NCBI GenBank assembly: GCA_051859245.1
Contig: JBHYGA010000001.1
Span: forward strand, 1,181,722-1,245,721
Length of the DNA: 64,000 nucleotides
Origin: Gemmatimonadaceae bacterium
GTDB taxonomy: Bacteria; Gemmatimonadota; Gemmatimonadetes; Gemmatimonadales; Gemmatimonadaceae
Direction: 5' to 3'
Part shown: in pieces, positions 1-64,000 of the stretch
How the letters are laid out: each line of letters begins with the position of its first letter
Numbering within the stretch: position 1 is the first letter of the stretch
The notes under the pieces: generated by a model
Seen by the model: only the letters and a program-made list of their open reading frames with translations
What the model was told of the DNA's origin: nothing
Databases searched by the model: none
Translations under genes and position numbers: made by a program

Positions 1-582
1 ACGCGCAACGCGTTGGTGAATCAGATCGAAGATCGCGTGAACGATTGTCTTGAGCGCAGTCTCGCCGGTCGCCCGTTGCCGCGTGATAGCGAGCAGATGC
101 GTGCCATAGTCGCGTACTTCGAGTTTCTCTCGCGCGGCGTGCCCTACGGACGAAAGATTGTGGGGCAGGGCGCGCCAGCGATTCGGGCGGAGGTTGCGAA
201 CGCGGCCAATGGCGAGACCGTGTACGCGGCGTCGTGCGTACGTTGTCATGGCGCGTCTGGCGAAGGCACGGAGCTGGCGCCGCCGTTGTGGGGCGCACAG
301 TCGTACAACAACGGTGCCGGTATGGGTCGTGCCAGCACGGCGGCCGCGTTCATCCATGCGAACATGCCACTCGACGGACCCAATCTTTCCGCGCAACAGG
401 CGCTGGATGTGGCCACCTACATCAACGCGCAGCCGCGGCCGGTGTTTGCCCGCGCCAGTGCCGACTGGCCGTTCGGTGGTGCACCGGTCGACGTACCGTA
501 TGCCACAGCCGGGCGTAGCGTGGGCGCGAGTGTGTTGCCGCGCACGGAAACAACGGCGGTGGATTCCTCGCACCGCCGATAG
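1..582 (+). CDS. c-type cytochrome, thiosulfate dehydrogenase TsdA-like (5' partial, runs off window)
   Basis: Frame open from base 1; RVNDCLERS (TsdA-like RINxCxxRS Cys motif), CVRCH heme motif, PPLWG..SYNNGAGM, FIHANMP. Confidence 0.75.
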   Translation, partial: TRNALVNQIEDRVNDCLERSLAGRPLPRDSEQMRAIVAYFEFLSRGVPYGRKIVGQGAPAIRAEVANAANGETVYAASCVRCHGASGEGTELAPPLWGAQSYNNGAGMGRASTAAAFIHANMPLDGPNLSAQQALDVATYINAQPRPVFARASADWPFGGAPVDVPYATAGRSVGASVLPRTETTAVDSSHRR

Positions 583-785
583 CGTGCGCCGGTCCGAAAT
601 CGCGCGAGTTGCACCATTTCTCTCGCGGGTAGTTGCGGCCCGCACTGCATCTGTCGATACTCCCCCTCGGCGCCTCGCGCGGGGCATTGCGCCGTTGCCC
701 CCGCAGGTGCAGGATGGACAGTCAGCGTCCGCTTCTGGTGCGCTGCGCCTGTCCGTGCAATGTCACTCTTCTGGAGAATCCGCTC

Positions 786-1163
786 ATGCAGGAGCTGTTC
801 GGGTCGTGGTCGTGGGATGCATCGAATGACGAAGATGGTGCGTTCCGCTTGACACACCCGCTCGTGGCCGGCAGTGCTGTCGCGTTTGCTGCGCTCGACG
901 ATGATGAAGAAGATCAGATTGACGAAGATGATGACGTCGATTTCGATGATGAGGATGATCTCGATGACGACGATGATCTTGACGACGATCTGGACGAAGA
1001 TGATCTCGACGACGATGACGACGACGATGATCTGGACGACGATGATGATGACGATGACGACGATGAAGACGAAGAGGACGATCTCTTCGTGGATCTCGAT
1101 GATGACTACGACGTAGACGACGACGAGGATGATCGTCCGGGCCGTCCAGTCGACGAAGATTGA
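786..1163 (+). CDS. small, extremely Asp/Glu-rich low-complexity protein
   Basis: GGAG ribosome-binding site before ATG786; long GAY/GAR codon tract ~898-1132. Confidence 0.65.
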   Translation: MQELFGSWSWDASNDEDGAFRLTHPLVAGSAVAFAALDDDEEDQIDEDDDVDFDDEDDLDDDDDLDDDLDEDDLDDDDDDDDLDDDDDDDDDDEDEEDDLFVDLDDDYDVDDDEDDRPGRPVDED

Positions 1164-1271
1164 TCCGTCTGACGTCCCGTTCGCTGTGCTTTGTTGACGG
1201 CGGGGCGTCAGGCCGTTACCGTTATCGGTCTGTCCAGCAACGCGCGGTTTGGCGCTGCTGGACACGGTGCC

Positions 1272-1345
<74 letters not shown>

Positions 1346-1593
1346 TACCCGACATCTGCTGTGGCTTCGAATCTGTTTAAAACGTGATGTCGTGATGTTT
1401 TGCCTCAGGGCCCGGTGCACACCGGGCCCTGTTGCGTTTTCGCCTCGGCCCGAACTGTCACATCCTGCGACCCGTGCCACAGACCTGACGGCCACGTGCC
1501 GATTCTGTGACGGCGGTGCCGGACGGCAGGCCAAGAGTGTGACGCCAGCCCCTCGCCTTGCGTCCCCCGTGTGACTTCTACTCTCGGGACGCA

Positions 1594-3177
1594 ATGACAC
1601 GTTTGACGGCTTCGCTCGAAACCATTCTCCAGGTTCTGCATGATCGCGGTATGGACGATGTCCTGCTGCGAGAGGGCAATCCGGTGCAACTGCGAAAGGG
1701 CGACAAGTCATTTCCGGTGAGTCGCGACGTGCTCGGTCGCGAGCAGATCCTGCGTATGCTCGATCACACGCATGAAGGGGACGTGCCGTGGCCCACCGAG
1801 TTTTCTCTCGCGGACGGTCGCGGGGTCACGGTCGAAGTGGCCGGGCCATCTGATGCATCGCAGCCGCTTGAGGTCGTGCTGGCACGCCGACGTGGCGATA
1901 CCCCGCGCGGCGCACAGGCGGTGCCCACACCGCTCTCCACCGATGCCCTGATGCAAGAGCCTGTGCTTCGAGCGTCCGATGCGACGGTTGCGCCATCGTC
2001 GGTGCAGCACCCCGCGCGCCGCGTGACCGATCATTCGTGGGGCCCGTTCGCGTCGCGCGCGCTCGCTCTGGCCGAACTCGAGCGCTTGCTGCGCAAACAG
2101 GTGGAGGCCGGCGCCGCTGACTTGCATTTGCGCGTGGGCGAACCGCCCGTGCTGCGTCGCCGCGGCGATCTCGAGCGCATGGAAGGCGAACCGGCGCTCG
2201 ACGACGCGCGACTCACGGCCATGGTGACGGCGGCCATGCCGCCGAAGAACGAAGCCGAGTTTGCGGAGTTGTCGGATACCGACTTTGCGCACGAAATCGA
2301 AGGTCTCTCGCGCTTTCGTGCCAACGCGCTGAAAGACCGGAAAGGCACGGCCGCGGTGCTGCGTACGATCGCGTCGGAAACGGTCACCGTTGACGAAATG
2401 GGCATCAGCCCCGAAGTCCGTCAGCTGTGCTATCTGAGCAAAGGACTCGTGCTGGTGACCGGTCCCACGGGATCAGGCAAATCCACCACGATGTGCGCGT
2501 TGATTGATCTGATCAATCGCACACGCAACGATCATATCATCACGATCGAAGACCCGATTGAGTTCGTTCACAAGAACAAGCAGTGCCTGATCACGCAGCG
2601 ACAGGTTGGTGTGCATACCACCAGCTTCAAGAGCGCGCTGCGGGCCGCGCTGCGCGAAGATCCGGACGTTGTGCTGGTTGGTGAGTTGCGCGATCTTGAA
2701 ACGGTGGCCATTGCCATTGAGACGGCGGAAACGGGCCATCTTGTGTTTGGCACATTGCACACGGCGACCGCAGCCGGTACCGTGGACCGTATCATTGACC
2801 AGTTTCCAGCCGACCGTCAGGAGCAGATTCGCGTGATGCTGGCCGAATCGCTGAAGGGTGTGGTGTCGCAGACGCTGCTCAAGCGCACGAGCGGTGGGCG
2901 CATTGCGGCGCGCGAAATCATGATTGTGAACAGCGCCATCTCCAATCTCATCCGCGAAGGCAAGACGGTGCAGATTCCGTCCATCATTCAGACCAACAAG
3001 CGTTTGGGCATGGTGATGCTGAACGACGCGCTGATGGACCTGGTGAACGCCGGCGAAGTGGATCCGCTCGAGGCGTATACAAAAGCGGTGGACAAGGGCA
3101 ATCTCGCGGAACGTCTCAAGTCCAAGGGGTTCGACGTGGCCGTGATGCAGCGCCAACGTGACGCGATGGGTGCCTGA
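1594..3177 (+). CDS. pilT: type IV pilus retraction ATPase PilT with extra N-terminal domain
   Basis: GPTGSGKST Walker A, TIEDPIE, LREDPDVVLVGE, GTLHT, AISNLIRE (AIRNLIRE motif). Confidence 0.92.
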   Translation: MTRLTASLETILQVLHDRGMDDVLLREGNPVQLRKGDKSFPVSRDVLGREQILRMLDHTHEGDVPWPTEFSLADGRGVTVEVAGPSDASQPLEVVLARRRGDTPRGAQAVPTPLSTDALMQEPVLRASDATVAPSSVQHPARRVTDHSWGPFASRALALAELERLLRKQVEAGAADLHLRVGEPPVLRRRGDLERMEGEPALDDARLTAMVTAAMPPKNEAEFAELSDTDFAHEIEGLSRFRANALKDRKGTAAVLRTIASETVTVDEMGISPEVRQLCYLSKGLVLVTGPTGSGKSTTMCALIDLINRTRNDHIITIEDPIEFVHKNKQCLITQRQVGVHTTSFKSALRAALREDPDVVLVGELRDLETVAIAIETAETGHLVFGTLHTATAAGTVDRIIDQFPADRQEQIRVMLAESLKGVVSQTLLKRTSGGRIAAREIMIVNSAISNLIREGKTVQIPSIIQTNKRLGMVMLNDALMDLVNAGEVDPLEAYTKAVDKGNLAERLKSKGFDVAVMQRQRDAMGA

Positions 3178-3202
3178 CGTTCGTGCGTAACGGCTGGGTG
3201 GT

Positions 3203-3691
3203 GTGCGCGTGACTGGCCGCCGCGAACCGCGCGTGACGGCTGGCGTGTTAGCGCCGCCTCCTGTTTTTCCTGCACTGGTGATTGTGCTGTCGGAGGTCGC
3301 CCGTGCGGTGCGACCGATCGTGGCGCCGTGGGACACGCGTACGTGGAGTTGGTTGGTCGCGCTGGGGCTGCTGTTCGCCGCGCTCACGTTGTTAATCGGA
3401 GCGTTCGTGGTGTTTCGGCGCGCGCGCACTCCCGTGGAACCGTGGAAACAAACGCGTGCGATTGTGGCCGATGGGCCGTACGCGTTCTCGCGCAACCCGA
3501 TTTATCTGGCGTTTCTGCTCATTCAGCTTGCGTACGCCGTGGCCCGCCCGAACGTGTGGGGCGCGTTGCTGCTACCGCTGAGCGTTGCCGCGCTGCATTG
3601 GGCCGTCATCGTGCGGGAGGAGCGCTATCTCGAGCAGCTGTTCGGCGATGAATACCGCACGTACCGCGCTCGCGTGCGGCGATGGTTGTAG
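3203..3691 (+). CDS. isoprenylcysteine carboxyl methyltransferase (PEMT/Ste14) family membrane protein
   Basis: GPYAFSRNPIY, REERYLEQLFGDEYRTYRARVRRW. Confidence 0.85.
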   Translation: MRVTGRREPRVTAGVLAPPPVFPALVIVLSEVARAVRPIVAPWDTRTWSWLVALGLLFAALTLLIGAFVVFRRARTPVEPWKQTRAIVADGPYAFSRNPIYLAFLLIQLAYAVARPNVWGALLLPLSVAALHWAVIVREERYLEQLFGDEYRTYRARVRRWL

Positions 3692-3731
3692 CGCCACGGC
3701 CCAACGGATCAGGCTGAACCACGCCGCCTGG

Positions 3732-4667
3732 TTACGGCGCGGACGCTCCGGCGCTGGTTACCCACGCTGTCCACCAGAGGTCTCGCAACATGTTCGCACC
3801 GGCCGCGAGCCGCGCGGCGGTGAACTGTTTGTTCTCCGCCGCACGCGTATCAATGCCCCACGCGTCTTTTTTGTCGAGCGCGTAGAGGCGTTCAACGTGC
3901 GTGTTGCTTTCGTTGATGTACGCAATGATCGCGCCGCGCACATCGCGATGCACCTGGACATCTGCCCGTACGAGCGACTTCACATCGGACTGTTCAATGT
4001 GCGCCTGCACATACGCCGTTTCAAACCGGCCATGAAATGCACGATCCGTTGCGTACGCATTGGGGTTTGCACCGGCCCAGCCATTGTAGTGAATCGTGGT
4101 GTGGGCTGGATTCGCCGCGTCGGCAACGTAGTGGCCGAGTATGCCCGCGTCGTTGAGAATGCGCGCTTCAATCCACGAACGTGTGGCCGAGTCGGGCGCC
4201 GTGCGCCACATGCGAAACTCCTGCCGCAAACGCTGCGTGAGTTCGAGCATCGAGAATGGCAGGAAGCCCATTGTCACGGCGTCCACACCCGCGGCGCGCA
4301 GCGTGTCCGCGTAGGCGTAGCGGTGCGGCGCCTTCAGCGCAGCCGCCAGTACGGCGGGCGTCGCCATTTCGAGATCAACAAAATGATCTGCATTGAACGC
4401 ACCATCGAGGGCCGGATCGAGATCGCGCTCCGCACGCGCCTTCCATCGATCCGGCTCAGGATTCAAGTACGCAAGCTGATCAGCCGCGGCGCGAAAGAAT
4501 GCCGGCATGGAATCGGGAAGCGATTCCGCGGCCACCGCGCCTACGATGCGGTGACCTTTGGCTCCCCATGCAAAAATGGATGAGGGGAGCAGCAGCGCCG
4601 CGAACACCAGAGCAAAGGCGGCGGTAGTGCGCACGCGAGGAGACGGGGTCGATCGATTCAGTGACAT
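3732..4667 (-). CDS. secreted S1/P1 nuclease / Zn-dependent phospholipase C-like protein
   Basis: Signal peptide then mature WGAKGH; HYVAD..NPAH and H..FE zinc ligands. Confidence 0.85.
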   Translation of the reverse strand: MSLNRSTPSPRVRTTAAFALVFAALLLPSSIFAWGAKGHRIVGAVAAESLPDSMPAFFRAAADQLAYLNPEPDRWKARAERDLDPALDGAFNADHFVDLEMATPAVLAAALKAPHRYAYADTLRAAGVDAVTMGFLPFSMLELTQRLRQEFRMWRTAPDSATRSWIEARILNDAGILGHYVADAANPAHTTIHYNGWAGANPNAYATDRAFHGRFETAYVQAHIEQSDVKSLVRADVQVHRDVRGAIIAYINESNTHVERLYALDKKDAWGIDTRAAENKQFTAARLAAGANMLRDLWWTAWVTSAGASAP

Positions 4668-4744
4668 GTCCGAAGGTTAGCCAGCGCGGACAGCCTTGTC
4701 ACTCGTGTGGATGCACCGACTACATGAGACCAGGGCGCCGCGCA

Positions 4745-5947
4745 TCAGCCATGCACCGGCAGTCGAATCTCCACGGTGCAACCGCCGCCGGTGGAGTTGG
4801 TCATGCGAAAGGCATAACGATCCCCGTACAACATGGCGAGGCGCGTGCGCGTGTTGGTGAGTCCAATGCCGAGTCCATCAACGCTGGGCGTCGCCGCCAG
4901 GAATCGTCCGCTGTCGGTGATGCGCCCGTCCAATCCACGTCCGTTGTCTTCCACGCGCAGCTCGAGCATCGGACCGAGGCGTCGCGCACTGACTTGCACC
5001 GACTGTCCGGTGCGCCCTGGCCAGATGCCATGCTTGAGCGCGTTTTCCACGAGCGGTTGCAGGACAAAACTCGGCACATCGAGATCCACCGCCGCCGGAT
5101 CCACATCAATGTCAATCGAGAGGCCGTCGCCGTAACGCACACGCGCGACTTGCAGATAGAGTTCGACCAGCTCGATCTCGCGCCACAGCGGAATCGTGGG
5201 TGATGCGGCGGTGCGCAGTGAAAGTCGTAGCAAATCACTCACTGAGCTCAACGCACGTTGCGCCTGGCGTACGTCCATTTCCATCAGTTCTGTAACCGAG
5301 TTGAGCGCATTGAACAGAAAATGCGGATTGAGCTGCATGCGCAGCGCTTCCAACTGTTGCAACGACAAGCGCTCTTCGAGTTCCGTGGCTACACGATCGC
5401 GCTCTCGATAACGTCGCACGAACTCCACCATGTACGCCGCGCCCAGAATGGCCCAGTACATCATGAACTGAAAATCGAGATGCGACACGGCTGTTCGTAC
5501 GAACACATCCGCGTACTGCGGCATCACACCGCGCCACGGCGTGAAGCGCCAGTCCAACCATCCGATCACGATCGCACTTGCGACCATCACGATTGCAGAC
5601 GCGAAAAGGTGGGTACCCAGCCATATGCGCACACGTCCGGCGCGCAGCGGAACGCGATCGACCAGCGTCAGAATGCCCTGTGACCAGATGGCCCACACCA
5701 TCCAGCAGGACACCTGCCAGGCGAGCGCGGCGCCGAGCGAAATTGGTCGCGGCGCACCGCGCGAGGAGAACCACACGGCCAATCCGGCGATCGCGCCGGG
5801 CACCAGCCAGATGCACGCGAAGAGCACGCGGGTCCATAAACGCAGCCGTCGGCCTTCATCCGCAATGGTGATGGTCGCCGGCGACGCGGTGCCACGTGGC
5901 CCCGCGCTACGGTCGGCGGATGGGGACGAAACGGACGAGGAGGTCAC
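4745..5947 (-). CDS. LytS/YehU-type membrane sensor histidine kinase
   Basis: N-terminal TM helices, QLNPHFLFNALN, LQPLVENALKHG, EDNGRG, GIGLTN. Confidence 0.93.
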   Translation of the reverse strand: MTSSSVSSPSADRSAGPRGTASPATITIADEGRRLRLWTRVLFACIWLVPGAIAGLAVWFSSRGAPRPISLGAALAWQVSCWMVWAIWSQGILTLVDRVPLRAGRVRIWLGTHLFASAIVMVASAIVIGWLDWRFTPWRGVMPQYADVFVRTAVSHLDFQFMMYWAILGAAYMVEFVRRYRERDRVATELEERLSLQQLEALRMQLNPHFLFNALNSVTELMEMDVRQAQRALSSVSDLLRLSLRTAASPTIPLWREIELVELYLQVARVRYGDGLSIDIDVDPAAVDLDVPSFVLQPLVENALKHGIWPGRTGQSVQVSARRLGPMLELRVEDNGRGLDGRITDSGRFLAATPSVDGLGIGLTNTRTRLAMLYGDRYAFRMTNSTGGGCTVEIRLPVHG

Positions 5948-6227
5948 GACACGATGGCTGAATGAGACAAGCGGAGTGAATGCGAATTGTCGGCAAACCC
6001 GATGGCCGCGCGTGCACCGGATGAGACCGGTTCAAAGCAACGACTGTGCGGTTCGCGGTGTCCAAGTCGGCACGTTAGTCGCTGATCGTCGTGGCAGCGA
6101 GGGTCACGTGACAGGCCGTTCGACGAAAGAAACCGATCGCGTTGGCGTACGTAAGGGAGCAGATCGCGGCCGGGCGAGACTTCGCTGGCGCACGTTGGCG
6201 GTACGGGACCACCTGACCGGGGGAGCA

Positions 6228-7076
6228 ATGCAGAAGGTACGAGTGCTCATCGTAGACGATGAAGGGCTATCGCGACAGCGGATCCGGCGCCTGGTGCAGG
6301 CCGAGCCGGACGCCGAAGTGATCGGCGAATGCGCCAATGGCGTGGAAGCGGTGCAGGCCATCCGTGAGCATACGCCGGACGTCGTCTGTCTCGATGTGCA
6401 GATGCCGGAGCTCGATGGCTTTGGCGTGTTGCAGCAGCTGGGCGGCGTACCGGCGCCCAAGGTGCTGTTCGTCACCGCGTACGACGAGCATGCACTGCGC
6501 GCCTTCGATGTGCATGCGGTCGACTACGTACTCAAGCCTGTGGACGCCGATCGATTCCGCACGGCGTTTGACCGCGCGCGCCGCGCGCACATGCAGTCCT
6601 CCGCAGCGGATCGTCTCGGCCAGCTGCTCGATACCGTTCGCCGCGTCTCCGACGGCACGGCCCCCGCGCCTACGGATCTCTCGCCTGGCGGCGCCGCCCC
6701 CAGTGAGGGGGCAAGTGCGACAATGACCAACGGCGCCACGCGCTACGCGAGTCGCGTTCTGGTCAAACACGATGGTCGCATGTTCTTTGTGAAAGTGGGT
6801 GATATCGACTGGATTGAGGCGGATCGCAACTACGTGCGATTGCACGTGGGCAAAACGGCGCATACCATTCGAGAGCGCATCAGTCACATCGAGGAGACCC
6901 TCGACCCGCGCATGTTTGCGCGCATCCATCGGTCTACCATCGTCAATCTCAATCGTGTGCGGGAGATGCAGCAGTGGTTCAGTGGCGACTACGTGGTCAT
7001 TCTTGAGAGCGGAGCGCGCCTCCGTCTCAGTCGTCACTACCGCGATCGCGTGGAGCGACAAGTCGGCGCGGCGTAG
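6228..7076 (+). CDS. LytTR family response regulator
   Basis: GGGAG RBS before ATG6228; IVDDE, LDVQMP, FVTAY, DYVLKP receiver; RIHRSTIVN LytTR domain. Confidence 0.95.
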   Translation: MQKVRVLIVDDEGLSRQRIRRLVQAEPDAEVIGECANGVEAVQAIREHTPDVVCLDVQMPELDGFGVLQQLGGVPAPKVLFVTAYDEHALRAFDVHAVDYVLKPVDADRFRTAFDRARRAHMQSSAADRLGQLLDTVRRVSDGTAPAPTDLSPGGAAPSEGASATMTNGATRYASRVLVKHDGRMFFVKVGDIDWIEADRNYVRLHVGKTAHTIRERISHIEETLDPRMFARIHRSTIVNLNRVREMQQWFSGDYVVILESGARLRLSRHYRDRVERQVGAA

Positions 7077-7096
7077 TGCGCGCTGCGGGTGCGTCA

Positions 7097-8131
7097 ATGA
7101 AACGACCTGACGCACCCATGCACTTGCGCCTGCGACTGGCTGATCTGGCTATTCGCTGGCGTTTCAAACGACACGCGACTCGCCCGCTCAACGTTACGTG
7201 GGCAAGGTCGCGCATCGGTCGACCAATGTGGATGCGTCGGTTGATTACGCTCCCGGTGCATCGCACCGACGTGGATCTCGGCACGCATCGCGTGGAGCTG
7301 CTCTCACCGCCGGACTCGCCCAATAACACATCGGCGGCCGAGCTGCATCGTGTGGTGTTGTACGTGCACGGTGGTGGATACATCGCTTGTTCGCCCAGCA
7401 CGCATCGCCCAATGGCGGCGCGCATCGCACGTGAATGGAACGCGCTCACCGTTGTACCCGATTACCGACTCGCGCCTGAACACGCCTTCCCTGCGGGGCG
7501 CGACGATGTGCTCGCGACCTGGCGCTGGTTGATTCACGACCTCAAGATCGATCCGTCGCACGTGGTCTTCGCTGGCGATTCGGCCGGCGGAGGGCTGGCA
7601 CTCGCGTCCGCGCTGGCGTGTGCCGACGCGGGACTGCCACAACCGGCGGCACTTGTGCTGTTCAGCCCGTGGGCGGATCTGACGTGCAGCGGTGACTCGC
7701 TCACGCACAATCAGGAGCGCTGCGCGATGTTTGTGCCCGCGCAGTTGCAAGCAGCGGCCGCGCTGTACGCGGGCAGCGTGCCGCTCGACGATCCGCGCGT
7801 CTCACCACTGCTCGCGGATTTGTCGCATTTGCCACCGTTATGTGTGCACGTCAGTCACGACGAACTGTTGCGCGATGACTCGTTGCGTCTCGCCGAGCGC
7901 GCGCGTGCCGCTGGTGTGACGGTGTCGTTGCGCACGTGGACGGGCGTTCCGCACGTGTGGCAGTTTCTTGTGGGCTTGTTGCCAGAAGCGCGTGAATCAA
8001 TGAATGCGGCGTTTGATTTTGTGCGTGAGCACGTGCCGTCGCAACAACTCAATGCGTTGCGCGCGCAACACGTTGCGTACGTGAACCAACGGCCAGACGA
8101 GCACAACGAAACATCCGTGCCTCACGTGTAA
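7097..8131 (+). CDS. alpha/beta hydrolase, hormone-sensitive-lipase family esterase
   Basis: HGGGY, DYRLAPEH, GDSAGG nucleophile, ELLRDD, HVWQ. Confidence 0.92.
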   Translation: MKRPDAPMHLRLRLADLAIRWRFKRHATRPLNVTWARSRIGRPMWMRRLITLPVHRTDVDLGTHRVELLSPPDSPNNTSAAELHRVVLYVHGGGYIACSPSTHRPMAARIAREWNALTVVPDYRLAPEHAFPAGRDDVLATWRWLIHDLKIDPSHVVFAGDSAGGGLALASALACADAGLPQPAALVLFSPWADLTCSGDSLTHNQERCAMFVPAQLQAAAALYAGSVPLDDPRVSPLLADLSHLPPLCVHVSHDELLRDDSLRLAERARAAGVTVSLRTWTGVPHVWQFLVGLLPEARESMNAAFDFVREHVPSQQLNALRAQHVAYVNQRPDEHNETSVPHV

Positions 8132-8138
8132 CGCGCAC

Positions 8139-8465
8139 GTGACCGAGTGCGCGAGCGAGCGTCTCTGGAGCAAACACTTCTCTGACTCGCTCATCATGGT
8201 TTTTCGTCCGCCCGATTGGATCCCGCTCGAACGTGCACTCATTCGCGAATACGGTGAGGCCGCGCGCGACGCGGCAAGTGCGTTCTGGTTTGTGGGGTTC
8301 GTGGACGGCCCGGCCGATGTTGGACAGCTCCGCTTGTATGAACACACAGGTACGCGTCGTCGACTGGTGCTGGATGACAACGGGCGAGCGTACCGACAGC
8401 ATGCAGATCTCGAGCACTACAGCCCGGTGGCGCTCACCGATGCGTTGGTGGATGCACTGGCCTGA
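8139..8465 (+). CDS. hypothetical protein (start uncertain)
   Basis: Protein-like ORF directly after esterase (PDWIPLERAL...LYEHTGTRRRLVLD). Confidence 0.55.
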   Translation: MTECASERLWSKHFSDSLIMVFRPPDWIPLERALIREYGEAARDAASAFWFVGFVDGPADVGQLRLYEHTGTRRRLVLDDNGRAYRQHADLEHYSPVALTDALVDALA

Positions 8466-8619
8466 GCATCGGATCGTGGCAGCGTAAGACTCGGCGAGGG
8501 ACACGCCCATGCGCCGCGTGCCCTGACGCGAAAAGCCCCGGCGCGATATGCGCCGGCGCGGCTGAGAAACGGTTCGGACCCGCTCAAGTACGGTACGTGA
8601 GCGGCCGAGACTCCTACCA

Positions 8620-10377
8620 ATGCTCCCTCGCATCCCCGAGACTCGGACCGCGCACATCGGACCCGGCATTCCGCCATTGTCAGCGGTACGGCCGGCCGGT
8701 CCTGTTGATCCGGCGCTCGCTGGTGCTCTGGGCGAACTCGCGCGTGCCGGGATCGACCTCACGACGCTGTTCGAGGGCGGTGCAGACACATTGGTCGCAC
8801 GAGCGCTGCCAACGGCCACCGCACTCGGTGACGTGCTTGAGCGCGCCCGCGCCGCAGTGGTGCGTGGACTTCCCAGTGAGGCACTGGCGGTTCTTGATGA
8901 CGGCTGGGAAGGCGCGTCGCGCACCGAAGGTGGCTGGTACTATCGCGCGGCGGCGTTGATGCTGCTGGGGCTGCCGGGAGAAGCGGACCGTGTGCTGACC
9001 CAGGCACTGGTGCCACGTGGTGGATCCGTCGCGCTGCATTTTCTGCACTCCGTAGTGCGCGACTTTCAGGGCGACTCGGCGGGCGCGCGTGAGTCACTCG
9101 CCAACGCGCTGGCTCGTCGACCCGGGCACGCGCTGCTGGTGTCCTGGCAGGCCGTTTTGCTCGCGCGCACCGGTGACCGGGTTGGTGCACAGGCGCTGCT
9201 GGCGCCGTTGCTCGATGCGGAACCGGAGTCCTCTGTACTCGCGTGGGCACGCAAGGCCGTCACTGCAGCCGGCGCGCAACATGTGAGAACGTCCAGCATG
9301 TCGCTCGATATTGAGACGGACGCGCCGGACGACGTGCTGTTTCGCCCGCTTCGTGCCGCGCCGTTGTTGTCCGACGCCCCGATTGATGTGGCGCTGCGCA
9401 AAGTTGGCGCACAGCTGGTTGCCGGATCAGCGTACGACGTACGCCTCGAGGTGCGAGCCATGTTGCAGGGGCTCGCACCAGGCGGGCAACTCGACGGCAC
9501 GGTTCGCCCGGAGCACGCGCTCTCGGTCCGCAGCGCACTCGTCGCGGTGCTCGGCGCGCTCGCGAGGGAAGAACCCGGCGCCGCGCCTCGACCCGCATCG
9601 CCGCTTGAAGCGACCGCCGATGCCCGAGGGCGCTGGGCGTTCACACCGTCAAGCGCGCGGCCCAGTGTGCGCGCCGATGCGCTGCCGCCGAGCAGCGGGC
9701 CACGTGCGCTGCTGTTGCAGGCCATGCGCGCGGGAGACCTCGCTACGGCAACATCGTTGTTGGCCGACGTAGGCGCGAAAGAGGGAGAAGCTGTGGTTTC
9801 CGTGCTTCGCACATTGCTCGAGGGCGCGGACGCACCGGTGGAGCAGAAGGCCGTGACTCGACTCGTGCAGGAGCGCCACGATGATCAACTGCTCGTGCCG
9901 ATTCGAGTGGGTCTTTCGCTGCTGCAGGAAGCGTCTGCGCGCGACGAGGCCCGCGCCACGATTGCCGCCACGATGCCGGGTGTGCGTGATGCATCGTCGA
10001 GCGCGGCGCGGGTGGATTCGTTCGCTACCGCACCGGGCGACATTCGCGACGCGCATGATCTACCGCTTGCGGTGGCGCTAGGAACCGTTGTGCCGCCCGT
10101 GATACAGACAGGATTGACAGACAGTGCCGAGGCGGACGGTGCTCTGGCGCGCGACAATATCGATGAGAATGCGCATCGGCGCGTGGCCACGCAGATACCG
10201 TCGCTGGCGATTCTCTGCATGGCGCTCGCATTCGCTGCGCTGCTGGCTGGCTACGGCATTGCATCGATCGCGCTCGCCGGTGGTGCGAGCTGGCTCATGC
10301 TGCGGAGCTCCATTGCCGCTTCTCGAAAGCGTCGTCAGCCGATCGAGCAGGTCACATCGGAGCCGGAGCGGCACTAG
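8620..10377 (+). CDS. TPR-like protein with C-terminal membrane anchor
   Basis: TPR-like helices (WYYRAAALMLLG..EADRVL), two hydrophobic segments near C-terminus. Confidence 0.65.
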   Translation: MLPRIPETRTAHIGPGIPPLSAVRPAGPVDPALAGALGELARAGIDLTTLFEGGADTLVARALPTATALGDVLERARAAVVRGLPSEALAVLDDGWEGASRTEGGWYYRAAALMLLGLPGEADRVLTQALVPRGGSVALHFLHSVVRDFQGDSAGARESLANALARRPGHALLVSWQAVLLARTGDRVGAQALLAPLLDAEPESSVLAWARKAVTAAGAQHVRTSSMSLDIETDAPDDVLFRPLRAAPLLSDAPIDVALRKVGAQLVAGSAYDVRLEVRAMLQGLAPGGQLDGTVRPEHALSVRSALVAVLGALAREEPGAAPRPASPLEATADARGRWAFTPSSARPSVRADALPPSSGPRALLLQAMRAGDLATATSLLADVGAKEGEAVVSVLRTLLEGADAPVEQKAVTRLVQERHDDQLLVPIRVGLSLLQEASARDEARATIAATMPGVRDASSSAARVDSFATAPGDIRDAHDLPLAVALGTVVPPVIQTGLTDSAEADGALARDNIDENAHRRVATQIPSLAILCMALAFAALLAGYGIASIALAGGASWLMLRSSIAASRKRRQPIEQVTSEPERH

Positions 10378-10473
10378 ATTGAGCGCTGGTTCGGCAACCC
10401 CGCCGGACCACTGCTTGTCTTGTTCGCATCCGCGCCCTCGCGCGGAGTGACGCTTCCGTTTTCCGCTCTGATC

Positions 10474-11460
10474 ATGGCTCAGTCATCGTCCGCGCCTGTT
10501 TCGGCGTTTCTCCGTCATCACTTCCGTCACTTCAACGCGGCGGCGCTCATTGACGCCGCTGACGGCTACACGCGCCACATCGATGCGGGTGGCAAGATGA
10601 TGGTGACGCTGGCCGGCGCCATGAGCAGTGCCGAACTTGGCCTCTCGCTCGCCGACATGATTCGTGCCGGCAAAGTGCATGCGATCACGTGCACCGGTGC
10701 GAACCTCGAAGAAGACGTGTTCAATCTCGTGGCGCATGATCACTACGTGCGCGTGCCTAACTATCGCGATCTCACGCCACAGGATGAAGAAGCGTTGCTG
10801 GCGCGCCATCTCAATCGCGTGACCGACACCTGCATTCCGGAAGAGGAAGCGATTCGTCGCATTGAGAAAGCCATTCTTGCCGAATGGCAGGCGGCCGATC
10901 AGTCGGGCGCGCGGTATTTTCCGCACGAGTTCATGTATCGGATTCTGCTGAGCGGCGCGCTCGAAGAGTATTATCAGATTGATCCGAAGAACTCGTGGCT
11001 GCTCGCGGCGGCGCAAGCGAATCTTCCGATCTATGTACCGGGCTGGGAAGACGCGACACTCGGCAACATCTTCGCGTCGCATGTGATCGACGGCAGTGTG
11101 AAGAATGTGCACACGGTACGCACCGGCATCGAGTACATGATGCATCTGGCCGAGTGGTACACGGAGACCACCCGCAACACGACGGTTGGGTTTTTCCAGA
11201 TTGGTGGCGGCATTGCGGGCGACTTTCCGATCTGCGTTGTGCCCATGCTGCATCAGGACTTGCAGCGCACGGAAGTGCCGCTGTGGGGCTACTTCTGTCA
11301 GATCAGCGACAGCACCACGAGCTACGGTTCGTACTCCGGTGCGGTGCCCAACGAGAAGATCACGTGGGGCAAGCTTGGTGTGGATACGCCCAAGTTCATC
11401 ATCGAGTCCGACGCGTCGATCGTTGCGCCGCTGATTTTTGCGCTGGTGCTCGGCCAGTAA
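10474..11460 (+). CDS. deoxyhypusine synthase-like protein
   Basis: LAGAMS, TGANLEED, GGGIAGDF, GSYSGAVPNEKITWGK (catalytic Lys motif). Confidence 0.92.
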   Translation: MAQSSSAPVSAFLRHHFRHFNAAALIDAADGYTRHIDAGGKMMVTLAGAMSSAELGLSLADMIRAGKVHAITCTGANLEEDVFNLVAHDHYVRVPNYRDLTPQDEEALLARHLNRVTDTCIPEEEAIRRIEKAILAEWQAADQSGARYFPHEFMYRILLSGALEEYYQIDPKNSWLLAAAQANLPIYVPGWEDATLGNIFASHVIDGSVKNVHTVRTGIEYMMHLAEWYTETTRNTTVGFFQIGGGIAGDFPICVVPMLHQDLQRTEVPLWGYFCQISDSTTSYGSYSGAVPNEKITWGKLGVDTPKFIIESDASIVAPLIFALVLGQ

Positions 11461-11479
11461 AACGAGCGGACTCGGCGCG

Positions 11480-12274
11480 TTATGGCGTCGAGTCCACCAC
11501 GTTTGCGCGTGCCTGGGGCAGCGCCGGAACACGCAAGCGCTGTCCGGCACGCACATCGTCGTCGCGCAACCCGTTGAGTTGCCGCAAGACGTCAATCGAG
11601 CTGTTGTACTGCCGCGCAATCGACGTGAGTGTTTGTCCTCTTTCGATCACGTGTGTGGTGTAGCGCTCCGGTTGCACGGGCGCGATACCTGAACGTTGCA
11701 CACGAGCCGCGTCGTCGCTCACACGACGACGTTCGCGTGTTGCCACCTGCGCGATGGCGCTGGTCGCGGCGATGGCGCCGTCGTCTACGCGCAGCGTGAC
11801 CGCGCGATCCGGTGTGCGCAGCAGTACGCGCTTCGTGTCGCTCGTTGAGTCCACAGACATGACGAATGCCGATTCGTAGGGCCAGGACTCCAGATACAGG
11901 GCGAGCGGTCCACCATCGACGGGTCGCAGGAGCGTGACCGGTGGCGCGCCCACGTAGAGCAGTCGGCGATCGGTTGCCACCAGCAGGCCATGCGAGAGGC
12001 GCCAGAGGTCGGACGGTCGACGCTGCGAGGCAAAGGTTCGGGCCAGCACGCGCTCACCGGACAGGAGCAGTGCGCTCAGCTCGCGCTCGGCTGTTTCCCG
12101 GGCAATGCGTCGCGTGCCGATGGGCGAAACCACGCTGGCCGCGGCGGTTAGGCCGATGACGAGCGCCACCATCGAGGCGCGAGAGAGCGCCAGGACGAGC
12201 CGGCGCATGGGCCGGTTGGGCCGGGTTCGACTGAACGGATCGACGGGCAGGGGTTCCCGCGCGGGAGCGGTCAT
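11480..12274 (-). CDS. membrane-anchored protein with PH-like domain and C-terminal LysM domain
   Basis: N-terminal TM; HVIERGQTLTSIARQYNSSIDVLRQLNGL..VRAGQRLRVP. Confidence 0.85.
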   Translation of the reverse strand: MTAPAREPLPVDPFSRTRPNRPMRRLVLALSRASMVALVIGLTAAASVVSPIGTRRIARETAERELSALLLSGERVLARTFASQRRPSDLWRLSHGLLVATDRRLLYVGAPPVTLLRPVDGGPLALYLESWPYESAFVMSVDSTSDTKRVLLRTPDRAVTLRVDDGAIAATSAIAQVATRERRRVSDDAARVQRSGIAPVQPERYTTHVIERGQTLTSIARQYNSSIDVLRQLNGLRDDDVRAGQRLRVPALPQARANVVDSTP

Positions 12275-12318
12275 AGCGGCAAGCTAGGCGGTCTGGCCGG
12301 TCTGAAGAAAGGAAAAGC

Positions 12319-12351
12319 TTGACATTTCCGCGTTGCCAATACGTATTAGCA
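12319..12351 (+). promoter_or_regulatory. TTGACA -35 element plus palindromic LacI-type operator TGC-C-AATACGTATT-A-GCA
   Basis: TTGACA at 12319-12324; near-perfect 18-bp palindrome with central CG at 12334-12351, over the expected -10 region. Confidence 0.7.
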
Positions 12352-12383
12352 CCACGCAGCGGCGCATTTTCTTCATCCCTCCC

Positions 12384-13448
12384 ATGCCTCCCGCACACAA
12401 ACCGCCTTCAGCCCGAGTGACCATTCGCGACGTTGCCGTGCGCGCTGGGGTGTCCCAGCCGACGGCGTCGCTGGTGCTGGGCAAGCATCCGCGGGCTCGA
12501 GTAGCGCCGGCCACCCGCGAGCGCGTCATCGCCGCCGCCCATGCCCTCGGCTACCGACCGAACGTGGTCGCACGGTCGCTGGTGCACGGGCGCTCGTTTG
12601 CGCTGGGCGTGGTGGTGCCCGATCTGCGAAATCCCTTCGTGATGGATGTGGTGGCGGGTGCAGAGCGTGTCGCGTCGTCGGCGGGTTACGCGGTCCTTTT
12701 GTGCGACCAGTCAGCGCGACCGGCGGCGGCGCACCTTGAAACGCTCCTGGCACGCCAGATCGACGGCGTGCTGCTGGACGCTGCAGGTGCCGCCGCTCTC
12801 CCTGATGATGCGCTGCGCGGTGTGAACGTGGTGCTGATCGATGAGCCGGCGGATCGTTGGCCTGGTGTGGCGACCGACGCGCGCGCGGCAGGCCGACTCG
12901 CGGCGGAGCACCTGCTCGATCTTGGCCATCGAACGTTTGCGTTCATCGGGCCCGCCGCCGATGTGCACGCCTATCGCATGCGCGAGCGGGGCTTTGCGGA
13001 AACGGTGCGCGCCGCGGGTGTGGCCATGCCAAGCGAGCGGTGGCGGCGTGAACCCGCCACCGTGGCGGGAGGGCAGCACGCCATGCGCGCGCTGCTGGCG
13101 TTGCGGCCACGTCCGACCGCGGTGTTCTGCGCCAATGACCTGATCGCCATTGGGGCTGTCAAGCAGTGCCTTACGCAGGGTGTGTCGCTGCCTGACCAGC
13201 TGTCAGTGGTTGGCTGCGACGACATTGAAATGGCGCGGCTGATTACGCCCGAGCTCACCACGATTGCGATCCCGGCGCGAGAACTCGGCGCACGCGCTGC
13301 ACGACTCTTGTTGTCGTACATCGAACATCGTGACGATCCACCCGATCCCGCGACCGTCGCCGCGCGTCGCGCTCTGTCGCGCGCATTGCCGGTGCGCCTG
13401 GTGTCGCGTGCCTCAAGCGCTGTGGCGCCTGCAGGAGCCGTGTCGTGA
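12384..13448 (+). CDS. LacI family transcriptional regulator
   Basis: TIRDVAVRAGVSQPTAS HTH, LGYRPNVVARSL, PTAVFCANDLIAIG. Confidence 0.95.
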   Translation: MPPAHKPPSARVTIRDVAVRAGVSQPTASLVLGKHPRARVAPATRERVIAAAHALGYRPNVVARSLVHGRSFALGVVVPDLRNPFVMDVVAGAERVASSAGYAVLLCDQSARPAAAHLETLLARQIDGVLLDAAGAAALPDDALRGVNVVLIDEPADRWPGVATDARAAGRLAAEHLLDLGHRTFAFIGPAADVHAYRMRERGFAETVRAAGVAMPSERWRREPATVAGGQHAMRALLALRPRPTAVFCANDLIAIGAVKQCLTQGVSLPDQLSVVGCDDIEMARLITPELTTIAIPARELGARAARLLLSYIEHRDDPPDPATVAARRALSRALPVRLVSRASSAVAPAGAVS

Positions 13449-14473
13449 GCGATCGGCCGTCTGCCATCATCACGGGAACCGGCCACGCGCTGCCGTCACG
13501 ACGCGTGACCAATGCAGAGCTGAGCGCGCAACTCGGCGAAGACATTGCACCGTTCGTGTCGGGAACGCTCGGCATTGATGAGCGCTGGTGGTGTGCCGAT
13601 GGGGAAAGCACCGCTGATCTCGCGGAACAGGCCGGACGTGCCGCGATGCGCGCGGCTGGCGTGGAGCCGAACTCGATCGATCTGCTCATCGTTGCGACGG
13701 ACACGCCAGAGTATGTGTCGCCGGCCACGAGCTCTGAAGTGCAGGGACGGCTCGGATGTACACGCGCTGGCACGTTTGATCTCAACGCCGGATGCGCGGG
13801 CTTTGTGACGGCGCTCGATGTGGCGTGGAAGTATCTGCGTGCTGATGACCGATACCAGCGCGTGCTCGTGATCGGCGCGTACACCATGTCGAAGTGGCTT
13901 GACCCGCGCGACAAAAAAACGATCACGATTTTTGCTGATGGAGCGGGCGCCGTGGTGCTGGAGCGCGGCTCGCGTGATGGAATATTGACGAGCGAGTTGT
14001 ACGCCGACGGCTCGTTGTCGCGCGATATGGGCGTGTTCGCCGGCGGTTCGCACGAGCCGATTACTGCGCGCGTGCTGGAAGACGGCACGCGCAATCGTTT
14101 GCGTTTTGTGCGCAAGTATCCGGCCTCCGTGAATGAAGAAGGGTGGCCTCGCATTGTGCGGTCGGTGCTCGCGCGCGCTGGTGCGGAGCCGCGCGATGTG
14201 CAGCTGTGGTTCTGGACGCAGGTCAATCGCTCCACGATTGTGGAGGTGATGCGGCGGCTCGAGGTGCCGATGGAACGCGCGCACACCATCATGCACAAGT
14301 GGGGTTACACCGGATCCGCGTGTTTGCCAATGGCGCTTGATGACGCCGTGCAGGCCGGGCGGTTGCACGACGGCGACCTCATTGTCTTTACCGGGTCGGG
14401 CGCCGGGCTGGCGATGGGTTCGCTGGCCATGCGCTGGCGTACGTCGCGCGAGAAGGCGGGATCCGCACCATGA
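13445..14473 (+). CDS. 3-oxoacyl-ACP synthase III (FabH)-fold protein, non-canonical active site
   Basis: FDLNAGCAGF (Cys), IFADGAGAVV, GSGAG; TQVN in place of HQAN and GYT in place of GNT. Confidence 0.88.
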   Translation: MSDRPSAIITGTGHALPSRRVTNAELSAQLGEDIAPFVSGTLGIDERWWCADGESTADLAEQAGRAAMRAAGVEPNSIDLLIVATDTPEYVSPATSSEVQGRLGCTRAGTFDLNAGCAGFVTALDVAWKYLRADDRYQRVLVIGAYTMSKWLDPRDKKTITIFADGAGAVVLERGSRDGILTSELYADGSLSRDMGVFAGGSHEPITARVLEDGTRNRLRFVRKYPASVNEEGWPRIVRSVLARAGAEPRDVQLWFWTQVNRSTIVEVMRRLEVPMERAHTIMHKWGYTGSACLPMALDDAVQAGRLHDGDLIVFTGSGAGLAMGSLAMRWRTSREKAGSAP

Positions 14474-16125
14474 CGCAGTCGCTCGTGCATGTGCTGCTGG
14501 AGCGGGCGGCCGCCACACCAGACGGTGTGGCGTACCGCGTGCTGTCTCGTGGCGCCACCGCGCTGGGTGAAACGATGACGTGGCGCGAGTGGGCGCGCAG
14601 TGCAGAACGTGTGGCGCGCGCATTGATCGCACGCGGTGTGGCGGTGGGTGATCGCATTCTCATCTTCTCCGACAATCGCGCGCTGTGGCCCATTGTGGAT
14701 CTTGGTGCGCTGATGGCCGGTGCGGTGAGCGTTGGTGCGTATCCCACCAGTGCCGCGGCGCAGGTGGCATCGCAACTGCGCGATTCTGGCGCACAGGTTG
14801 TATTTGTTGACTCCGCCGCTCGGCGAAACATCGTGCGCAGCGTGCGCGATCAGCGCGCGTTCAATCCCGCCGTAGTGGTGGATGCACCGCACGCTGCAGA
14901 CGCGCGTGAGCCGTACGAATCGGACTGGACGAGTTTTCTGCGTGAGGGCGACGTTCACCGGGACGCCCTGGATGAGCATCGCCGCGCGCGATTGCAGGCG
15001 CTCACGCTCGATCAGGATGCCATGCTCATCTACACCTCGGGTTCTACGGGCGAACCCAGAGGCGCGCGCATTTCGCATCGGTACCTGCTGGCGTCGGCGC
15101 AGAGCATTGCGCACACGTTGGGACTACAGCCGAGTGACTCTGGCGTGTCATTTTTGCCGTTCTGTCACGCCGCTGAGCGCGTCTTCGGCATGTGCGTGCG
15201 CTTGCACGTGGGCATGAGTGCGGTGCTGGTCGAGGCACCGGAGGATGTGTTTACGGCGACGCGTCTCTTTGAGCCGACCGTGTTTGGCGGATTGCCAAGA
15301 CTCTTTGAAAAGTTGGCGCGTGCGGCCCAGCAAGCGCACACCGGGGCTGACGCTGCGCGCGCGATCCACGCGTTGCTGGGCACGCGTTGCCGGATTGCTA
15401 CTTCAGGTGGCGCTGCGCTCGACGCATCCGTCGCGGAAGCATTACACGCGGCGGGCCTCACGGTGCTCGGCGCGTACGGGCAAACGGAGCACCTGTGTAT
15501 TGCGATGAACAGACCTGACGCGGCGCGCTTTGATACCGTTGGTCCGGTGATGCCGGGAACAACGGTGCGCATCGCCGACGACGGCGAGCTATTGGTGCAG
15601 CGTAGTGCGCTCACCTTCTCCGGATACTTTGAAAAGCCGGCGGAAAGCGAGGCGGCATTTACGGCCGACGGTGAGTGGTTACACACTGGCGATCTCGCGG
15701 AACAGGACGCCGATGGCTCGTTGCGCATTGTGGGGCGTCGCAAGGAGTTGATCGCGCTCTCCACGGGAAAAAAGGTGGCGCCGCTACCGATTGAAGCGGC
15801 GTTGAGTGCGTCACCATTGATTGCCTCGGCCATGTGTTATGGCGAAGGACGTCGTTTTCTCTCGGCCGTGCTGCAGTTGCAGCCGGAGGCCGTGCGGGCG
15901 CTGCCGTCGATACGCTCGGCGGTGCAAGCCCACGTCGACACGGTCAACCATGCACTCTCGCGAACCGAACAAGTGCGCGCTTTCGTGATTGCCACCGCGC
16001 CATGGACGGTGGAAACGGGCGAACTCACACCAACACTCAAGCTCAAGCGACCTGTGATCACTGCGCAGTTTCAAGACGCACTGGATGCCCTGTATGCCGA
16101 ATCGTCAGGCGCGGTGATGACATGA
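14470..16125 (+). CDS. long-chain-fatty-acid--CoA ligase-type AMP-binding enzyme
   Basis: YTSGSTGEPRG, AYGQTE, WLHTGD, ELTPTLKLKR. Confidence 0.92.
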   Translation: MTQSLVHVLLERAAATPDGVAYRVLSRGATALGETMTWREWARSAERVARALIARGVAVGDRILIFSDNRALWPIVDLGALMAGAVSVGAYPTSAAAQVASQLRDSGAQVVFVDSAARRNIVRSVRDQRAFNPAVVVDAPHAADAREPYESDWTSFLREGDVHRDALDEHRRARLQALTLDQDAMLIYTSGSTGEPRGARISHRYLLASAQSIAHTLGLQPSDSGVSFLPFCHAAERVFGMCVRLHVGMSAVLVEAPEDVFTATRLFEPTVFGGLPRLFEKLARAAQQAHTGADAARAIHALLGTRCRIATSGGAALDASVAEALHAAGLTVLGAYGQTEHLCIAMNRPDAARFDTVGPVMPGTTVRIADDGELLVQRSALTFSGYFEKPAESEAAFTADGEWLHTGDLAEQDADGSLRIVGRRKELIALSTGKKVAPLPIEAALSASPLIASAMCYGEGRRFLSAVLQLQPEAVRALPSIRSAVQAHVDTVNHALSRTEQVRAFVIATAPWTVETGELTPTLKLKRPVITAQFQDALDALYAESSGAVMT

Positions 16126-16607
16126 GTTCGTCCAACTCGGTGCGCGCGTGGGCGCTGCGAGCGCTCGTGATTGGTGTGGTGTGTATTGCACTTGCCTACG
16201 CCAGCGCATTTCTGCCGCAGCCCTATTCGCTGGCGGGACCGTGGCTGATGGCCGTGATGATGCCGGTCGCGATGTTCGCCATGATGACGCTCGGCGCGGT
16301 GCGCGACGTACGCGGGCTTGGCCCGCTTGCAGTGCCGTTCGTGCTTGTGCTTGGTTTGGTAGCCGGCGGATTTGTTGTAGCGCTCGCACTGCCACCGGAA
16401 ACGGTTGATACGCCGCTGCTGCTGGGGCTGCCGAGACGCGCCGCGGTGATTCTGTTTGGTGTGGGACTGTTGCCGTTGTTTGTGTTGCCGATTGTGTACG
16501 CACTCACGTTCGATCGGCTCACGCTTGATGATGACGACATTGCGCGGGTCCGTGCCGCGCGCCTGCCCGAAACAACATCGATTGGCGCACGCGAGGGCAC
16601 GCACTGA
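16122..16607 (+). CDS. small 4-TM membrane protein, probable symporter accessory subunit
   Basis: ATGA overlap upstream, TGATG overlap with the symporter; four hydrophobic segments. Confidence 0.7.
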   Translation: MSSSNSVRAWALRALVIGVVCIALAYASAFLPQPYSLAGPWLMAVMMPVAMFAMMTLGAVRDVRGLGPLAVPFVLVLGLVAGGFVVALALPPETVDTPLLLGLPRRAAVILFGVGLLPLFVLPIVYALTFDRLTLDDDDIARVRAARLPETTSIGAREGTH

Positions 16608-18127
16608 TGCGGGTTCCTGACATGCTTGCACTGCTGCAAACGAGTGCATTGCCAACGCTCAAGCAACCGGTGATCGCAGCGGTTGCGGTGGCGTATTTCG
16701 TAGTGGTAGCCGTGATCGGTACCTGGGCGTCGCGCCGCACGCGATCGGCGGCTGATTTTTTTGTCGCCGGCAAGGGCATTGGCCTGTTCACGCTGGCGAT
16801 CGCATCGATGGCGGCCACGCTCTCTGGATTTGCGTTCATTGGCGGACCCGGACTTGTGTACACCGTTGGTCTTGGCGCGGTGTTCATTGTGCTGCCCGCC
16901 GCGCTCACCAACTCCATGGGCGCGTGGGTCATGGCCAAGCGGTTGCGTCTGCTCGCCGAGGTGCGCGAGATGATGACGATACCCGACGCTATTGGCGCGC
17001 GGTATCAATCGCGCGCGGCGCAGGGGCTGTCCGCGGTTGCGATCATCATTGCGGTGATCGGTTACATGGCCACCAACATTCTGGCGCTTGGGTTGGTGAT
17101 TGACGCGATCTTTGCGCCTGGTCTCGCCGCATCCATCTGGATTGGCACGATCATTGTCCTCGCGTATTCGGTGTCGGGAGGAATTCTTGCCGGCATCTAC
17201 AACGATGTGTTTCAGGGCACGCTGATGGCGGTGGCCTCGGGCGTGGTGTTCTGGTACGCACTTGAAGCGGGCGGCGGGTTTGCCGGCATGTCGCGTACGA
17301 TTCTCGCCACCGACGCCGGGTTACTGTCGCCGTGGGGCAAGCTTACGCCGCTCGCGGCGTTGTCTTTTTACTTCGTGTTTGGCCTCGGCTCGCTGGGGCA
17401 GCCGCACGTAGTTCACAAGTTCTTCATGCTGCGTGATGCGCGCCGTCTCAAGTGGTTTCCACTCTTGATGACCGGCGCGTTGTTCGTGTCGCTGCTGCTC
17501 TTTATTGGCGTTGGGCTGGCGATGAAGGCGCTCGTACTGAGCGGCGCCACACCGGCGCTGCGCATTGCGGATGACGCTACGCCTGTCTTTCTGCTCAACT
17601 TCACTCCGGTGCCGGTGGCGGCGATCGTGTTCGCGAGTGTCGCGGCGGCCATCATGAGCACGGTGAACTCGTTCATGAGTATCGGTGCCGCGGCGTTCAC
17701 GCATGATCTGCCGGTTGCGTTTGGTACGCGACTGAGCAACGAACTCAAGTGGGGCCGCATCTGGACGGTGGTAATCGCGCTGGTCGCGGCCGTCGTGGCA
17801 CAGGCGTCGGGCACGCTCGTGGCCTTTCTCGGGATTTTCGGATGGGGGCTGTTTGCCTCCACGCTTGTACCCGCGCTGGCGGTGGGACTGAACTGGGCAG
17901 GCGCCACGCGTGCTGGTGCCGTGAGCTCAATCGCGACGGGACTTGTCGTTACGCTGGCCCTCGAGACGCTCGCGTTTCAGAAGGTGTTCACGTTCCCGTC
18001 GGGTGTGACGGCGTCGGCGATCGCGCTGGTGTCATCGTTGCTCGTGTTCTTTGTGGTGTCGTGGCTTACGCGCAGTACGGCTGCGGCCACCCTTTCGTCA
18101 GACGTGCGCGCCGTCATGGAGGCATGA
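16607..18127 (+). CDS. sodium:solute symporter (SSS; PanF/PutP-like)
   Basis: DFFVAGK, SGFAFIGGPG, TIPDAIGARY, GQPHVVHKF, AAIMSTVNS; many TMs. Confidence 0.93.
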   Translation: MRVPDMLALLQTSALPTLKQPVIAAVAVAYFVVVAVIGTWASRRTRSAADFFVAGKGIGLFTLAIASMAATLSGFAFIGGPGLVYTVGLGAVFIVLPAALTNSMGAWVMAKRLRLLAEVREMMTIPDAIGARYQSRAAQGLSAVAIIIAVIGYMATNILALGLVIDAIFAPGLAASIWIGTIIVLAYSVSGGILAGIYNDVFQGTLMAVASGVVFWYALEAGGGFAGMSRTILATDAGLLSPWGKLTPLAALSFYFVFGLGSLGQPHVVHKFFMLRDARRLKWFPLLMTGALFVSLLLFIGVGLAMKALVLSGATPALRIADDATPVFLLNFTPVPVAAIVFASVAAAIMSTVNSFMSIGAAAFTHDLPVAFGTRLSNELKWGRIWTVVIALVAAVVAQASGTLVAFLGIFGWGLFASTLVPALAVGLNWAGATRAGAVSSIATGLVVTLALETLAFQKVFTFPSGVTASAIALVSSLLVFFVVSWLTRSTAAATLSSDVRAVMEA

Positions 18128-18128
18128 C

Positions 18129-18566
18129 ATGGAGTTTGAAGCAATCACCGTCGGAGTCACATCCGAATGGAGCAAGACGGTCTCAGACGCGGATGTGATG
18201 CAGTACGCGAGCATCACGGGAGACTTCAATCCGGTGCATGTAGACGAAGCAGCGGCGGCTGCAAGTCGTTTTGGTGGACGCATCGCGCACGGCATGCTCA
18301 CCGCGGGGTTCATTTCGGCGGCCATTGCCAATGGCGTTCCCGGTCCCGGTGCGATCTACCTGTCGCAAACGCTCGCGTTTCGTCAACCGGTGCGCATCGG
18401 TGACACGATCACCGTGCGCATCGAGGTCGTAGAGATCATGGCACGTACGCGACGCGTGCGATTGACCACGGTGTGTCGCAACCAGAATGGCACCGTTGTG
18501 CTCGACGGTGAAGCAGTGGTGTTGGTCCCTCCTCCATTTTCTCCTCCCACCTCCGGAGACGTCTGA
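18129..18566 (+). CDS. MaoC/PhaJ-type (R)-specific enoyl-CoA hydratase
   Basis: TGDFNPVHVD hydratase motif, IAHGML, PGPGAIYLSQ. Confidence 0.92.
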   Translation: MEFEAITVGVTSEWSKTVSDADVMQYASITGDFNPVHVDEAAAAASRFGGRIAHGMLTAGFISAAIANGVPGPGAIYLSQTLAFRQPVRIGDTITVRIEVVEIMARTRRVRLTTVCRNQNGTVVLDGEAVVLVPPPFSPPTSGDV

Positions 18567-21121
18567 TGTCGCCCGCAATGTCGTTGATCACTCGCGCGAA
18601 CACTCGCGTCTGGCGCGCTGTGTGCACTCGTGCGCTCGTGTTGTGTACTGCGGTGATGCTCACCCCCGCGCTCGCCCAGGCACAAAGCGGAACGCTGGCT
18701 GGCGTGGTTGCCGACAGCGCCGGCAGGCCGCTGGCCGGCACGCAGGTGGGTCTGATGGGCACGCGATTCGCCGTCACGGCTGGAACCGATGGTCGATATC
18801 GCATCACCGGCATTCCGGCGGGCACGTACGAGGTGCGAGCGCAGCGTATTGGCTCCGCGGTGCGCACGTTTCCGGGCACGGTAATTCGCGCCGGCGAGGA
18901 AACACGCCTTGACGTGCAGCTTTCGTCGAGTGCGTTGCAGATCGGCAGCTACGTGGTGTCTGCATCGCGTCGCGTGGAGAAGATTACCGACGCGCCGGCC
19001 ACCGTGTCGCGCATTACGGCGGACATGATTCGCAATACGGTTGGCAACTCGTTCACGGCCGCCCTGAAAGATGTGAAGGGCGTAGACTTTTTTCAGACCG
19101 GTATCGCGTCGGCGGGCATCAACGCGCGTGGCTTCAACAGCGCGTTCAACAATCGCATGTTACAGATGGAGGACAATCGCATCGCCGTGCTTCCGGAGAA
19201 CGGGTTGCCGGTTGGCGTGTTCACCACCATCCCGAAAGTAGACATCGCGGGAGTGGAAGTATTGATCGGCCCAGGTGCGGCGCTGTATGGCCCTGATGCC
19301 TCGAACGGTGTGGTCACACTGTTGAGCAAAGACCCGAAGGAATATCAAGGCACCATTCTTGAGTTCAGCGTGGGCGGAAACTCAATCAGCCGTTTTGGTG
19401 AACAGACCCCGGGCACCGTCTCCTTCAAAAACGTGCAGGGTCGGCACGCGGGCGTCCTGCTGAACGGGCGACTGGGATACAAAGTCACCGGCGAGTTGAT
19501 TGACGCCTACGATTGGCAGAATGTGAATCGGTATGCCGCGGTGGCGCCGAGCACCACGCCGTCGCCGGAGATTGGTATTGACTGGAATACGGACTACCTG
19601 CGGGGCGGTGGCGCGCTGGTGTGGTACTTCAACAATGGAGCGCGGCTCGAGTATCAGGGTGGTGCGAGCAAGTCGAACGGCGTTGGCATTACGAGCGCGG
19701 GCCGTAATCAGCTCAAGGATTGGGGCTACTGGAATCAGCAGGTGCGTTTTACCAGTGACCGCTTTTTTGCGCAGGCATACGCCACGCGTTCGTTGTCGGG
19801 ACAGACGTATGCGATCAACGGCTTCTCCACCAACCGTTTGGCGGCGCGCTTTAACGGCATCAGCGACGATTCCGTGAAACAGGCGTCCGCGTTTCCTGCA
19901 GACGGTCGTTTGATGGCCGCCGAGGCACAGCACAACTTTACCGTGCCGTCGTTGCTCAACACGCGTGTGGTGTGGGGTGTGCAGGCGCGTCGTGATCAGG
20001 TGTCATCCAAGCGCGTCTGGCTTGAAGACGCGATTACGGGCGAAGATCTCGAGCTGCAGCAGATCGGTGCATACGCCCAGACAGAAACGCCGATCAATGA
20101 GCACACGAAGCTTGTGCTTGGTGCGCGCTATGACAAACCCGAGTTCTACGACAATCAGTTTTCACCCAAAGCGGCGCTGTTGATTTCGCCGAGTGAGAAC
20201 AACACGTTCCGCATCACGTACAATCGCGCGTTCAAGTCGCCCTCGATTCTGCAGACCAGCTTCTACTTCCGCGACTTCGCACCGCTGGTTGGAGTGTTTG
20301 GCAATCGTGATGGTATTCAGGTCAAGAACGCGGCGGGCACGGTGCTTCGCACGCTTGATCCCGTGGAACCGGAGTCGAACAATACGATTGAGCTTGGCTA
20401 CAAGGGTGTGATCGGCGACAAACTGTTTCTTGAGGTGGCCGGCTGGGTGGCGCGCTACGAGAGTTTCCTGAGTCCGCTGGTGGTGGTGGCCAACCCGTTC
20501 GCTGGTGCTTCCGCGTCGTTCGCGTTTAACGCACGCACAAACACCAAGTACACAAACGCCGCTGGCGTTGATCAGATCGCGCTCACGTATTTCAATCTCG
20601 GCAAGGCCACGCTGTCTGGTATCGATGCCGGCTGGCGTTACCTGATCACGCCGTCGCTGACGACCAGCGGTACGATGTCCTTCATGCAGCTGGACTCGAT
20701 TATCCGCGCGCCGGGTGATCCGGCGGAAGCCACGTCGCTGAACAGCCCGAGTGCCAAGTTTACGGTGGGTATGGAGAGCACCGCGCTTCCGTTTGGCTCC
20801 TTCGGTGGCTTTACAATGCGATTCGTGAAGGACTATCAGTTCCTGTCTGGTGCGCACAACGGTCGCATTCCCGGGTTGCTTGGCCTGGATTTCAACGTGG
20901 GTTATCGTCTGCCGTCGCAGCGCGCGCAGATCAACCTGTCGGTGCAGAACGCGTTCGTATGCACGAGCGGTACGAGCACCGCGCCGGCCTTCCTGAACGC
21001 GGCGGTGCCATCAGGGTACCGTCGTGGCTGGGGCTGCGGTATCGGTCGTGAGCACATCGAACTGTTGAACATGCCCGCCATTGGTTCCATGGCATTCCTT
21101 GGTGTTCGCTTCGATCTTTGA
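18566..21121 (+). CDS. TonB-dependent receptor with carboxypeptidase-regulatory-like N-terminal domain
   Basis: Signal peptide, DGRYRITGIPAGTY, VVSASR plug, EVLIGPGAALYG, C-terminal GVRFDL. Confidence 0.93.
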   Translation: MSPAMSLITRANTRVWRAVCTRALVLCTAVMLTPALAQAQSGTLAGVVADSAGRPLAGTQVGLMGTRFAVTAGTDGRYRITGIPAGTYEVRAQRIGSAVRTFPGTVIRAGEETRLDVQLSSSALQIGSYVVSASRRVEKITDAPATVSRITADMIRNTVGNSFTAALKDVKGVDFFQTGIASAGINARGFNSAFNNRMLQMEDNRIAVLPENGLPVGVFTTIPKVDIAGVEVLIGPGAALYGPDASNGVVTLLSKDPKEYQGTILEFSVGGNSISRFGEQTPGTVSFKNVQGRHAGVLLNGRLGYKVTGELIDAYDWQNVNRYAAVAPSTTPSPEIGIDWNTDYLRGGGALVWYFNNGARLEYQGGASKSNGVGITSAGRNQLKDWGYWNQQVRFTSDRFFAQAYATRSLSGQTYAINGFSTNRLAARFNGISDDSVKQASAFPADGRLMAAEAQHNFTVPSLLNTRVVWGVQARRDQVSSKRVWLEDAITGEDLELQQIGAYAQTETPINEHTKLVLGARYDKPEFYDNQFSPKAALLISPSENNTFRITYNRAFKSPSILQTSFYFRDFAPLVGVFGNRDGIQVKNAAGTVLRTLDPVEPESNNTIELGYKGVIGDKLFLEVAGWVARYESFLSPLVVVANPFAGASASFAFNARTNTKYTNAAGVDQIALTYFNLGKATLSGIDAGWRYLITPSLTTSGTMSFMQLDSIIRAPGDPAEATSLNSPSAKFTVGMESTALPFGSFGGFTMRFVKDYQFLSGAHNGRIPGLLGLDFNVGYRLPSQRAQINLSVQNAFVCTSGTSTAPAFLNAAVPSGYRRGWGCGIGREHIELLNMPAIGSMAFLGVRFDL

Positions 21122-21125
21122 TGGC

Positions 21126-22157
21126 ATGCAAACCGTGCTGCACATGGTGTGGGCTCTTGCCGTTGCTGGAATACCACCGGCAACGGCAGCCGCGCAGTCC
21201 CTGGGCGAACCAATGATGCGGGCGGTCGCCGTGATGGATACACTGCCGGGCAAAACCGAAACGGGTCGGCACACCTTCGGTGACGTGAGTCGGAACTGGC
21301 GGTTGTACGAACCGTCAAACAAAAGCGCCGATGCGGCTCCAGGCATGTTGGTACTGCTGCACGGATGTACGCAGGATGCAGCCGATCTCATGCGTGGAAC
21401 ACGCGCGGAGGCGTTCGCGGAGCGTGCGGGGATGATCGTGCTGGCGCCTGAACAGGAGGCGTCAGCGCACCCCCAGAAGTGTTGGAACTGGTATGATCCG
21501 CGTCACCAGAACCGTGACGCGGGTGAGCTCGCGTGGATGTCGTCGGTGATTTCGATGATCGTGAAGCGCTACGGCGTAGACGCATCGCGCGTGCACGTGG
21601 CTGGTATCTCGGCGGGAGGTGCCATGGCTCAGCTCTTTGCCACCGCGTATCCGGAGCAGGTGGCATCGCTCACGGTGGCCAGCGGTGTGGCTGTTGGCGC
21701 TGCGGCCACGGTGCCCGATGCGTTGCAGGCCATGCGAAATGGTCCACGCGAGGGCACGACCACGTCGTCTGTGGTGTTGACGCGTATGGGGCAACGAAAA
21801 CGCGCGATTCCGCTGTTGGTCATGCACGGTGCGAGCGACGCAGTGGTCAGTCCACGAAACGCCGATGCACTTATGAAGCAGTGGAGCGATGTTCTCGATG
21901 CGTTGGCAATCGCGCGTCCCCGCGAGCGATTGCAAGGTGATAGTGGTACCGGGAAAACCGCGCAGATGCGCGCTGAAGTTGACGCGGCTGGTCGTGCCTG
22001 GCTTGTGGACTGGCGCGTGCGCGGTGTGGGACATGCGTGGTCGGGCGGTGCCAAAGAAGGGACCTACACTGATCCGGAAGGAGCGGATGCAACGGCCATG
22101 TTGTTTGCGTTCATTGCTGAGCAGGATTCGTTCGTTGCCAAGAGTCGAGCGCCGTGA
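21126..22157 (+). CDS. secreted PHB depolymerase family (LpqC-like) esterase
   Basis: Signal peptide, LHGCTQ, CWNWY, GISAGG lipase box, HGASDAVV, GHAWSGG. Confidence 0.9.
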   Translation: MQTVLHMVWALAVAGIPPATAAAQSLGEPMMRAVAVMDTLPGKTETGRHTFGDVSRNWRLYEPSNKSADAAPGMLVLLHGCTQDAADLMRGTRAEAFAERAGMIVLAPEQEASAHPQKCWNWYDPRHQNRDAGELAWMSSVISMIVKRYGVDASRVHVAGISAGGAMAQLFATAYPEQVASLTVASGVAVGAAATVPDALQAMRNGPREGTTTSSVVLTRMGQRKRAIPLLVMHGASDAVVSPRNADALMKQWSDVLDALAIARPRERLQGDSGTGKTAQMRAEVDAAGRAWLVDWRVRGVGHAWSGGAKEGTYTDPEGADATAMLFAFIAEQDSFVAKSRAP

Positions 22158-23689
22158 GCCTTGTCTTTGATCCGCTCGCCTGGTGGGCGTCGCACGACCC
22201 GGCTCGGATCGCGATCACCGATCCATCTCGCGGCGCGAGCTACAGTTATGGTGCGCTCGATCAGCAGGCCACGCAGTGGAGCGCCGCGTTGGCGCAGCTC
22301 GGCGTTGTGGCGGGCGATCGCGTCGCAATCCTCGCCCAGAATCGCCTGGATTTTGTGCCCGCGCTCACGGGTGCGAATCGACTCGGCGCGTCTCTCGTGC
22401 CGCTCAACTGGCGACTCAGCGCCGGCGAGCTTGCGCGTGTGTTGTGCGACGCGTCGCCCAGGGTGCTACTTGGCGAAGATCGATTTCGCGCGCTTGCAGA
22501 AGAGGCGGTGCGTCTCGCCGATGGCGTGAATCCCGCGTGGTGCGATCTTGATTTCGACGCACCCGCGTTGCTGCAGCGAGCGTCGCCCATCGGGCAACGC
22601 TCGCGTGTTGATGGAAATAGCGCAGCATTGATGCTCTACACGTCGGGAAGCACCGGGACGCCCAAGGGCGTGGTGATGGCGCACAGGCAACTGCACTGGA
22701 ACGCGGTGGCCACGAATGTGGCGTGGGAGCTTGGGCCGAATGATGTGGGGCCGCTCGCGTCGCCGCTCTTTCACACGGGTGGCTGGGGTGTGTTCACATT
22801 GCCGCTGCTGTTCTGTGGAGGACGCATGGTGATGTTTGATAGCTTCGAACCCGATCAGCTGTTGCACACCATGCGCGAGCAATCGATAACCGTGGCGTTT
22901 GGTGTGCCAACGCAGCTGGACATGTTGCGCGAACGACCGGCGTGGGGCGAACCGCTGCCTTCCTTGCGGTGGTTTATTGCCGGTGGCGCGCCGTGTCCGC
23001 AGCGCGTTCGAGATGCCGTGTGGGATGCCGGATACAACTTCCGGGAAGGCTATGGCCTCACGGAGTGTGGGCCCAACTGCTTCACCACCACCAACGCAAT
23101 TGCGCGAGCGAATCCAGGGACGGTCGGTCATCCGCTGCCGTTCCTTGAGATGCGACTCACGAACGATGATGGTGCCATCGTTTCGGCCAACGAAGTCGGA
23201 GAGCTGCAGCTGCGAGGGCCGCAGCTGTTCGATGGCTACTTCAACGCACCGGCGCTCACGGCTGAAGTCATGACTGCCGATGGCTGGTTGCGCACAGGTG
23301 ATCTGGCCCTGCGTCGCGACGATGGCGTGTGGGCCATTCGCGGACGTCGCAAAGAGATGTACATCTCCGGTGGCGAAAATGTATTTCCGGGCGAGGTAGA
23401 AGCGGCATTGCTTGGCTGCACTGGTGTGGCCGAGGCTGCAGTGATTGGCGTCGCGGATGAACGCTGGGGTGAAGTGGGCTGCGCGCTGGTGGTGCGTGCC
23501 ATTGGGCACGACCATCTCGATGATGCGGCGATCATCGCTGCGGCGCGCGAACGACTCGCGGGATACAAGGTTCCGAAACGTGTGGTCTTCGCCGATCATG
23601 TGCCCAAGCTTGGATCCGGCAAGATTGATCGTTCGGCGGTGCGCGCGTTGATCGCGGCGCGGAACAGCGCCACCGCGGCACACGCATGA
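22154..23689 (+). CDS. acyl-CoA synthetase (MenE/FadD-like AMP-binding)
   Basis: YTSGSTGTPKG, GYGLTE, WLRTGD, ISGGENVFPGEVE, GSGKI. Confidence 0.93.
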   Translation: MSLVFDPLAWWASHDPARIAITDPSRGASYSYGALDQQATQWSAALAQLGVVAGDRVAILAQNRLDFVPALTGANRLGASLVPLNWRLSAGELARVLCDASPRVLLGEDRFRALAEEAVRLADGVNPAWCDLDFDAPALLQRASPIGQRSRVDGNSAALMLYTSGSTGTPKGVVMAHRQLHWNAVATNVAWELGPNDVGPLASPLFHTGGWGVFTLPLLFCGGRMVMFDSFEPDQLLHTMREQSITVAFGVPTQLDMLRERPAWGEPLPSLRWFIAGGAPCPQRVRDAVWDAGYNFREGYGLTECGPNCFTTTNAIARANPGTVGHPLPFLEMRLTNDDGAIVSANEVGELQLRGPQLFDGYFNAPALTAEVMTADGWLRTGDLALRRDDGVWAIRGRRKEMYISGGENVFPGEVEAALLGCTGVAEAAVIGVADERWGEVGCALVVRAIGHDHLDDAAIIAAARERLAGYKVPKRVVFADHVPKLGSGKIDRSAVRALIAARNSATAAHA

Positions 23690-24291
23690 AATCGGAAACG
23701 GTGGACGCCGCCGTTGCGAGCACCAAAGGCGCGACCGTTCGTGGCACGCTCGCGTTCTTGCACAAACTTGTGGGTGCGGGCGGTGTGCAGGCGGTGCTTG
23801 ATGCCTTGCCGGCCGCGCTCGCCACAGAGTTGGCCACGGTGCAACCGACCGACGATGTGCCATACGCGCGATTGGTGGCGTTGTGGCAGGCCGCCGACGC
23901 TCAACTGCGCGAACGACACCCGCATTGGGCCGAACTGGGCGGGCGTTTTAACATCGAGTCGCTCGGTTTGCAGTTGTATGGCGGCATTCTTCGCAAACCC
24001 ACGCCAAAGGATTTCCTCACCCAGAGCGTCTCGTTGTTCCGGCTGTTCTACGCGCCGGGAGACATGCAGGTGGTGCAGGAAGACCCGGGAAGCGCCGTGC
24101 TGCGACTGGTTGGGTTTGATCCGGTGCACGCCGTGTTCTGCCGTCGGCAGGTTGGCGGATTGGCGTGCGCACTGGAGCTCGCAGGCGGCGTGTCGCCGGT
24201 GGTGCGTCATGTGCGGTGCACCTTGCAGGGCGATGTGTTCTGCGAATGGGAGATGCGCTGGTCGGAGCGCGAGCCACGCGGCTCCACGTAG
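23686..24291 (+). CDS. H-NOX/V4R-like small-ligand-binding protein (DUF2378-like)
   Basis: N-terminal VRGT, C-terminal CTLQGDVFCEWEMRW V4R-like motif. Confidence 0.6.
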   Translation: MKSETVDAAVASTKGATVRGTLAFLHKLVGAGGVQAVLDALPAALATELATVQPTDDVPYARLVALWQAADAQLRERHPHWAELGGRFNIESLGLQLYGGILRKPTPKDFLTQSVSLFRLFYAPGDMQVVQEDPGSAVLRLVGFDPVHAVFCRRQVGGLACALELAGGVSPVVRHVRCTLQGDVFCEWEMRWSEREPRGST

Positions 24292-24340
24292 TCGGTTCGC
24301 CTCTGGTGCTCAGCTGGTGATTTGACGAGCGTTAGGAGAC

Positions 24341-24628
24341 ATGCCAACCACGCCCCGTCACTCACCCAAATCGCGAGCCGATCGTTCGCCTGCGCCGCGC
24401 CCTGCGGCCACGCAGATGGATCTGTTTCCCGAACGACCGGTGGTCGAAGTGCTCGATCCCAGAACGGTCGTTGGACCGCGCACGGCGACGTCGGCGGTGA
24501 TCCGTGTACGATTGCGTTCCGTCGAAGCGCCGCATCTCGTGTTTCACGATCGACACGGATGGTATTGCGACACGCATGGTGCGACGTGCGAAGCCGTAGC
24601 GGTGGCGCGCGCCGAGCCGGCGCTGTGA
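24341..24628 (+). CDS. small hypothetical protein with His/Cys cluster
   Basis: AGGAG RBS, GTGA overlap with next gene; HDRHGWYCDTHGATC. Confidence 0.65.
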   Translation: MPTTPRHSPKSRADRSPAPRPAATQMDLFPERPVVEVLDPRTVVGPRTATSAVIRVRLRSVEAPHLVFHDRHGWYCDTHGATCEAVAVARAEPAL

Positions 24629-26631
24629 ACGCGCCGTTGTGGCAGCCGGATGCGAAACAACGCGACGCCACGCAGTGGGCTGACTTCACCCGCTGGCTCG
24701 CGCATCGTGGTCTGATCGCGGACGCCAGTATGGGCAGTCATGCACTGTGGACGTGGAGTGTTTCGCAGCCCGAGCAGTTTTGGGAATCGCTCTGGCAGTA
24801 CTGCGATATTCTCGCGGATCACAATGCGTCGGGGCGACAGCACGACGCGGTGCTGGTTGGCGGACATCGAATGGCTCCGCCAGACGCCGCGCTTGGACCG
24901 CACTGGTTTCCGGGAGCGCGACTGAACTTCGCGGAACATATGTTGCGCCGGCGTGATGAGCACACGGCCATCGTCAGTTGGACGGAGCAAGGCCAACGGT
25001 GCACACTGTCGTACCGTCAGCTCGCGGAGCAGGTGGCGCGCTGCGCGTCGGCACTTCGCGCCGTGGGGGTGGTAGCCGGTGATCGTGTGGCTGGCTGGCT
25101 GCCCAATGTACCCGAGGCGGTGATTGCGATGCTCGCGGCCGCATCAATCGGTGCGATCTGGTCGTCGTGTTCGCCCGACTTTGGTGTGGACGGTGTGCTT
25201 GACCGTTTTGGCCAGATTGAGCCGACGGTGCTTGTCGTATCCGATTGCTATCAGTACGCGGGAAAAACCATTGATGTGCTCGCGCGCGTGGCGCAGGTCA
25301 ACAGGCAACTGCCGTCGTTACGCGCCACATGGGTGGTGAAAGGCGCCGACGTTCCGGCAGATATTGCGGCGGTTGACAACGCGGCGCATTGGCATGACGT
25401 GCTCGCGGTGCACACGAACGCCGACCTCACGTTCACGCGTCTGCCGTTCGATCACCCGCTGTACATACTCTATTCTTCGGGCACAACCGGCCTGCCCAAG
25501 TGCATTGTGCACGGGGCCGGTGGCACCTTGCTGCAACATCTGAAAGAGCATGTGTTGCATACGGACCTGCGCGCGACCGACACCATGTTCTACTTCACCA
25601 CCTGTGGATGGATGATGTGGAATTGGTTGGTCTCGTCGCTTGCCGTGGGCGCCACCATTGTGCTGTATGACGGTGCGCCATTGCCGGCGAATGATCCGTC
25701 CGTTCTGTGGCGCATGGCCGCGCAGGAGGGCGTGTCTGTGTTCGGCACGAGCGCCAAGTATCTCTCCGCGCTCGAGAAGGCAGGCGTTCGTCCGCGCGAG
25801 CGCGAGGATCTGTCACGTTTGCGTTGTGTGCTGTCCACCGGCAGTCCACTGGCGGAACCGTCGTACGATTTTGTCTACCGCGACATTTCGCCGCACGTTC
25901 AGTTGGCCAGCATTAGTGGCGGAACGGACATTGTCTCCTGTTTTGCGCTCGGCGATCCAACGGGCCCCGTGCATCGCGGCGAACTCCAGATCCGCGGACT
26001 TGGCATGGCGGTTGATATCTGGTCGGAGCGCGGCGAACCCGTTCGCGGAGAGGCCGGCGAACTCGTTTGCACGGCGCCGTTTCCGAGCATGCCCGTGGCG
26101 TTCTGGAATGACGCGAACGGCGCGAAGTATCGGGCCGCGTATTTCGAGCACTTCCCAGGTGTCTGGCGTCACGGCGACTGGGCCGAAATCACACGCAACG
26201 ATGGTTTGATCATTCACGGTCGCAGCGATGCGACGTTGAATCCTGGTGGTGTCCGCATTGGCACGGCCGAGATCTATCGTCAGGTGGAGAGCCTGCCGGA
26301 GATACTGGAGAGTGTTGTCACCGAGCACACCGTGACGGACCGCTCCGGTACAGAGGCGAGGGTGGCACTTTTTGTTCGACTCTCGCCTGGCGTGGCGCTC
26401 GACGCCGAGCTGGCCGCAAGGATTCGTGGGTGCATTCGGGCGGGCGCCAGTCCGCACCATGTGCCGCGCGTGATTGGAGCCGTACCGGATATTCCGCGTA
26501 CCCGAAGCGGAAAAATCAGTGAACTGGCCGTGCGTGAGGTCATTCACGGTCGTCCGGTCAAGAACGCCGACGCACTCGCGAATCCCGAATCGCTGGCGGC
26601 GTTTGCGGGCCATCCGGCGCTCGCTGAGTAA
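24625..26631 (+). CDS. acetoacetate--CoA ligase (acetoacetyl-CoA synthetase)
   Basis: WFPGARLNFAE, SSCSPDFG, YSSGTTGLPKCIVH, TTCGWMMWNW, GRSDATLNPGGVRIG. Confidence 0.95.
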   Translation: MNAPLWQPDAKQRDATQWADFTRWLAHRGLIADASMGSHALWTWSVSQPEQFWESLWQYCDILADHNASGRQHDAVLVGGHRMAPPDAALGPHWFPGARLNFAEHMLRRRDEHTAIVSWTEQGQRCTLSYRQLAEQVARCASALRAVGVVAGDRVAGWLPNVPEAVIAMLAAASIGAIWSSCSPDFGVDGVLDRFGQIEPTVLVVSDCYQYAGKTIDVLARVAQVNRQLPSLRATWVVKGADVPADIAAVDNAAHWHDVLAVHTNADLTFTRLPFDHPLYILYSSGTTGLPKCIVHGAGGTLLQHLKEHVLHTDLRATDTMFYFTTCGWMMWNWLVSSLAVGATIVLYDGAPLPANDPSVLWRMAAQEGVSVFGTSAKYLSALEKAGVRPREREDLSRLRCVLSTGSPLAEPSYDFVYRDISPHVQLASISGGTDIVSCFALGDPTGPVHRGELQIRGLGMAVDIWSERGEPVRGEAGELVCTAPFPSMPVAFWNDANGAKYRAAYFEHFPGVWRHGDWAEITRNDGLIIHGRSDATLNPGGVRIGTAEIYRQVESLPEILESVVTEHTVTDRSGTEARVALFVRLSPGVALDAELAARIRGCIRAGASPHHVPRVIGAVPDIPRTRSGKISELAVREVIHGRPVKNADALANPESLAAFAGHPALAE

Positions 26632-27860
<1,229 letters not shown>

Positions 27861-27861
<1 letters not shown>

Positions 27862-29054
27862 TGCCGATTTATCACACTGCAGGGCAAATTCCGCGAAAGC
27901 GTCACATCGTGTTTCGCAAACCCGACGGCGGATTGTACGCTGAAGAGTTGATGGGGCACGAAGGGTTCGTCGGTACGTCGTCATTGCTGTATCACGTGCA
28001 TCCACCCACCACGGTGCTGCGCGCTCGCAAAGTGAGCGATGTGGTGTACGAAGCCGACGAAGACACATCGCTCCGGCATCGGCATTTTCTCACGGCGCGT
28101 GCACACAAGGGTGGCTCTCCTACGCTGAGTCGCATTCCGCTGCTGTTCAATGCGGACATTGCCATGCTGTACGTGGAGCCCGATCAGCTCGACACGCACT
28201 TCTATCGCAACTCGCAGGCCGACGAAGTGGTGTACGTGGCTGAAGGCGAGGGCGTGCTGGAGTCGGTGTTTGGCGAGCTGCCCTACAAGAGCGGCGACTA
28301 CGTGGTCATTCACCGGAATATCACGCATCGCTGGCGGATTGATCCGGCCAAGGGCGCTACGAAGCTTCTGGTCATGGAAAGTGCAGGGCACGTGCGATTC
28401 CCTTCGCGATACATGAACAAGGTGGGGCAGCTGCTCGAGGGCGCGCCCTATTGTGAACGGGATATTCAACGCCCGCGGTACGTGGAGCCCAAAGACGAGA
28501 AGGGCGAGTTCTCGATCATGGTGAAGCAGTACAACGCGATCAACGAACTCGTCCTTGATCACCATCCGTTCGACGTGATCGGGTGGGACGGGTACTTCTA
28601 TCCGTGGATTTTCAGCATTCACGATTTTGAGCCGATTGTTGGTCGCATTCATCAGCCGCCACCAGTGCATCAGACGTTTCAGGGCGACGGATTCGTGATC
28701 TGTTCGTTCTGCCCGCGTCCGTACGACTTTGATCCGCAGGCGATTCCGGCCCCGTATAACCACAGCAACGTCGATTCTGACGAGGTGTTGTTCTACGCGT
28801 CGAGCGAGTTCATGAGCCGGAAAGGCATCGAGTACGGATCGATCACGCATCACCCCGATGGACTGCCGCACGGCCCCCATCCCGGACGTACCGAAGCGTC
28901 AATTGGCGCGAAGTACACCAACGAACTGGCGGTCATGATGGACTCGTTCCGTCCGCTGAAAGTCGCAAAGGCCGCGCAGTCCATTGAAGACACGCGCTAT
29001 CATCAGAGTTGGGTGAATGCGCAGCACGAGCAGTTCAATCCGCCCACGTCCTGA
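27861..29054 (+). CDS. hmgA: homogentisate 1,2-dioxygenase
   Basis: HPFDVIGWDG, PYNHSNVDSDE, HPDGLPHGP, ELAVMMD; TAATG-coupled to hppD. Confidence 0.93.
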
Positions 29055-29071
29055 AACGCTGTCGCCACGCC

Positions 29072-30298
29072 ATGCCACGATTTGCCGATCGTTACAACAC
29101 ACTGCCCGCGTATCCGCTGGCGCACATCCCGGCCCGCAAGCGGGCGCTCATTGCGGCAGGCGTTGATGTGATCGACCTGGGCGCGGGCGATGCCGATCTT
29201 CCTGCGCCCGCTGAAGCGATTGCCGCGTTGCAACAGGCGGCAACTGTGCCGGCCATGCAGCGGTACGGCTTTGGCATGGGCTATGTGCCGTACCGCGAGG
29301 CAATTTCGCGCTACATGCAGGAGCGATTTGGCGTTTCGTGTGATCCGCTCACCGAAGTGGTGCCGCTGATCGGCAGCAAAGAAGGCCTCGCCCATGTGGC
29401 GATGGCCTTTCTGCAGCGCGGCGATGTGGCAGTGGTGCCTGATCCGGCGTACGGCGCGTACGTAGGCGGTACGCTGCTTTCCGATGCGGAGCCGTACGTG
29501 GTGCGTCTCGAAGCCGAGAAGGATTTTCTCGTGGACCTCGACGCGATTCCAGACGCCGTGCTGGCGCGCACACGCGTGGTCTATCTTAACTATCCGAACA
29601 ATCCGACCGGTGCAATCGCGCCGCGTGAATACCTCGAGCGTGTTGTGCGCACGTGCATTGAACGCGACATCTTGCTGGTGTACGACAATGCGTACGCGGA
29701 ACTCGCGTTCGACGGATACGTGCCTCCGAGCATTTTTGAGATCGACGGTGCGCGCGACATCGCGATCGAGTTCCACTCGATCTCCAAGACGTTCAACATG
29801 ACCGGTTGGCGTTGCGGCTGGGCGGTGGCTCGCCCCGAACTCGCTGGTGCGCTGGCGCGCGTGAAGAACTTTATCGATACCGGCGCGTTTCTCGCCGTGC
29901 AGTCGGCGGCGACGGCGGCGTTGAATGTGCGCGAATCGTTTGTGCCAAACAATGTTGCCGTCTTTCGTGAACGTCGCGACGCGGCCGTGAACGCGTTTCG
30001 CAGCGCCGGATTCAGCTGCACGTCGCCGAAGGCCGCCATGTATCTCTGGGTCCCGTTGCCGGCTGGTATCAGCAGCGCACGGTTTGCCGACCGCCTGCGT
30101 GAAGAGCAGGGAGTCATTGTGATGCCAGGCTCCGGATTTGGTGCTGGCGGTGAAGGCTACTTTCGTGTGTCATTCATTGAATCGCCCGAACGCACGGCGG
30201 AGGCGGCCGTACGCGCCGGCCGTGTGCTTGCGGCGTTGCAGGCGGAAGACGAACTCATGCTCGCCTCGGCGGTGAGCGTGATCACCGCCACTTCGTGA
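29072..30298 (+). CDS. PLP-dependent aminotransferase class I/II (DapL/AlaC-like)
   Basis: LIGSKEG, YPNNPTG, DNAY, SISKTFNMTGWRCG. Confidence 0.92.
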   Translation: MPRFADRYNTLPAYPLAHIPARKRALIAAGVDVIDLGAGDADLPAPAEAIAALQQAATVPAMQRYGFGMGYVPYREAISRYMQERFGVSCDPLTEVVPLIGSKEGLAHVAMAFLQRGDVAVVPDPAYGAYVGGTLLSDAEPYVVRLEAEKDFLVDLDAIPDAVLARTRVVYLNYPNNPTGAIAPREYLERVVRTCIERDILLVYDNAYAELAFDGYVPPSIFEIDGARDIAIEFHSISKTFNMTGWRCGWAVARPELAGALARVKNFIDTGAFLAVQSAATAALNVRESFVPNNVAVFRERRDAAVNAFRSAGFSCTSPKAAMYLWVPLPAGISSARFADRLREEQGVIVMPGSGFGAGGEGYFRVSFIESPERTAEAAVRAGRVLAALQAEDELMLASAVSVITATS

Positions 30299-31866
30299 GC
30301 GCGCGCTTCGCTGGGTTCGCGTCACGTACGAAGCTCCTGATGGGATCATTGGCCGCCGTTGCGCTGATGATCACCGGTGCTGCGGTAATGGAGCGTTCGG
30401 AGTTGGCGGCGCGCGCGGTGACGGGGCCGGAATCGACAATCGGAAGCGCACAAGACACCACACCGCCCGCAATTCCGCGAGAGTTTCGTGGTGTGTGGGT
30501 TGCGACCGTGGCGAATATCGACTGGCCGAGCAAGCCGGGTTTGCCGGTGGCGCAGCAGCAAGCGGAGCTGCTCACAATTCTCGACCGCGCGGCCGAGCTG
30601 AATCTCAACGCCGTGTTGTTTCAGGTGCGCCCGCATGCGGACGCGTTGTACAAGTCTGATATTGAGCCGTGGTCCGAGTATCTGACGGGTACGCAGGGGC
30701 AGGCGCCGAGTCCGATGTGGGATCCGCTTGAGTTCGCGGTGCGCGAATCACACGCGCGTGGACTTGAACTGCACGCCTGGTTCAATCCGTATCGCGCACG
30801 CAATGATGCATCCAAGAGTCCCGTCGCGCGCAACCACATTTCGCGTACGAACCCCACCTTGGTCAAACCGTACGGCCGCTTTCTGTGGATGGATCCTGGC
30901 GAGCCGCTCGTGCGTCGACGCACGCTGCGTGTCGTGCTCGACGTGGTGAAGCGATACGACATCGACGGCGTGCACATTGATGACTACTTCTATCCGTATC
31001 CGATTGCGCGCGCGCGTGGGCGCGGCGATCTGCCATTTCCGGATGACGCGAGCTGGAACAAGTATCGCGCCGCTAAGGGAAAACTCAGTCGTGACGATTG
31101 GCGCCGCGAAAATGTGAACACGCTCGTGCGCGAGTTGGCCGAAGGTATTCGCGCGGAAAAACCATGGGTGAAGTTTGGTATCAGTCCGTTTGGCATCTGG
31201 CGTCCTGGTTCACCGCCAAGTGTGCGAGGCTTTGACGCGTACGAGAAATTGTACGCCGACGCGAGAAAGTGGCTCAATGAAGGGTGGGGCGACTATTTCT
31301 CGCCGCAGCTCTATTGGCCGACGTACAAAGACGGGCAGAAATATCCGGTGCTGCTGGAGTGGTGGACCGCCGAAAACACCAAGCGGCGACACATGTGGCC
31401 CGGCAACTTCACGTCGCGTGCCGGCGCCACGGGAACGGGCTCGTTCTCCGTATCAGAGTTGCTGGAGCAAATCGCCGAAACGCGGCGCAATCCGGGATCA
31501 TCAGGCAACGTGCATTTTTCCATGCGCTCATTCGTAAAGAATCAATCGGGCATGAATGACACGCTGCTGCTGGCCCCCTACCGACACGCGGCACTTGTGC
31601 CGGCATCGCCATGGATGAAGGCGCCGCCGCCACCGTCCCCGCGCGTGTGGCTGGGCCGCGATACGAGAGGTCGTCGGATTGTTGAACTGACCACGGTGAC
31701 CGGTGAGCGGCCGTGGCTCTGGGTGGTGCGCACGCGTACGTCGCGCGGATGGCAAACCGATGTGATGCCGGGCGTACAGACCACATGGACCGCTGCGGGA
31801 ACAACAGATCCGCTCGACGTGGTGGTCTCAACGGTGAATCGGATTGGCGAGGAACGCACACAATGA
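30295..31866 (+). CDS. glycosyl hydrolase-like 10 (YddW/DigH family), exported
   Basis: EFRGVWVATVANIDWPS, LHAWFNPYR, YDIDGVHIDDYFYPY, PQLYW. Confidence 0.92.
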   Translation: MSARFAGFASRTKLLMGSLAAVALMITGAAVMERSELAARAVTGPESTIGSAQDTTPPAIPREFRGVWVATVANIDWPSKPGLPVAQQQAELLTILDRAAELNLNAVLFQVRPHADALYKSDIEPWSEYLTGTQGQAPSPMWDPLEFAVRESHARGLELHAWFNPYRARNDASKSPVARNHISRTNPTLVKPYGRFLWMDPGEPLVRRRTLRVVLDVVKRYDIDGVHIDDYFYPYPIARARGRGDLPFPDDASWNKYRAAKGKLSRDDWRRENVNTLVRELAEGIRAEKPWVKFGISPFGIWRPGSPPSVRGFDAYEKLYADARKWLNEGWGDYFSPQLYWPTYKDGQKYPVLLEWWTAENTKRRHMWPGNFTSRAGATGTGSFSVSELLEQIAETRRNPGSSGNVHFSMRSFVKNQSGMNDTLLLAPYRHAALVPASPWMKAPPPPSPRVWLGRDTRGRRIVELTTVTGERPWLWVVRTRTSRGWQTDVMPGVQTTWTAAGTTDPLDVVVSTVNRIGEERTQ

Positions 31867-32273
31867 CGGCACGTCGACAGTTCTTTTACGCAGAGACAAG
31901 CGGCATACGCATCACGGTGCGTCCGTCTTTTCTGTCTGAACAATCCAGTCCGGTGCTCGGGCAGTATGTCTTTGCGTACCACATTCGCATTGAGAATGTG
32001 GGCACCGCGGCGGCGCAACTGCGCACGCGTCACTGGCGCATTCACGATCCGGTGGGCGGCGACAGCGTTGTTGAAGGCGAAGGCGTGGTGGGCGAGCAGC
32101 CGCATTTGCTGCCCGGTGAGGTGCATGAGTACCGCAGTTTTTGCGTGCTCAAAGCACCGCACGGATGGATGGAAGGCAACTACCGGTTTGTGCGTGAAGA
32201 TGGTGAAGCGTTTCGCGCACAGATTCCACGTTTCGATCTAGACGCCGAGCCGCGCCCCGACACCGTGAGCTGA
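31863..32273 (+). CDS. apaG: ApaG
   Basis: YVFAYHIRIEN, QLRTRHWRI, VEGEGVVGEQP. Confidence 0.95.
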   Translation: MTARRQFFYAETSGIRITVRPSFLSEQSSPVLGQYVFAYHIRIENVGTAAAQLRTRHWRIHDPVGGDSVVEGEGVVGEQPHLLPGEVHEYRSFCVLKAPHGWMEGNYRFVREDGEAFRAQIPRFDLDAEPRPDTVS

Positions 32274-33587
32274 GACCGGCACTTCGGTCGCAACCGCGCG
32301 CGTCAGTTCGTCGAACACGTCGCTGGGTAGCACGTCGCGCACCACCAGTGCCATCAAACCCGCCAGCGCGGGTTCGGCGATTGGATCCAGATCCGGCGAC
32401 GCGTTGTTCTTTGCGTCACCCGTGTCCAGTGCGTTCTCGCTGCGCATCATTTGCAGCAGCGGACCGGCGGCCGCATCACGTTCGGCTTCGCGATTGGCAC
32501 GTACCATGGCTTCACCAAGCGCACGATCGGCACGTGCGAATGCCGTGGAGGCGCTGTGCTCTCGCCACGTTTGCACGACACGCGCGTGCGCGTCCGGTGT
32601 GAGCGCCGCGAGTGCGCGCAGATAGTCACGAACAGCCGCCGTTTGCGGGCCGTACGGTTGCGCGTCGGGGGCCAGCCGCTCGTAGCCGAGCTTTCGCAGA
32701 CCGAGGCGCAGATGTGGCACGTCCGGGCTCCACCCCATGCCGCGCAGCGCCTCGATCCGAATGCGCTGGTTGGAGCGCACCGGCGGGCTCACCACGTCCG
32801 AATCGGCTGGCGGGACAAATGCGCGTCCATCGGCTTGTGCCACCAGACGCGCCGCTTCGGCCACCGTGAGCGGGGTGCCATCCGCTACGTTGAGCACGTT
32901 CGGCACCGGTTCGTTTCGCAGCGCGGCGTGGGTCCAGAACTGGATGGCGCTGATGACGTCATCGCGCCAGGCGAGATTGAGCCACTGCGCGGACCGTCCG
33001 GCGAGTGACTGCGCATCGCGGTACCGGGCGGCAGGATCGCGGCCGGGGCCGTACAGCCCGGTCACACGAAACACGCCAACGGTCATCACGTCACTCGGCG
33101 CGGCGAGCGCCGTGTCTTCGGCCTGACAGAGTGCGTCGTGCGCCGCACCCTCGCCCGTGCGCGGCGAGTGTTCAAACACCTCGCGGCCGTCCGTGTAGCC
33201 GTAGACGCCCGTGCTGGAGACCCAGGCGAGTACGCGGGCCCCAGACGCGCGGGCGAGGGCCACCGAAGCGCTCGCAGCCGCAGGGTATGTGCTGGTATGG
33301 TCATCGCCCTGCGCGCGGTCAGGCGCGACGGCAGCCACCACCACATCGAACGTGAGAGGTACGATGGTGGCTGGCCACGCGGCTCGCACAGCCTCTTCGT
33401 GTGCGCCGGCTACGGCGGCCAGATCAAACGCGACGGCGTGGCCGCCAGCAACCGGCGCGTGATCGCGGCGACGCACGGTGGTGACCACGGCGCCTTGCGC
33501 TGCCCAGGACTCGCCGAGCGGCCGACCCAGCCATCCGGCACCCAGAATGAGAACGCGGAGCGGCGACGATGGCGTAGAGGGGTTCAT
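32238..33587 (-). CDS. atypical SDR / NAD-dependent epimerase (YeeZ-like) with extra C-terminal helical domain
   Basis: [23 protein letters not shown]; ~140 aa extra C-terminal region. Confidence 0.8.
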
Positions 33588-33676
33588 ACCGCGTAGATTA
33601 CAAGGTTGCCCGGGAGTCGTGCACTCCCACCGGGCCCATTGGCGGGCCGCACGTTTCAGGACTACCCAGGAATTTC

Positions 33677-33898
33677 ATGAGTAAGCAGGACGCGATCGAA
33701 CTTGAAGGAACAGTCACCGAATTGCTGCCCAACGCGACGTTTCGCGTCACGGTGCAGAGCGGACACGAAGTGCTGACGACACTCGCGGGCAATATGCGCC
33801 GCAATCGTATTCGTGTGCTCGCCGGAGACCGTGTGACGGTTGAAGTGTCGCCGTACGATCTCACGCGCGGCCGCATCACCTTCCGCCACAAGAACTGA
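33677..33898 (+). CDS. infA: translation initiation factor IF-1
   Basis: [24 protein letters not shown]...[18 protein letters not shown]. Confidence 0.98.
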
Positions 33899-33900
33899 CG

Positions 33901-34839
33901 TCAGTCGCGTTCGCGCTCGCTGACGTCAAGCGGCGAGCTGCTTTCCAGCAACAGTTCCTGCGGGATGCCGTACTGCACCTCGAATCCCAGCGGATTGGTG
34001 CGTGCCGGTGCGGATGGCGTGGAATGAAGCCCCGGCTCGACCAGTCCTTCCATGCGAATGGCGTAGGCACTCGGTGATCGCATCGGCTCATGCGGCGCAT
34101 CATCGATCAGATCGAACGCGTCGTCGTCGAGAATCGCCGGGAATACATCGGCTGTGCTGTCAGCGTTGTTCGTCTCGACGTACTCTGTGTTGACGTAGTC
34201 CGTGTGCTCCGATTGCACTCGCGACGCGCTCACCATGGCGAACAGCGGATCCAGACGCGTCGGATCTTCACCAGCGTCCACGAGCAGCGCGTGAAGACGC
34301 AGCAGCGCCGGTTCGGCAGCGGATGGACGTCCGGAGGCCAGGGCAATGCGCGCCTGATTCTCGAGCACCGTAATCAGGCGCATGTCTTCGTCGCCGTAGC
34401 GCCACTCCAGTGACGCCCGCGCGACGCTCAGCGTGGCCTCGGCCTCCTCGTGGGCACCGCTGGCCGCGAGATACACGGCCAGATCCGAACGAATGCGTGC
34501 CATGGGCGCGTCGCCTTCATCGTCGCACGAAAGCATGCGAGCCGCGAGGGCTCGACGTGCCGACTGAATCGCGGCCTCCGTGTCACCAAGCCGGAACTGC
34601 GACTGTGCGAGATTGCCAAGCAGTACCGCGTGCACCAAGGGCGCTTCCGTGTATCCCGGTGCGAGCTCGAGCGCCTCACGAAAACGCGCGTGTGCGTGCT
34701 CCCACGACGCTTGCGCGCCGAATGAGATACCGTCTTCATTCGCGTGTTCCCAGTTGCGGGCGAGCAGCGGATCGGACGCGTGGGAAATTTCGTGGTTCAT
34801 CATGGCACCGGGATGACGCCTGCGTGTGTCTGGCGTCAC
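33901..34839 (-). CDS. TPR-repeat protein (start uncertain)
   Basis: LGNLAQSQFRLG..AAIQSARRAL, DLAVYLAASG..EAE repeats; acidic tail. Confidence 0.7.
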   Translation of the reverse strand: MTPDTRRRHPGAMMNHEISHASDPLLARNWEHANEDGISFGAQASWEHAHARFREALELAPGYTEAPLVHAVLLGNLAQSQFRLGDTEAAIQSARRALAARMLSCDDEGDAPMARIRSDLAVYLAASGAHEEAEATLSVARASLEWRYGDEDMRLITVLENQARIALASGRPSAAEPALLRLHALLVDAGEDPTRLDPLFAMVSASRVQSEHTDYVNTEYVETNNADSTADVFPAILDDDAFDLIDDAPHEPMRSPSAYAIRMEGLVEPGLHSTPSAPARTNPLGFEVQYGIPQELLLESSSPLDVSERERD

Positions 34840-34921
34840 CCAGCGTCACACTCCCGGCATTGTGCGCCCGTCGTAACGGTCCTGACCATTCTGCCCCTAC
34901 TGGCGCGAGCACCGGCACTCC

Positions 34922-35764
34922 ATGCATGATGGTGGTATGTCAGTCGCTGCCGATCTCCGTACGTTGCAACGCACGCTCCTCGCTGGCGCGCTGATTGCGC
35001 TGTGTAGCGCGTGCAGTGGAGAGTCCGGGGAAGAGGGCGTTGGTTTGCCCAAGAATCCGGAGGATCGCGCAGCGGCGGCTGAGCGCGGCGACTCCATCGC
35101 CCGGCTGATTCTCGCGGAACAGGCGATCGCCGATACGCTGGCTCGTGTTGCGGCCGGTGAGCTTGATCCGTCGGCGCTCGCGCGCGTTGGCTCGGCGGCG
35201 CTGAATGAGCCCGTGGCCATGGATACCAGTCTGCTGGCGGCGCCAACCGCACCGCGCGGTACGGGCGACGCGATGACGATGCGTGCAACAGCGCGCGGAG
35301 ATTCCCTCGCGCGTGCTGCGGCAATGCGTCAAGCCGAACGCGACGCGGCGAATGCAGGACGCGCGACCGCTGACTCACTGCGCGGTATTGTGATGGGACC
35401 GGATGTCGCCGGTGGCGCGCCGCTCTCGCTGAGCACACCGATGTCGTCGAATCCCGTGACGTTGAGCGGTATGGCGACCGCCGAGTTGGCGCGACTCGAA
35501 GGCATGGAAGTCGTGGTGCGCGGTGTGCGGACAAACGCGCGCGATCTCGTGGTGAGCACCTTTGCGGTGCGCAGCTACAACGGCGCACCGGTTGCGGATG
35601 GCATACTGCAGAACGACAACGGTGCGTGGTCCTTGCAGTTGACCGGCGGCGGACGATTGCCGCTGGCGCGCGTCCCGTTTGATTTGCAGCCGTACACCGG
35701 ATCGCGCGTGTGGTTAACCACGAGCGGTCCGGCGAAACACGGTGTGATTACGCGTCGGCGATAG
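34922..35764 (+). CDS. hypothetical lipoprotein
   Basis: Hydrophobic leader ending LCSAC lipobox-like motif. Confidence 0.65.
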   Translation: MHDGGMSVAADLRTLQRTLLAGALIALCSACSGESGEEGVGLPKNPEDRAAAAERGDSIARLILAEQAIADTLARVAAGELDPSALARVGSAALNEPVAMDTSLLAAPTAPRGTGDAMTMRATARGDSLARAAAMRQAERDAANAGRATADSLRGIVMGPDVAGGAPLSLSTPMSSNPVTLSGMATAELARLEGMEVVVRGVRTNARDLVVSTFAVRSYNGAPVADGILQNDNGAWSLQLTGGGRLPLARVPFDLQPYTGSRVWLTTSGPAKHGVITRRR

Positions 35765-35835
35765 CGCTACGCGACTGAGCGAGGTTTTCGCGCGGCATTC
35801 GACGTTCGCCGCGCGAGTCGCTGTCTACGCGAACA

Positions 35836-38562
35836 TCAGGCGTCGCGCAGCACCGCCATTGGTGTTTCGCGGTGCACATCTCGGCTGGTGAGCAAACCGA
35901 TGCCCACGGTGAGTGTGACCATCGCACCAATGATCGCGGCGGCCGCGCCCCAGGCCGGCACGAACGTGCCGTCAAACACCCAACGCATCAGTGCCCACGC
36001 ACCACCAAAGGCGAGCAGCATGCCGGTGAATGCGCCGAGTACGCCAAGGGCCGCGTACTCGGTAAACAACACGCGCTGAACCAGTGCACGTGACGCGCCG
36101 AGCGTGCGCAATAGGACACCTTCACGAAGTCGCGCGCGACGCGTTGCTGCAACCGCGCTGAAGAGCACCGGCACGCCGATCGCCAGACAGAACACACCAA
36201 GGAATCGAATCGCAACCGTCACGCGATCCACGATGCTGCCGATCGTGTTGCGAATGACGGACAAATCGAGACTCAACACATTGGGAAAGCGACGCACGGC
36301 ATCGCGCTGAATGCGCGCCAATGTGGTTTGATCGGCGACGTCGGCAATCACCACGAACTGCTGGGGAGCGGCGCGCAGCGCTTCTGGCGCGAACACTGCA
36401 AAGAAGTTGGTCTCGAAGCGTGCCCAGTTCACTTCGCGAATGCTGGTGACCACGCTACGCACGCGCACACCTTGTACGTCCCACACGAGGGTGTCGCCAA
36501 TGCCGGCTTGCAGGTCGTCCGCCAACCCCTGTTCCAGGGAGACTTCGTAAGGACCATCTGCGCCGCGACGTCGTTCGCGCTCCACTGGATCCGCCGTCCA
36601 CGTTCCCTTGAGCAGCTTCTCAGACGGGGACAGTGAGTCGCGATAGGACGAGCGATATTCTCGGCGCAGCGTCCAGTTCGCGCGATCCACGGTGGTGTCA
36701 CGGAGCAATGATTGTGCGCTTTGCGAGTTCAAGCCGGCCAGTCGCATGGTCACAATCGGTGTGCGCTCAACAATCGGCGCTCCGCCAGCGGTAATCAGCG
36801 TGTCGAGCGCGTTGATCTGATCATCCTGCACATCAAAGAAAAGTAGATTACCGGCCGCCGCTGAGTCGGCGATTTCAAAGCGACGCAGCAGGTTACTCTG
36901 CACGAGGTACACGGTCGACAGCAGGAACGCACCGAACCCGAGGGCGAGTGTCACGGCGCGCGTCTGATTCGCGGGGCGATACAGATTCGCGATGCCCTGT
37001 CGCAGCGCGAACGGCCAGCTCGGACGCACACTCTTGCGCGCGACACGAATGAGGACCGTTGCCGCAGCCCAGAGTACGAGCACCGCGAGTGTAATGCCGA
37101 GCGACACGAAGAGTCCTTCGGTCACGGCGCCGGTGCGCGCAATGGCGATGCCAACAATGCTCGCTACTAACAGAATATCCACCGTGAGGCGCGCCGGATC
37201 CTTCCACTCGCGAGGCAGGGCGTTTTCGTCTGTTGCGCGGCGCAGCGCCTGCAATGGCGAAACACGTCGCAGTGCGAGCAACGGACGCAGTGCGAACACC
37301 AGTGCCACCCAGATTCCAATGGCCAGTCCGAGTGCGATCGCACGCCACTCCAGCGTTGGTGCAACATCGAGCGGCAGGAACTCACTGACGGCGCCAGGCA
37401 GTGCAAACTGAATGGCGATGCCAAGCGCGGTACCAGCGGCTGCACCGGCCAGTCCCATGACGAACGCTTGCAGCACGTAGAGCGTGAGCACCTGTTTACT
37501 GCTCGCGCCGAGACATCGCAGCACGGCCACCGTGTCAATCTTGGATACCACGAACGCGTGAATGCCGCTGGCCACACCAATGCCGCCGAGTAGCAGCGCG
37601 ATCAGTCCGATCACGGAGAGAAAATCGGCCAGTCGCGCGACGGCTTCAGTAAAATCTTCTTCGGTGTCGGCAACGGTTCGCACACGTACGCGCGCCGGAA
37701 CCGCGGCCGGTAAACCGGTGGCCGTATCAACGCCGACGGAATCATCAAGGCGTTCGCCACCGCCGAGTGCGCCGGCGGCGCGCTCCTGCGACGATTCTTC
37801 GGCCACACGATCAGCATTGCGCGGATCAATGCGGCGTCGAAGTGCACGCGCAAGATCATTGCCAGCGCGTGTGCCGTTGGCGCCGTCGGGCAATCGCAGC
37901 ACGACTTCATATTCGGCGCGGCTACCCACTTGCAGCAGTCCCATTGCTTCAAGCCAGCGCGCCGACACGAACACACGTGGTCCGATTACCGACGTGATAC
38001 CGGCGTCACCTGGCACATTGCCAAGTGCAGCGGCAATGACAAACATCTGCTGCCCGAGGCGCATGGAATCGCCCACCTGCGCGTCGAGCGACACGAGCAG
38101 CGCCGGATCCACAAACACCACGGGCCGATCGCCGTGTGCGGTGGCCCAAAGATTGGCGGGCTGCGTTTCAATGGTGCCGTAGAATGGATACCCATCACTC
38201 ACGGCGCGCACTTGCACGAGTCGCGTGTTGCCGCTGGAGGCGAGCGCCATCGATGCGAACGACGTCACACTGGCGTTGCGTGTGCCGGCGTTCACCAGTG
38301 AGTCGAGCACGGTATCCGCCACCGGCGGCAGCGACGCGCGCGATGACAGCTGCAGATCGCCGCCGAGCAACGCGCGGGATTGTTCGCGAATGGAACGTGT
38401 AACGTTGCCCGCGAATGAATCGATCGCCACGAGCGCGGCCACACCGAGTGCAATCGACGACATGTAGAGCGCCAGTCGGCGCCTTGCGGTGCGACTCTCG
38501 CGCCAGGCGAGCCGCAGGAGCGTGGTGAGTCGAAGCCCTTGTGGTGCGCTTCCTGTACTCAT
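35836..38562 (-). CDS. ABC transporter permease, YbbP/FtsX family
   Basis: LAWRESR, LGGDL, two FtsX-type TM halves, LRTLGAS. Confidence 0.92.
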   Translation of the reverse strand: MSTGSAPQGLRLTTLLRLAWRESRTARRRLALYMSSIALGVAALVAIDSFAGNVTRSIREQSRALLGGDLQLSSRASLPPVADTVLDSLVNAGTRNASVTSFASMALASSGNTRLVQVRAVSDGYPFYGTIETQPANLWATAHGDRPVVFVDPALLVSLDAQVGDSMRLGQQMFVIAAALGNVPGDAGITSVIGPRVFVSARWLEAMGLLQVGSRAEYEVVLRLPDGANGTRAGNDLARALRRRIDPRNADRVAEESSQERAAGALGGGERLDDSVGVDTATGLPAAVPARVRVRTVADTEEDFTEAVARLADFLSVIGLIALLLGGIGVASGIHAFVVSKIDTVAVLRCLGASSKQVLTLYVLQAFVMGLAGAAAGTALGIAIQFALPGAVSEFLPLDVAPTLEWRAIALGLAIGIWVALVFALRPLLALRRVSPLQALRRATDENALPREWKDPARLTVDILLVASIVGIAIARTGAVTEGLFVSLGITLAVLVLWAAATVLIRVARKSVRPSWPFALRQGIANLYRPANQTRAVTLALGFGAFLLSTVYLVQSNLLRRFEIADSAAAGNLLFFDVQDDQINALDTLITAGGAPIVERTPIVTMRLAGLNSQSAQSLLRDTTVDRANWTLRREYRSSYRDSLSPSEKLLKGTWTADPVERERRRGADGPYEVSLEQGLADDLQAGIGDTLVWDVQGVRVRSVVTSIREVNWARFETNFFAVFAPEALRAAPQQFVVIADVADQTTLARIQRDAVRRFPNVLSLDLSVIRNTIGSIVDRVTVAIRFLGVFCLAIGVPVLFSAVAATRRARLREGVLLRTLGASRALVQRVLFTEYAALGVLGAFTGMLLAFGGAWALMRWVFDGTFVPAWGAAAAIIGAMVTLTVGIGLLTSRDVHRETPMAVLRDA

Positions 38563-39254
38563 GCCGCGACCGTGGCGCGTGTGATGTCCTGCACCACATG
38601 TCCGTCGGCCAGGCGAATCGTGCGCTGCGTCCGTTCTGCGAGCGATGCGTCGTGTGTCACAAGCACCACGGTGGTGCCGCGTTCGCGATTGAGTTCTTCA
38701 ATGAGCTCGACGATTTTTGAGCCGGTGGTGCCGTCAAGATTGCCGGTGGGTTCGTCGGCGAAGAGAATGGCCGGCGCGTTGACGAATGCCCGGGCGAGTG
38801 CGACGCGCTGCTGCTCACCACCGGACAGCTGCGTGGGGAAGTGATGGCTGCGGCCGTGCAGTCCCACACGGTCAAGCAGTGTGCGCGCTCGTGCAGCGGC
38901 TTCGGAGGTGCTCACCTCACCGCGCAATTCGAGCGGCACCTGCACATTTTCCAGTGCGGTGAGCGTTGGGATCAGCTGGAAGCTCTGAAAGACAAAGCCC
39001 ACCTTTTCGCCGCGCAGTGCGGCGCGTGCATCTTCCCCTAACGCGCCCATATCGGCACCATCAAGCAACACGGTACCCCGTGATGGGGTATCGAGTCCGG
39101 CGAGCAGGCCGAGCAGTGTTGTCTTGCCGCTACCCGAAGGTCCCACGATTGATACGTAGGCGCCGCGCGGAATCTCGAAGGAGACTTCGTGCAGCACGGT
39201 GAGCGGTTTGTCACCGCTTGAATAATCCTTGGATAATCCGCGAGCTACGAGCAT
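38559..39254 (-). CDS. ABC transporter ATP-binding protein, YbbA/LolD-like
   Basis: GPSGSGKTT, GFVFQSF, LSGGEQQR, LFADEPTGNLD, LVTHD. Confidence 0.95.
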   Translation of the reverse strand: MLVARGLSKDYSSGDKPLTVLHEVSFEIPRGAYVSIVGPSGSGKTTLLGLLAGLDTPSRGTVLLDGADMGALGEDARAALRGEKVGFVFQSFQLIPTLTALENVQVPLELRGEVSTSEAAARARTLLDRVGLHGRSHHFPTQLSGGEQQRVALARAFVNAPAILFADEPTGNLDGTTGSKIVELIEELNRERGTTVVLVTHDASLAERTQRTIRLADGHVVQDITRATVAA

Positions 39255-39999
39255 GCGTCTGGAGTCAAAGAAGCGAACGAAATGGATTGGGCCTGCGGTG
39301 CTGCTGTGGGCACTGACGGCGTGCGGCGGGAGTGCGCCACGAGATGCAGCGGAATCAACTGAGGGGGCACCGGTTGCGGCAACCGCTGAGGCAAATGCTT
39401 CCGCGAACACTGATCGTACGGCGGGACCCCGCGTGGTGATTCTGGGAACGAGTTTGACGGCGGGCCTGGGACTTGATCCCGACAGTGCGTGGCCTGCGCT
39501 GGTGCAACGCCTGGCGGACAGTGCAGGTGTCCGCGTGCGCATCGCGGCGGCCGGCTTGAGCGGTGAAACGTCGGCCGGGGCGCTGCGTCGCGCGGATTGG
39601 GTGTTGACGGAGCCGGCCGATGTGGTGGTGCTCGAAGTGGGGGCCAACGACGGGCTGCGCGGTGTGGATCCGGACACCACGCACGCCACGCTCGTGGCGC
39701 TGATTGGTCGCGTGCGTGAGAAACAGCCGGCGGCGAGCATCGCGCTGGTACAAATGGAGGCGCCGCCAAACCTCGGCGCGGACTATACGCAGCGGTTTCA
39801 CAACGCCTATGTGGAGGCGGCCGCGGCCACGGGCATTCCGCTATTGCCGTTTCTGCTCGACGGCGTGGCGGGCGACCCGCAGCTGAATCAGGGAGACGGC
39901 ATTCACCCGAACGAGCGTGGCTCGCTGCGCGTGGCGGACAATATGTGGAAGGTGCTGAGACCGCTCATTGAGGTTGCCCCCACGGCGCAGCTCCGGTAA
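39253..39999 (+). CDS. SGNH/GDSL arylesterase (TesA-like) lipoprotein
   Basis: LTAC lipobox, GTSLTAG, GANDGLRG, DGIHPN. Confidence 0.92.
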   Translation: MRLESKKRTKWIGPAVLLWALTACGGSAPRDAAESTEGAPVAATAEANASANTDRTAGPRVVILGTSLTAGLGLDPDSAWPALVQRLADSAGVRVRIAAAGLSGETSAGALRRADWVLTEPADVVVLEVGANDGLRGVDPDTTHATLVALIGRVREKQPAASIALVQMEAPPNLGADYTQRFHNAYVEAAAATGIPLLPFLLDGVAGDPQLNQGDGIHPNERGSLRVADNMWKVLRPLIEVAPTAQLR

Positions 40000-40053
40000 T
40001 CTTCAGGGCTACTGGTTTCTACCCCGATTTTTCATTCGTAACTGACGGTTATT

Positions 40054-40620
40054 ATGGCGCTTACGGCAACCCAGATTCGCCGCGGCATGGTGCTCGTGTT
40101 CGAGGGCGACCCGTGTCGCATTATCGAGTTCCGGCATCACACGCCCGGCAACCTGCGCGCAATGGTGCAGGCCAAGCTCAAGAACCTGCGCACAGGCAGC
40201 TCGTTCGATCATCGCTTCCGCGCCGCGGACACGATCGAAAAGGCGTCCATGGAAACGCGCGAGCTTGAGTTCCTGTACCAGGGCGGCGACTCGTATCATT
40301 TCATGAACTCGGCCGACTACGATCAGTTCGAACTCGATGAAGAAGCGCTCGGTGATTCGGCGCCGTGGATGCAGCCGGGCATGAAGATTCTGGCGGAATA
40401 CTACGACGGCAAGCCGATCGGTATTCAGCTGCCGAACTCGCTGACGCTGACGATTGTCGAGACCGCGCCGGTGGTGCGTGGCGCCACGAAAACGGCGTCG
40501 TCGAAGCCGGCGAAGCTTGAGAACGGCGTCACGGTGAACGTGCCAGAGTTCGTGGCCGAGGGCACACGCGTGCGTGTGAATCCGGCCACGGGTGAGTATC
40601 TCGATCGCGCCAAGGACTGA
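40054..40620 (+). CDS. efp: elongation factor P (PGN loop variant)
   Basis: HHTPGNLRAMVQ, KLKNLRTG, KPAKLENG, VPEF, TGEYLDR. Confidence 0.97.
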   Translation: MALTATQIRRGMVLVFEGDPCRIIEFRHHTPGNLRAMVQAKLKNLRTGSSFDHRFRAADTIEKASMETRELEFLYQGGDSYHFMNSADYDQFELDEEALGDSAPWMQPGMKILAEYYDGKPIGIQLPNSLTLTIVETAPVVRGATKTASSKPAKLENGVTVNVPEFVAEGTRVRVNPATGEYLDRAKD

Positions 40621-40683
40621 CGCATCGGTTGTGGAGAGCCGGTGTATCGCAGAGCGGCGTGTAAACGTCATGCGTTACACGCC

Positions 40684-40712
40684 TTGAATCAGACGCACCG
40701 GGATGTTACACT
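40684..40712 (+). promoter_or_regulatory. sigma70 promoter of tRNA operon
   Basis: TTGAAT-17 bp-TACACT with TGn extension. Confidence 0.8.
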
Positions 40713-40783
40713 TTTGGGCTCTGGTGCACGTGCAGCGAAAGTGCTGAGGCGTGAAACGGTGAGGACCTCGCGCAAGCGAGCAT

Positions 40784-40858
40784 GGTGGCCGTAGCTCAAT
40801 CGGTTAGAGCACCGGATTGTGGTTCCGGGGGTTGCGGGTTCAATTCCCGTCGGTCACC
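40784..40858 (+). tRNA. tRNA-His(GUG)
   Basis: G-1 plus GTGGCCG/CGGTCAC stem, loop TT-GTG-GT, C discriminator. Confidence 0.96.
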
Positions 40859-40888
40859 CTGGCAGTTCGCGGCCTGTGTGTCGCGTCT

Positions 40889-40961
40889 AGGTCCGTAGCT
40901 CAATTGGTAGAGCACCGGTCTCCAAAACCGGCGGTTGGGGGTTCGATTCCCTCCGGGCCTG
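40889..40961 (+). tRNA. tRNA-Trp(CCA)
   Basis: AGGTCCG/CGGGCCT stem, loop CT-CCA-AA. Confidence 0.96.
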
Positions 40962-41006
40962 TACCGGTGTATATTGGTAGGCTTGGCAGTTTTGCGGGTG
41001 CTGTTT

Positions 41007-41079
41007 GGCGGTATCGTCTAGGGGACTAGGACACGGCCCTCTCAAGGCTGGAACACGGGTTCGAATCCCGTTACCGCTA
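41007..41079 (+). tRNA. tRNA-Glu(CUC)
   Basis: GGCGGTA/TACCGCT stem, loop CT-CTC-AA. Confidence 0.95.
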
Positions 41080-41135
41080 TGCTAGAAGGCTATGCAGGAA
41101 GGTGGGTCGGACAGATTGGCGACACCGCCGCGATT

Positions 41136-41207
41136 GGCCTCATCGTCTATCGGTTAGGACGCTACCCTTTCAAGGTGGAGAGACGGGTTCGATTCCCGTT
41201 GAGGCTA
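41136..41207 (+). tRNA. tRNA-Glu(UUC)
   Basis: GGCCTCA/TGAGGCT stem, loop CT-TTC-AA. Confidence 0.95.
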
Positions 41208-41236
41208 CTGGTGCAGGTGCAGGTGCAGGAAATGTT

Positions 41237-41311
41237 GGGGGCGTAGCTCAGTTTGGTTAGAGCACTCGACTGTCACTCGAGAGGTCGCGGGTTCGAGCCC
41301 CGTCGCTCCCG
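41237..41311 (+). tRNA. tRNA-Asp(GUC)
   Basis: GGGGGCG/CGCTCCC stem, loop CT-GTC-AC. Confidence 0.96.
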
Positions 41312-41334
41312 TAGGTTAGAGTCTGCAGGTGATT

Positions 41335-41416
41335 GCCCTGGTGGTGAAATTGGTAGACACGCCATCTTGAGGGGGTGGTGCCGAAAGGCTTCGCGGTTCG
41401 AGTCCGCGCCAGGGCA
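41335..41416 (+). tRNA. tRNA-Leu(GAG)
   Basis: GCCCTGG/CCAGGGC stem, loop TT-GAG-GG, long variable arm GCC-GAAA-GGC. Confidence 0.95.
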
Positions 41417-41511
41417 TACCATCGTGTTTTGTTGTGGCGAGATTCTTCGCACTGTACCTGTGTTCGCACCTTAGGCAGCACCTTGTTGGTGATCGGGTTC
41501 GCCCGATCCTC

Positions 41512-41583
41512 GCCACAGTAGCTCAGTGGTAGAGCACCCGATTCGTAATCGGGCGGTCATCGGTTCAATCCCGATCTGTGGCT
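41512..41583 (+). tRNA. tRNA-Thr(CGU)
   Basis: GCCACAG/CTGTGGC stem, loop TT-CGT-AA. Confidence 0.96.
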
Positions 41584-41609
41584 CTTCGTGAAATCATAGC
41601 GGTCTCCAG

Positions 41610-41642
41610 AACGGCATCCTTTGCGGGTGCCGTTTTTGTTTT
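41610..41642 (+). terminator. intrinsic terminator of tRNA operon
   Basis: AACGGCATCC-loop-GGGTGCCGTT followed by TTTGTTTT. Confidence 0.85.
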
Positions 41643-41739
41643 GCGGTGTACTGTTGGAAAGTTTGTCATACGCGAGACGGCCTGGCAGGCCGTTCACATT
41701 CATCCGGCGCCGGTCGCGCCAATCTACTGAGAGGCGTAC

Positions 41740-42171
41740 ATGCGTCGATTGATGTCACGGGCAGCAGTGCTGATGCTTGGAATGGTGCTGGCCACTGCCT
41801 GCACGGGCGAGACGGGGCCAACGGGTCCGCAAGGCGCGCCAGGGCCTGCTGGTCCACAGGGACCTGTGGGACCACAGGGCCCGCCAGGCACCGGCACAAC
41901 GCGCAGCACGTACTTCGTGACGATCGCGGCCGACGGATACGCCGAGCAGGCGTTGCCGCTGGCGTTCGGCACCAATCCCGCGCAACCGCCGCTGCTCAAC
42001 TGCTTTATCAGCGACGCGCCAAGTGAAGGCATCTGGCAGCCGATCAGTGATGGCATTGGTGGTGAGGATCCCACGGTGTGCGCACTCGTGTTCGACGAAG
42101 GGCGCTGGTATGCGGTGTTGATCAACGCGCCGCCCACGTGGACGGTGGCGTTCATGGTGATTGGCGGGTAG
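41740..42171 (+). CDS. small lipoprotein with collagen-like Gly-X-Y repeat
   Basis: LATAC lipobox followed by GETGPTGPQGAPGPAGPQGPVGPQGPPG; GAGG RBS. Confidence 0.85.
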   Translation: MRRLMSRAAVLMLGMVLATACTGETGPTGPQGAPGPAGPQGPVGPQGPPGTGTTRSTYFVTIAADGYAEQALPLAFGTNPAQPPLLNCFISDAPSEGIWQPISDGIGGEDPTVCALVFDEGRWYAVLINAPPTWTVAFMVIGG

Positions 42172-42268
42172 CGGTGCGCATGGTGAGGCGTGGGCTGCGC
42201 GAAAGGCGCAGCGCGCGACCATTCAGCGTGCGAAAAGTGCGCGGTCGTGAACGCTGCAGGGGTAGTCA

Positions 42269-42341
<73 letters not shown>

Positions 42342-42482
42342 CTGACAGAAGTGTAAGGAAATCAAGGACTTGCTACGTAACGGGCGGCCAGACGGTCGCC
42401 CGTTGTGTATTGAAGGACGCAATCTTGCACACTATCGCCATGTTGGACGAGACAAGTTCATAGTGCTTGCAGCCGGGGCACC

Positions 42483-42794
42483 GTGGAGCTCTTGACACCG
42501 GCGCAACCCATGCGGAAGATGTCTCAGCAAATCGAACCTGCAAAACCACGCGATGGGCAGGCGAGCGACACCTTATTAGGCGCCGACGTGATGGTGGACG
42601 AAAAGGAGATATCCTATCGGCTGATGGAGCAATCACTTGCCGAGGCTGAGGGAAACCCCATGATCTTTGGCGAGCGTCTTCTCGCGCTTATTTGTGTAGC
42701 CGCGCGAGAATGTGATCGGACAGTGGTGTCGCGGTTCTACACGGAGCCTGCGGTCACGCGAATCCGTGAAGCCACGGCACGTCTCACGTTGTAG
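42483..42794 (+). CDS. hypothetical protein (island; start uncertain)
   Basis: ORF only; no motif recognised. Confidence 0.35.
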   Translation: MELLTPAQPMRKMSQQIEPAKPRDGQASDTLLGADVMVDEKEISYRLMEQSLAEAEGNPMIFGERLLALICVAARECDRTVVSRFYTEPAVTRIREATARLTL

Positions 42795-42804
42795 GCACTG
42801 CCCC

Positions 42805-43992
42805 TTGCAACTACGACTGCGGTCAGCAACAAGGGATGCCTCAGCGCCAAGCCCCCGACTTCGCCGCGCTCTGCATCGGTTTGCTCGTGCCTGCGGCTGC
42901 GCTTTGCTGTGGCCTGCGGTCGCGTTTGGCCAGACGCAACCTTCGGTTCCAGCGGCGCAACCACTCGTGCAGTGGACCCCCGGGAGTGGCGTGCCGGAGT
43001 GGACGGCTATTGGTCAAATCCTTGTCCACTCCGGCTTGTTGTACGTCACGCAACCGCAGGATCACGTGATTCTGGTCCTTGATGCTAAAGGGAAGCTGTT
43101 GCGGCGCATCGGCCGAAAAGGCGCTGGTCCGGGGGAATTCCGGAGCATCGGTGCACTGGGGATGAAGGGTGATACACTCTGGGCGCACGACTATATGCTG
43201 CGCCGCGTGACGTTCTTCTCGCTCACGGGAGTCGTACATCGGACCACTGTCCTCGAAGTGCCTCCGATTGAAGGACTGTCGCCGCCGACGGTCGCGGGGA
43301 TGAGTGAGAGCGGGGACGTGGTACTCCTCTTCGCGACGACCCCGGGTGCCCCGTCGTCTGAGCGCATGCCAGTCAAGGTGTTCCGTCGTGATGGTTCGTT
43401 GCGCGAGATCACGTCAGTCCGCGCCCCGAACGGAGCCACACGAGTCCCGCCGAGTGGCATGTACGTCAATGCAGAGTATCAGGGCTTCTTCGGCGGCGGC
43501 GGCGTGGTGATGGTCGATAACCGCACCATCTCGTCGTTTGATGCTGCACCCAATGGTCGAGTCACGCAGCAGGACTTTGCGTATGACGGCGCTCGCGGGG
43601 CTTCGCGACAGTTCTCGCTGCCTGTAGTCCGCGTGCCTGCGGCGCTTGCGGCCCGCCTCCAGGGAGAGATCCTGCAGCGTCTCACGAAGGTCGCGCGTTC
43701 CGCCGACGTAGCACGTTCGCTCATGCCTGTGGCATTCCCAATGCCCTCCACGTTTCCCGTACTGCTTGGAGCAGCGCGCCTTCCCAGTGGCGACTTGCTG
43801 GTGCAAACGCCGAGTAGCAACGAGACATTGGTCGTATGGCAGGTGCTCAATCGAGCGGGTGCCATGCGTCCCGTTTTCACCACGGAGCGTGCGTTCCGCC
43901 CGATGGGTATGGGTGGTGGACGGCTCTGGGGCACTGTCCAAGACGCGGACGGCCTCGACGTCATCGTTGCGTACGCACTACCGTTCAGCTGA
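42805..43992 (+). CDS. secreted 6-bladed beta-propeller (NHL-like) protein; start uncertain, possibly frameshifted
   Basis: IGRKGAGPGEF, GDTLWAHD, terminal DADGLDVIVAY; signal-like LLWPAVAFGQ. Confidence 0.75.
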   Translation: MQLRLRSATRDASAPSPRLRRALHRFARACGCALLWPAVAFGQTQPSVPAAQPLVQWTPGSGVPEWTAIGQILVHSGLLYVTQPQDHVILVLDAKGKLLRRIGRKGAGPGEFRSIGALGMKGDTLWAHDYMLRRVTFFSLTGVVHRTTVLEVPPIEGLSPPTVAGMSESGDVVLLFATTPGAPSSERMPVKVFRRDGSLREITSVRAPNGATRVPPSGMYVNAEYQGFFGGGGVVMVDNRTISSFDAAPNGRVTQQDFAYDGARGASRQFSLPVVRVPAALAARLQGEILQRLTKVARSADVARSLMPVAFPMPSTFPVLLGAARLPSGDLLVQTPSSNETLVVWQVLNRAGAMRPVFTTERAFRPMGMGGGRLWGTVQDADGLDVIVAYALPFS

Positions 43993-43995
43993 CAG

Positions 43996-44260
43996 TGGTG
44001 CGATTGGTTCGCCGCATCACGGTCATTGCCGCCGGAAGTGCGCTTCTAGTCGGGTGTGTCGAGCGGCCGCACGCCCCACCTCCGATTCGACTGGATGGAG
44101 TTCGGCAGCACAGCATTCCTGGCGGCACAGCGGTCGGAGGGATGTCACTCGGCGATGACGGAAGTCCAGTGGCATGGGCCGATTCGACCCTCCTGCTCAC
44201 AAGGAGCGTAGAGGATACGGCGATGTTCGCCATCCAATTGCCGGACACCATGAATTGCGG
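43996..44260 (+). pseudogene. truncated lipoprotein gene fragment
   Basis: GTG just after the propeller stop, LLVGC lipobox; frame then runs through a terminator hairpin into the antisense of the PEP-CTERM gene. Confidence 0.5.
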
Positions 44261-44280
44261 TTATGGCAGTGAGTTGCATG

Positions 44281-44313
44281 ACGGCCGCCTCCTTCGGGAA
44301 GGCGGCCGTTTTC
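44281..44313. terminator. GC-rich hairpin terminator
   Basis: ACGGCCGCCT-loop-AGGCGGCCGT followed by TTT. Confidence 0.7.
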
Positions 44314-44330
44314 GCAACGCACCCGATGCG

Positions 44331-45110
44331 TTAGCCGACCCAACGCCGACGCGCGACGCCGCCGAGTGCCGCCAGGCCGGTGGCGAGCAGCGCCCAGGAG
44401 CCGGGCTCCGGGACGGTGGCCGCGAACGCGCTCGCCGGTGCGCTCCTGGTTTTCTTCCCCGACGTGAAGGTCGCCACGTGATCCCAGTCCGGGTCGAACA
44501 CGAGCTCCACGCCCGGCGCGACCCCGGCCGCGCCGAAGGTGACGTCCATCGTCTCGAAGATGTCGCCGACGGCCTCCTGCCCGGGGCGGCGGACGACGTT
44601 CGTGTACAGCACGGTCGTGTTGCCGGCCAACATCCCGGTCCACCGCCGGAAGTCGAAGTCGCGCCCAAGGCCCGAGCCCGTGGTGCCCTGATTCCAGCCG
44701 AAGGTGCGATCGAAGACGATGTTGCCTGTGCTCCCCGCGAACACGACTCGCTGCAGCGCTGTGGGCGCTGTGTTCGTCAGCAGCCAGTAGTTGGTCTTGG
44801 GTTCGAGGCTGAGGGTGAGGAACGGATCCGCGATGCCCCAACTGCCGGCGCCGGTCGAGCCCCAGTACGAGGTGGACGAGGCGCCGCCAGTCCAGTAGGC
44901 GGTGACTGCCAGGCCGGCCATCAGGGCGTCGTCGCGCGAGGTGGAGACGAACCGACCGGCGATGCGCGCGGCACCGTCGGATTGGAGGATGGTCAGCCCG
45001 TCGTCGTTGACCAGATCGCCGAAGGGCTGGGCAGCGACGGGGCGGGCGGCGAGCGTGGCAGCGAGCAATGCGCTGGAGAGCGCGAGCGAGAGGCAGTGTG
45101 TTGGACGCAT
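44331..45110 (-). CDS. PEP-CTERM sorting-domain protein
   Basis: Signal peptide; C-terminal VPEPGSWALLATGLAALGGVARRR. Confidence 0.92.
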   Translation of the reverse strand: MRPTHCLSLALSSALLAATLAARPVAAQPFGDLVNDDGLTILQSDGAARIAGRFVSTSRDDALMAGLAVTAYWTGGASSTSYWGSTGAGSWGIADPFLTLSLEPKTNYWLLTNTAPTALQRVVFAGSTGNIVFDRTFGWNQGTTGSGLGRDFDFRRWTGMLAGNTTVLYTNVVRRPGQEAVGDIFETMDVTFGAAGVAPGVELVFDPDWDHVATFTSGKKTRSAPASAFAATVPEPGSWALLATGLAALGGVARRRWVG

Positions 45111-45204
45111 GGTATGGTCAGAGAAAAGGGACGTGAGGTCGATCGCTCTGACGTACGAAATCCACGCCCCGCGTCGGACATGCGTGACCCGTGCCGCCTT
45201 AAGT

Positions 45205-46101
45205 TCACTCCGTTGCCTGCGTGCCGCCCATCCCCACGCTTTTTTCACCAAAGCTCCGGCCAAGTTGCGCCATGTCACGTTCCGTCTCGAGTACAAGCGG
45301 AATCATCGCGGTTTTGGTGAACCGCTGTGCAAACGCGCTGCTGAGCAGTTGGCGAATCGCTGAGAGTCGTGCCAAGGAACCCGGCACAAACACGGTGCGT
45401 GCGCGCGATTCAATTGCGCGCACAAATGCGGTGGTGCACTGCTCCAGCGATGTGACACGACCAAATGGACCCGGCAGCTTGGCCAGCGTGCGATTGAACG
45501 CCGAAACGTCCGTCTGCACATCGCGCACAAGATCCGTGTTGATCCAGGTCATATACGCCGTGCCAACAGCAACGCCGTGTGGTAGCAGCTCAAGGCGCAT
45601 CACATTCGCGAGTTGCTCCACGCCGGCTTTGGATGCCGCGTACGCGGAAAGACCGGGCATGGCGCTAAACGCCGCCGCGCTCGCCACGAGCAACAGATAG
45701 CCGCGCGTTTCAAGTAGCTGAGGCAGTGCCGCTTTCGCGGTGCGCAACACGCCCACCAGATTCACGTTGAGTACGCGCACCAGTGCTTCGACATCCGCCA
45801 CCCGCACGGTGCCATTGCTGGCGATGCCCGCATTCGCCACGACCACATCGATGCGGCCGAGTGCATGCACCGTGCCTTCGACCGCACGATCGAGCGCTGT
45901 CTGATCGGTGACGTCACATTCAAACCACACGTGCGACGGCCCAAGCTCGGCCGCAAGTGCCTTGAGCAGCGCCGGCTCCATCCCAACCAGTGACAGTGTT
46001 GCACCGCGCTGCGCCAGTGCGCGTGCGGTTGCTGCACCAATGCCTCGTGCAGGACCGGTGATCAGCACGACTTTTCCGCGAACGCTGCGCTCGCCGTTCA
46101 T
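45205..46101 (-). CDS. short-chain dehydrogenase/reductase
   Basis: TGPARGIG, ANAGI, YAASK. Confidence 0.92.
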   Translation of the reverse strand: MNGERSVRGKVVLITGPARGIGAATARALAQRGATLSLVGMEPALLKALAAELGPSHVWFECDVTDQTALDRAVEGTVHALGRIDVVVANAGIASNGTVRVADVEALVRVLNVNLVGVLRTAKAALPQLLETRGYLLLVASAAAFSAMPGLSAYAASKAGVEQLANVMRLELLPHGVAVGTAYMTWINTDLVRDVQTDVSAFNRTLAKLPGPFGRVTSLEQCTTAFVRAIESRARTVFVPGSLARLSAIRQLLSSAFAQRFTKTAMIPLVLETERDMAQLGRSFGEKSVGMGGTQATE

Positions 46102-47561
46102 TTCGTCTTGGGCTTTCCGCCAAAACGCATTTCGCGATCCACACTCAGCGCCAACGAACCCGCAGCCTCCGCGCGCACGATCAACGCCGATGGCATGGCG
46201 ACCACGTCGATCAAACGACCGGCCGTGAGCGTCGCCGAGAGTTGCACACCGTCCGTCAGCTGCCGGTTAATTGCCCCTTCCACTTTGGCACGCAACGTGG
46301 CCAGCCGGTCCGCCAGCGGAAGCACCGCCGCTTCGCGCAACTGCAGCACCGCCGCTTCTTCTGTCAGAAACGCGAGTCCTTGCACCAGTGCGTTGCTGGT
46401 GGCCACGTCGAAGTTGAGATCAGGTACGGTGAGTTCTTCGCGTGCGATATCAAGTTGTGGTGTGCCAACCAACCAGCCTTCGCCGCGCACGGCACCGTCA
46501 AACTTTACACCCAGTGCCACACGTCCATCACCAACAGGCACAAGACGCACGTCGACTACACGAACCCGGCGACGCCAACGTGTGAATGATTTGCCAACCA
46601 AACGCTCACGCAACAGCGCGGACGCAACATCGTACTGCACGCTCGCTTCCAGCAACACACGAGCACTGTCACCAACGTCGGAGCGCGGCGGCAAGAGTGG
46701 TGGCAGTGGTGTTGTGGTGCGCGCCGGTTCTTCGCCAGACACAATGATCGGCTGGGCAAAGAGACGCACGTCAAACACGAGCGCTGAGTCTTTTACATTG
46801 ATGCTGCCGAGTCGCACTTCGCCCGGACGCAGCAGCAGCCACAAACTGTCGGCTACTTTGAATGGGCGATTCATTTCGTTGTACCACTTCTCGAGCCGGT
46901 CACGAACGTTCCAGCCGGCAAGCCGACGATCAATTTTCGGCAGTTCGCGTCGCAGAATATTCTGCACGGCGCCGGAGACACGATCGGTCACGTCAATGCT
47001 GAACGCGGTGACTCGGCACGCGTCACGATCGGTATCCGTGAGCGGACGCAACGACGCGATGCGCGTTTTGGCTCGCACGCGCCACTCCGGAGAAATGCCG
47101 AGTTCACTCTGCAAACGTGCACGGAGTCGCGGACGCGCGTTGTCCACGCCGCACGATGCACCAACCTCCGGCAGGAGCGGCGGGTTGTACCATCCCTTGC
47201 CCGCGTAACTCACTGTGGTGCCGAGCGTAAGCAGGCCGTTGTCGAGCGTCACATCAAACGGATCGCGCGCGGCTTCGTAAGCGAACTTCTGCCGACCGTT
47301 TGATGGATGCTGGATACGGCGGTCGAGGTTGCCGAAGCGACGTGGAACGGCCGCCTCCAGCGCGTTGAGCGTAGGTTCAAGATTGATGCTGATTGGCGCG
47401 TCAATGATGGACGGTTCAACGGGTGCCAATGACGGGGGCAGAAACTGCCCCGTGGCTCCCGGCGGCGGTGCGTTGATGTCGACCGGGCGCGCGCATCCGG
47501 CCAGCAGCAGCGCGGTGACTACGTAGACCAGCCCGAAGCCGGAACGCCAATGTGATTGCAT
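46098..47561 (-). CDS. DUF4403-like lipoprotein
   Basis: LLAGC lipobox, beta-rich fold with WLLLRP and GTPQLD segments. Confidence 0.7.
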   Translation of the reverse strand: MQSHWRSGFGLVYVVTALLLAGCARPVDINAPPPGATGQFLPPSLAPVEPSIIDAPISINLEPTLNALEAAVPRRFGNLDRRIQHPSNGRQKFAYEAARDPFDVTLDNGLLTLGTTVSYAGKGWYNPPLLPEVGASCGVDNARPRLRARLQSELGISPEWRVRAKTRIASLRPLTDTDRDACRVTAFSIDVTDRVSGAVQNILRRELPKIDRRLAGWNVRDRLEKWYNEMNRPFKVADSLWLLLRPGEVRLGSINVKDSALVFDVRLFAQPIIVSGEEPARTTTPLPPLLPPRSDVGDSARVLLEASVQYDVASALLRERLVGKSFTRWRRRVRVVDVRLVPVGDGRVALGVKFDGAVRGEGWLVGTPQLDIAREELTVPDLNFDVATSNALVQGLAFLTEEAAVLQLREAAVLPLADRLATLRAKVEGAINRQLTDGVQLSATLTAGRLIDVVAMPSALIVRAEAAGSLALSVDREMRFGGKPKTK

Positions 47562-47675
47562 CGCGGAACGATACGCTTGGGATGTACACCTCCGGAAGCA
47601 TGCGCAAGAGAGAGGCGGCCACATGGTCGGGCTCGCCTGTGGTGCCGGCTGCACTCACCGCGTAGCTTGCGGCCC

Positions 47676-48455
47676 ATGCACATCAACCTGAACTCACGCG
47701 TGGCCGTGGTCACGGGCGGCGCCAACGGTATTGGTCTGGCCACGGTGGTGCGGCTGGCGCGCAGCGGTGCGTCGGTGGCAATCTGGGACCGGAATGTTGA
47801 ACCCGCTCACGAAACGGTTCGTGGACTGCGCGCCGAAGGATGTGTAGTTGATGTGTTCGCCACGGACGTGACAGATCGCGAGAGTGTGCGCGCCGCGGCC
47901 GATGCGACGGTGTCCGCCTTTGGCGGCATTGATATTCTGATCAACAACGCCGGCATCATTCGCGACTCGCAGCTGGTGCGCGTAAAAGACGGCGCGGTGA
48001 CGGGCGGTATGTCCGAAGCAGATTTTGATGCCGTGATTGACGTGAACCTGAAGGGCGTGTTCAACTGCGCGCAGGTGGTGGTGCCGTTTCTGATCGCACG
48101 AGGCGGCGGATCGATTGTGAATGCCACATCAGTCGTTGCACGCACCGGCAACTTCGGGCAGAGCAACTACGTGGCTGCGAAAGCCGGCGTGGTGGGGCTG
48201 ACGCAGGTGTGGGCGCGCGAACTCGGCAAGCGCAACATTCGCGTGAATGCGATCGCGCCGGGTTTCATCGCCACCGACATGACGGCCTCAATGCCGGCCG
48301 CCGTGCTCGAGCAGATGGCCGCACATACACCAATGGCGCGACTCGGCACGCCTGACGACGTGGCTGCGGCGTACTGTTTTCTCGTGTCGAATGCGGCCGC
48401 GTTCATTAACGGCGCGGTGCTGCCTGTAGACGGCGGACTGGTAATCGGCACGTAA
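47676..48455 (+). CDS. 3-oxoacyl-(ACP/CoA) reductase, FabG/PhaB-like SDR
   Basis: TGGANGIG, NNAGIIRD, GNFGQSNYVAAK, PGFIATDMT. Confidence 0.93.
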   Translation: MHINLNSRVAVVTGGANGIGLATVVRLARSGASVAIWDRNVEPAHETVRGLRAEGCVVDVFATDVTDRESVRAAADATVSAFGGIDILINNAGIIRDSQLVRVKDGAVTGGMSEADFDAVIDVNLKGVFNCAQVVVPFLIARGGGSIVNATSVVARTGNFGQSNYVAAKAGVVGLTQVWARELGKRNIRVNAIAPGFIATDMTASMPAAVLEQMAAHTPMARLGTPDDVAAAYCFLVSNAAAFINGAVLPVDGGLVIGT

Positions 48456-48513
48456 CATCAGCCCGCGCCGGTTGCACGGGCAATGCGATGCAACGGCGCC
48501 GCGATCCGCTTGG

Positions 48514-49722
48514 CTATTGGCCCGCCACGCGCGTGGGTTCGGCCCGGCTCCGCACCGTACCATCGCCGAGCGCACCACCACCGCGCGCGTCGGTATTCTC
48601 TCCCCAACACCACGCCACGCCCTCGGTGTCAATCGCGCAGGTGTGATAGTCACCCGATGCAATGGTGACAAACGTGTGCGACCCGCTCACGCGCACAGGC
48701 GCCGCTTCGGATACACCGCTGCCGTTGCCAAGTCCACCGTTGTAGTTCGATCCCCAGCACCATGCGCTACCCGCTGAGTCGAGGCCGCACACACGCTGTC
48801 GACCAGCAGACAGTTGCTGAAACCGAATGTTGCCGACGATTGGCGTTGGCACGAACGAGTTCGGTCGCGGAGGTGAGCCTTGTCCAAGCTGCCCTTCAAA
48901 CGCGATGCCCCAGCACCAGCCGAGCGAATCGGCGGCAATGCCGCAGGTAACACTCTCGCCCGCCGTGAGCTGCGTGAACTTTGTACTGCCGCTCACTGAC
49001 ACGGGCGCATCGCGATCGGCCAGGCTTCCGTCGCCAAGCGCACCGCCGTCACCCCAGCACCAGGCGGCACCCGCAGCCGTTAACGCACACATGTGCATGC
49101 GTCCCGCGGCGAGTGATACAAACGGCTCACTGCTGTTCACTGGTGTGGCGGTTGCGGACGACGGCGACGGTCCATTGCCGTCACCACGCTCACCATGACG
49201 ATCCGCGCCCCAGCACGCGGTGCTGCTTCGCGTGTCAATCACGCAAGAAAAATGTGCGCCGAGCGCCACCACTTTCACCGACCGCACCTGCGCGGTACCT
49301 GGTCGTGCCTGCACGCGTACTGTGGTATCGCCGAGCGCGAACTCCTGATTGTCTCCCCAGCAGTGCACAGCCGCCAACGAATCCACAGCGCACACGTGCG
49401 ACTCGCCGGCCACGAGTTGCGCGAATGGCACCGACTGCTGGAGCCTCGTTGGCACAAACCGATCAAGCGTGTCGCCGAGTCCGAGTTGCCCATAGCGATT
49501 CGATCCCCAACACCACGCGTCGCCCTGCGCATCAAGCGCGCACGTGAACTGCCGTCCTGCGGTAATCGACGCAAAGCGCAGCGGTGTGGAGTCCGTTGCC
49601 GCACTGGCAGCGGACGGCGTCGCGCGATCTGCGCCACCGCACGCCGTGAGCGCAAGGCAGAGACCCACAATCAAGGCGCTCGCATTTCGGCGCGACACAG
49701 GAAACAGATGAGGTAACGTCAT
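48514..49722 (-). CDS. RCC1-repeat (BLIP-II-like) lipoprotein
   Basis: LTAC lipobox; repeated AGxxHTCAL..GxAWCWGxNxxGxLG. Confidence 0.92.
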   Translation of the reverse strand: MTLPHLFPVSRRNASALIVGLCLALTACGGADRATPSAASAATDSTPLRFASITAGRQFTCALDAQGDAWCWGSNRYGQLGLGDTLDRFVPTRLQQSVPFAQLVAGESHVCAVDSLAAVHCWGDNQEFALGDTTVRVQARPGTAQVRSVKVVALGAHFSCVIDTRSSTACWGADRHGERGDGNGPSPSSATATPVNSSEPFVSLAAGRMHMCALTAAGAAWCWGDGGALGDGSLADRDAPVSVSGSTKFTQLTAGESVTCGIAADSLGWCWGIAFEGQLGQGSPPRPNSFVPTPIVGNIRFQQLSAGRQRVCGLDSAGSAWCWGSNYNGGLGNGSGVSEAAPVRVSGSHTFVTIASGDYHTCAIDTEGVAWCWGENTDARGGGALGDGTVRSRAEPTRVAGQ

Positions 49723-49780
49723 ACTGCAAGTAACACCCGTGGCGCGGGAAAAGAGCCCACCAACTGCGTAACGCCCGTGC

Positions 49781-50518
49781 TTATTTCCTGGCCGGGCGCG
49801 ATTTATTCGCGGTTTCTGGTCTTGGGGCGGCGTACTGCATGCGCACCTGAATCGCCGGCGCGCGCGAGCTCGCCACGCTTCCCTTGGGTGACCAGCGTCG
49901 CGGTGCCGGGAGCACCGCCGCGAGTCTCGCCGATTCGTTGCGGGTGAGTTGTTTGGCCGATTTGCCAAAGTGGTGTTTCGCGGCGGCTTCAATGCCGAAG
50001 ATGCCGTTGCCCCACTCCGCGAGATTCACGTACAGATCAAGAATGCGATCCTTGGGCACAATCACTTCGAGCCAGAGCGTGAAGTACGCTTCCAGCCCTT
50101 TGCGAATCCACGAGCGTCCTTCCCACAAGAAGATATTCTTGACCACCTGCTGCGAGATGGTGGAGGCGCCGCGCATCGGTCGACCTGTGCGACGAATCTC
50201 GATGGCCTTTTCAATCTCGGTGAAATCAAAGCCGTCGTGCAGATAAAAGCGGTCGTCTTCGGCGGCGAGCACCGCGCGGTACAGCGACGGTGCGACCTCG
50301 TCGCGCGCGACCACGGTGCGTTTGGGATATGCGGGTGATTCGTCGGCGCGCCAGCGCTGCCACGTGCGCGTGAGCATCATGGCCGTGGTGGGTGGTTGCA
50401 CCACCAACAACAGCAGGCACGCGGGCAGGGGGAGCAAGAGGCCGATTGCGGCCACCACAAAAATGCGTCGTATCCAACGTCCAATGCGTCCGCGAACGCT
50501 GCGACTTGATGACGCCAT
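49781..50518 (-). CDS. mtgA: monofunctional biosynthetic peptidoglycan transglycosylase
   Basis: AEDDRFYLHDGFD, RGASTISQQVVKN, RKGLE, YVNLAEWG. Confidence 0.95.
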   Translation of the reverse strand: MASSSRSVRGRIGRWIRRIFVVAAIGLLLPLPACLLLLVVQPPTTAMMLTRTWQRWRADESPAYPKRTVVARDEVAPSLYRAVLAAEDDRFYLHDGFDFTEIEKAIEIRRTGRPMRGASTISQQVVKNIFLWEGRSWIRKGLEAYFTLWLEVIVPKDRILDLYVNLAEWGNGIFGIEAAAKHHFGKSAKQLTRNESARLAAVLPAPRRWSPKGSVASSRAPAIQVRMQYAAPRPETANKSRPARK

Positions 50519-50520
50519 GC

Positions 50521-51519
50521 TTACGGCTCTCGCAGGTGTGCAGGAGTATTGGGCGGCTGCCGCTTCCAGCGCCGATGATGCCAGAAGTACTGTTCAGCGT
50601 GCCGTCGCACGTCGCGCTCAAGTTGCATGGTAAACGCGGCCACAATCGTGTCCACATCGTGCTCGCGATCGCCGGTGTCGACGACTGGTACTGTTTCAAA
50701 CGCGATGCGATAATGACCGTCGGGCAGTCGCACGCACGCGGCGTAGATCACCGGCGTGCCGAGGCGCAACGCAAATACGCCGGGACCTCGCGGCGTGCGC
50801 GCCGGTCGGCCAAAAAACGGAACAAACGTTGACGCCAAACCCAGCCCATCCTGATCGCAGAGAAATGCGACCATCTTGCCTTCGGACAGCGCGCGAGGAA
50901 CACGCCGAACGGCTTTGGCATCGTGAATCACTTCCACGCCGAGCGATGCGCGTGTGCCGCGCACGTAGCGATCGAAGAGCGGGTTCTGAATGGCGCGCGT
51001 GATCGCCGCCACGGGAACACCGCGCGCCGCGAAGTACGCGCCACCGAGCTCCCAATTGCCAAGATGACCGGTCACGAGGATGACACCGCGTCCCTGCGCG
51101 AGCGCGCTTTCGAACAAGTCCCAGCCTTCGACCTGTGTCACCAGCGACAAGATGCGTTCGCGCGATGCACCGGGCAGGACTGCGGTTTCCATGGTTGTGC
51201 GTCCCAGGCTTTCGTATGCCTTGATCGCAATCCGGCGCCGCTCCCGCTCTGAGCGTTCAGGAAGCGCAGCGGCGATATGCCGATGCACGAGCTTTCGCCG
51301 GATGCCGACCGGCCAATAGCCAAATCGTCCCAACATGGCGCCAAAGAAACTGGCCGCTCGCCAACCGAGCAGTCGTAGCACGGCGACAAACGATCGGAAC
51401 GCGATGTACTGCAACCAGTGCGATACCGTTTGCGGCGCCTCCGCGTGCGTCGCGGTATCGGGCGTTTGGGGCGTCGCGGTGGACGGCGGCGCGTGATCGG
51501 CGTTACGAACGTTTGTCAT
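50521..51519 (-). CDS. lipid A biosynthesis acyltransferase (LpxL/HtrB family)
   Basis: GHLGNWE, LCDQD, VPFFG, QYFWHHRRWK. Confidence 0.92.
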   Translation of the reverse strand: MTNVRNADHAPPSTATPQTPDTATHAEAPQTVSHWLQYIAFRSFVAVLRLLGWRAASFFGAMLGRFGYWPVGIRRKLVHRHIAAALPERSERERRRIAIKAYESLGRTTMETAVLPGASRERILSLVTQVEGWDLFESALAQGRGVILVTGHLGNWELGGAYFAARGVPVAAITRAIQNPLFDRYVRGTRASLGVEVIHDAKAVRRVPRALSEGKMVAFLCDQDGLGLASTFVPFFGRPARTPRGPGVFALRLGTPVIYAACVRLPDGHYRIAFETVPVVDTGDREHDVDTIVAAFTMQLERDVRRHAEQYFWHHRRWKRQPPNTPAHLREP

Positions 51520-51527
51520 GGACCTAT

Positions 51528-51569
51528 AAAATGCATGCGGCGCCGCTCCCGAGGGAACGGCGCCGCATG
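51528..51569 (-). terminator. terminator downstream of OmpA-family gene
   Basis: CATGCGGCGCCG inverted repeat (51534-51569) followed by CATTTT on the minus strand. Confidence 0.65.
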
Positions 51570-51609
51570 ATGAATCTAACGCGCGGCGTGAAATCACGCC
51601 GCGAGAAGA

Positions 51610-52632
51610 TCAGTTGGAGAGCATGATGAGCACGCGACGGTTGGTGGCGCGACCGTTGTCCGTGTTGTTCGGAGCGAGCGGCGTGCCTTCACCGGCCGTC
51701 TTGGCGGCGATACGCGACGCAGCAACACCCTTTGACACGAGGTAGTCACGCACCTGGTCAGCGCGCTGCTGGCCGAGCGTGGTGTTGTACGACTCGCTGC
51801 CGATGGCGTCGGTGTTACCCGTGACATCGATCGTGCGGGTCATGTTGACCTGCTCAAGCAGCGACGCGGCAATCTGGTCGAGCACCTTCGCCGCTTCCGG
51901 CGTGATGGCGTCCTGATTGAACGCGAACTGGACAGCGCCGATGACAATCGGACGGCCCGGCACGTTCACGCGGACGGTGTCCATACGCGTGGTGAACACG
52001 GTGTCGCGCTGCATGATGCGGACCGTGTCGTACTGAATGACCGGCTTGCGATCGCTGGTGAAGAGCGAAACGCTCACGCCAGCCTGCGCACCGAGGTTGA
52101 AGTGGCTCTCGCGCGGCGTCGGCTTGGTTTCGTCGTCAGCCGTGACGTAGTTACCAATACCTTCGAGCCGGAACGAGAACATGTCGTTAAGCGCGAAGCG
52201 CAAACCGACGAGGCCCGAGGGGCCACCGCCACGCGGCGCAACCTGACGCTGACGGCCGTACGCGTCATACGCGTAGCCGCCACCGATGAGGAACTTGACC
52301 TTCTCGCTGAAGTGGCCGTTGTACAGCAAACGGTAGTTCCACAGCGCATGCGACACCTTGTTGAGCGAGTCGTACACCGCGATGCCCGTGGGCTCGCGAT
52401 CGACGTCTGCGTCGGCGTACGACAAGTCCATTTCGAGCAGCAGGTTACGAAGCACATAGATGCCGGCGCGGCCACCGCCACCAAAGGCGGCGTCGAGCTG
52501 CTGCGACTCAGCAAACTTTGTGAAACGACCGAAGCCGCCGATTTCCACCGCGCCCTGCCGCTGCGCCTGAAGCGAAGCTGGCAGACCGAGGGCAATCACA
52601 GTGCCCAGCGCGAACATTGCAGTAGTACGCAT
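51610..52632 (-). CDS. OmpA family outer-membrane protein (beta-barrel plus peptidoglycan-binding domain)
   Basis: GGAGG RBS, signal peptide, GNTDAIGSESYNTTLGQQRA, NRRV. Confidence 0.95.
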   Translation of the reverse strand: MRTTAMFALGTVIALGLPASLQAQRQGAVEIGGFGRFTKFAESQQLDAAFGGGGRAGIYVLRNLLLEMDLSYADADVDREPTGIAVYDSLNKVSHALWNYRLLYNGHFSEKVKFLIGGGYAYDAYGRQRQVAPRGGGPSGLVGLRFALNDMFSFRLEGIGNYVTADDETKPTPRESHFNLGAQAGVSVSLFTSDRKPVIQYDTVRIMQRDTVFTTRMDTVRVNVPGRPIVIGAVQFAFNQDAITPEAAKVLDQIAASLLEQVNMTRTIDVTGNTDAIGSESYNTTLGQQRADQVRDYLVSKGVAASRIAAKTAGEGTPLAPNNTDNGRATNRRVLIMLSN

Positions 52633-52998
52633 ATTCCTCCCGTGAGATGACAAAACCGACGGACTAAACCGCCATGAGCCTGCGTGACATGACAACACGG
52701 CCAAGTCCTGCTTAAATCCCGGCGCGAAGGCATTCGCGGGCCGGCGTTACCAGAATCCCGAATGAATCCCGGAATAAAACGCCCGCGCGGTTGCCACGCA
52801 TCAAGTTACGCATCATTTGCCAGAGGGCAACCGTCAATCAGTCACGAACTTGGCCGAAATCACAAAATCTGCCAATCTCGGAACGTTCTGCCGGATCGAT
52901 CACTCTCTGGCCACTGTCCAGGCCGGACATGTTGACCGAAAGGGAGACGATCGACATGCCGACTCTGAAACAACACGGATATCTCTGGACCAGGGACG

Positions 52999-53898
52999 AT
53001 GGGACGAACTGAAGTGACGGGACTCCCCGTCCCAGGGTGGCGTGGGGCACAAATGGGGCTGCTGAGCAACGCCGCCCTGGCTGTGGTCAAGCTGATCGCG
53101 GGCGTGGCGGGCAACTCCTACGCCCTGGTCGCCGACGCGATCGAGAGCGGCGCCGATGTGCTCGCCTCGCTCGTCGTGCTCGGCGGCCTGCGACTAGCCG
53201 CGCGTGACGCCGACGACGATTATCCCTTCGGGTACGGGCGAGCTGAGCCATTGGCCGCGGCTACCGTCTCGCTGATGTTGCTGGGCGCGGCGTTCGGCAT
53301 TGGCTGGGAGGCGATCTCGGAAATCCGTCGTCCGCATCTGGCGCCGGCGCCGTTTACGCTTGCGGTGCTGGTCGGGGTTGTGCTGTTGAAGCAATGGCTG
53401 TTTCGCACGCAACACGCAGCGGGGCAGGCAAGTGGTTCGCCCGCGGTGCAGGCCGATGCGTGGCATCACCTCAGCGATGCGGTGACCTCGGGCGCGGCGT
53501 TCGTGGGAATTCTGGTGGCCCTGATCGGCGGGCCGGGTTGGGAAGCGGCCGATGACTGGGCGGCGCTTGTGGCCGCGCTGGTGATTCTGGCCAACGGTGT
53601 GGCGCTGCTTCGCCCCGCCGTGCACGATTTGATGGATCGGGCGCCTGAAGCAAATGTGCGCGATCGAATTCTCGACGCGGCGCGCACCGTAAGCGATGTG
53701 CAGCACCTCGAAAAACTGAAGGTTCGACGCGTCGGCACGGCGCTCTTTGTTGACCTGCACGTGCAGGCCGACCCCGAACTGTCGTTGCACGACGCGCACA
53801 TCGTGAGTGGTCGTGTGAAAACCGCAATACGCCAGGCAGTCCCAGCGGCGGCTGGTGTGCTGATCCACATGGAACCGTTCGAACCAGAGAGTGCATGA
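52999..53898 (+). CDS. cation diffusion facilitator (FieF-like)
   Basis: SYALVADAIES, YPFGYGRAE, DAWHHLSD, HMEP. Confidence 0.92.
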   Translation: MGRTEVTGLPVPGWRGAQMGLLSNAALAVVKLIAGVAGNSYALVADAIESGADVLASLVVLGGLRLAARDADDDYPFGYGRAEPLAAATVSLMLLGAAFGIGWEAISEIRRPHLAPAPFTLAVLVGVVLLKQWLFRTQHAAGQASGSPAVQADAWHHLSDAVTSGAAFVGILVALIGGPGWEAADDWAALVAALVILANGVALLRPAVHDLMDRAPEANVRDRILDAARTVSDVQHLEKLKVRRVGTALFVDLHVQADPELSLHDAHIVSGRVKTAIRQAVPAAAGVLIHMEPFEPESA

Positions 53899-54740
53899 CC
53901 CCATCAAAAAAGCGCGCCAACATCTCGTTCGCGGATGCACTCGATCCGGTTCGGCCCGGACAGCGTCTCACACTCGGAGACCGCGCGGCGGCGGCGCCTG
54001 GTTCTATTCCCGACAAGAAAGAGCTCGAAGCGCGCACGGACGCGTTACTCAAGCGACTTGAGACATTGCAGGCGGCATTCCATGCGGATGGTTCGCGCGC
54101 ACTCTTGCTGGTGCTGCAAGGACGTGACGCCGCGGGCAAGGACAGCACGATTCGAACGGTCGTTGGCGCCTGCAATCCAATGGGCGTTCGAATTGCGTCC
54201 TTTGGTCCGCCGAGTACGCTTGAGCTCCGCCATGACTATTTGTGGCGTGTGCATCAGGCGATGCCCGCACGTGGTGTGATCGCCGTATTCAATCGCTCGC
54301 ACTATGAAGACGTGCTGGTGGTGCGCGTCCGCAAACTCGCGCCCGAGTCGGTGTGGAAGCCGCGCTATCGACAGATTGTGGAGTTCGAGCGCATGCTGGC
54401 CGAGAATGGTACGGTCATCGTGAAATGTTTTTTGCACATCAGTCACGCCGAGCAGCGCCAGCGCTTGCAGGAGCGACTCGACGATCCAGAAAAGAACTGG
54501 AAGTTCCGGCTGGGCGATCTCGAGGATCGAGCACACTGGACGCAGTACACGCATGCGTACCGCGACATGCTCGCGCGCACGAGCACGGCGCACGCGCCGT
54601 GGTACGTTGTGCCGTCCGACGAAAAACGCGTTCGCAACTACTACATCGCGCAGCTCCTGGTGAAGACGCTGGAGTCGCTGGACTCGAAATACCCGCGCAT
54701 GGATCCGGCTGTTGCGCGAGCTGCACGCGGATTCTCCTAG
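53895..54740 (+). CDS. ppk2: polyphosphate kinase 2 family protein
   Basis: LQGRDAAGKD, HDYLWR, FNRSHYEDVL, KNWKF, APWYVVPSD. Confidence 0.93.
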   Translation: MTPSKKRANISFADALDPVRPGQRLTLGDRAAAAPGSIPDKKELEARTDALLKRLETLQAAFHADGSRALLLVLQGRDAAGKDSTIRTVVGACNPMGVRIASFGPPSTLELRHDYLWRVHQAMPARGVIAVFNRSHYEDVLVVRVRKLAPESVWKPRYRQIVEFERMLAENGTVIVKCFLHISHAEQRQRLQERLDDPEKNWKFRLGDLEDRAHWTQYTHAYRDMLARTSTAHAPWYVVPSDEKRVRNYYIAQLLVKTLESLDSKYPRMDPAVARAARGFS

Positions 54741-54761
54741 TCGCTGCCGATACTCCCTCAG

Positions 54762-57700
54762 ATGGTCCCGCCTTCACTCCCCCCGCTGTCCATCGCCCAT
54801 CCGCCGCGTCACCGCCAGCGCGGGTGGCGTGCTCGCGTGCGCGCCAGCACGTCTCAGCACGTGCGGTCCTCTTTACGGGTCGGAGCCGCGTTGTGCGTGG
54901 TGAGTATGGCCGCGATCGCCCCGATCGTGCAGGCGCAGGTCCGTCCCGACGGCTCACCTGCGTCGGCCAGTGTCCCTGTGTCGGTGCGCGATTATTCGGA
55001 GCGTCGATTCGGTAGCCCCGATGGGTTGCAGTCGCTGGCCGTGTATGCGGTGGAGACGCTCGGCGATGGATCGCTGTGGATCGGCACTGAGGCGGGACCG
55101 CATCGATTCAACGGCTCGCGATTTGAACTCGTGCCGGTGCCAGTGGCTCCGCCGCACGTGCGCGCGATTGTGCAGACGGCGGATGATGTTATCTGGTTCG
55201 CGACGCGCGTTGGAGTGGTGCAGATGCTGCCCGATGGCACAATGCGCGTGTTCAACGAACAGCAGGGGCTACCCACCGGCACGGTGTACTCGCTGATCGT
55301 GTCCGATGCACTTGACGGCCAGCCGCGAGTGATCGCGGCCACCGGCGGTGGGCTCGCGGTCTTCGAGGGTGAGCGATGGCGCATCGTTTCGCTCCCCGTG
55401 GGAGTAACCAACGTTGGCTTGGTCGCGCGCGCCCGCCCGCGTCGCGGTGCTTCGGACGAGCTGTGGGTGGCATCGTCGTCCGGCGGAGTCGCGCGGTGGC
55501 GCGACGGGACGTGGACCGATGTGTACGGCGCTGCGGACGGATTGATTGCACGCAGTGTTGAACAGCTGGTCGTTTCGGAAGATGCGACGCGACGATTGTT
55601 TGCGGCCACGAGTGAAGGCGTGTTCGCGTTTTCGGATGATGTCTCAGGCGGGCGGTGGCAGCATCTCGCCGGTTCGCCGGCGTTTGCGTATCGCATTGCG
55701 ATCGTGCCGCGCGGCGAGGACGAAGAAGAACTGTGGGTTGGCACTCTTGATGGCTTGTTGTTGCGTCGTCGAGGTGCAGCGTGGGATAGTGTGGTGCTGC
55801 GCAGTACGGAGCCGCGGACTCCGATACATTCGCTTGCCGGCGTACGAGGTCATGCAGGTGGATTCGCCGTGTACGTCGGGACGTTTGGTGACGGCCTCGT
55901 ACGTTTGAGTGTTGGTCGCGGTGCAACGCTTGTTTCGGCACAATCCGGATTACGCTTTACGATCAACGCGTTGCTGGAAGAACCACTCGGAAAAGTCGGG
56001 TTCGTGTGGGTGGCCACAAGTAATTTTGGCGTGGTGGAAACTGACGGTCGTATTGCGCGATCCGTGGTGAGTGTACGCGACATCGAAGACGGTCGCGCAA
56101 CAGCGTTGTACACAGCCACGCTCCCCAATGGTACGCGTGAAGCGTGGGTTGGCGCGGCGCTCGGCGCATGGCGACTTGAAGGGGGACAGTGGGTTGCGCG
56201 GCGTGAGGGACTGGGTCGCACGCAGGTTGTTCAGTTCGGTCGGGAGCGCGTCAACGATTCCACATCCGCGCTGCTCGCGTCCACGATGAATGGTCTGTTT
56301 CAGTGGAACGGCGCCGTATGGGATCGCGTCTCGGGCTCGCCGGAAGAAATGGTGCTCGGCTTCCTGGGCGCGTCACCGCGCGATTCCACGCTGATCGTGA
56401 CTGGATCGTTCGGAATTATGACACGCCGGGGTCGCGTGTGGACGCACGATTCGACGCCAGCCGTTGACGGTGTGCGACTTCCGCAGCGCTCCGTGTGTCG
56501 ATTGCCGGAATCCGAGAATGGCCGACTGATTGTATCGGGAACGCGCGGTGTGCACGTTCGTGAACGCAACGAGCGCGCCTGGCGTTCGCTGCCGCAGCGA
56601 CTGCGGGGGTTTTTCCGGTCCGAGAATGTGTATCGCATGCGCTGTGATGATCCCGCCAATGTGTTGCTGGCAACGACCGACGGTGTGGTTGTGCTCGACC
56701 TGCGTGGGCGTGACACGGCGGAGTGGAATGTTGTGACGGTGTTTGGACCGGCGGACGGATTGCCCAGTCCGTTCATGACGGCCATTGGTGAAGGCGGAAG
56801 CAGTCAGAGTGCGCGATGGATTGGCACGGCGCACGGCGTTGGTCGGATCGATGTTCGCAACTTGCCGGCACCTGATCCAACGCTCTTCAGCATGTCGCTG
56901 CACAGTGGCGCCGACTCGAGCACACTGTCTGAAGGGGCTCGCGTCCCGTACGACGCGAACCGAATTGCCATCAGTCTCTCGTTACCGGTCTATCATCGCG
57001 AAGAAGACTTTCGGTATCGCATTGTGCTCGATGGTCCGTTCACCACGGCGCCTGAGCGTTGGAGCTCGAACAATTCGGCCTCGTATCCGGCGCTGCCGGC
57101 CGGACGTTATACAGTGACGGCGTGGGCGCGTGACTACGCGGGACGCGACTACGGACCGATCACCCGCACGTTCACGATTGACTATCCACCGTGGCGTTCG
57201 CCGCGCGCGCTGTTTGCGTATACCATCCTTGCCGTAGTCTTGATGGTGAGCGCGCATCGCTGGCGTCTGCGCACGCTTCGTGCGCGTGCCGACGAGTTGG
57301 CGGCCAGTGAGTTGCGCGCGCGCACGAGTGAAGCACAGTTCCGCGCGTTGTTCGATCGTGCGTACGACGCCAATCTGTTGGTGCGCGAGGGGCGGGTGAT
57401 TGCCGCCAATGCGGCTGCGTGCGTGCTGCTCGGCGAAGATCAAGGCAGTGTGGTGGGCACGTCAATTGCCGAGCTCAATCTGTCGGCCGCGCTGGCGATG
57501 GCCGGACCTACGATTGATTCCATGGAGATGGAATTGCGGCCGCGCCAGGGTGAACGCGTTCCGGTGGCGGTGACGGTCACCGAGATTACGCGTGATGACG
57601 GACCGTTACAGCAGTGGGTGTTGCGAGATCTGTCGGCAACGCGCGCGGCGGAGGCAGAGCGTCGCATGCTGGAGTCGCAGGTGCGAGAAGCGCAAAAGCT

Positions 57701-58937
57701 TGAGTCACTCGGCACGCTGGCCGGTGGAGTCGCGCATGACTTCAACAACTTGCTCGGTGTGATTCGCGGGAACGCCGAGCTGGCGCGTGATTCCATCGAC
57801 GATCGCGATGAAGTGGCGGACCATCTGGCAGCAGTACTCGATGCGAGCGAGCGCGCGCGCGATCTCGTGCGTCAGATTCTGACATTCAGCCGTCGTGCTA
57901 CGCCGCACGAGCGTGTGATTGACCTGGGGGCGGTAGTGCGCACGCTGGTACCCATGCTTCGTTCACTGATTCCGCGCACGGTTGATCTCACCGTGCTCGG
58001 CGGCGACGGCGTGTACGCGATTCGCGGCGACGTGACGCAGTTGCAACAGCTCCTGTTCAATCTCTGTTCGAACGCCGAGTATGCGATGCGTCCAACAAAT
58101 GGCGGCACATTGGAGATCCGCCTGGATGTGTTGCCCGCGCCCGACGACATGCGTGTGGAAACAGGGCGTGTGGTGCGCGTGCGTGTGCGCGACACCGGTG
58201 TTGGCATGAGCGCCGAAGTTCGTGATCGCGTGTTCGAACCGTTCTATACCACGAAGCCCACTGGTGAAGGCACGGGTCTTGGTCTTTCGGTGCTGCACGG
58301 CATCGTGGCGTCGCACGGTGGGCGCGTGCGCGTTGAGAGTACGCTCGGTGTTGGTACTACGTTCGAGGTGGATTTGCCGCTGATTGCACAGAGTGTGCAG
58401 GCGCTCACGCCACCTGATATGCGAAACACTCCAATTGGCATGCCGGCGGTGATTGTGAATACTTCAGGTTCAAGTTCGTCCGATGTTGCAGGTCCATCTG
58501 CGAGTGCACTCACGAGCGGGAATGCGGATGATATCCTCACCGGCGCGCGTGTGATGCTGGTGGATGACGAGCCGGCCGTGGCTCGCGTGGTGGAGCGATT
58601 ACTGAAACGCCTTGGCTGCCGAGTGCAGGTGTTCAGTGATCCGCGGGAGGCGCTCGAGTCGTTCACTGCGGCACCCGGGGAAACGGATTTGTTGCTCACG
58701 GATCAGACCATGCCTGGTATGTCGGGCGATGTGTTGACGCAGGAGGTGCACAAGGTGCGCGCGAGCCTGCCGGTGGTGATTGTCACGGGCTACAGCTATC
58801 GCCTCACGCCCGAGCGGCTGGCCGAGATTGGCGCGGCGGCGGTGCTGCAGAAGCCGGTCCCTTTGGCGCAGATGGCGGCCACGGTGTCGGCGGCGCTCCG
58901 GGGCGGCCCGTTTGAAGTGGGTGCGTCTGGGAGTTGA
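54762..58937 (+). CDS. hybrid sensor kinase: propeller/Y_Y_Y sensor, TM, PAS, HisKA, HATPase, receiver
   Basis: Repeated LWIGT/DGL blades, YPALPAGRY, PPWRS, AGGVAHDFNNLL, DTGVGM, GTGLGL, LVDDE..DQTMP..KP. Confidence 0.93.
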   Translation: MVPPSLPPLSIAHPPRHRQRGWRARVRASTSQHVRSSLRVGAALCVVSMAAIAPIVQAQVRPDGSPASASVPVSVRDYSERRFGSPDGLQSLAVYAVETLGDGSLWIGTEAGPHRFNGSRFELVPVPVAPPHVRAIVQTADDVIWFATRVGVVQMLPDGTMRVFNEQQGLPTGTVYSLIVSDALDGQPRVIAATGGGLAVFEGERWRIVSLPVGVTNVGLVARARPRRGASDELWVASSSGGVARWRDGTWTDVYGAADGLIARSVEQLVVSEDATRRLFAATSEGVFAFSDDVSGGRWQHLAGSPAFAYRIAIVPRGEDEEELWVGTLDGLLLRRRGAAWDSVVLRSTEPRTPIHSLAGVRGHAGGFAVYVGTFGDGLVRLSVGRGATLVSAQSGLRFTINALLEEPLGKVGFVWVATSNFGVVETDGRIARSVVSVRDIEDGRATALYTATLPNGTREAWVGAALGAWRLEGGQWVARREGLGRTQVVQFGRERVNDSTSALLASTMNGLFQWNGAVWDRVSGSPEEMVLGFLGASPRDSTLIVTGSFGIMTRRGRVWTHDSTPAVDGVRLPQRSVCRLPESENGRLIVSGTRGVHVRERNERAWRSLPQRLRGFFRSENVYRMRCDDPANVLLATTDGVVVLDLRGRDTAEWNVVTVFGPADGLPSPFMTAIGEGGSSQSARWIGTAHGVGRIDVRNLPAPDPTLFSMSLHSGADSSTLSEGARVPYDANRIAISLSLPVYHREEDFRYRIVLDGPFTTAPERWSSNNSASYPALPAGRYTVTAWARDYAGRDYGPITRTFTIDYPPWRSPRALFAYTILAVVLMVSAHRWRLRTLRARADELAASELRARTSEAQFRALFDRAYDANLLVREGRVIAANAAACVLLGEDQGSVVGTSIAELNLSAALAMAGPTIDSMEMELRPRQGERVPVAVTVTEITRDDGPLQQWVLRDLSATRAAEAERRMLESQVREAQKLESLGTLAGGVAHDFNNLLGVIRGNAELARDSIDDRDEVADHLAAVLDASERARDLVRQILTFSRRATPHERVIDLGAVVRTLVPMLRSLIPRTVDLTVLGGDGVYAIRGDVTQLQQLLFNLCSNAEYAMRPTNGGTLEIRLDVLPAPDDMRVETGRVVRVRVRDTGVGMSAEVRDRVFEPFYTTKPTGEGTGLGLSVLHGIVASHGGRVRVESTLGVGTTFEVDLPLIAQSVQALTPPDMRNTPIGMPAVIVNTSGSSSSDVAGPSASALTSGNADDILTGARVMLVDDEPAVARVVERLLKRLGCRVQVFSDPREALESFTAAPGETDLLLTDQTMPGMSGDVLTQEVHKVRASLPVVIVTGYSYRLTPERLAEIGAAAVLQKPVPLAQMAATVSAALRGGPFEVGASGS

Positions 58938-59005
58938 ACCGCGAGGAGAGGTAGGGTAGGTTGCAGGTCTGTGGTGGAACGCCTGGCTTTCAGGTGGTTC
59001 ACGCA

Positions 59006-59079
59006 CGGGACGTAGCGCAGCCCGGTAGCGCACCTGAATGGGGTTCAGGGGGTCGCGGGTTCGAATCCCGCCGTCCCGA
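59006..59079 (+). tRNA. tRNA-Pro(GGG)
   Basis: CGGGACG/CGTCCCG stem, loop AT-GGG-GT, GGTTCGAATC. Confidence 0.96.
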
Positions 59080-59243
59080 TTGTGTAGGTGATTGATTGAT
59101 AACCACTTAGCCTCGGCGCATCGCCGGGGCTTTGTGCTGCTCGGGGGCGCCGGAAGAACACCGGAATATCGCGTGCCACTTTCGAAAGTCGTCTCTTGCG
59201 TCATCGTCTGACGTCGGGCCTCTTGCCGTTCCTGTTCGGAGCT

Positions 59244-59468
59244 TTAGAAGAGCAAGAAGAGCAGTGCGCCCCCGATCATGACCTGAGCCCCCTCCTTCAT
59301 CATTCCCGAATAGTGCCGACGGTCATGGTCGCTGCTTTCAGCGGTAATGCCGAAGGCATTCCCCGCCACCATCACAAAGCCGAATCCGAATACTAGAGCC
59401 CCGAGCGCTTTCATTAGTTCATCTCGCTGTTGTTGTGAGAGCATGCCGGTTGGAAAAACTACGCCCAA
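59244..59468 (-). CDS. small two-TM membrane protein (possibly nonsense-truncated)
   Basis: Two hydrophobic segments; frame continues protein-like after the TAA. Confidence 0.45.
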   Translation of the reverse strand: MGVVFPTGMLSQQQRDELMKALGALVFGFGFVMVAGNAFGITAESSDHDRRHYSGMMKEGAQVMIGGALLFLLF

Positions 59469-59685
59469 CCCTAGCGCGCCGCTAAGTGGGCGCGAGAGGT
59501 TGCGGGAAGTGCAGGGAGCGCGATAGTGTTCGGTGCGACGACTACTCTGCTAGGATCGAGCTCGACGCAAACAGACAATCAGGCGAGCGGCTTAAGTGCC
59601 AGGACTCGTACAACACAACCAGACTGAGGGGATTCCTCGGGGTTGTCGTTGTTCGGGTCCTTTTGCTTTTGCTCCCGGAGTTGCA

Positions 59686-59955
59686 ATGACCTCGCTCCCC
59701 GCAAGTGTGACAAGCGTGCCGAACGTGACAAGCGTGTCGGACCCGCGCCCGATTTCTACGGCGCTGCTTACCACTGCACAAGCCGCCAAATACCTTGCGC
59801 TCGGACAGCGCACGCTTGAGAACTGGCGCTGTCGCGGTGTCGGTCCCGCGTTCGTTCGACTGGGACGCGTCGTGCGCTACCGCGTGTCGGATCTCAATGC
59901 GTGGTTGTCGGTGCGTACGTTTGCCAGCACCTCGCAGGCGGATCACGCGGCATGA
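59686..59955 (+). CDS. excisionase/AlpA-like HTH_17 DNA-binding protein
   Basis: GGAG RBS; LLTTAQAAKYLALGQRTLENWRCRGVGPAFVRLGRVVRYRVSDLNAWL. Confidence 0.92.
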   Translation: MTSLPASVTSVPNVTSVSDPRPISTALLTTAQAAKYLALGQRTLENWRCRGVGPAFVRLGRVVRYRVSDLNAWLSVRTFASTSQADHAA

Positions 59956-60644
59956 CACACGACGCAACGACTACGCCGGACGATGACGGCGCTGAGCATG
60001 AGACAGACCCGTTGTGGTGTTTTGCGCTTCCTCGCATCGGCCGGCGCACAACGCGTTGGTTCGCACTACGACTCCGCGCGCAGCTGGCGTTCGCGGTCTT
60101 GACCCCCTGCCGCTCGTCGACGATCGACCAACTGCGCGCGGGGCTCGCTGAGCATCTTGGCGCCAACTGGCGATCGCTCAGCCCCGAAGCGGTGACGTTG
60201 CTTGCGAGGTGGTACGCTGTATGTGCTGAACGCTACCTGTCCTTTCGTCCCGCCAAGCAGTATTTAGGCCGCGGCGCTGCGATCGGCGCCTACCGGGTGT
60301 TTTGGGAGAGGGTGGTTGGTGACCTGCCGGTGGCGCTGCTGCAGCTTGGCGTGCCACTGGCGCCAACAGCAACGGCGCCGCCAACGACCACGCTTGAGCG
60401 CGAAGGGGCGGCACTACCACTGCCGGACGACTCGCGCGAAGTGAGCGGCTCGACGCTGCTACCGTCCGCCGTCCGTGACTCGCTCCGCAACGCCGCAGCC
60501 CAACGTCGCGCACGATGGCCGCGTGCGTGTCGTGTGTGTGGCACGAGTTTCACGCCAGAACGTGCGAATAGTCGTCGTTGTATTGCGTGTCGTCGGGCGA
60601 GGGGCGCTGGTAGAGCACGGGGCGCCGACGAACGGGAACAGTGA
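59952..60644 (+). CDS. hypothetical protein with C-terminal CxxC...CxxC zinc ribbon
   Basis: ATGA-coupled to the excisionase-like gene; CRVCGTSFTP..RRCIAC. Confidence 0.65.
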   Translation: MTHDATTTPDDDGAEHETDPLWCFALPRIGRRTTRWFALRLRAQLAFAVLTPCRSSTIDQLRAGLAEHLGANWRSLSPEAVTLLARWYAVCAERYLSFRPAKQYLGRGAAIGAYRVFWERVVGDLPVALLQLGVPLAPTATAPPTTTLEREGAALPLPDDSREVSGSTLLPSAVRDSLRNAAAQRRARWPRACRVCGTSFTPERANSRRCIACRRARGAGRARGADEREQ

Positions 60645-60703
60645 TGCGCATTGACGTCGTCGATTGCGCTGCGAGGGCTCGCGGTGTGCGTGTAGATTGT
60701 CTC

Positions 60704-60952
60704 ATGCCGCCGCGTCGCGTTCTTCGTCTCCGATTGCGCGAGCTCCGTGAGAACGCGGGGTTCAGTCAAGAGGCTGTGGCGCTGGCGCTCGGAACGCGAC
60801 GCGCCCGCATCAGTGACCTAGAGACGGGCGCCGTGCAGCGTGTAGATGGCGTTCTGCTCGCCGGGCTCTGCGAGTTGTTCGATGTCGAGCCCGGCGCATT
60901 GTTCGTCTGGGAGCGCGTCACCACGCGAGGCGAAAAGCCTACGCGGCGGTAA
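60704..60952 (+). CDS. XRE/Cro-CI family HTH regulator
   Basis: LRELRENAGFSQEAVALALGTRRARISDLETG..LCELFDVEPGALF. Confidence 0.92.
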   Translation: MPPRRVLRLRLRELRENAGFSQEAVALALGTRRARISDLETGAVQRVDGVLLAGLCELFDVEPGALFVWERVTTRGEKPTRR

Positions 60953-61439
60953 GCGGCGCTGCGCTCTCTGTTTCGTCATCATCGTCAAACCCTTTGATGG
61001 GTTGCGGAATGGCGAACGGATCGAGCGTCACCAATCGATCGTCACCGTGTTCGTTGAACGCAGCGTCATTAGCGCCCTGCGCCTGCACTTCGCGCACAAG
61101 TGACAGGAGACACTCAGCGAAAAGCGCGAGCTCCGAAAGGCCCGTTTTCTTCGTCTTCAGCTTCAGCTCTACGTGCTCTTCTCGGCTCCCGTCGCGTTTG
61201 TAGAAGAGGCTCTTAAGGGTGAGTGACACCGCAGCAAAATCCTGCTTGTCGTAGCGGAGCCTGCCACTCACGGAGCTCATCGCCACCGTCCTGCCGTCGC
61301 GCACTTCACGTTCGTGCAATGCGTAGACCCGCGCTGCGCAGGAACGGTCCGTGGCAATGTTTGCGTGCGTCGTTGTATCCCACGGCTCGTACTGCGTGTG
61401 CGTCGAGGCGGCGTTCGCGGCCTTGGTCGTGCGTGGCAT
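60939..61439 (-). CDS. hypothetical element protein
   Basis: AAGGAG RBS and its own sigma70 promoter. Confidence 0.7.
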   Translation of the reverse strand: MPRTTKAANAASTHTQYEPWDTTTHANIATDRSCAARVYALHEREVRDGRTVAMSSVSGRLRYDKQDFAAVSLTLKSLFYKRDGSREEHVELKLKTKKTGLSELALFAECLLSLVREVQAQGANDAAFNEHGDDRLVTLDPFAIPQPIKGFDDDDETESAAPLTAA

Positions 61440-61492
61440 GGTGGCTCCTTGCAGTTGGTGAGCGGTGCGGCGCCGTGCGCGTCGCGGTCTCC

Positions 61493-61521
61493 AGTGTACG
61501 TTTATGCGTACAAGCGCACAA
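61493..61521 (-). promoter_or_regulatory. sigma70 promoter with embedded palindromic operator TGTACG-N6-CGTACA
   Basis: Minus strand TTGTGC-17 bp-TACACT; palindrome at 61495-61512. Confidence 0.7.
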
Positions 61522-61817
61522 GGTCGCGCGCCACACGTTCTTCAAGCAAAAGGCGTCTTGGGCAAGCAGTGGGGTACTGCGTTGGTGTAGGTTGCGGGTG
61601 CGCGCGTTGCGCGCGAAAAGAGCCCGGCCGCACAGTATAAGTCTCGGCTGTGACTTCCCCAGCCGTCGCGCGTCGACTGGGGAGCGGATCTTGTGCCCGT
61701 ATTTCCGGGTAGGTACCTTCAGGACAAAATGACCTCGGATCGGAGCCTATCGGCGAGTCTCCCCTGCGCTTAGGCACCGATTCTTTGGAAAACTTATGAA
61801 GCTGAGGATGTTTCTGT

Positions 61818-62114
61818 CTGTCTGAATCCGAGCAGGACTTCGAGGCGCCGGATTACGTCAACTTTGCCGTTCTCACGCGGCGCGGGTTGGACGTAGCCCT
61901 ATCATTAGGGTACGTGGATCCGGGTAACGTGGCGCAAGTAGCAAAAATAGATGGCGAGGAACAGTCCTTGACGCCGATTGCGCTGCAAGGCCGCTTCGTT
62001 ATGTCATTAGGCGGCTTCGCCGCACTACATCGCGAAGTGGTTCGCCTTGCAAGCCAGCTGGAAGCAGAGGGCTTCGACATCGCTAGCCTTCATTTCGAGG
62101 AGACAGATTCTTGA
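61818..62114 (+). CDS. DUF3467-like small protein (probable CTG start)
   Basis: PDYVNFAVL..DVALSLGYVDP..GRFVMSLGGFAALHREV; GAGGA before CTG61818. Confidence 0.6.
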   Translation: MSESEQDFEAPDYVNFAVLTRRGLDVALSLGYVDPGNVAQVAKIDGEEQSLTPIALQGRFVMSLGGFAALHREVVRLASQLEAEGFDIASLHFEETDS

Positions 62115-62578
62115 CAACCGGGTTAGCAAAAATTGCGTCGCAGAGCATCGGCGCGCCGAAGGCTTCGTACGAATACCAGGTGGCCAAGACTAGTCGCGTG
62201 CCTGACGGTAACATTCGGAAGCACGTTGACATGTTGCTTTATGAGGAGAGCCTGAGGCAGCGCCTCGCTGACACCGTGACGCAGCTGCGCGAAATATTGC
62301 GCGCGGTTGCGAGCACCACGGTCACCTCTCTGTTGGCCCTCGCTCAGCCGCATTTCCCTAATGCCGAAGCGCGAGTCATCGAGAACGAGCAGTGGGCTCC
62401 GAGCAGTGGTATGGAGTTTGCGCGAATCGTGCTCTATTACGGGCTCCCGGATGAAGAGCACATCTCTGAGCAGATTGCTGAGCACCACGCCGCTGTCCGC
62501 GATGCATTCGTAGACTCTCTCCCGTCTCCGTTCGGACACCTTTTTGTGCTCGATAGACGCCTCAACAGCCCGCTGTGA
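62111..62578 (+). CDS. hypothetical protein, partner of the HEPN gene
   Basis: TTGA overlap with upstream gene, GAGGAG RBS; abuts the HEPN gene. Confidence 0.7.
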   Translation: MTTGLAKIASQSIGAPKASYEYQVAKTSRVPDGNIRKHVDMLLYEESLRQRLADTVTQLREILRAVASTTVTSLLALAQPHFPNAEARVIENEQWAPSSGMEFARIVLYYGLPDEEHISEQIAEHHAAVRDAFVDSLPSPFGHLFVLDRRLNSPL

Positions 62579-63007
62579 ATGGGAACGTCGGCTGACGAGC
62601 TGAAGGCTGCGGCGGATTGGTTATGCTTTCAATGGAAGGAAACGAGCTTAGCGGATGAGGCTAAGACACGTACCGCCGCGTCGCGCGCCTACTATGCTGC
62701 TCGGGCTCTTGCGCTGCAGTGCTTTGAAGAGGGAAGGGGACGCGATATTAGCGCCGCGAAACACCGTCCGTTTTGCACATGGCTTCGCGACAGCCAAGTT
62801 AAGACTTTGAATCAGCTTGGGGTGGATCTTCGCGAGCTGCTAGACCAACGGGCGACAGCGGATTATGACTGCAAGACCGCTCTCAAGTTCGGTGACGTTA
62901 GTCTGAAGTATACACCCTTCAGCTCGTGGTTTCGAAAGCGCGCGGAGCTCGTAGCGGCATTCTCGCAAGACAAGCGCGCCCTAGATCCAGAACTCAGCGC
63001 ACCGTAG
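62579..63007 (+). CDS. HEPN domain protein (UPF0332-like)
   Basis: AASRAYYAA, KH, LLDQRATADY signature. Confidence 0.8.
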   Translation: MGTSADELKAAADWLCFQWKETSLADEAKTRTAASRAYYAARALALQCFEEGRGRDISAAKHRPFCTWLRDSQVKTLNQLGVDLRELLDQRATADYDCKTALKFGDVSLKYTPFSSWFRKRAELVAAFSQDKRALDPELSAP

Positions 63008-63042
63008 CTACAGGACGACTGAAACACGCCGGTTTCGAGAAT

Positions 63043-63081
63043 CCCCCCCGTTCCCTCACGGAACGAGGGGTTCCGTTTTTT
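63043..63081 (+). terminator. terminator closing the HEPN cassette
   Basis: CCCC..CGTTCC-loop-GGAACG.GGGG then TTTTTT. Confidence 0.75.
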
Positions 63082-63573
63082 CTGCGTATGAAAGAGTGCC
63101 TGGAAGGTGACAATGACTCGTTTGGCTCGCCGCAGACGTATTAAGCACGCGGCGGAGGTGCGTGCTCGCATCGATGCACAGCGGGCGCCACCACACGACT
63201 CCGTCGTCACGCGCTGTACGGTTGATGGCCTCGATGAGCGCCGCGCGATCCGCGCAGAGCATAACAGCGGTGGACGATAGGAAGAGGTAGCGCATGCCGA
63301 CATGATACGGCGAGGCGTCACGGCGGTGTCACTGCTCGCTTGCGTGGCGACCGCCGACTGGGCGGCGGCACAACTTGCGCACCCCTCACTCTCTCTCTAT
63401 TTTAGTCTAAGCTAAGTTCGATCACCGCTTCGGCGGCCCGGTCTTGGCGCCGTGCAAACGGAAACGTCGGGCCAGAAGCGGTTCCTTCTGCTGCACCCGG
63501 TCATACAACGCTCTCCCGCGAGAGCGTCTGTGTGCCCGGGTTTTTTGCGTTCATTCCCATCTCTGGAGGTCCC

Positions 63574-63786
63574 ATGCCGGTTCTTGCTGCACCTCGCGTC
63601 CCGCTGATGCAGGCCGCGCTCAAACTCGGTTGGAACTACAACCGCACACGCGACGGCATTCTGTGCGGTCATCTTCGCGGCGAACAGGATGACCGGGGAC
63701 GGTGGTACGTCGACGCGGAGTCTCTAGCGTCCGCAATCGCTGCGCGCTCAACTACGGTCGGCACTGCATCCGCCACACACCCTTAA
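63574..63786 (+). CDS. small excisionase/HTH-like protein
   Basis: GGAGG RBS; LMQAALKLG...ILCGHLRGEQDDRGRWYVDAESL wing motif. Confidence 0.7.
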   Translation: MPVLAAPRVPLMQAALKLGWNYNRTRDGILCGHLRGEQDDRGRWYVDAESLASAIAARSTTVGTASATHP

Positions 63787-63849
63787 CGCACGAACGCGCG
63801 ACGGGGGCTGTGGGGCCCGTATCCGCCGCGCGTTCATGGAGACTGACAG

Positions 63850-64000
63850 ATGAAAAGTAGCAACTTCCGTCGACAGTTGAAAGCGACTCTGCGCGTATCT
63901 CCGGACAACAGTCTGCCGGCGCCACCGAGGATACTGCCGTTCCGGCCGCGCGAACCCCGGGGTACGCTCCGCGGCGACACGCACTCGACGCACTGGGACA
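63850..64000 (+). CDS. hypothetical protein, 3' partial
   Basis: GGAG RBS, ATG63850, frame open to window end. Confidence 0.45.
   Translation, partial: MKSSNFRRQLKATLRVSPDNSLPAPPRILPFRPREPRGTLRGDTHSTHWD

Follow-up and report, generated by a model that had tools for sequence, protein, structure and literature searches.

The window analysed here is a stretch of 64,000 nucleotides from a Gemmatimonadaceae bacterium, a soil-type member of the Gemmatimonadota, and the locus under study consists of 12 plus-strand genes across positions 12384-26631 that share overlapping start and stop codons at almost every joint. We lettered the genes A to J for the core (12384-24291), K and L for the two that follow (24341-26631), and M to P for an adjoining module (26644-31866).

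12335..12350, no strand: candidate LacI operator, a 16-bp palindrome with the halves GCCAATAC and GTATTAGC (sequence reading)
12384..13448, plus strand: A, LacI-family repressor that opens the operon, with HTH and periplasmic-binding-protein fold (Pfam)
13445..14473, plus strand: B, KAS III (FabH)-fold protein with Cys117-Thr258-Tyr288 replacing Cys-His-Asn (Pfam, 2EBD alignment)
14470..16125, plus strand: C, ANL ligase 1 of the long-chain or FadD11-like type, with AMP-binding_C_3 (Pfam)
16122..16607, plus strand: D, 161-aa membrane protein (translation)
16607..18127, plus strand: E, sodium:solute symporter (SSS; Pfam SSF, 7.8e-47)
18129..18566, plus strand: F, PhaJ-like (R)-specific enoyl-CoA hydratase (MaoC; PDB matches)
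18566..21121, plus strand: G, TonB-dependent receptor with signal peptide, CarboxypepD_reg N-terminal domain, plug, and barrel (Pfam)
21126..22157, plus strand: H, exported esterase consisting of one catalytic domain of the type-1 scl-PHA depolymerase kind (NF050058, 8DAJ)
22154..23689, plus strand: I, ANL ligase 2 of the medium-chain or aryl type (Pfam)
23686..24291, plus strand: J, 201-aa stand-alone H-NOX/V4R-fold sensor protein (model and structure comparison)
24341..24628, plus strand: K, 95-aa His/Cys protein with the core APHL[VI]FHDRHGWYC-x-x-HG-x-x-C (translation, 14-sequence alignment)
24625..26631, plus strand: L, acetoacetate-CoA ligase (NF002937, TIGR01217)
26644..31866, plus strand: M to P, module outside the core with 4-hydroxyphenylpyruvate dioxygenase (HPPD), HGD-like cupin, class I/II aminotransferase, and GHL10 protein (Pfam, TIGR01263)

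The 12-gene list and family assignments of the original prediction were reproduced by our open reading frames and Pfam/NCBIfam matches, and the read-out of the junctions likewise confirmed the overlapping or abutting codons that it had described as near-universal. Neighbouring genes overlap by 4 nt at A/B, B/C, C/D, H/I, I/J, and K/L and by 1 nt at D/E and F/G, and they are separated by 1 nt at E/F, 4 nt at G/H, and 49 nt at J/K. The plus-strand run continues past 26631 through M to P up to position 31866. For F, the open reading frame start at 18051 was dropped in favour of 18129; H starts at 21126, and the longer frame from 21081 overlaps the end of the receptor gene; the small membrane gene is the frame that begins at 16122.

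All 8 same-genus loci keep the order A to J to the extent that their contigs cover it, and 11 genomes from other genera also have the core. It is present or absent as a unit. All 11 full loci outside the genus (7 genera, 3 families) contain B, G, H, J, and a ligase-2 type gene, while C is found in 10, the pair D-E in 7, and F in 5 of them. PhaJ is therefore missing from 6 and the symporter from 4 of these loci, and both the symporter and the MaoC protein are optional parts. Among 301 genomes of the phylum, B was found in exactly the 12 that carry the full locus, and orthologues of the receptor (E <= 1e-200) are found in 17, counting the genome studied here. In 4 same-genus genomes without H, B and G are missing as well. 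The ten genes from the LacI repressor to the 201-aa protein are thus co-conserved and co-lost across genomes, a point for which a synteny search had been suggested, and this gene block is not the product of chance.

The acetoacetate-CoA ligase and the His/Cys protein, which had been listed as full members, do not belong to this core, since K and L are confined to two genera. L passes the family cut-offs (NF002937, 932 bits against a cut-off of 639; TIGR01217, 877 against 521) and is found in the locus only in the genera g1 and g28; of 4 other genera examined, 2 (L075, L077) have it beside an HPPD or HGD-like cupin gene. K occurs only along with L, has no Pfam or NCBIfam match, and retrieved from the Atlas only hypothetical clusters of Gemmatimonadota besides a weak SWIM lead (0.85). 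The genes M to P, with an HPPD scoring 456 bits against the TIGR01263 cut-off of 277, follow L in 12 of 13 loci with K-L (the exception being L014), and a fumarylacetoacetase gene lies elsewhere in the genome. L sits at the junction with this tyrosine/homogentisate module, and K and L are a later add-on common to both modules.

The esterase bears on what the core operon does. H matches NF050058, the NCBIfam model for type-1 scl-PHA depolymerases, with 250 bits against a cut-off of 150, although this model is graded only as a "hypothetical equivalog" and the Pfam family also includes feruloyl and acetylxylan esterases. All 19 H orthologues match the model at E <= 1e-10, and H reaches merely 23 bits against a cut-off of 270 with the medium-chain depolymerase model. 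Its closest solved relative is 8DAJ (E 1.1e-57), a biochemically proven single-domain PHB depolymerase (PMC9601781), compared to 4e-16 for an acetylxylan esterase and 5e-15 for a feruloyl esterase (8IY8). The alternative of a feruloyl or acetylxylan esterase, which had been raised from the outset, thus appears much the poorer fit at the sequence level. H holds all 4 PHB-depolymerase motifs (HGCTQ, GISAGG, SD, and GHAWSGG), and neither these nor the catalytic residues H79, C81, S162, D238, and H303 vary among 19 sequences. Together with a signal peptide that, judged by eye, ends AAA/QS, these matches bear out the idea of a secreted esterase of the PHB-depolymerase family.

The hydratase points in the same direction: F is closest to PhaJ1 (5CPG, E 3.4e-35) and PhaJ (1IQ6, E 1.8e-25), retains the catalytic Asp32/His37, and shares with 1IQ6 the bulky pocket residues Ser63/Ile66/Val131. 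The 1IQ6 enzyme is specific for C4-C6 substrates, a property in which these pocket residues have a role, and by its sequence F is of the short-chain PhaJ type. Regarding transport, the nearest NCBIfam models of the symporter are PutP and PanF, both under cut-off, and D, which has no family match in Pfam/NCBIfam searches, is probably its accessory subunit, with the two being either both present or both absent in the 11 loci outside the genus. The architecture had been likened to that of a polysaccharide utilisation locus, but in the strict sense this does not hold because the locus lacks SusD; it also contains no glycoside hydrolase, and the receptor falls outside the SusC family.

The expectation of a non-canonical FabH-fold enzyme was confirmed by B, which matches ACP_syn_III and ACP_syn_III_C. 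All 18 Gemmatimonadota sequences compared have its Cys-Thr-Tyr triad, as do all 10 additional loci, of which 8 belong to other phyla, and the variant occurs in TonB-receptor/hydrolase/ligase loci of at least 5 other phyla. Those loci carry a FabG/PhaB-like SDR instead of the PhaJ-type F, in keeping with an (R)-3-hydroxyacyl theme. Their hydrolase adjoining B, however, belongs to Abhydrolase_1 rather than to Esterase_PHB, which counts against PHB. Three canonical Cys-His-Asn paralogues of B are encoded elsewhere in the genome. B retains only the cysteine of the triad and therefore cannot be a condensing enzyme; since it is unable to decarboxylate malonyl units, its expected activity is acyl transfer or thiolysis, in which the cysteine would accept the acyl group of a CoA thioester.

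Neither PhaC_N nor a class III PhaC, and hence no PHA synthase, was found in the genome, and no 3-hydroxybutyrate dehydrogenase passes the cut-off (best score 200 bits against 307). This combination makes a CoA-level route for an exogenous polymer plausible. Such a route had been proposed from the absence of the dehydrogenase and of classical thiolases in the locus; the former is absent genome-wide at the cut-off, while 4 thiolases, along with 4 3-hydroxyacyl-CoA dehydrogenases, sit elsewhere in the genome. With moderate confidence, we therefore interpret A to J as one LacI-controlled catabolic operon for scavenging an ester-linked substrate of exogenous origin. The most likely candidate is a poly- or oligo-(R)-3-hydroxyalkanoate of short chain length (PHB/PHA) that other organisms have released. 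Gene content and conservation were observed directly, and each biochemical step is assigned from family membership. Briefly, H would cut polymer or oligomers outside the cytoplasm after Sec export, G would carry the fragments across the outer membrane, and the D/E symporter, where present, would import hydroxyacids. Ligase 2, perhaps also ligase 1, may then make (R)-3-hydroxyacyl-CoA, which F would dehydrate to enoyl-CoA, and beta-oxidation genes elsewhere in the genome could complete the breakdown, with 3-hydroxybutyrate dehydrogenase not required. If true, this bacterium imports and burns fragments of PHB, a bioplastic-like polyester, that other microbes have made. The proposed polyester locus thus gains from the esterase and PhaJ families, conservation, and genome context, and the substrate is what we infer from them.

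Several observations count against PHB. No classical PHB pathway explains the role of B, and 3-hydroxybutyrate monomers or dimers should need no TonB receptor. H lacks a substrate-binding domain and is the fastest-evolving protein of the locus, with a median identity outside the genus of 42% versus 74% for B. Some loci outside the genus, as detailed above, have no PhaJ or no symporter. Ligase 1 is of the long-chain type, though its best NCBIfam match, FadD11, scores 275 bits and thus far under the cut-off of 950, and its best matches in the PDB are the A domain of a carboxylic acid reductase and FadD5.

Some of these points would fit esters of longer (R)-3-hydroxy or other hydroxy fatty acids, such as medium-chain PHA, 3-(3-hydroxyalkanoyloxy)alkanoates, rhamnolipids, lipopeptide or lipid A fragments, or cutin- and suberin-type polyesters, a possible but rather unlikely substrate range. 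Here the receptor would take in an amphiphile, the esterase would split it, and the two ligases would trap the acids by vectorial acylation. The type of ligase 1 agrees with this, a TonB receptor is more sensible for molecules beyond the porin size limit, and the 4 loci outside the genus without an inner-membrane transporter fit a logic like that of FadL/FadD. A LacI-type repressor moreover hints at a sugar-bearing inducer, and in the reduced locus L066 a GH78 rhamnosidase (3339-6197) immediately precedes the receptor, but such an enzyme was seen in only 1 of 16 loci. The preference of the esterase for the short-chain over the medium-chain model and the C4-C6-type pocket of F speak against longer acids.

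Distinctly unlikely, in our view, is the use of aromatic (hydroxycinnamoyl, e.g., feruloyl) esters of plant cell walls, with H as feruloyl esterase, I as feruloyl-CoA synthetase, J as aromatic-acid sensor, and the HPPD/HGD genes in the same regulon. The best solved relatives of ligase 2, 8WEU/8WEV (E 6e-91), are titled "fatty-acyl-CoA synthase / feruloyl-CoA synthetase", and J has the fold of the phenol-binding domains of DmpR and PoxR, V4R-type sensors whose known ligands are aromatics; both facts weigh against PHB. The family of H includes feruloyl esterases such as 8IY8, yet H is about 40 orders of magnitude nearer to the PHB depolymerase. Similarly, M to P regularly follow K-L, but the HPPD module adjoins the locus in 2 genera only and is not adjacent in L014 and 6 other genera. 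The locus also lacks a crotonase-type enoyl-CoA hydratase/lyase and vanillin or aromatic-ring enzymes, and F is a short-chain PhaJ.

We consider it improbable that G is an Oar-like export channel releasing the esterase, with products entering via porins and the symporter. Secretion of the Myxococcus protease PopC reportedly requires Oar, the CarboxypepD_reg domain of G is typical of Oar-like receptors, receptors adjoining B in other phyla are of the OMP_b-brl_4 or Oar type, and H follows G in 18 of 19 loci with both (exception L064), here after only 4 nt. However, in the reduced loci L066, L064, and L070, the genes after the orthologous receptor encode a ligase and a hydrolase without visible signal peptide, a pattern that fits import, and H shows no secretion signal besides its Sec peptide. 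Finally, a biosynthetic locus that makes a lipid or signal in the manner of OleABCD or beta-lactone pathways (thiolase fold, alpha/beta-hydrolase, and ANL ligase with or without SDR, as in the ole gene set) is hardly credible despite the side-by-side SDR, FabH-like, alpha/beta-hydrolase, and ANL ligase genes of other phyla (L091, L088), given that B lacks the His/Asn required for Claisen condensation and is only distantly OleA-like (E ~1e-13 over 100 residues), that the hydrolases bear signal peptides or membrane anchors, and that receptor, symporter, and repressor frame the locus.

Control of the scavenging operon would lie with A (LacI 3.1e-13; Peripla_BP_3 9.4e-37), which may bind the palindrome 34 nt upstream of its ATG. 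A TTGACA hexamer lies 10 nt upstream of this candidate operator, which is the sole copy in the 4.7-Mb genome (at most 1 mismatch to the symmetrised form), and 14 of 18 related loci have a copy with at most 3 mismatches ahead of LacI. Even the reduced loci L065, L066, and L074 keep A and J next to the receptor, and the natural fusion P0134 joins an orthologue of A (54% identity over 338 aa of its N-terminal part) to one of J (38% identity). J, whose C152-H175-C178-C186 cluster is invariant (alignment A1), had been labelled V4R-like and placed among the pathway genes; structure comparison supports the fold, and the fusion suggests a non-enzymatic sensor that would serve as the ligand-sensing partner of LacI rather than a pathway enzyme. 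Its predicted model (pLDDT 94.7) matches H-NOX (Z 16.6), the VirS ligand domain (Z 11.7), the V4R protein MJ1460 (Z 9.8), DmpR with phenol (Z 9.2), and PoxR (Z 9.0). As far as this model goes, J thus has the fold of the ligand domains of DmpR, PoxR, and VirS, and LacI and J together would form an unusual two-protein regulator.

A conserved operon headed by a LacI gene joins a TonB-dependent receptor and an exported esterase of predicted PHB-depolymerase type to two predicted CoA ligases, and comparison of its further products points to an optional symporter and an optional PhaJ as well as to a sensor of H-NOX/V4R fold and a FabH-like protein of non-condensing type. ORF listing and family scans bear out the twelve plus-strand genes at 12384-26631 and the families that the original prediction had named for them, and the same-strand run goes on past the last of these genes to 31866.

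Genes of the operon (A to L) and of the following module (M to P), in order; all on the + strand.
12384-24291, +, genes A to J, the proposed core operon:
A, +, LacI
B, +, FabH-fold protein
C, +, ANL ligase with AMP-binding_C_3 tail (ligase 1)
D, +, 161-aa membrane protein
E, +, SSS symporter
F, +, MaoC hydratase, true start 18129
G, +, TonB-dependent receptor with N-terminal CarboxypepD_reg domain
H, +, Esterase_PHB protein, true start 21126
I, +, second ANL ligase (ligase 2)
J, +, 201-aa protein without family match
24341-24628, +, gene K, 95-aa His/Cys-rich protein
ending at 26631, +, gene L, acetoacetate-CoA ligase (NF002937, 932 bits, cut-off 639; TIGR01217, 877 bits, cut-off 520.9)
26644-31866, +, genes M to P, 4-hydroxyphenylpyruvate dioxygenase (HPPD; TIGR01263, 456 bits, cut-off 277), HGD-like cupin, aminotransferase, and GHL10 protein

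Genes A to L follow each other with 4-nt overlaps at six junctions, 1-nt overlaps at two, and gaps of 1, 4, and 49 nt at the remainder. A longer esterase ORF opens at 21081, and its apparent "extension" looks conserved in alignments because this stretch encodes the C-terminus of receptor G in another frame. Scanning 12000-31990 for promoters and terminators yielded a single promoter-like site, located on the minus strand, and 19 terminator-like sites compared to 18.5 expected from shuffled sequence. Elsewhere in the window, 4745-8131 carries a LytTR-type two-component pair (His_kinase at 4745-5947 on the minus strand, response regulator within 5541-7076) followed by an Abhydrolase_3 esterase (7076-8131), a region for which no linkage to the operon was noticed in other genomes, and 54762-58937 is occupied by a 1391-aa ORF on the + strand.

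The distribution of the operon was followed through its esterase, its receptor, and its FabH-like protein. Among 41 close genomes, esterase matches are confined to 9, all from the window's genus and one of them the window genome itself, and the order of genes A to L is kept in the 8 other loci of this genus as far as their contigs extend. Strong orthologues of receptor G (E <= 1e-200) are present in 17 of 301 sampled genomes of the phylum, again counting the window genome, and we compared 20 kb around the receptor in the other 16. In 11 of these neighbourhoods, covering 7 genera and 3 families, genes for B, G, H, J, and a ligase of the ligase-2 type occur together, so that receptor, Esterase_PHB, and non-canonical FabH recur as a set outside the genus. 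LacI is present in 10 of these 11 loci (the contig of the remaining one ends first), ligase 1 in 10, genes D and E in 7, the hydratase in 5, and genes K and L in 5, all of the latter in a second genus, g28. Three reduced loci retain only the receptor, LacI, and J, and two further ones have either the receptor alone or the receptor with a ligase, an Abhydrolase_1 hydrolase, and an MFS transporter. The twelve-gene set originally predicted as one unit therefore stands for genes A to C and G to J, is optional for D to F, and fails for K and L, which are confined to the window's genus and g28.

Co-absence follows the same lines. The gene for B occurs in 12 of the 301 phylum genomes, which are precisely the 12 with a full locus, and of the five genomes of the window's genus without an esterase match, four also lack B and G; in the fifth, which is 85% complete, small contigs carry the two genes. 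The block is therefore an accessory unit that is inherited and lost as a whole. Public homologues of B and H with 40-74% identity are labelled, by their sources, with the names of three cultured species, Gemmatimonas phototrophica, Gemmatirosa kalamazoonensis, and Roseisolibacter agri. Separately, we observed reduced or second modules (L066:3339-13676, L065, L064:7981-12926, and L070:6628-13104) in which the receptor is followed by an ANL ligase 30% identical to ligase 2, an Abhydrolase_1 hydrolase without obvious signal peptide, LacI, and J (or MFS); the receptor of L066 is closely preceded by a GH78 alpha-L-rhamnosidase.

The esterase gives a hint to the substrate. It scores 250 bits (cut-off 150) against NF050058, a "hypothetical equivalog" model for the type-1 catalytic domain of extracellular short-chain-length PHA depolymerases, and 19 of 19 orthologues match this model at E <= 1e-10. 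Its closest solved relative is 8DAJ (E 1.1e-57 over residues 70-346), far ahead of an acetylxylan esterase (4e-16) and a feruloyl esterase (5e-15), and the PHB-depolymerase family proposed for it originally is thus upheld. According to the available text of PMC9601781, 8DAJ is LtPHBase of Lihuaxuella thermophila, a single-domain enzyme that degrades PHB, PHA copolymers, PLA, and PCL, and PHB depolymerases share four consensus motifs, HGCxQ, a serine box, a GxxDYTV-like Asp motif, and a GMxH-like His motif. The corresponding motifs of H are HGCTQ, VDASRVHVAGISAGG, GASDAVV, and GVGHAWSGG, with a loose fit of the Asp and His motifs, and residues H79, C81, S162, D238, and H303 are invariant. A typical Sec-type signal peptide, judged by eye, follows Met16 of the long ORF and ends between AAA and QS. 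The protein stops 14 residues past the catalytic domain, leaving no linker and no C-terminal substrate-binding domain; such a domain is not essential for activity, because the proven enzyme 8DAJ does without one as well. Taken together, H is an exported, predicted PHB-depolymerase-type esterase that shares with LtPHBase the catalytic domain type, the oxyanion (HGCxQ), serine-box (G-x-S-A-G-G), Asp, and His (GxGHAWSGG) motifs, a signal peptide, and the missing substrate-binding domain. Unlike LtPHBase, which comes from a Gram-positive thermophile and was studied as a lone secreted enzyme, H is known from its sequence, and its gene is part of a 10-gene operon in which it shows translational coupling to that of a TonB receptor. 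Median identity outside the genus is 42% for H, the lowest of the locus proteins, compared to 74% for B. The esterase alignment (A2) leaves out the orthologue of one locus (L015:325-1350, genome G008) for its single in-frame TGA, which points to a pseudogene or to an error in the assembly; the other genes of that locus are intact.

Downstream of hydrolysis, hydratase F is a single MaoC hot-dog domain (Pfam MaoC_dehydratas, 1.8e-28) that is closest to the PhaJ enzymes 5CPG (E 3.4e-35) and 1IQ6 (E 1.8e-25). In a gap-free alignment with the latter, its Asp32 and His37 line up with the Asp/His pair of 1IQ6, which we take to be the catalytic pair, and its pocket residues Ser63, Ile66, and Val131 stand opposite Ser, Leu, and Val; bulky residues at the last two pocket positions reportedly restrict 1IQ6 to C4-C6 substrates, as seen by mutagenesis. 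The nearest solved relatives of ligase 2 (6e-91) are 8WEU and 8WEV, nearly identical chains whose titles name a fatty-acyl-CoA synthase and a feruloyl-CoA synthetase, and a full-text search found no paper associated with structure 8WEV. Ligase 1 distantly resembles long-chain ligases and the adenylation domains of carboxylic-acid reductases. As originally noted, neither a 3-hydroxybutyrate dehydrogenase nor a thiolase is part of the locus. No SDR of the genome reaches the 3-hydroxybutyrate dehydrogenase cut-off (best score 200, cut-off 307), and the whole genome (99.87% complete) contains neither a PhaC_N domain nor a class III enzyme that would indicate PHA synthase. Four thiolases and four 3-hydroxyacyl-CoA dehydrogenases are encoded elsewhere in the genome; since these come on top of the ligases and the PhaJ-like hydratase, a route from 3-hydroxyacids via (R)-3-hydroxyacyl-CoA and enoyl-CoA into general beta-oxidation is predicted to be encoded.

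The acetoacetate-CoA ligase had been listed as a gene of the PHB locus, but it stands outside the core. Within the locus, genes K and L are restricted to the window's genus and g28 (13 loci), where the HPPD module directly follows L in 12 loci; the exception, L014, has convergent minus-strand ORFs there. Four further genera carry the locus but keep their ligase gene at another place; it adjoins an HPPD and/or HGD-like gene in two of them (L075 and L077) and has no such gene within its 1.5-kb flanks in the other two. Another contig of the window's genome encodes a bona fide fumarylacetoacetase (G000:C6:192499-193764; 532 bits, cut-off 375), so tyrosine breakdown yields acetoacetate in this organism, and L therefore cannot count as evidence for PHB; it may serve both modules. 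Small gene K is real and conserved, with the core APHL[VI]FHDRHGWYC..HG..C, and always lies directly upstream of, and overlapping, the acetoacetate-CoA ligase gene in these two Gemmatimonadota genera; family scans gave no match and the Atlas only a weak SWIM lead (0.85). As a side observation, the HGD-like cupin of the 26644-31866 module is 84-87% identical across genera, yet matches TIGR01015 weakly (38 bits, cut-off 511).

FabH-like protein B is an unusual member of the operon. Compared to Aquifex FabH (2EBD), it keeps Cys117 and has Thr258 in place of His and Tyr288 in place of Asn, a combination found in 18 of 18 Gemmatimonadota sequences and in 10 of 10 further ones. With 242.5 and 207 bits it also misses the two FabH cut-offs, which are 249 and 292, while three ordinary Cys-His-Asn paralogues are encoded elsewhere in the genome. 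The FabH fold originally assigned to B thus holds, the Cys-His-Asn triad does not. Since the FabH His and Asn drive malonyl decarboxylation and both are replaced, B, judged by its sequence, cannot be a condensing enzyme.

When one genome of each species was scanned, 16 B-type loci came up, eight of them outside Gemmatimonadota (L087-L094: two from Acidobacteriota and one each from Vicinamibacterales, Thermoanaerobaculia, Calditrichaceae, a Bacteroidetes MAG, Roseivirgaceae, and Rhodocyclaceae). All eight homologues keep Cys/Thr/Tyr at 41-57% identity, and their neighbours vary among a TetR regulator, an Oar-like TonB receptor (CarboxypepD_reg and OMP_b-brl_4), a FabG/PhaB-like SDR, an Abhydrolase_1 hydrolase with signal peptide or membrane anchor, a ligase-2-like ANL ligase, an SSS symporter, and an SCP-x-type thiolase. 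The recurrence of receptor, hydrolase, and ligase genes beside B in other phyla assigns it to a predicted cross-phylum module of receptor, exported hydrolase, and ligase. In this module, an (R)-3-hydroxyacyl thioester would be handled by PhaJ in Gemmatimonadota and by an (R)-type SDR in other phyla; we take this swap to favour a hydroxyacid-ester substrate, though with a hydrolase family that differs between phyla.

Regarding its chemistry, we infer that B transfers or thiolyses acyl groups. A bolder reading, to which we give only a slim chance, is that B represents a new thiolase-fold enzyme class that cuts the oxo-ester bonds of CoA-activated hydroxyacid oligomers by thiolysis or transacylation and, together with a two-protein repressor made up of LacI and a non-haem H-NOX/V4R sensor, forms an undescribed cross-phylum TonB-receptor "ester utilisation module". 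If so, B would resemble a reversed PHA synthase on a different fold or replace the missing thiolase, and the energy of the polyester bond would be kept as thioesters at a cost of one ATP per oligomer instead of per monomer. Whatever the substrate, it is of interest in its own right that at least six phyla share a conserved type of FabH protein that is non-condensing. KAS III homologues with altered triads, DpsC, CerJ, and OxaC, act as acyltransferases in antibiotic pathways, and a Cys-Thr-Tyr triad is not among the altered-triad homologues reported in the excerpted text of PMC12308425. As far as that text goes, B resembles these proteins in its thiolase/KAS III fold, its altered triad, and (by sequence) its lack of ketosynthase chemistry, but they have Ser-His-Asp or Cys-His-Asp triads and lie in antibiotic biosynthetic clusters, whereas B has Cys-Thr-Tyr at 41-57% identity across phyla and lies in catabolic-looking loci with receptor, hydrolase, and ligase genes.

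Regulation of the operon seems to involve the first and last genes of its core. A is a LacI-family protein with an HTH domain (PF00356, 3.1e-13) and a periplasmic-binding-protein fold (PF13377, 9.4e-37). Located 34 nt upstream of its start, a 16-bp palindrome with halves GCCAATAC and GTATTAGC and a central CG is the candidate LacI operator; it is a single copy in the genome at <=1 mismatch to its symmetrised form and recurs upstream of LacI (<=3 mismatches) in 14 of 18 loci, the other four being one contig edge and three rearranged loci. A sigma-70 promoter over this operator was considered and dropped, the TTGACA hexamer being its only clear element.

Protein J has no Pfam match at E <= 0.01 (HNOB reaches E 0.096) and misses the V4R and HNOB gathering scores, but its relatives match V4R at 1e-5 to 1e-8, and a language-model search led to clusters of V4R and of DUF2378/TIGR02265. 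In a full HMMER scan, 317 relatives reached E <= 0.001, including J-like domains inside a chemoreceptor (P0242) and GAF/histidine-kinase proteins (P0167, P0186, and P0251). The AlphaFold model of J (pLDDT 94.7, from a 65-sequence alignment) matches H-NOX over its whole length (Z 16.6, 177 residues, VIA; Foldseek TM 0.63-0.76), followed by the ligand-binding domain of VirS (Z 11.7), V4R protein MJ1460 (Z 9.8), DmpR with phenol (Z 9.2), and PoxR (Z 9.0). The original description as V4R-like hence agrees with the modelled fold and not with the Pfam V4R gathering score. Residues C152, H175, C178, and C186 are invariant in 23 sequences with the spacing C-22-H-2-C-7-C, presumably the same as in the zinc site of PoxR, DmpR, and Shewanella H-NOX. 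H-NOX haem sensors bind haem through a conserved proximal His; because H175, inside the Cys cluster, is the sole invariant His of J, haem seems unlikely here. The model thus points to J as a V4R/H-NOX-fold sensor, not an enzyme.

A link between the two regulators is suggested by P0134, one of the 317 relatives of J and a protein of 556 aa in which LacI HTH and PBP domains are followed by a J domain. With 54% identity to A over 338 residues and 38% to J over 187, P0134 is a predicted natural fusion of orthologues of both genes, and LacI and J remain side by side at the receptor in the three reduced loci. J would therefore sense the inducer for LacI, with fusion and synteny arguing for the predicted contact. 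J shares its fold with DmpR (6IY8), PoxR (5FRU), and VirS (8RCX) at Z 9.0-11.7, but J is a separate polypeptide paired with a LacI repressor (fused to one in P0134) instead of forming the N-terminus of an NtrC- or AraC-type activator; it also seems to offer no conserved His for haem. A LacI repressor whose ligand sensing is apparently outsourced to an H-NOX/V4R protein matters irrespective of the substrate.

As to that substrate, the predicted enzymes make short-chain PHA or PHA oligomers about an even bet. PHB and other PHA are major microbial storage polymers and leading biodegradable plastics, and to our knowledge the capture and use of their breakdown products by diderm soil and water bacteria has been described almost only for lone secreted depolymerases. 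Gemmatimonadota are a widespread and little-studied phylum; if this assignment is true, the receptor-esterase-ligase-PhaJ operon would be a genetic marker for polyester scavenging among them. Searches of the main texts in a literature collection with few subscription journals returned no description of a PHB depolymerase locus linked to a TonB receptor.

Among known systems, the locus had been likened to polysaccharide utilisation loci (PULs). As in Sus-like PULs, TonB-dependent transport across the outer membrane, an exported hydrolase, transport across the inner membrane, and a regulator of its own are brought together in a single co-regulated block, and receptor G would act in import. However, no SusD/RagB family member is present among the ORFs of 8620-33587 in Pfam and family scans, the receptor scores 43 bits (cut-off 368) against SusC/RagA model TIGR04056, there is no glycoside hydrolase, and the downstream genes encode CoA ligases and a hydratase instead of sugar enzymes. 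With no SusD and with a receptor that falls outside the SusC family, the locus is by definition no PUL. The nearest precedent for a receptor-centred operon on a non-sugar polymer is the polyethylene glycol (peg) operon of sphingomonads, which includes an acyl-CoA synthetase, PegE. Its TonB-dependent receptor PegB and permease PegD are described in PMC11644497. Both systems are centred on a TonB receptor, address a non-carbohydrate polymer, and have a permease for small products. The peg operon is without FabH-like and PhaJ genes, differs in regulator type, and operates by ether oxidation, whereas the operon described here would work by ester hydrolysis.
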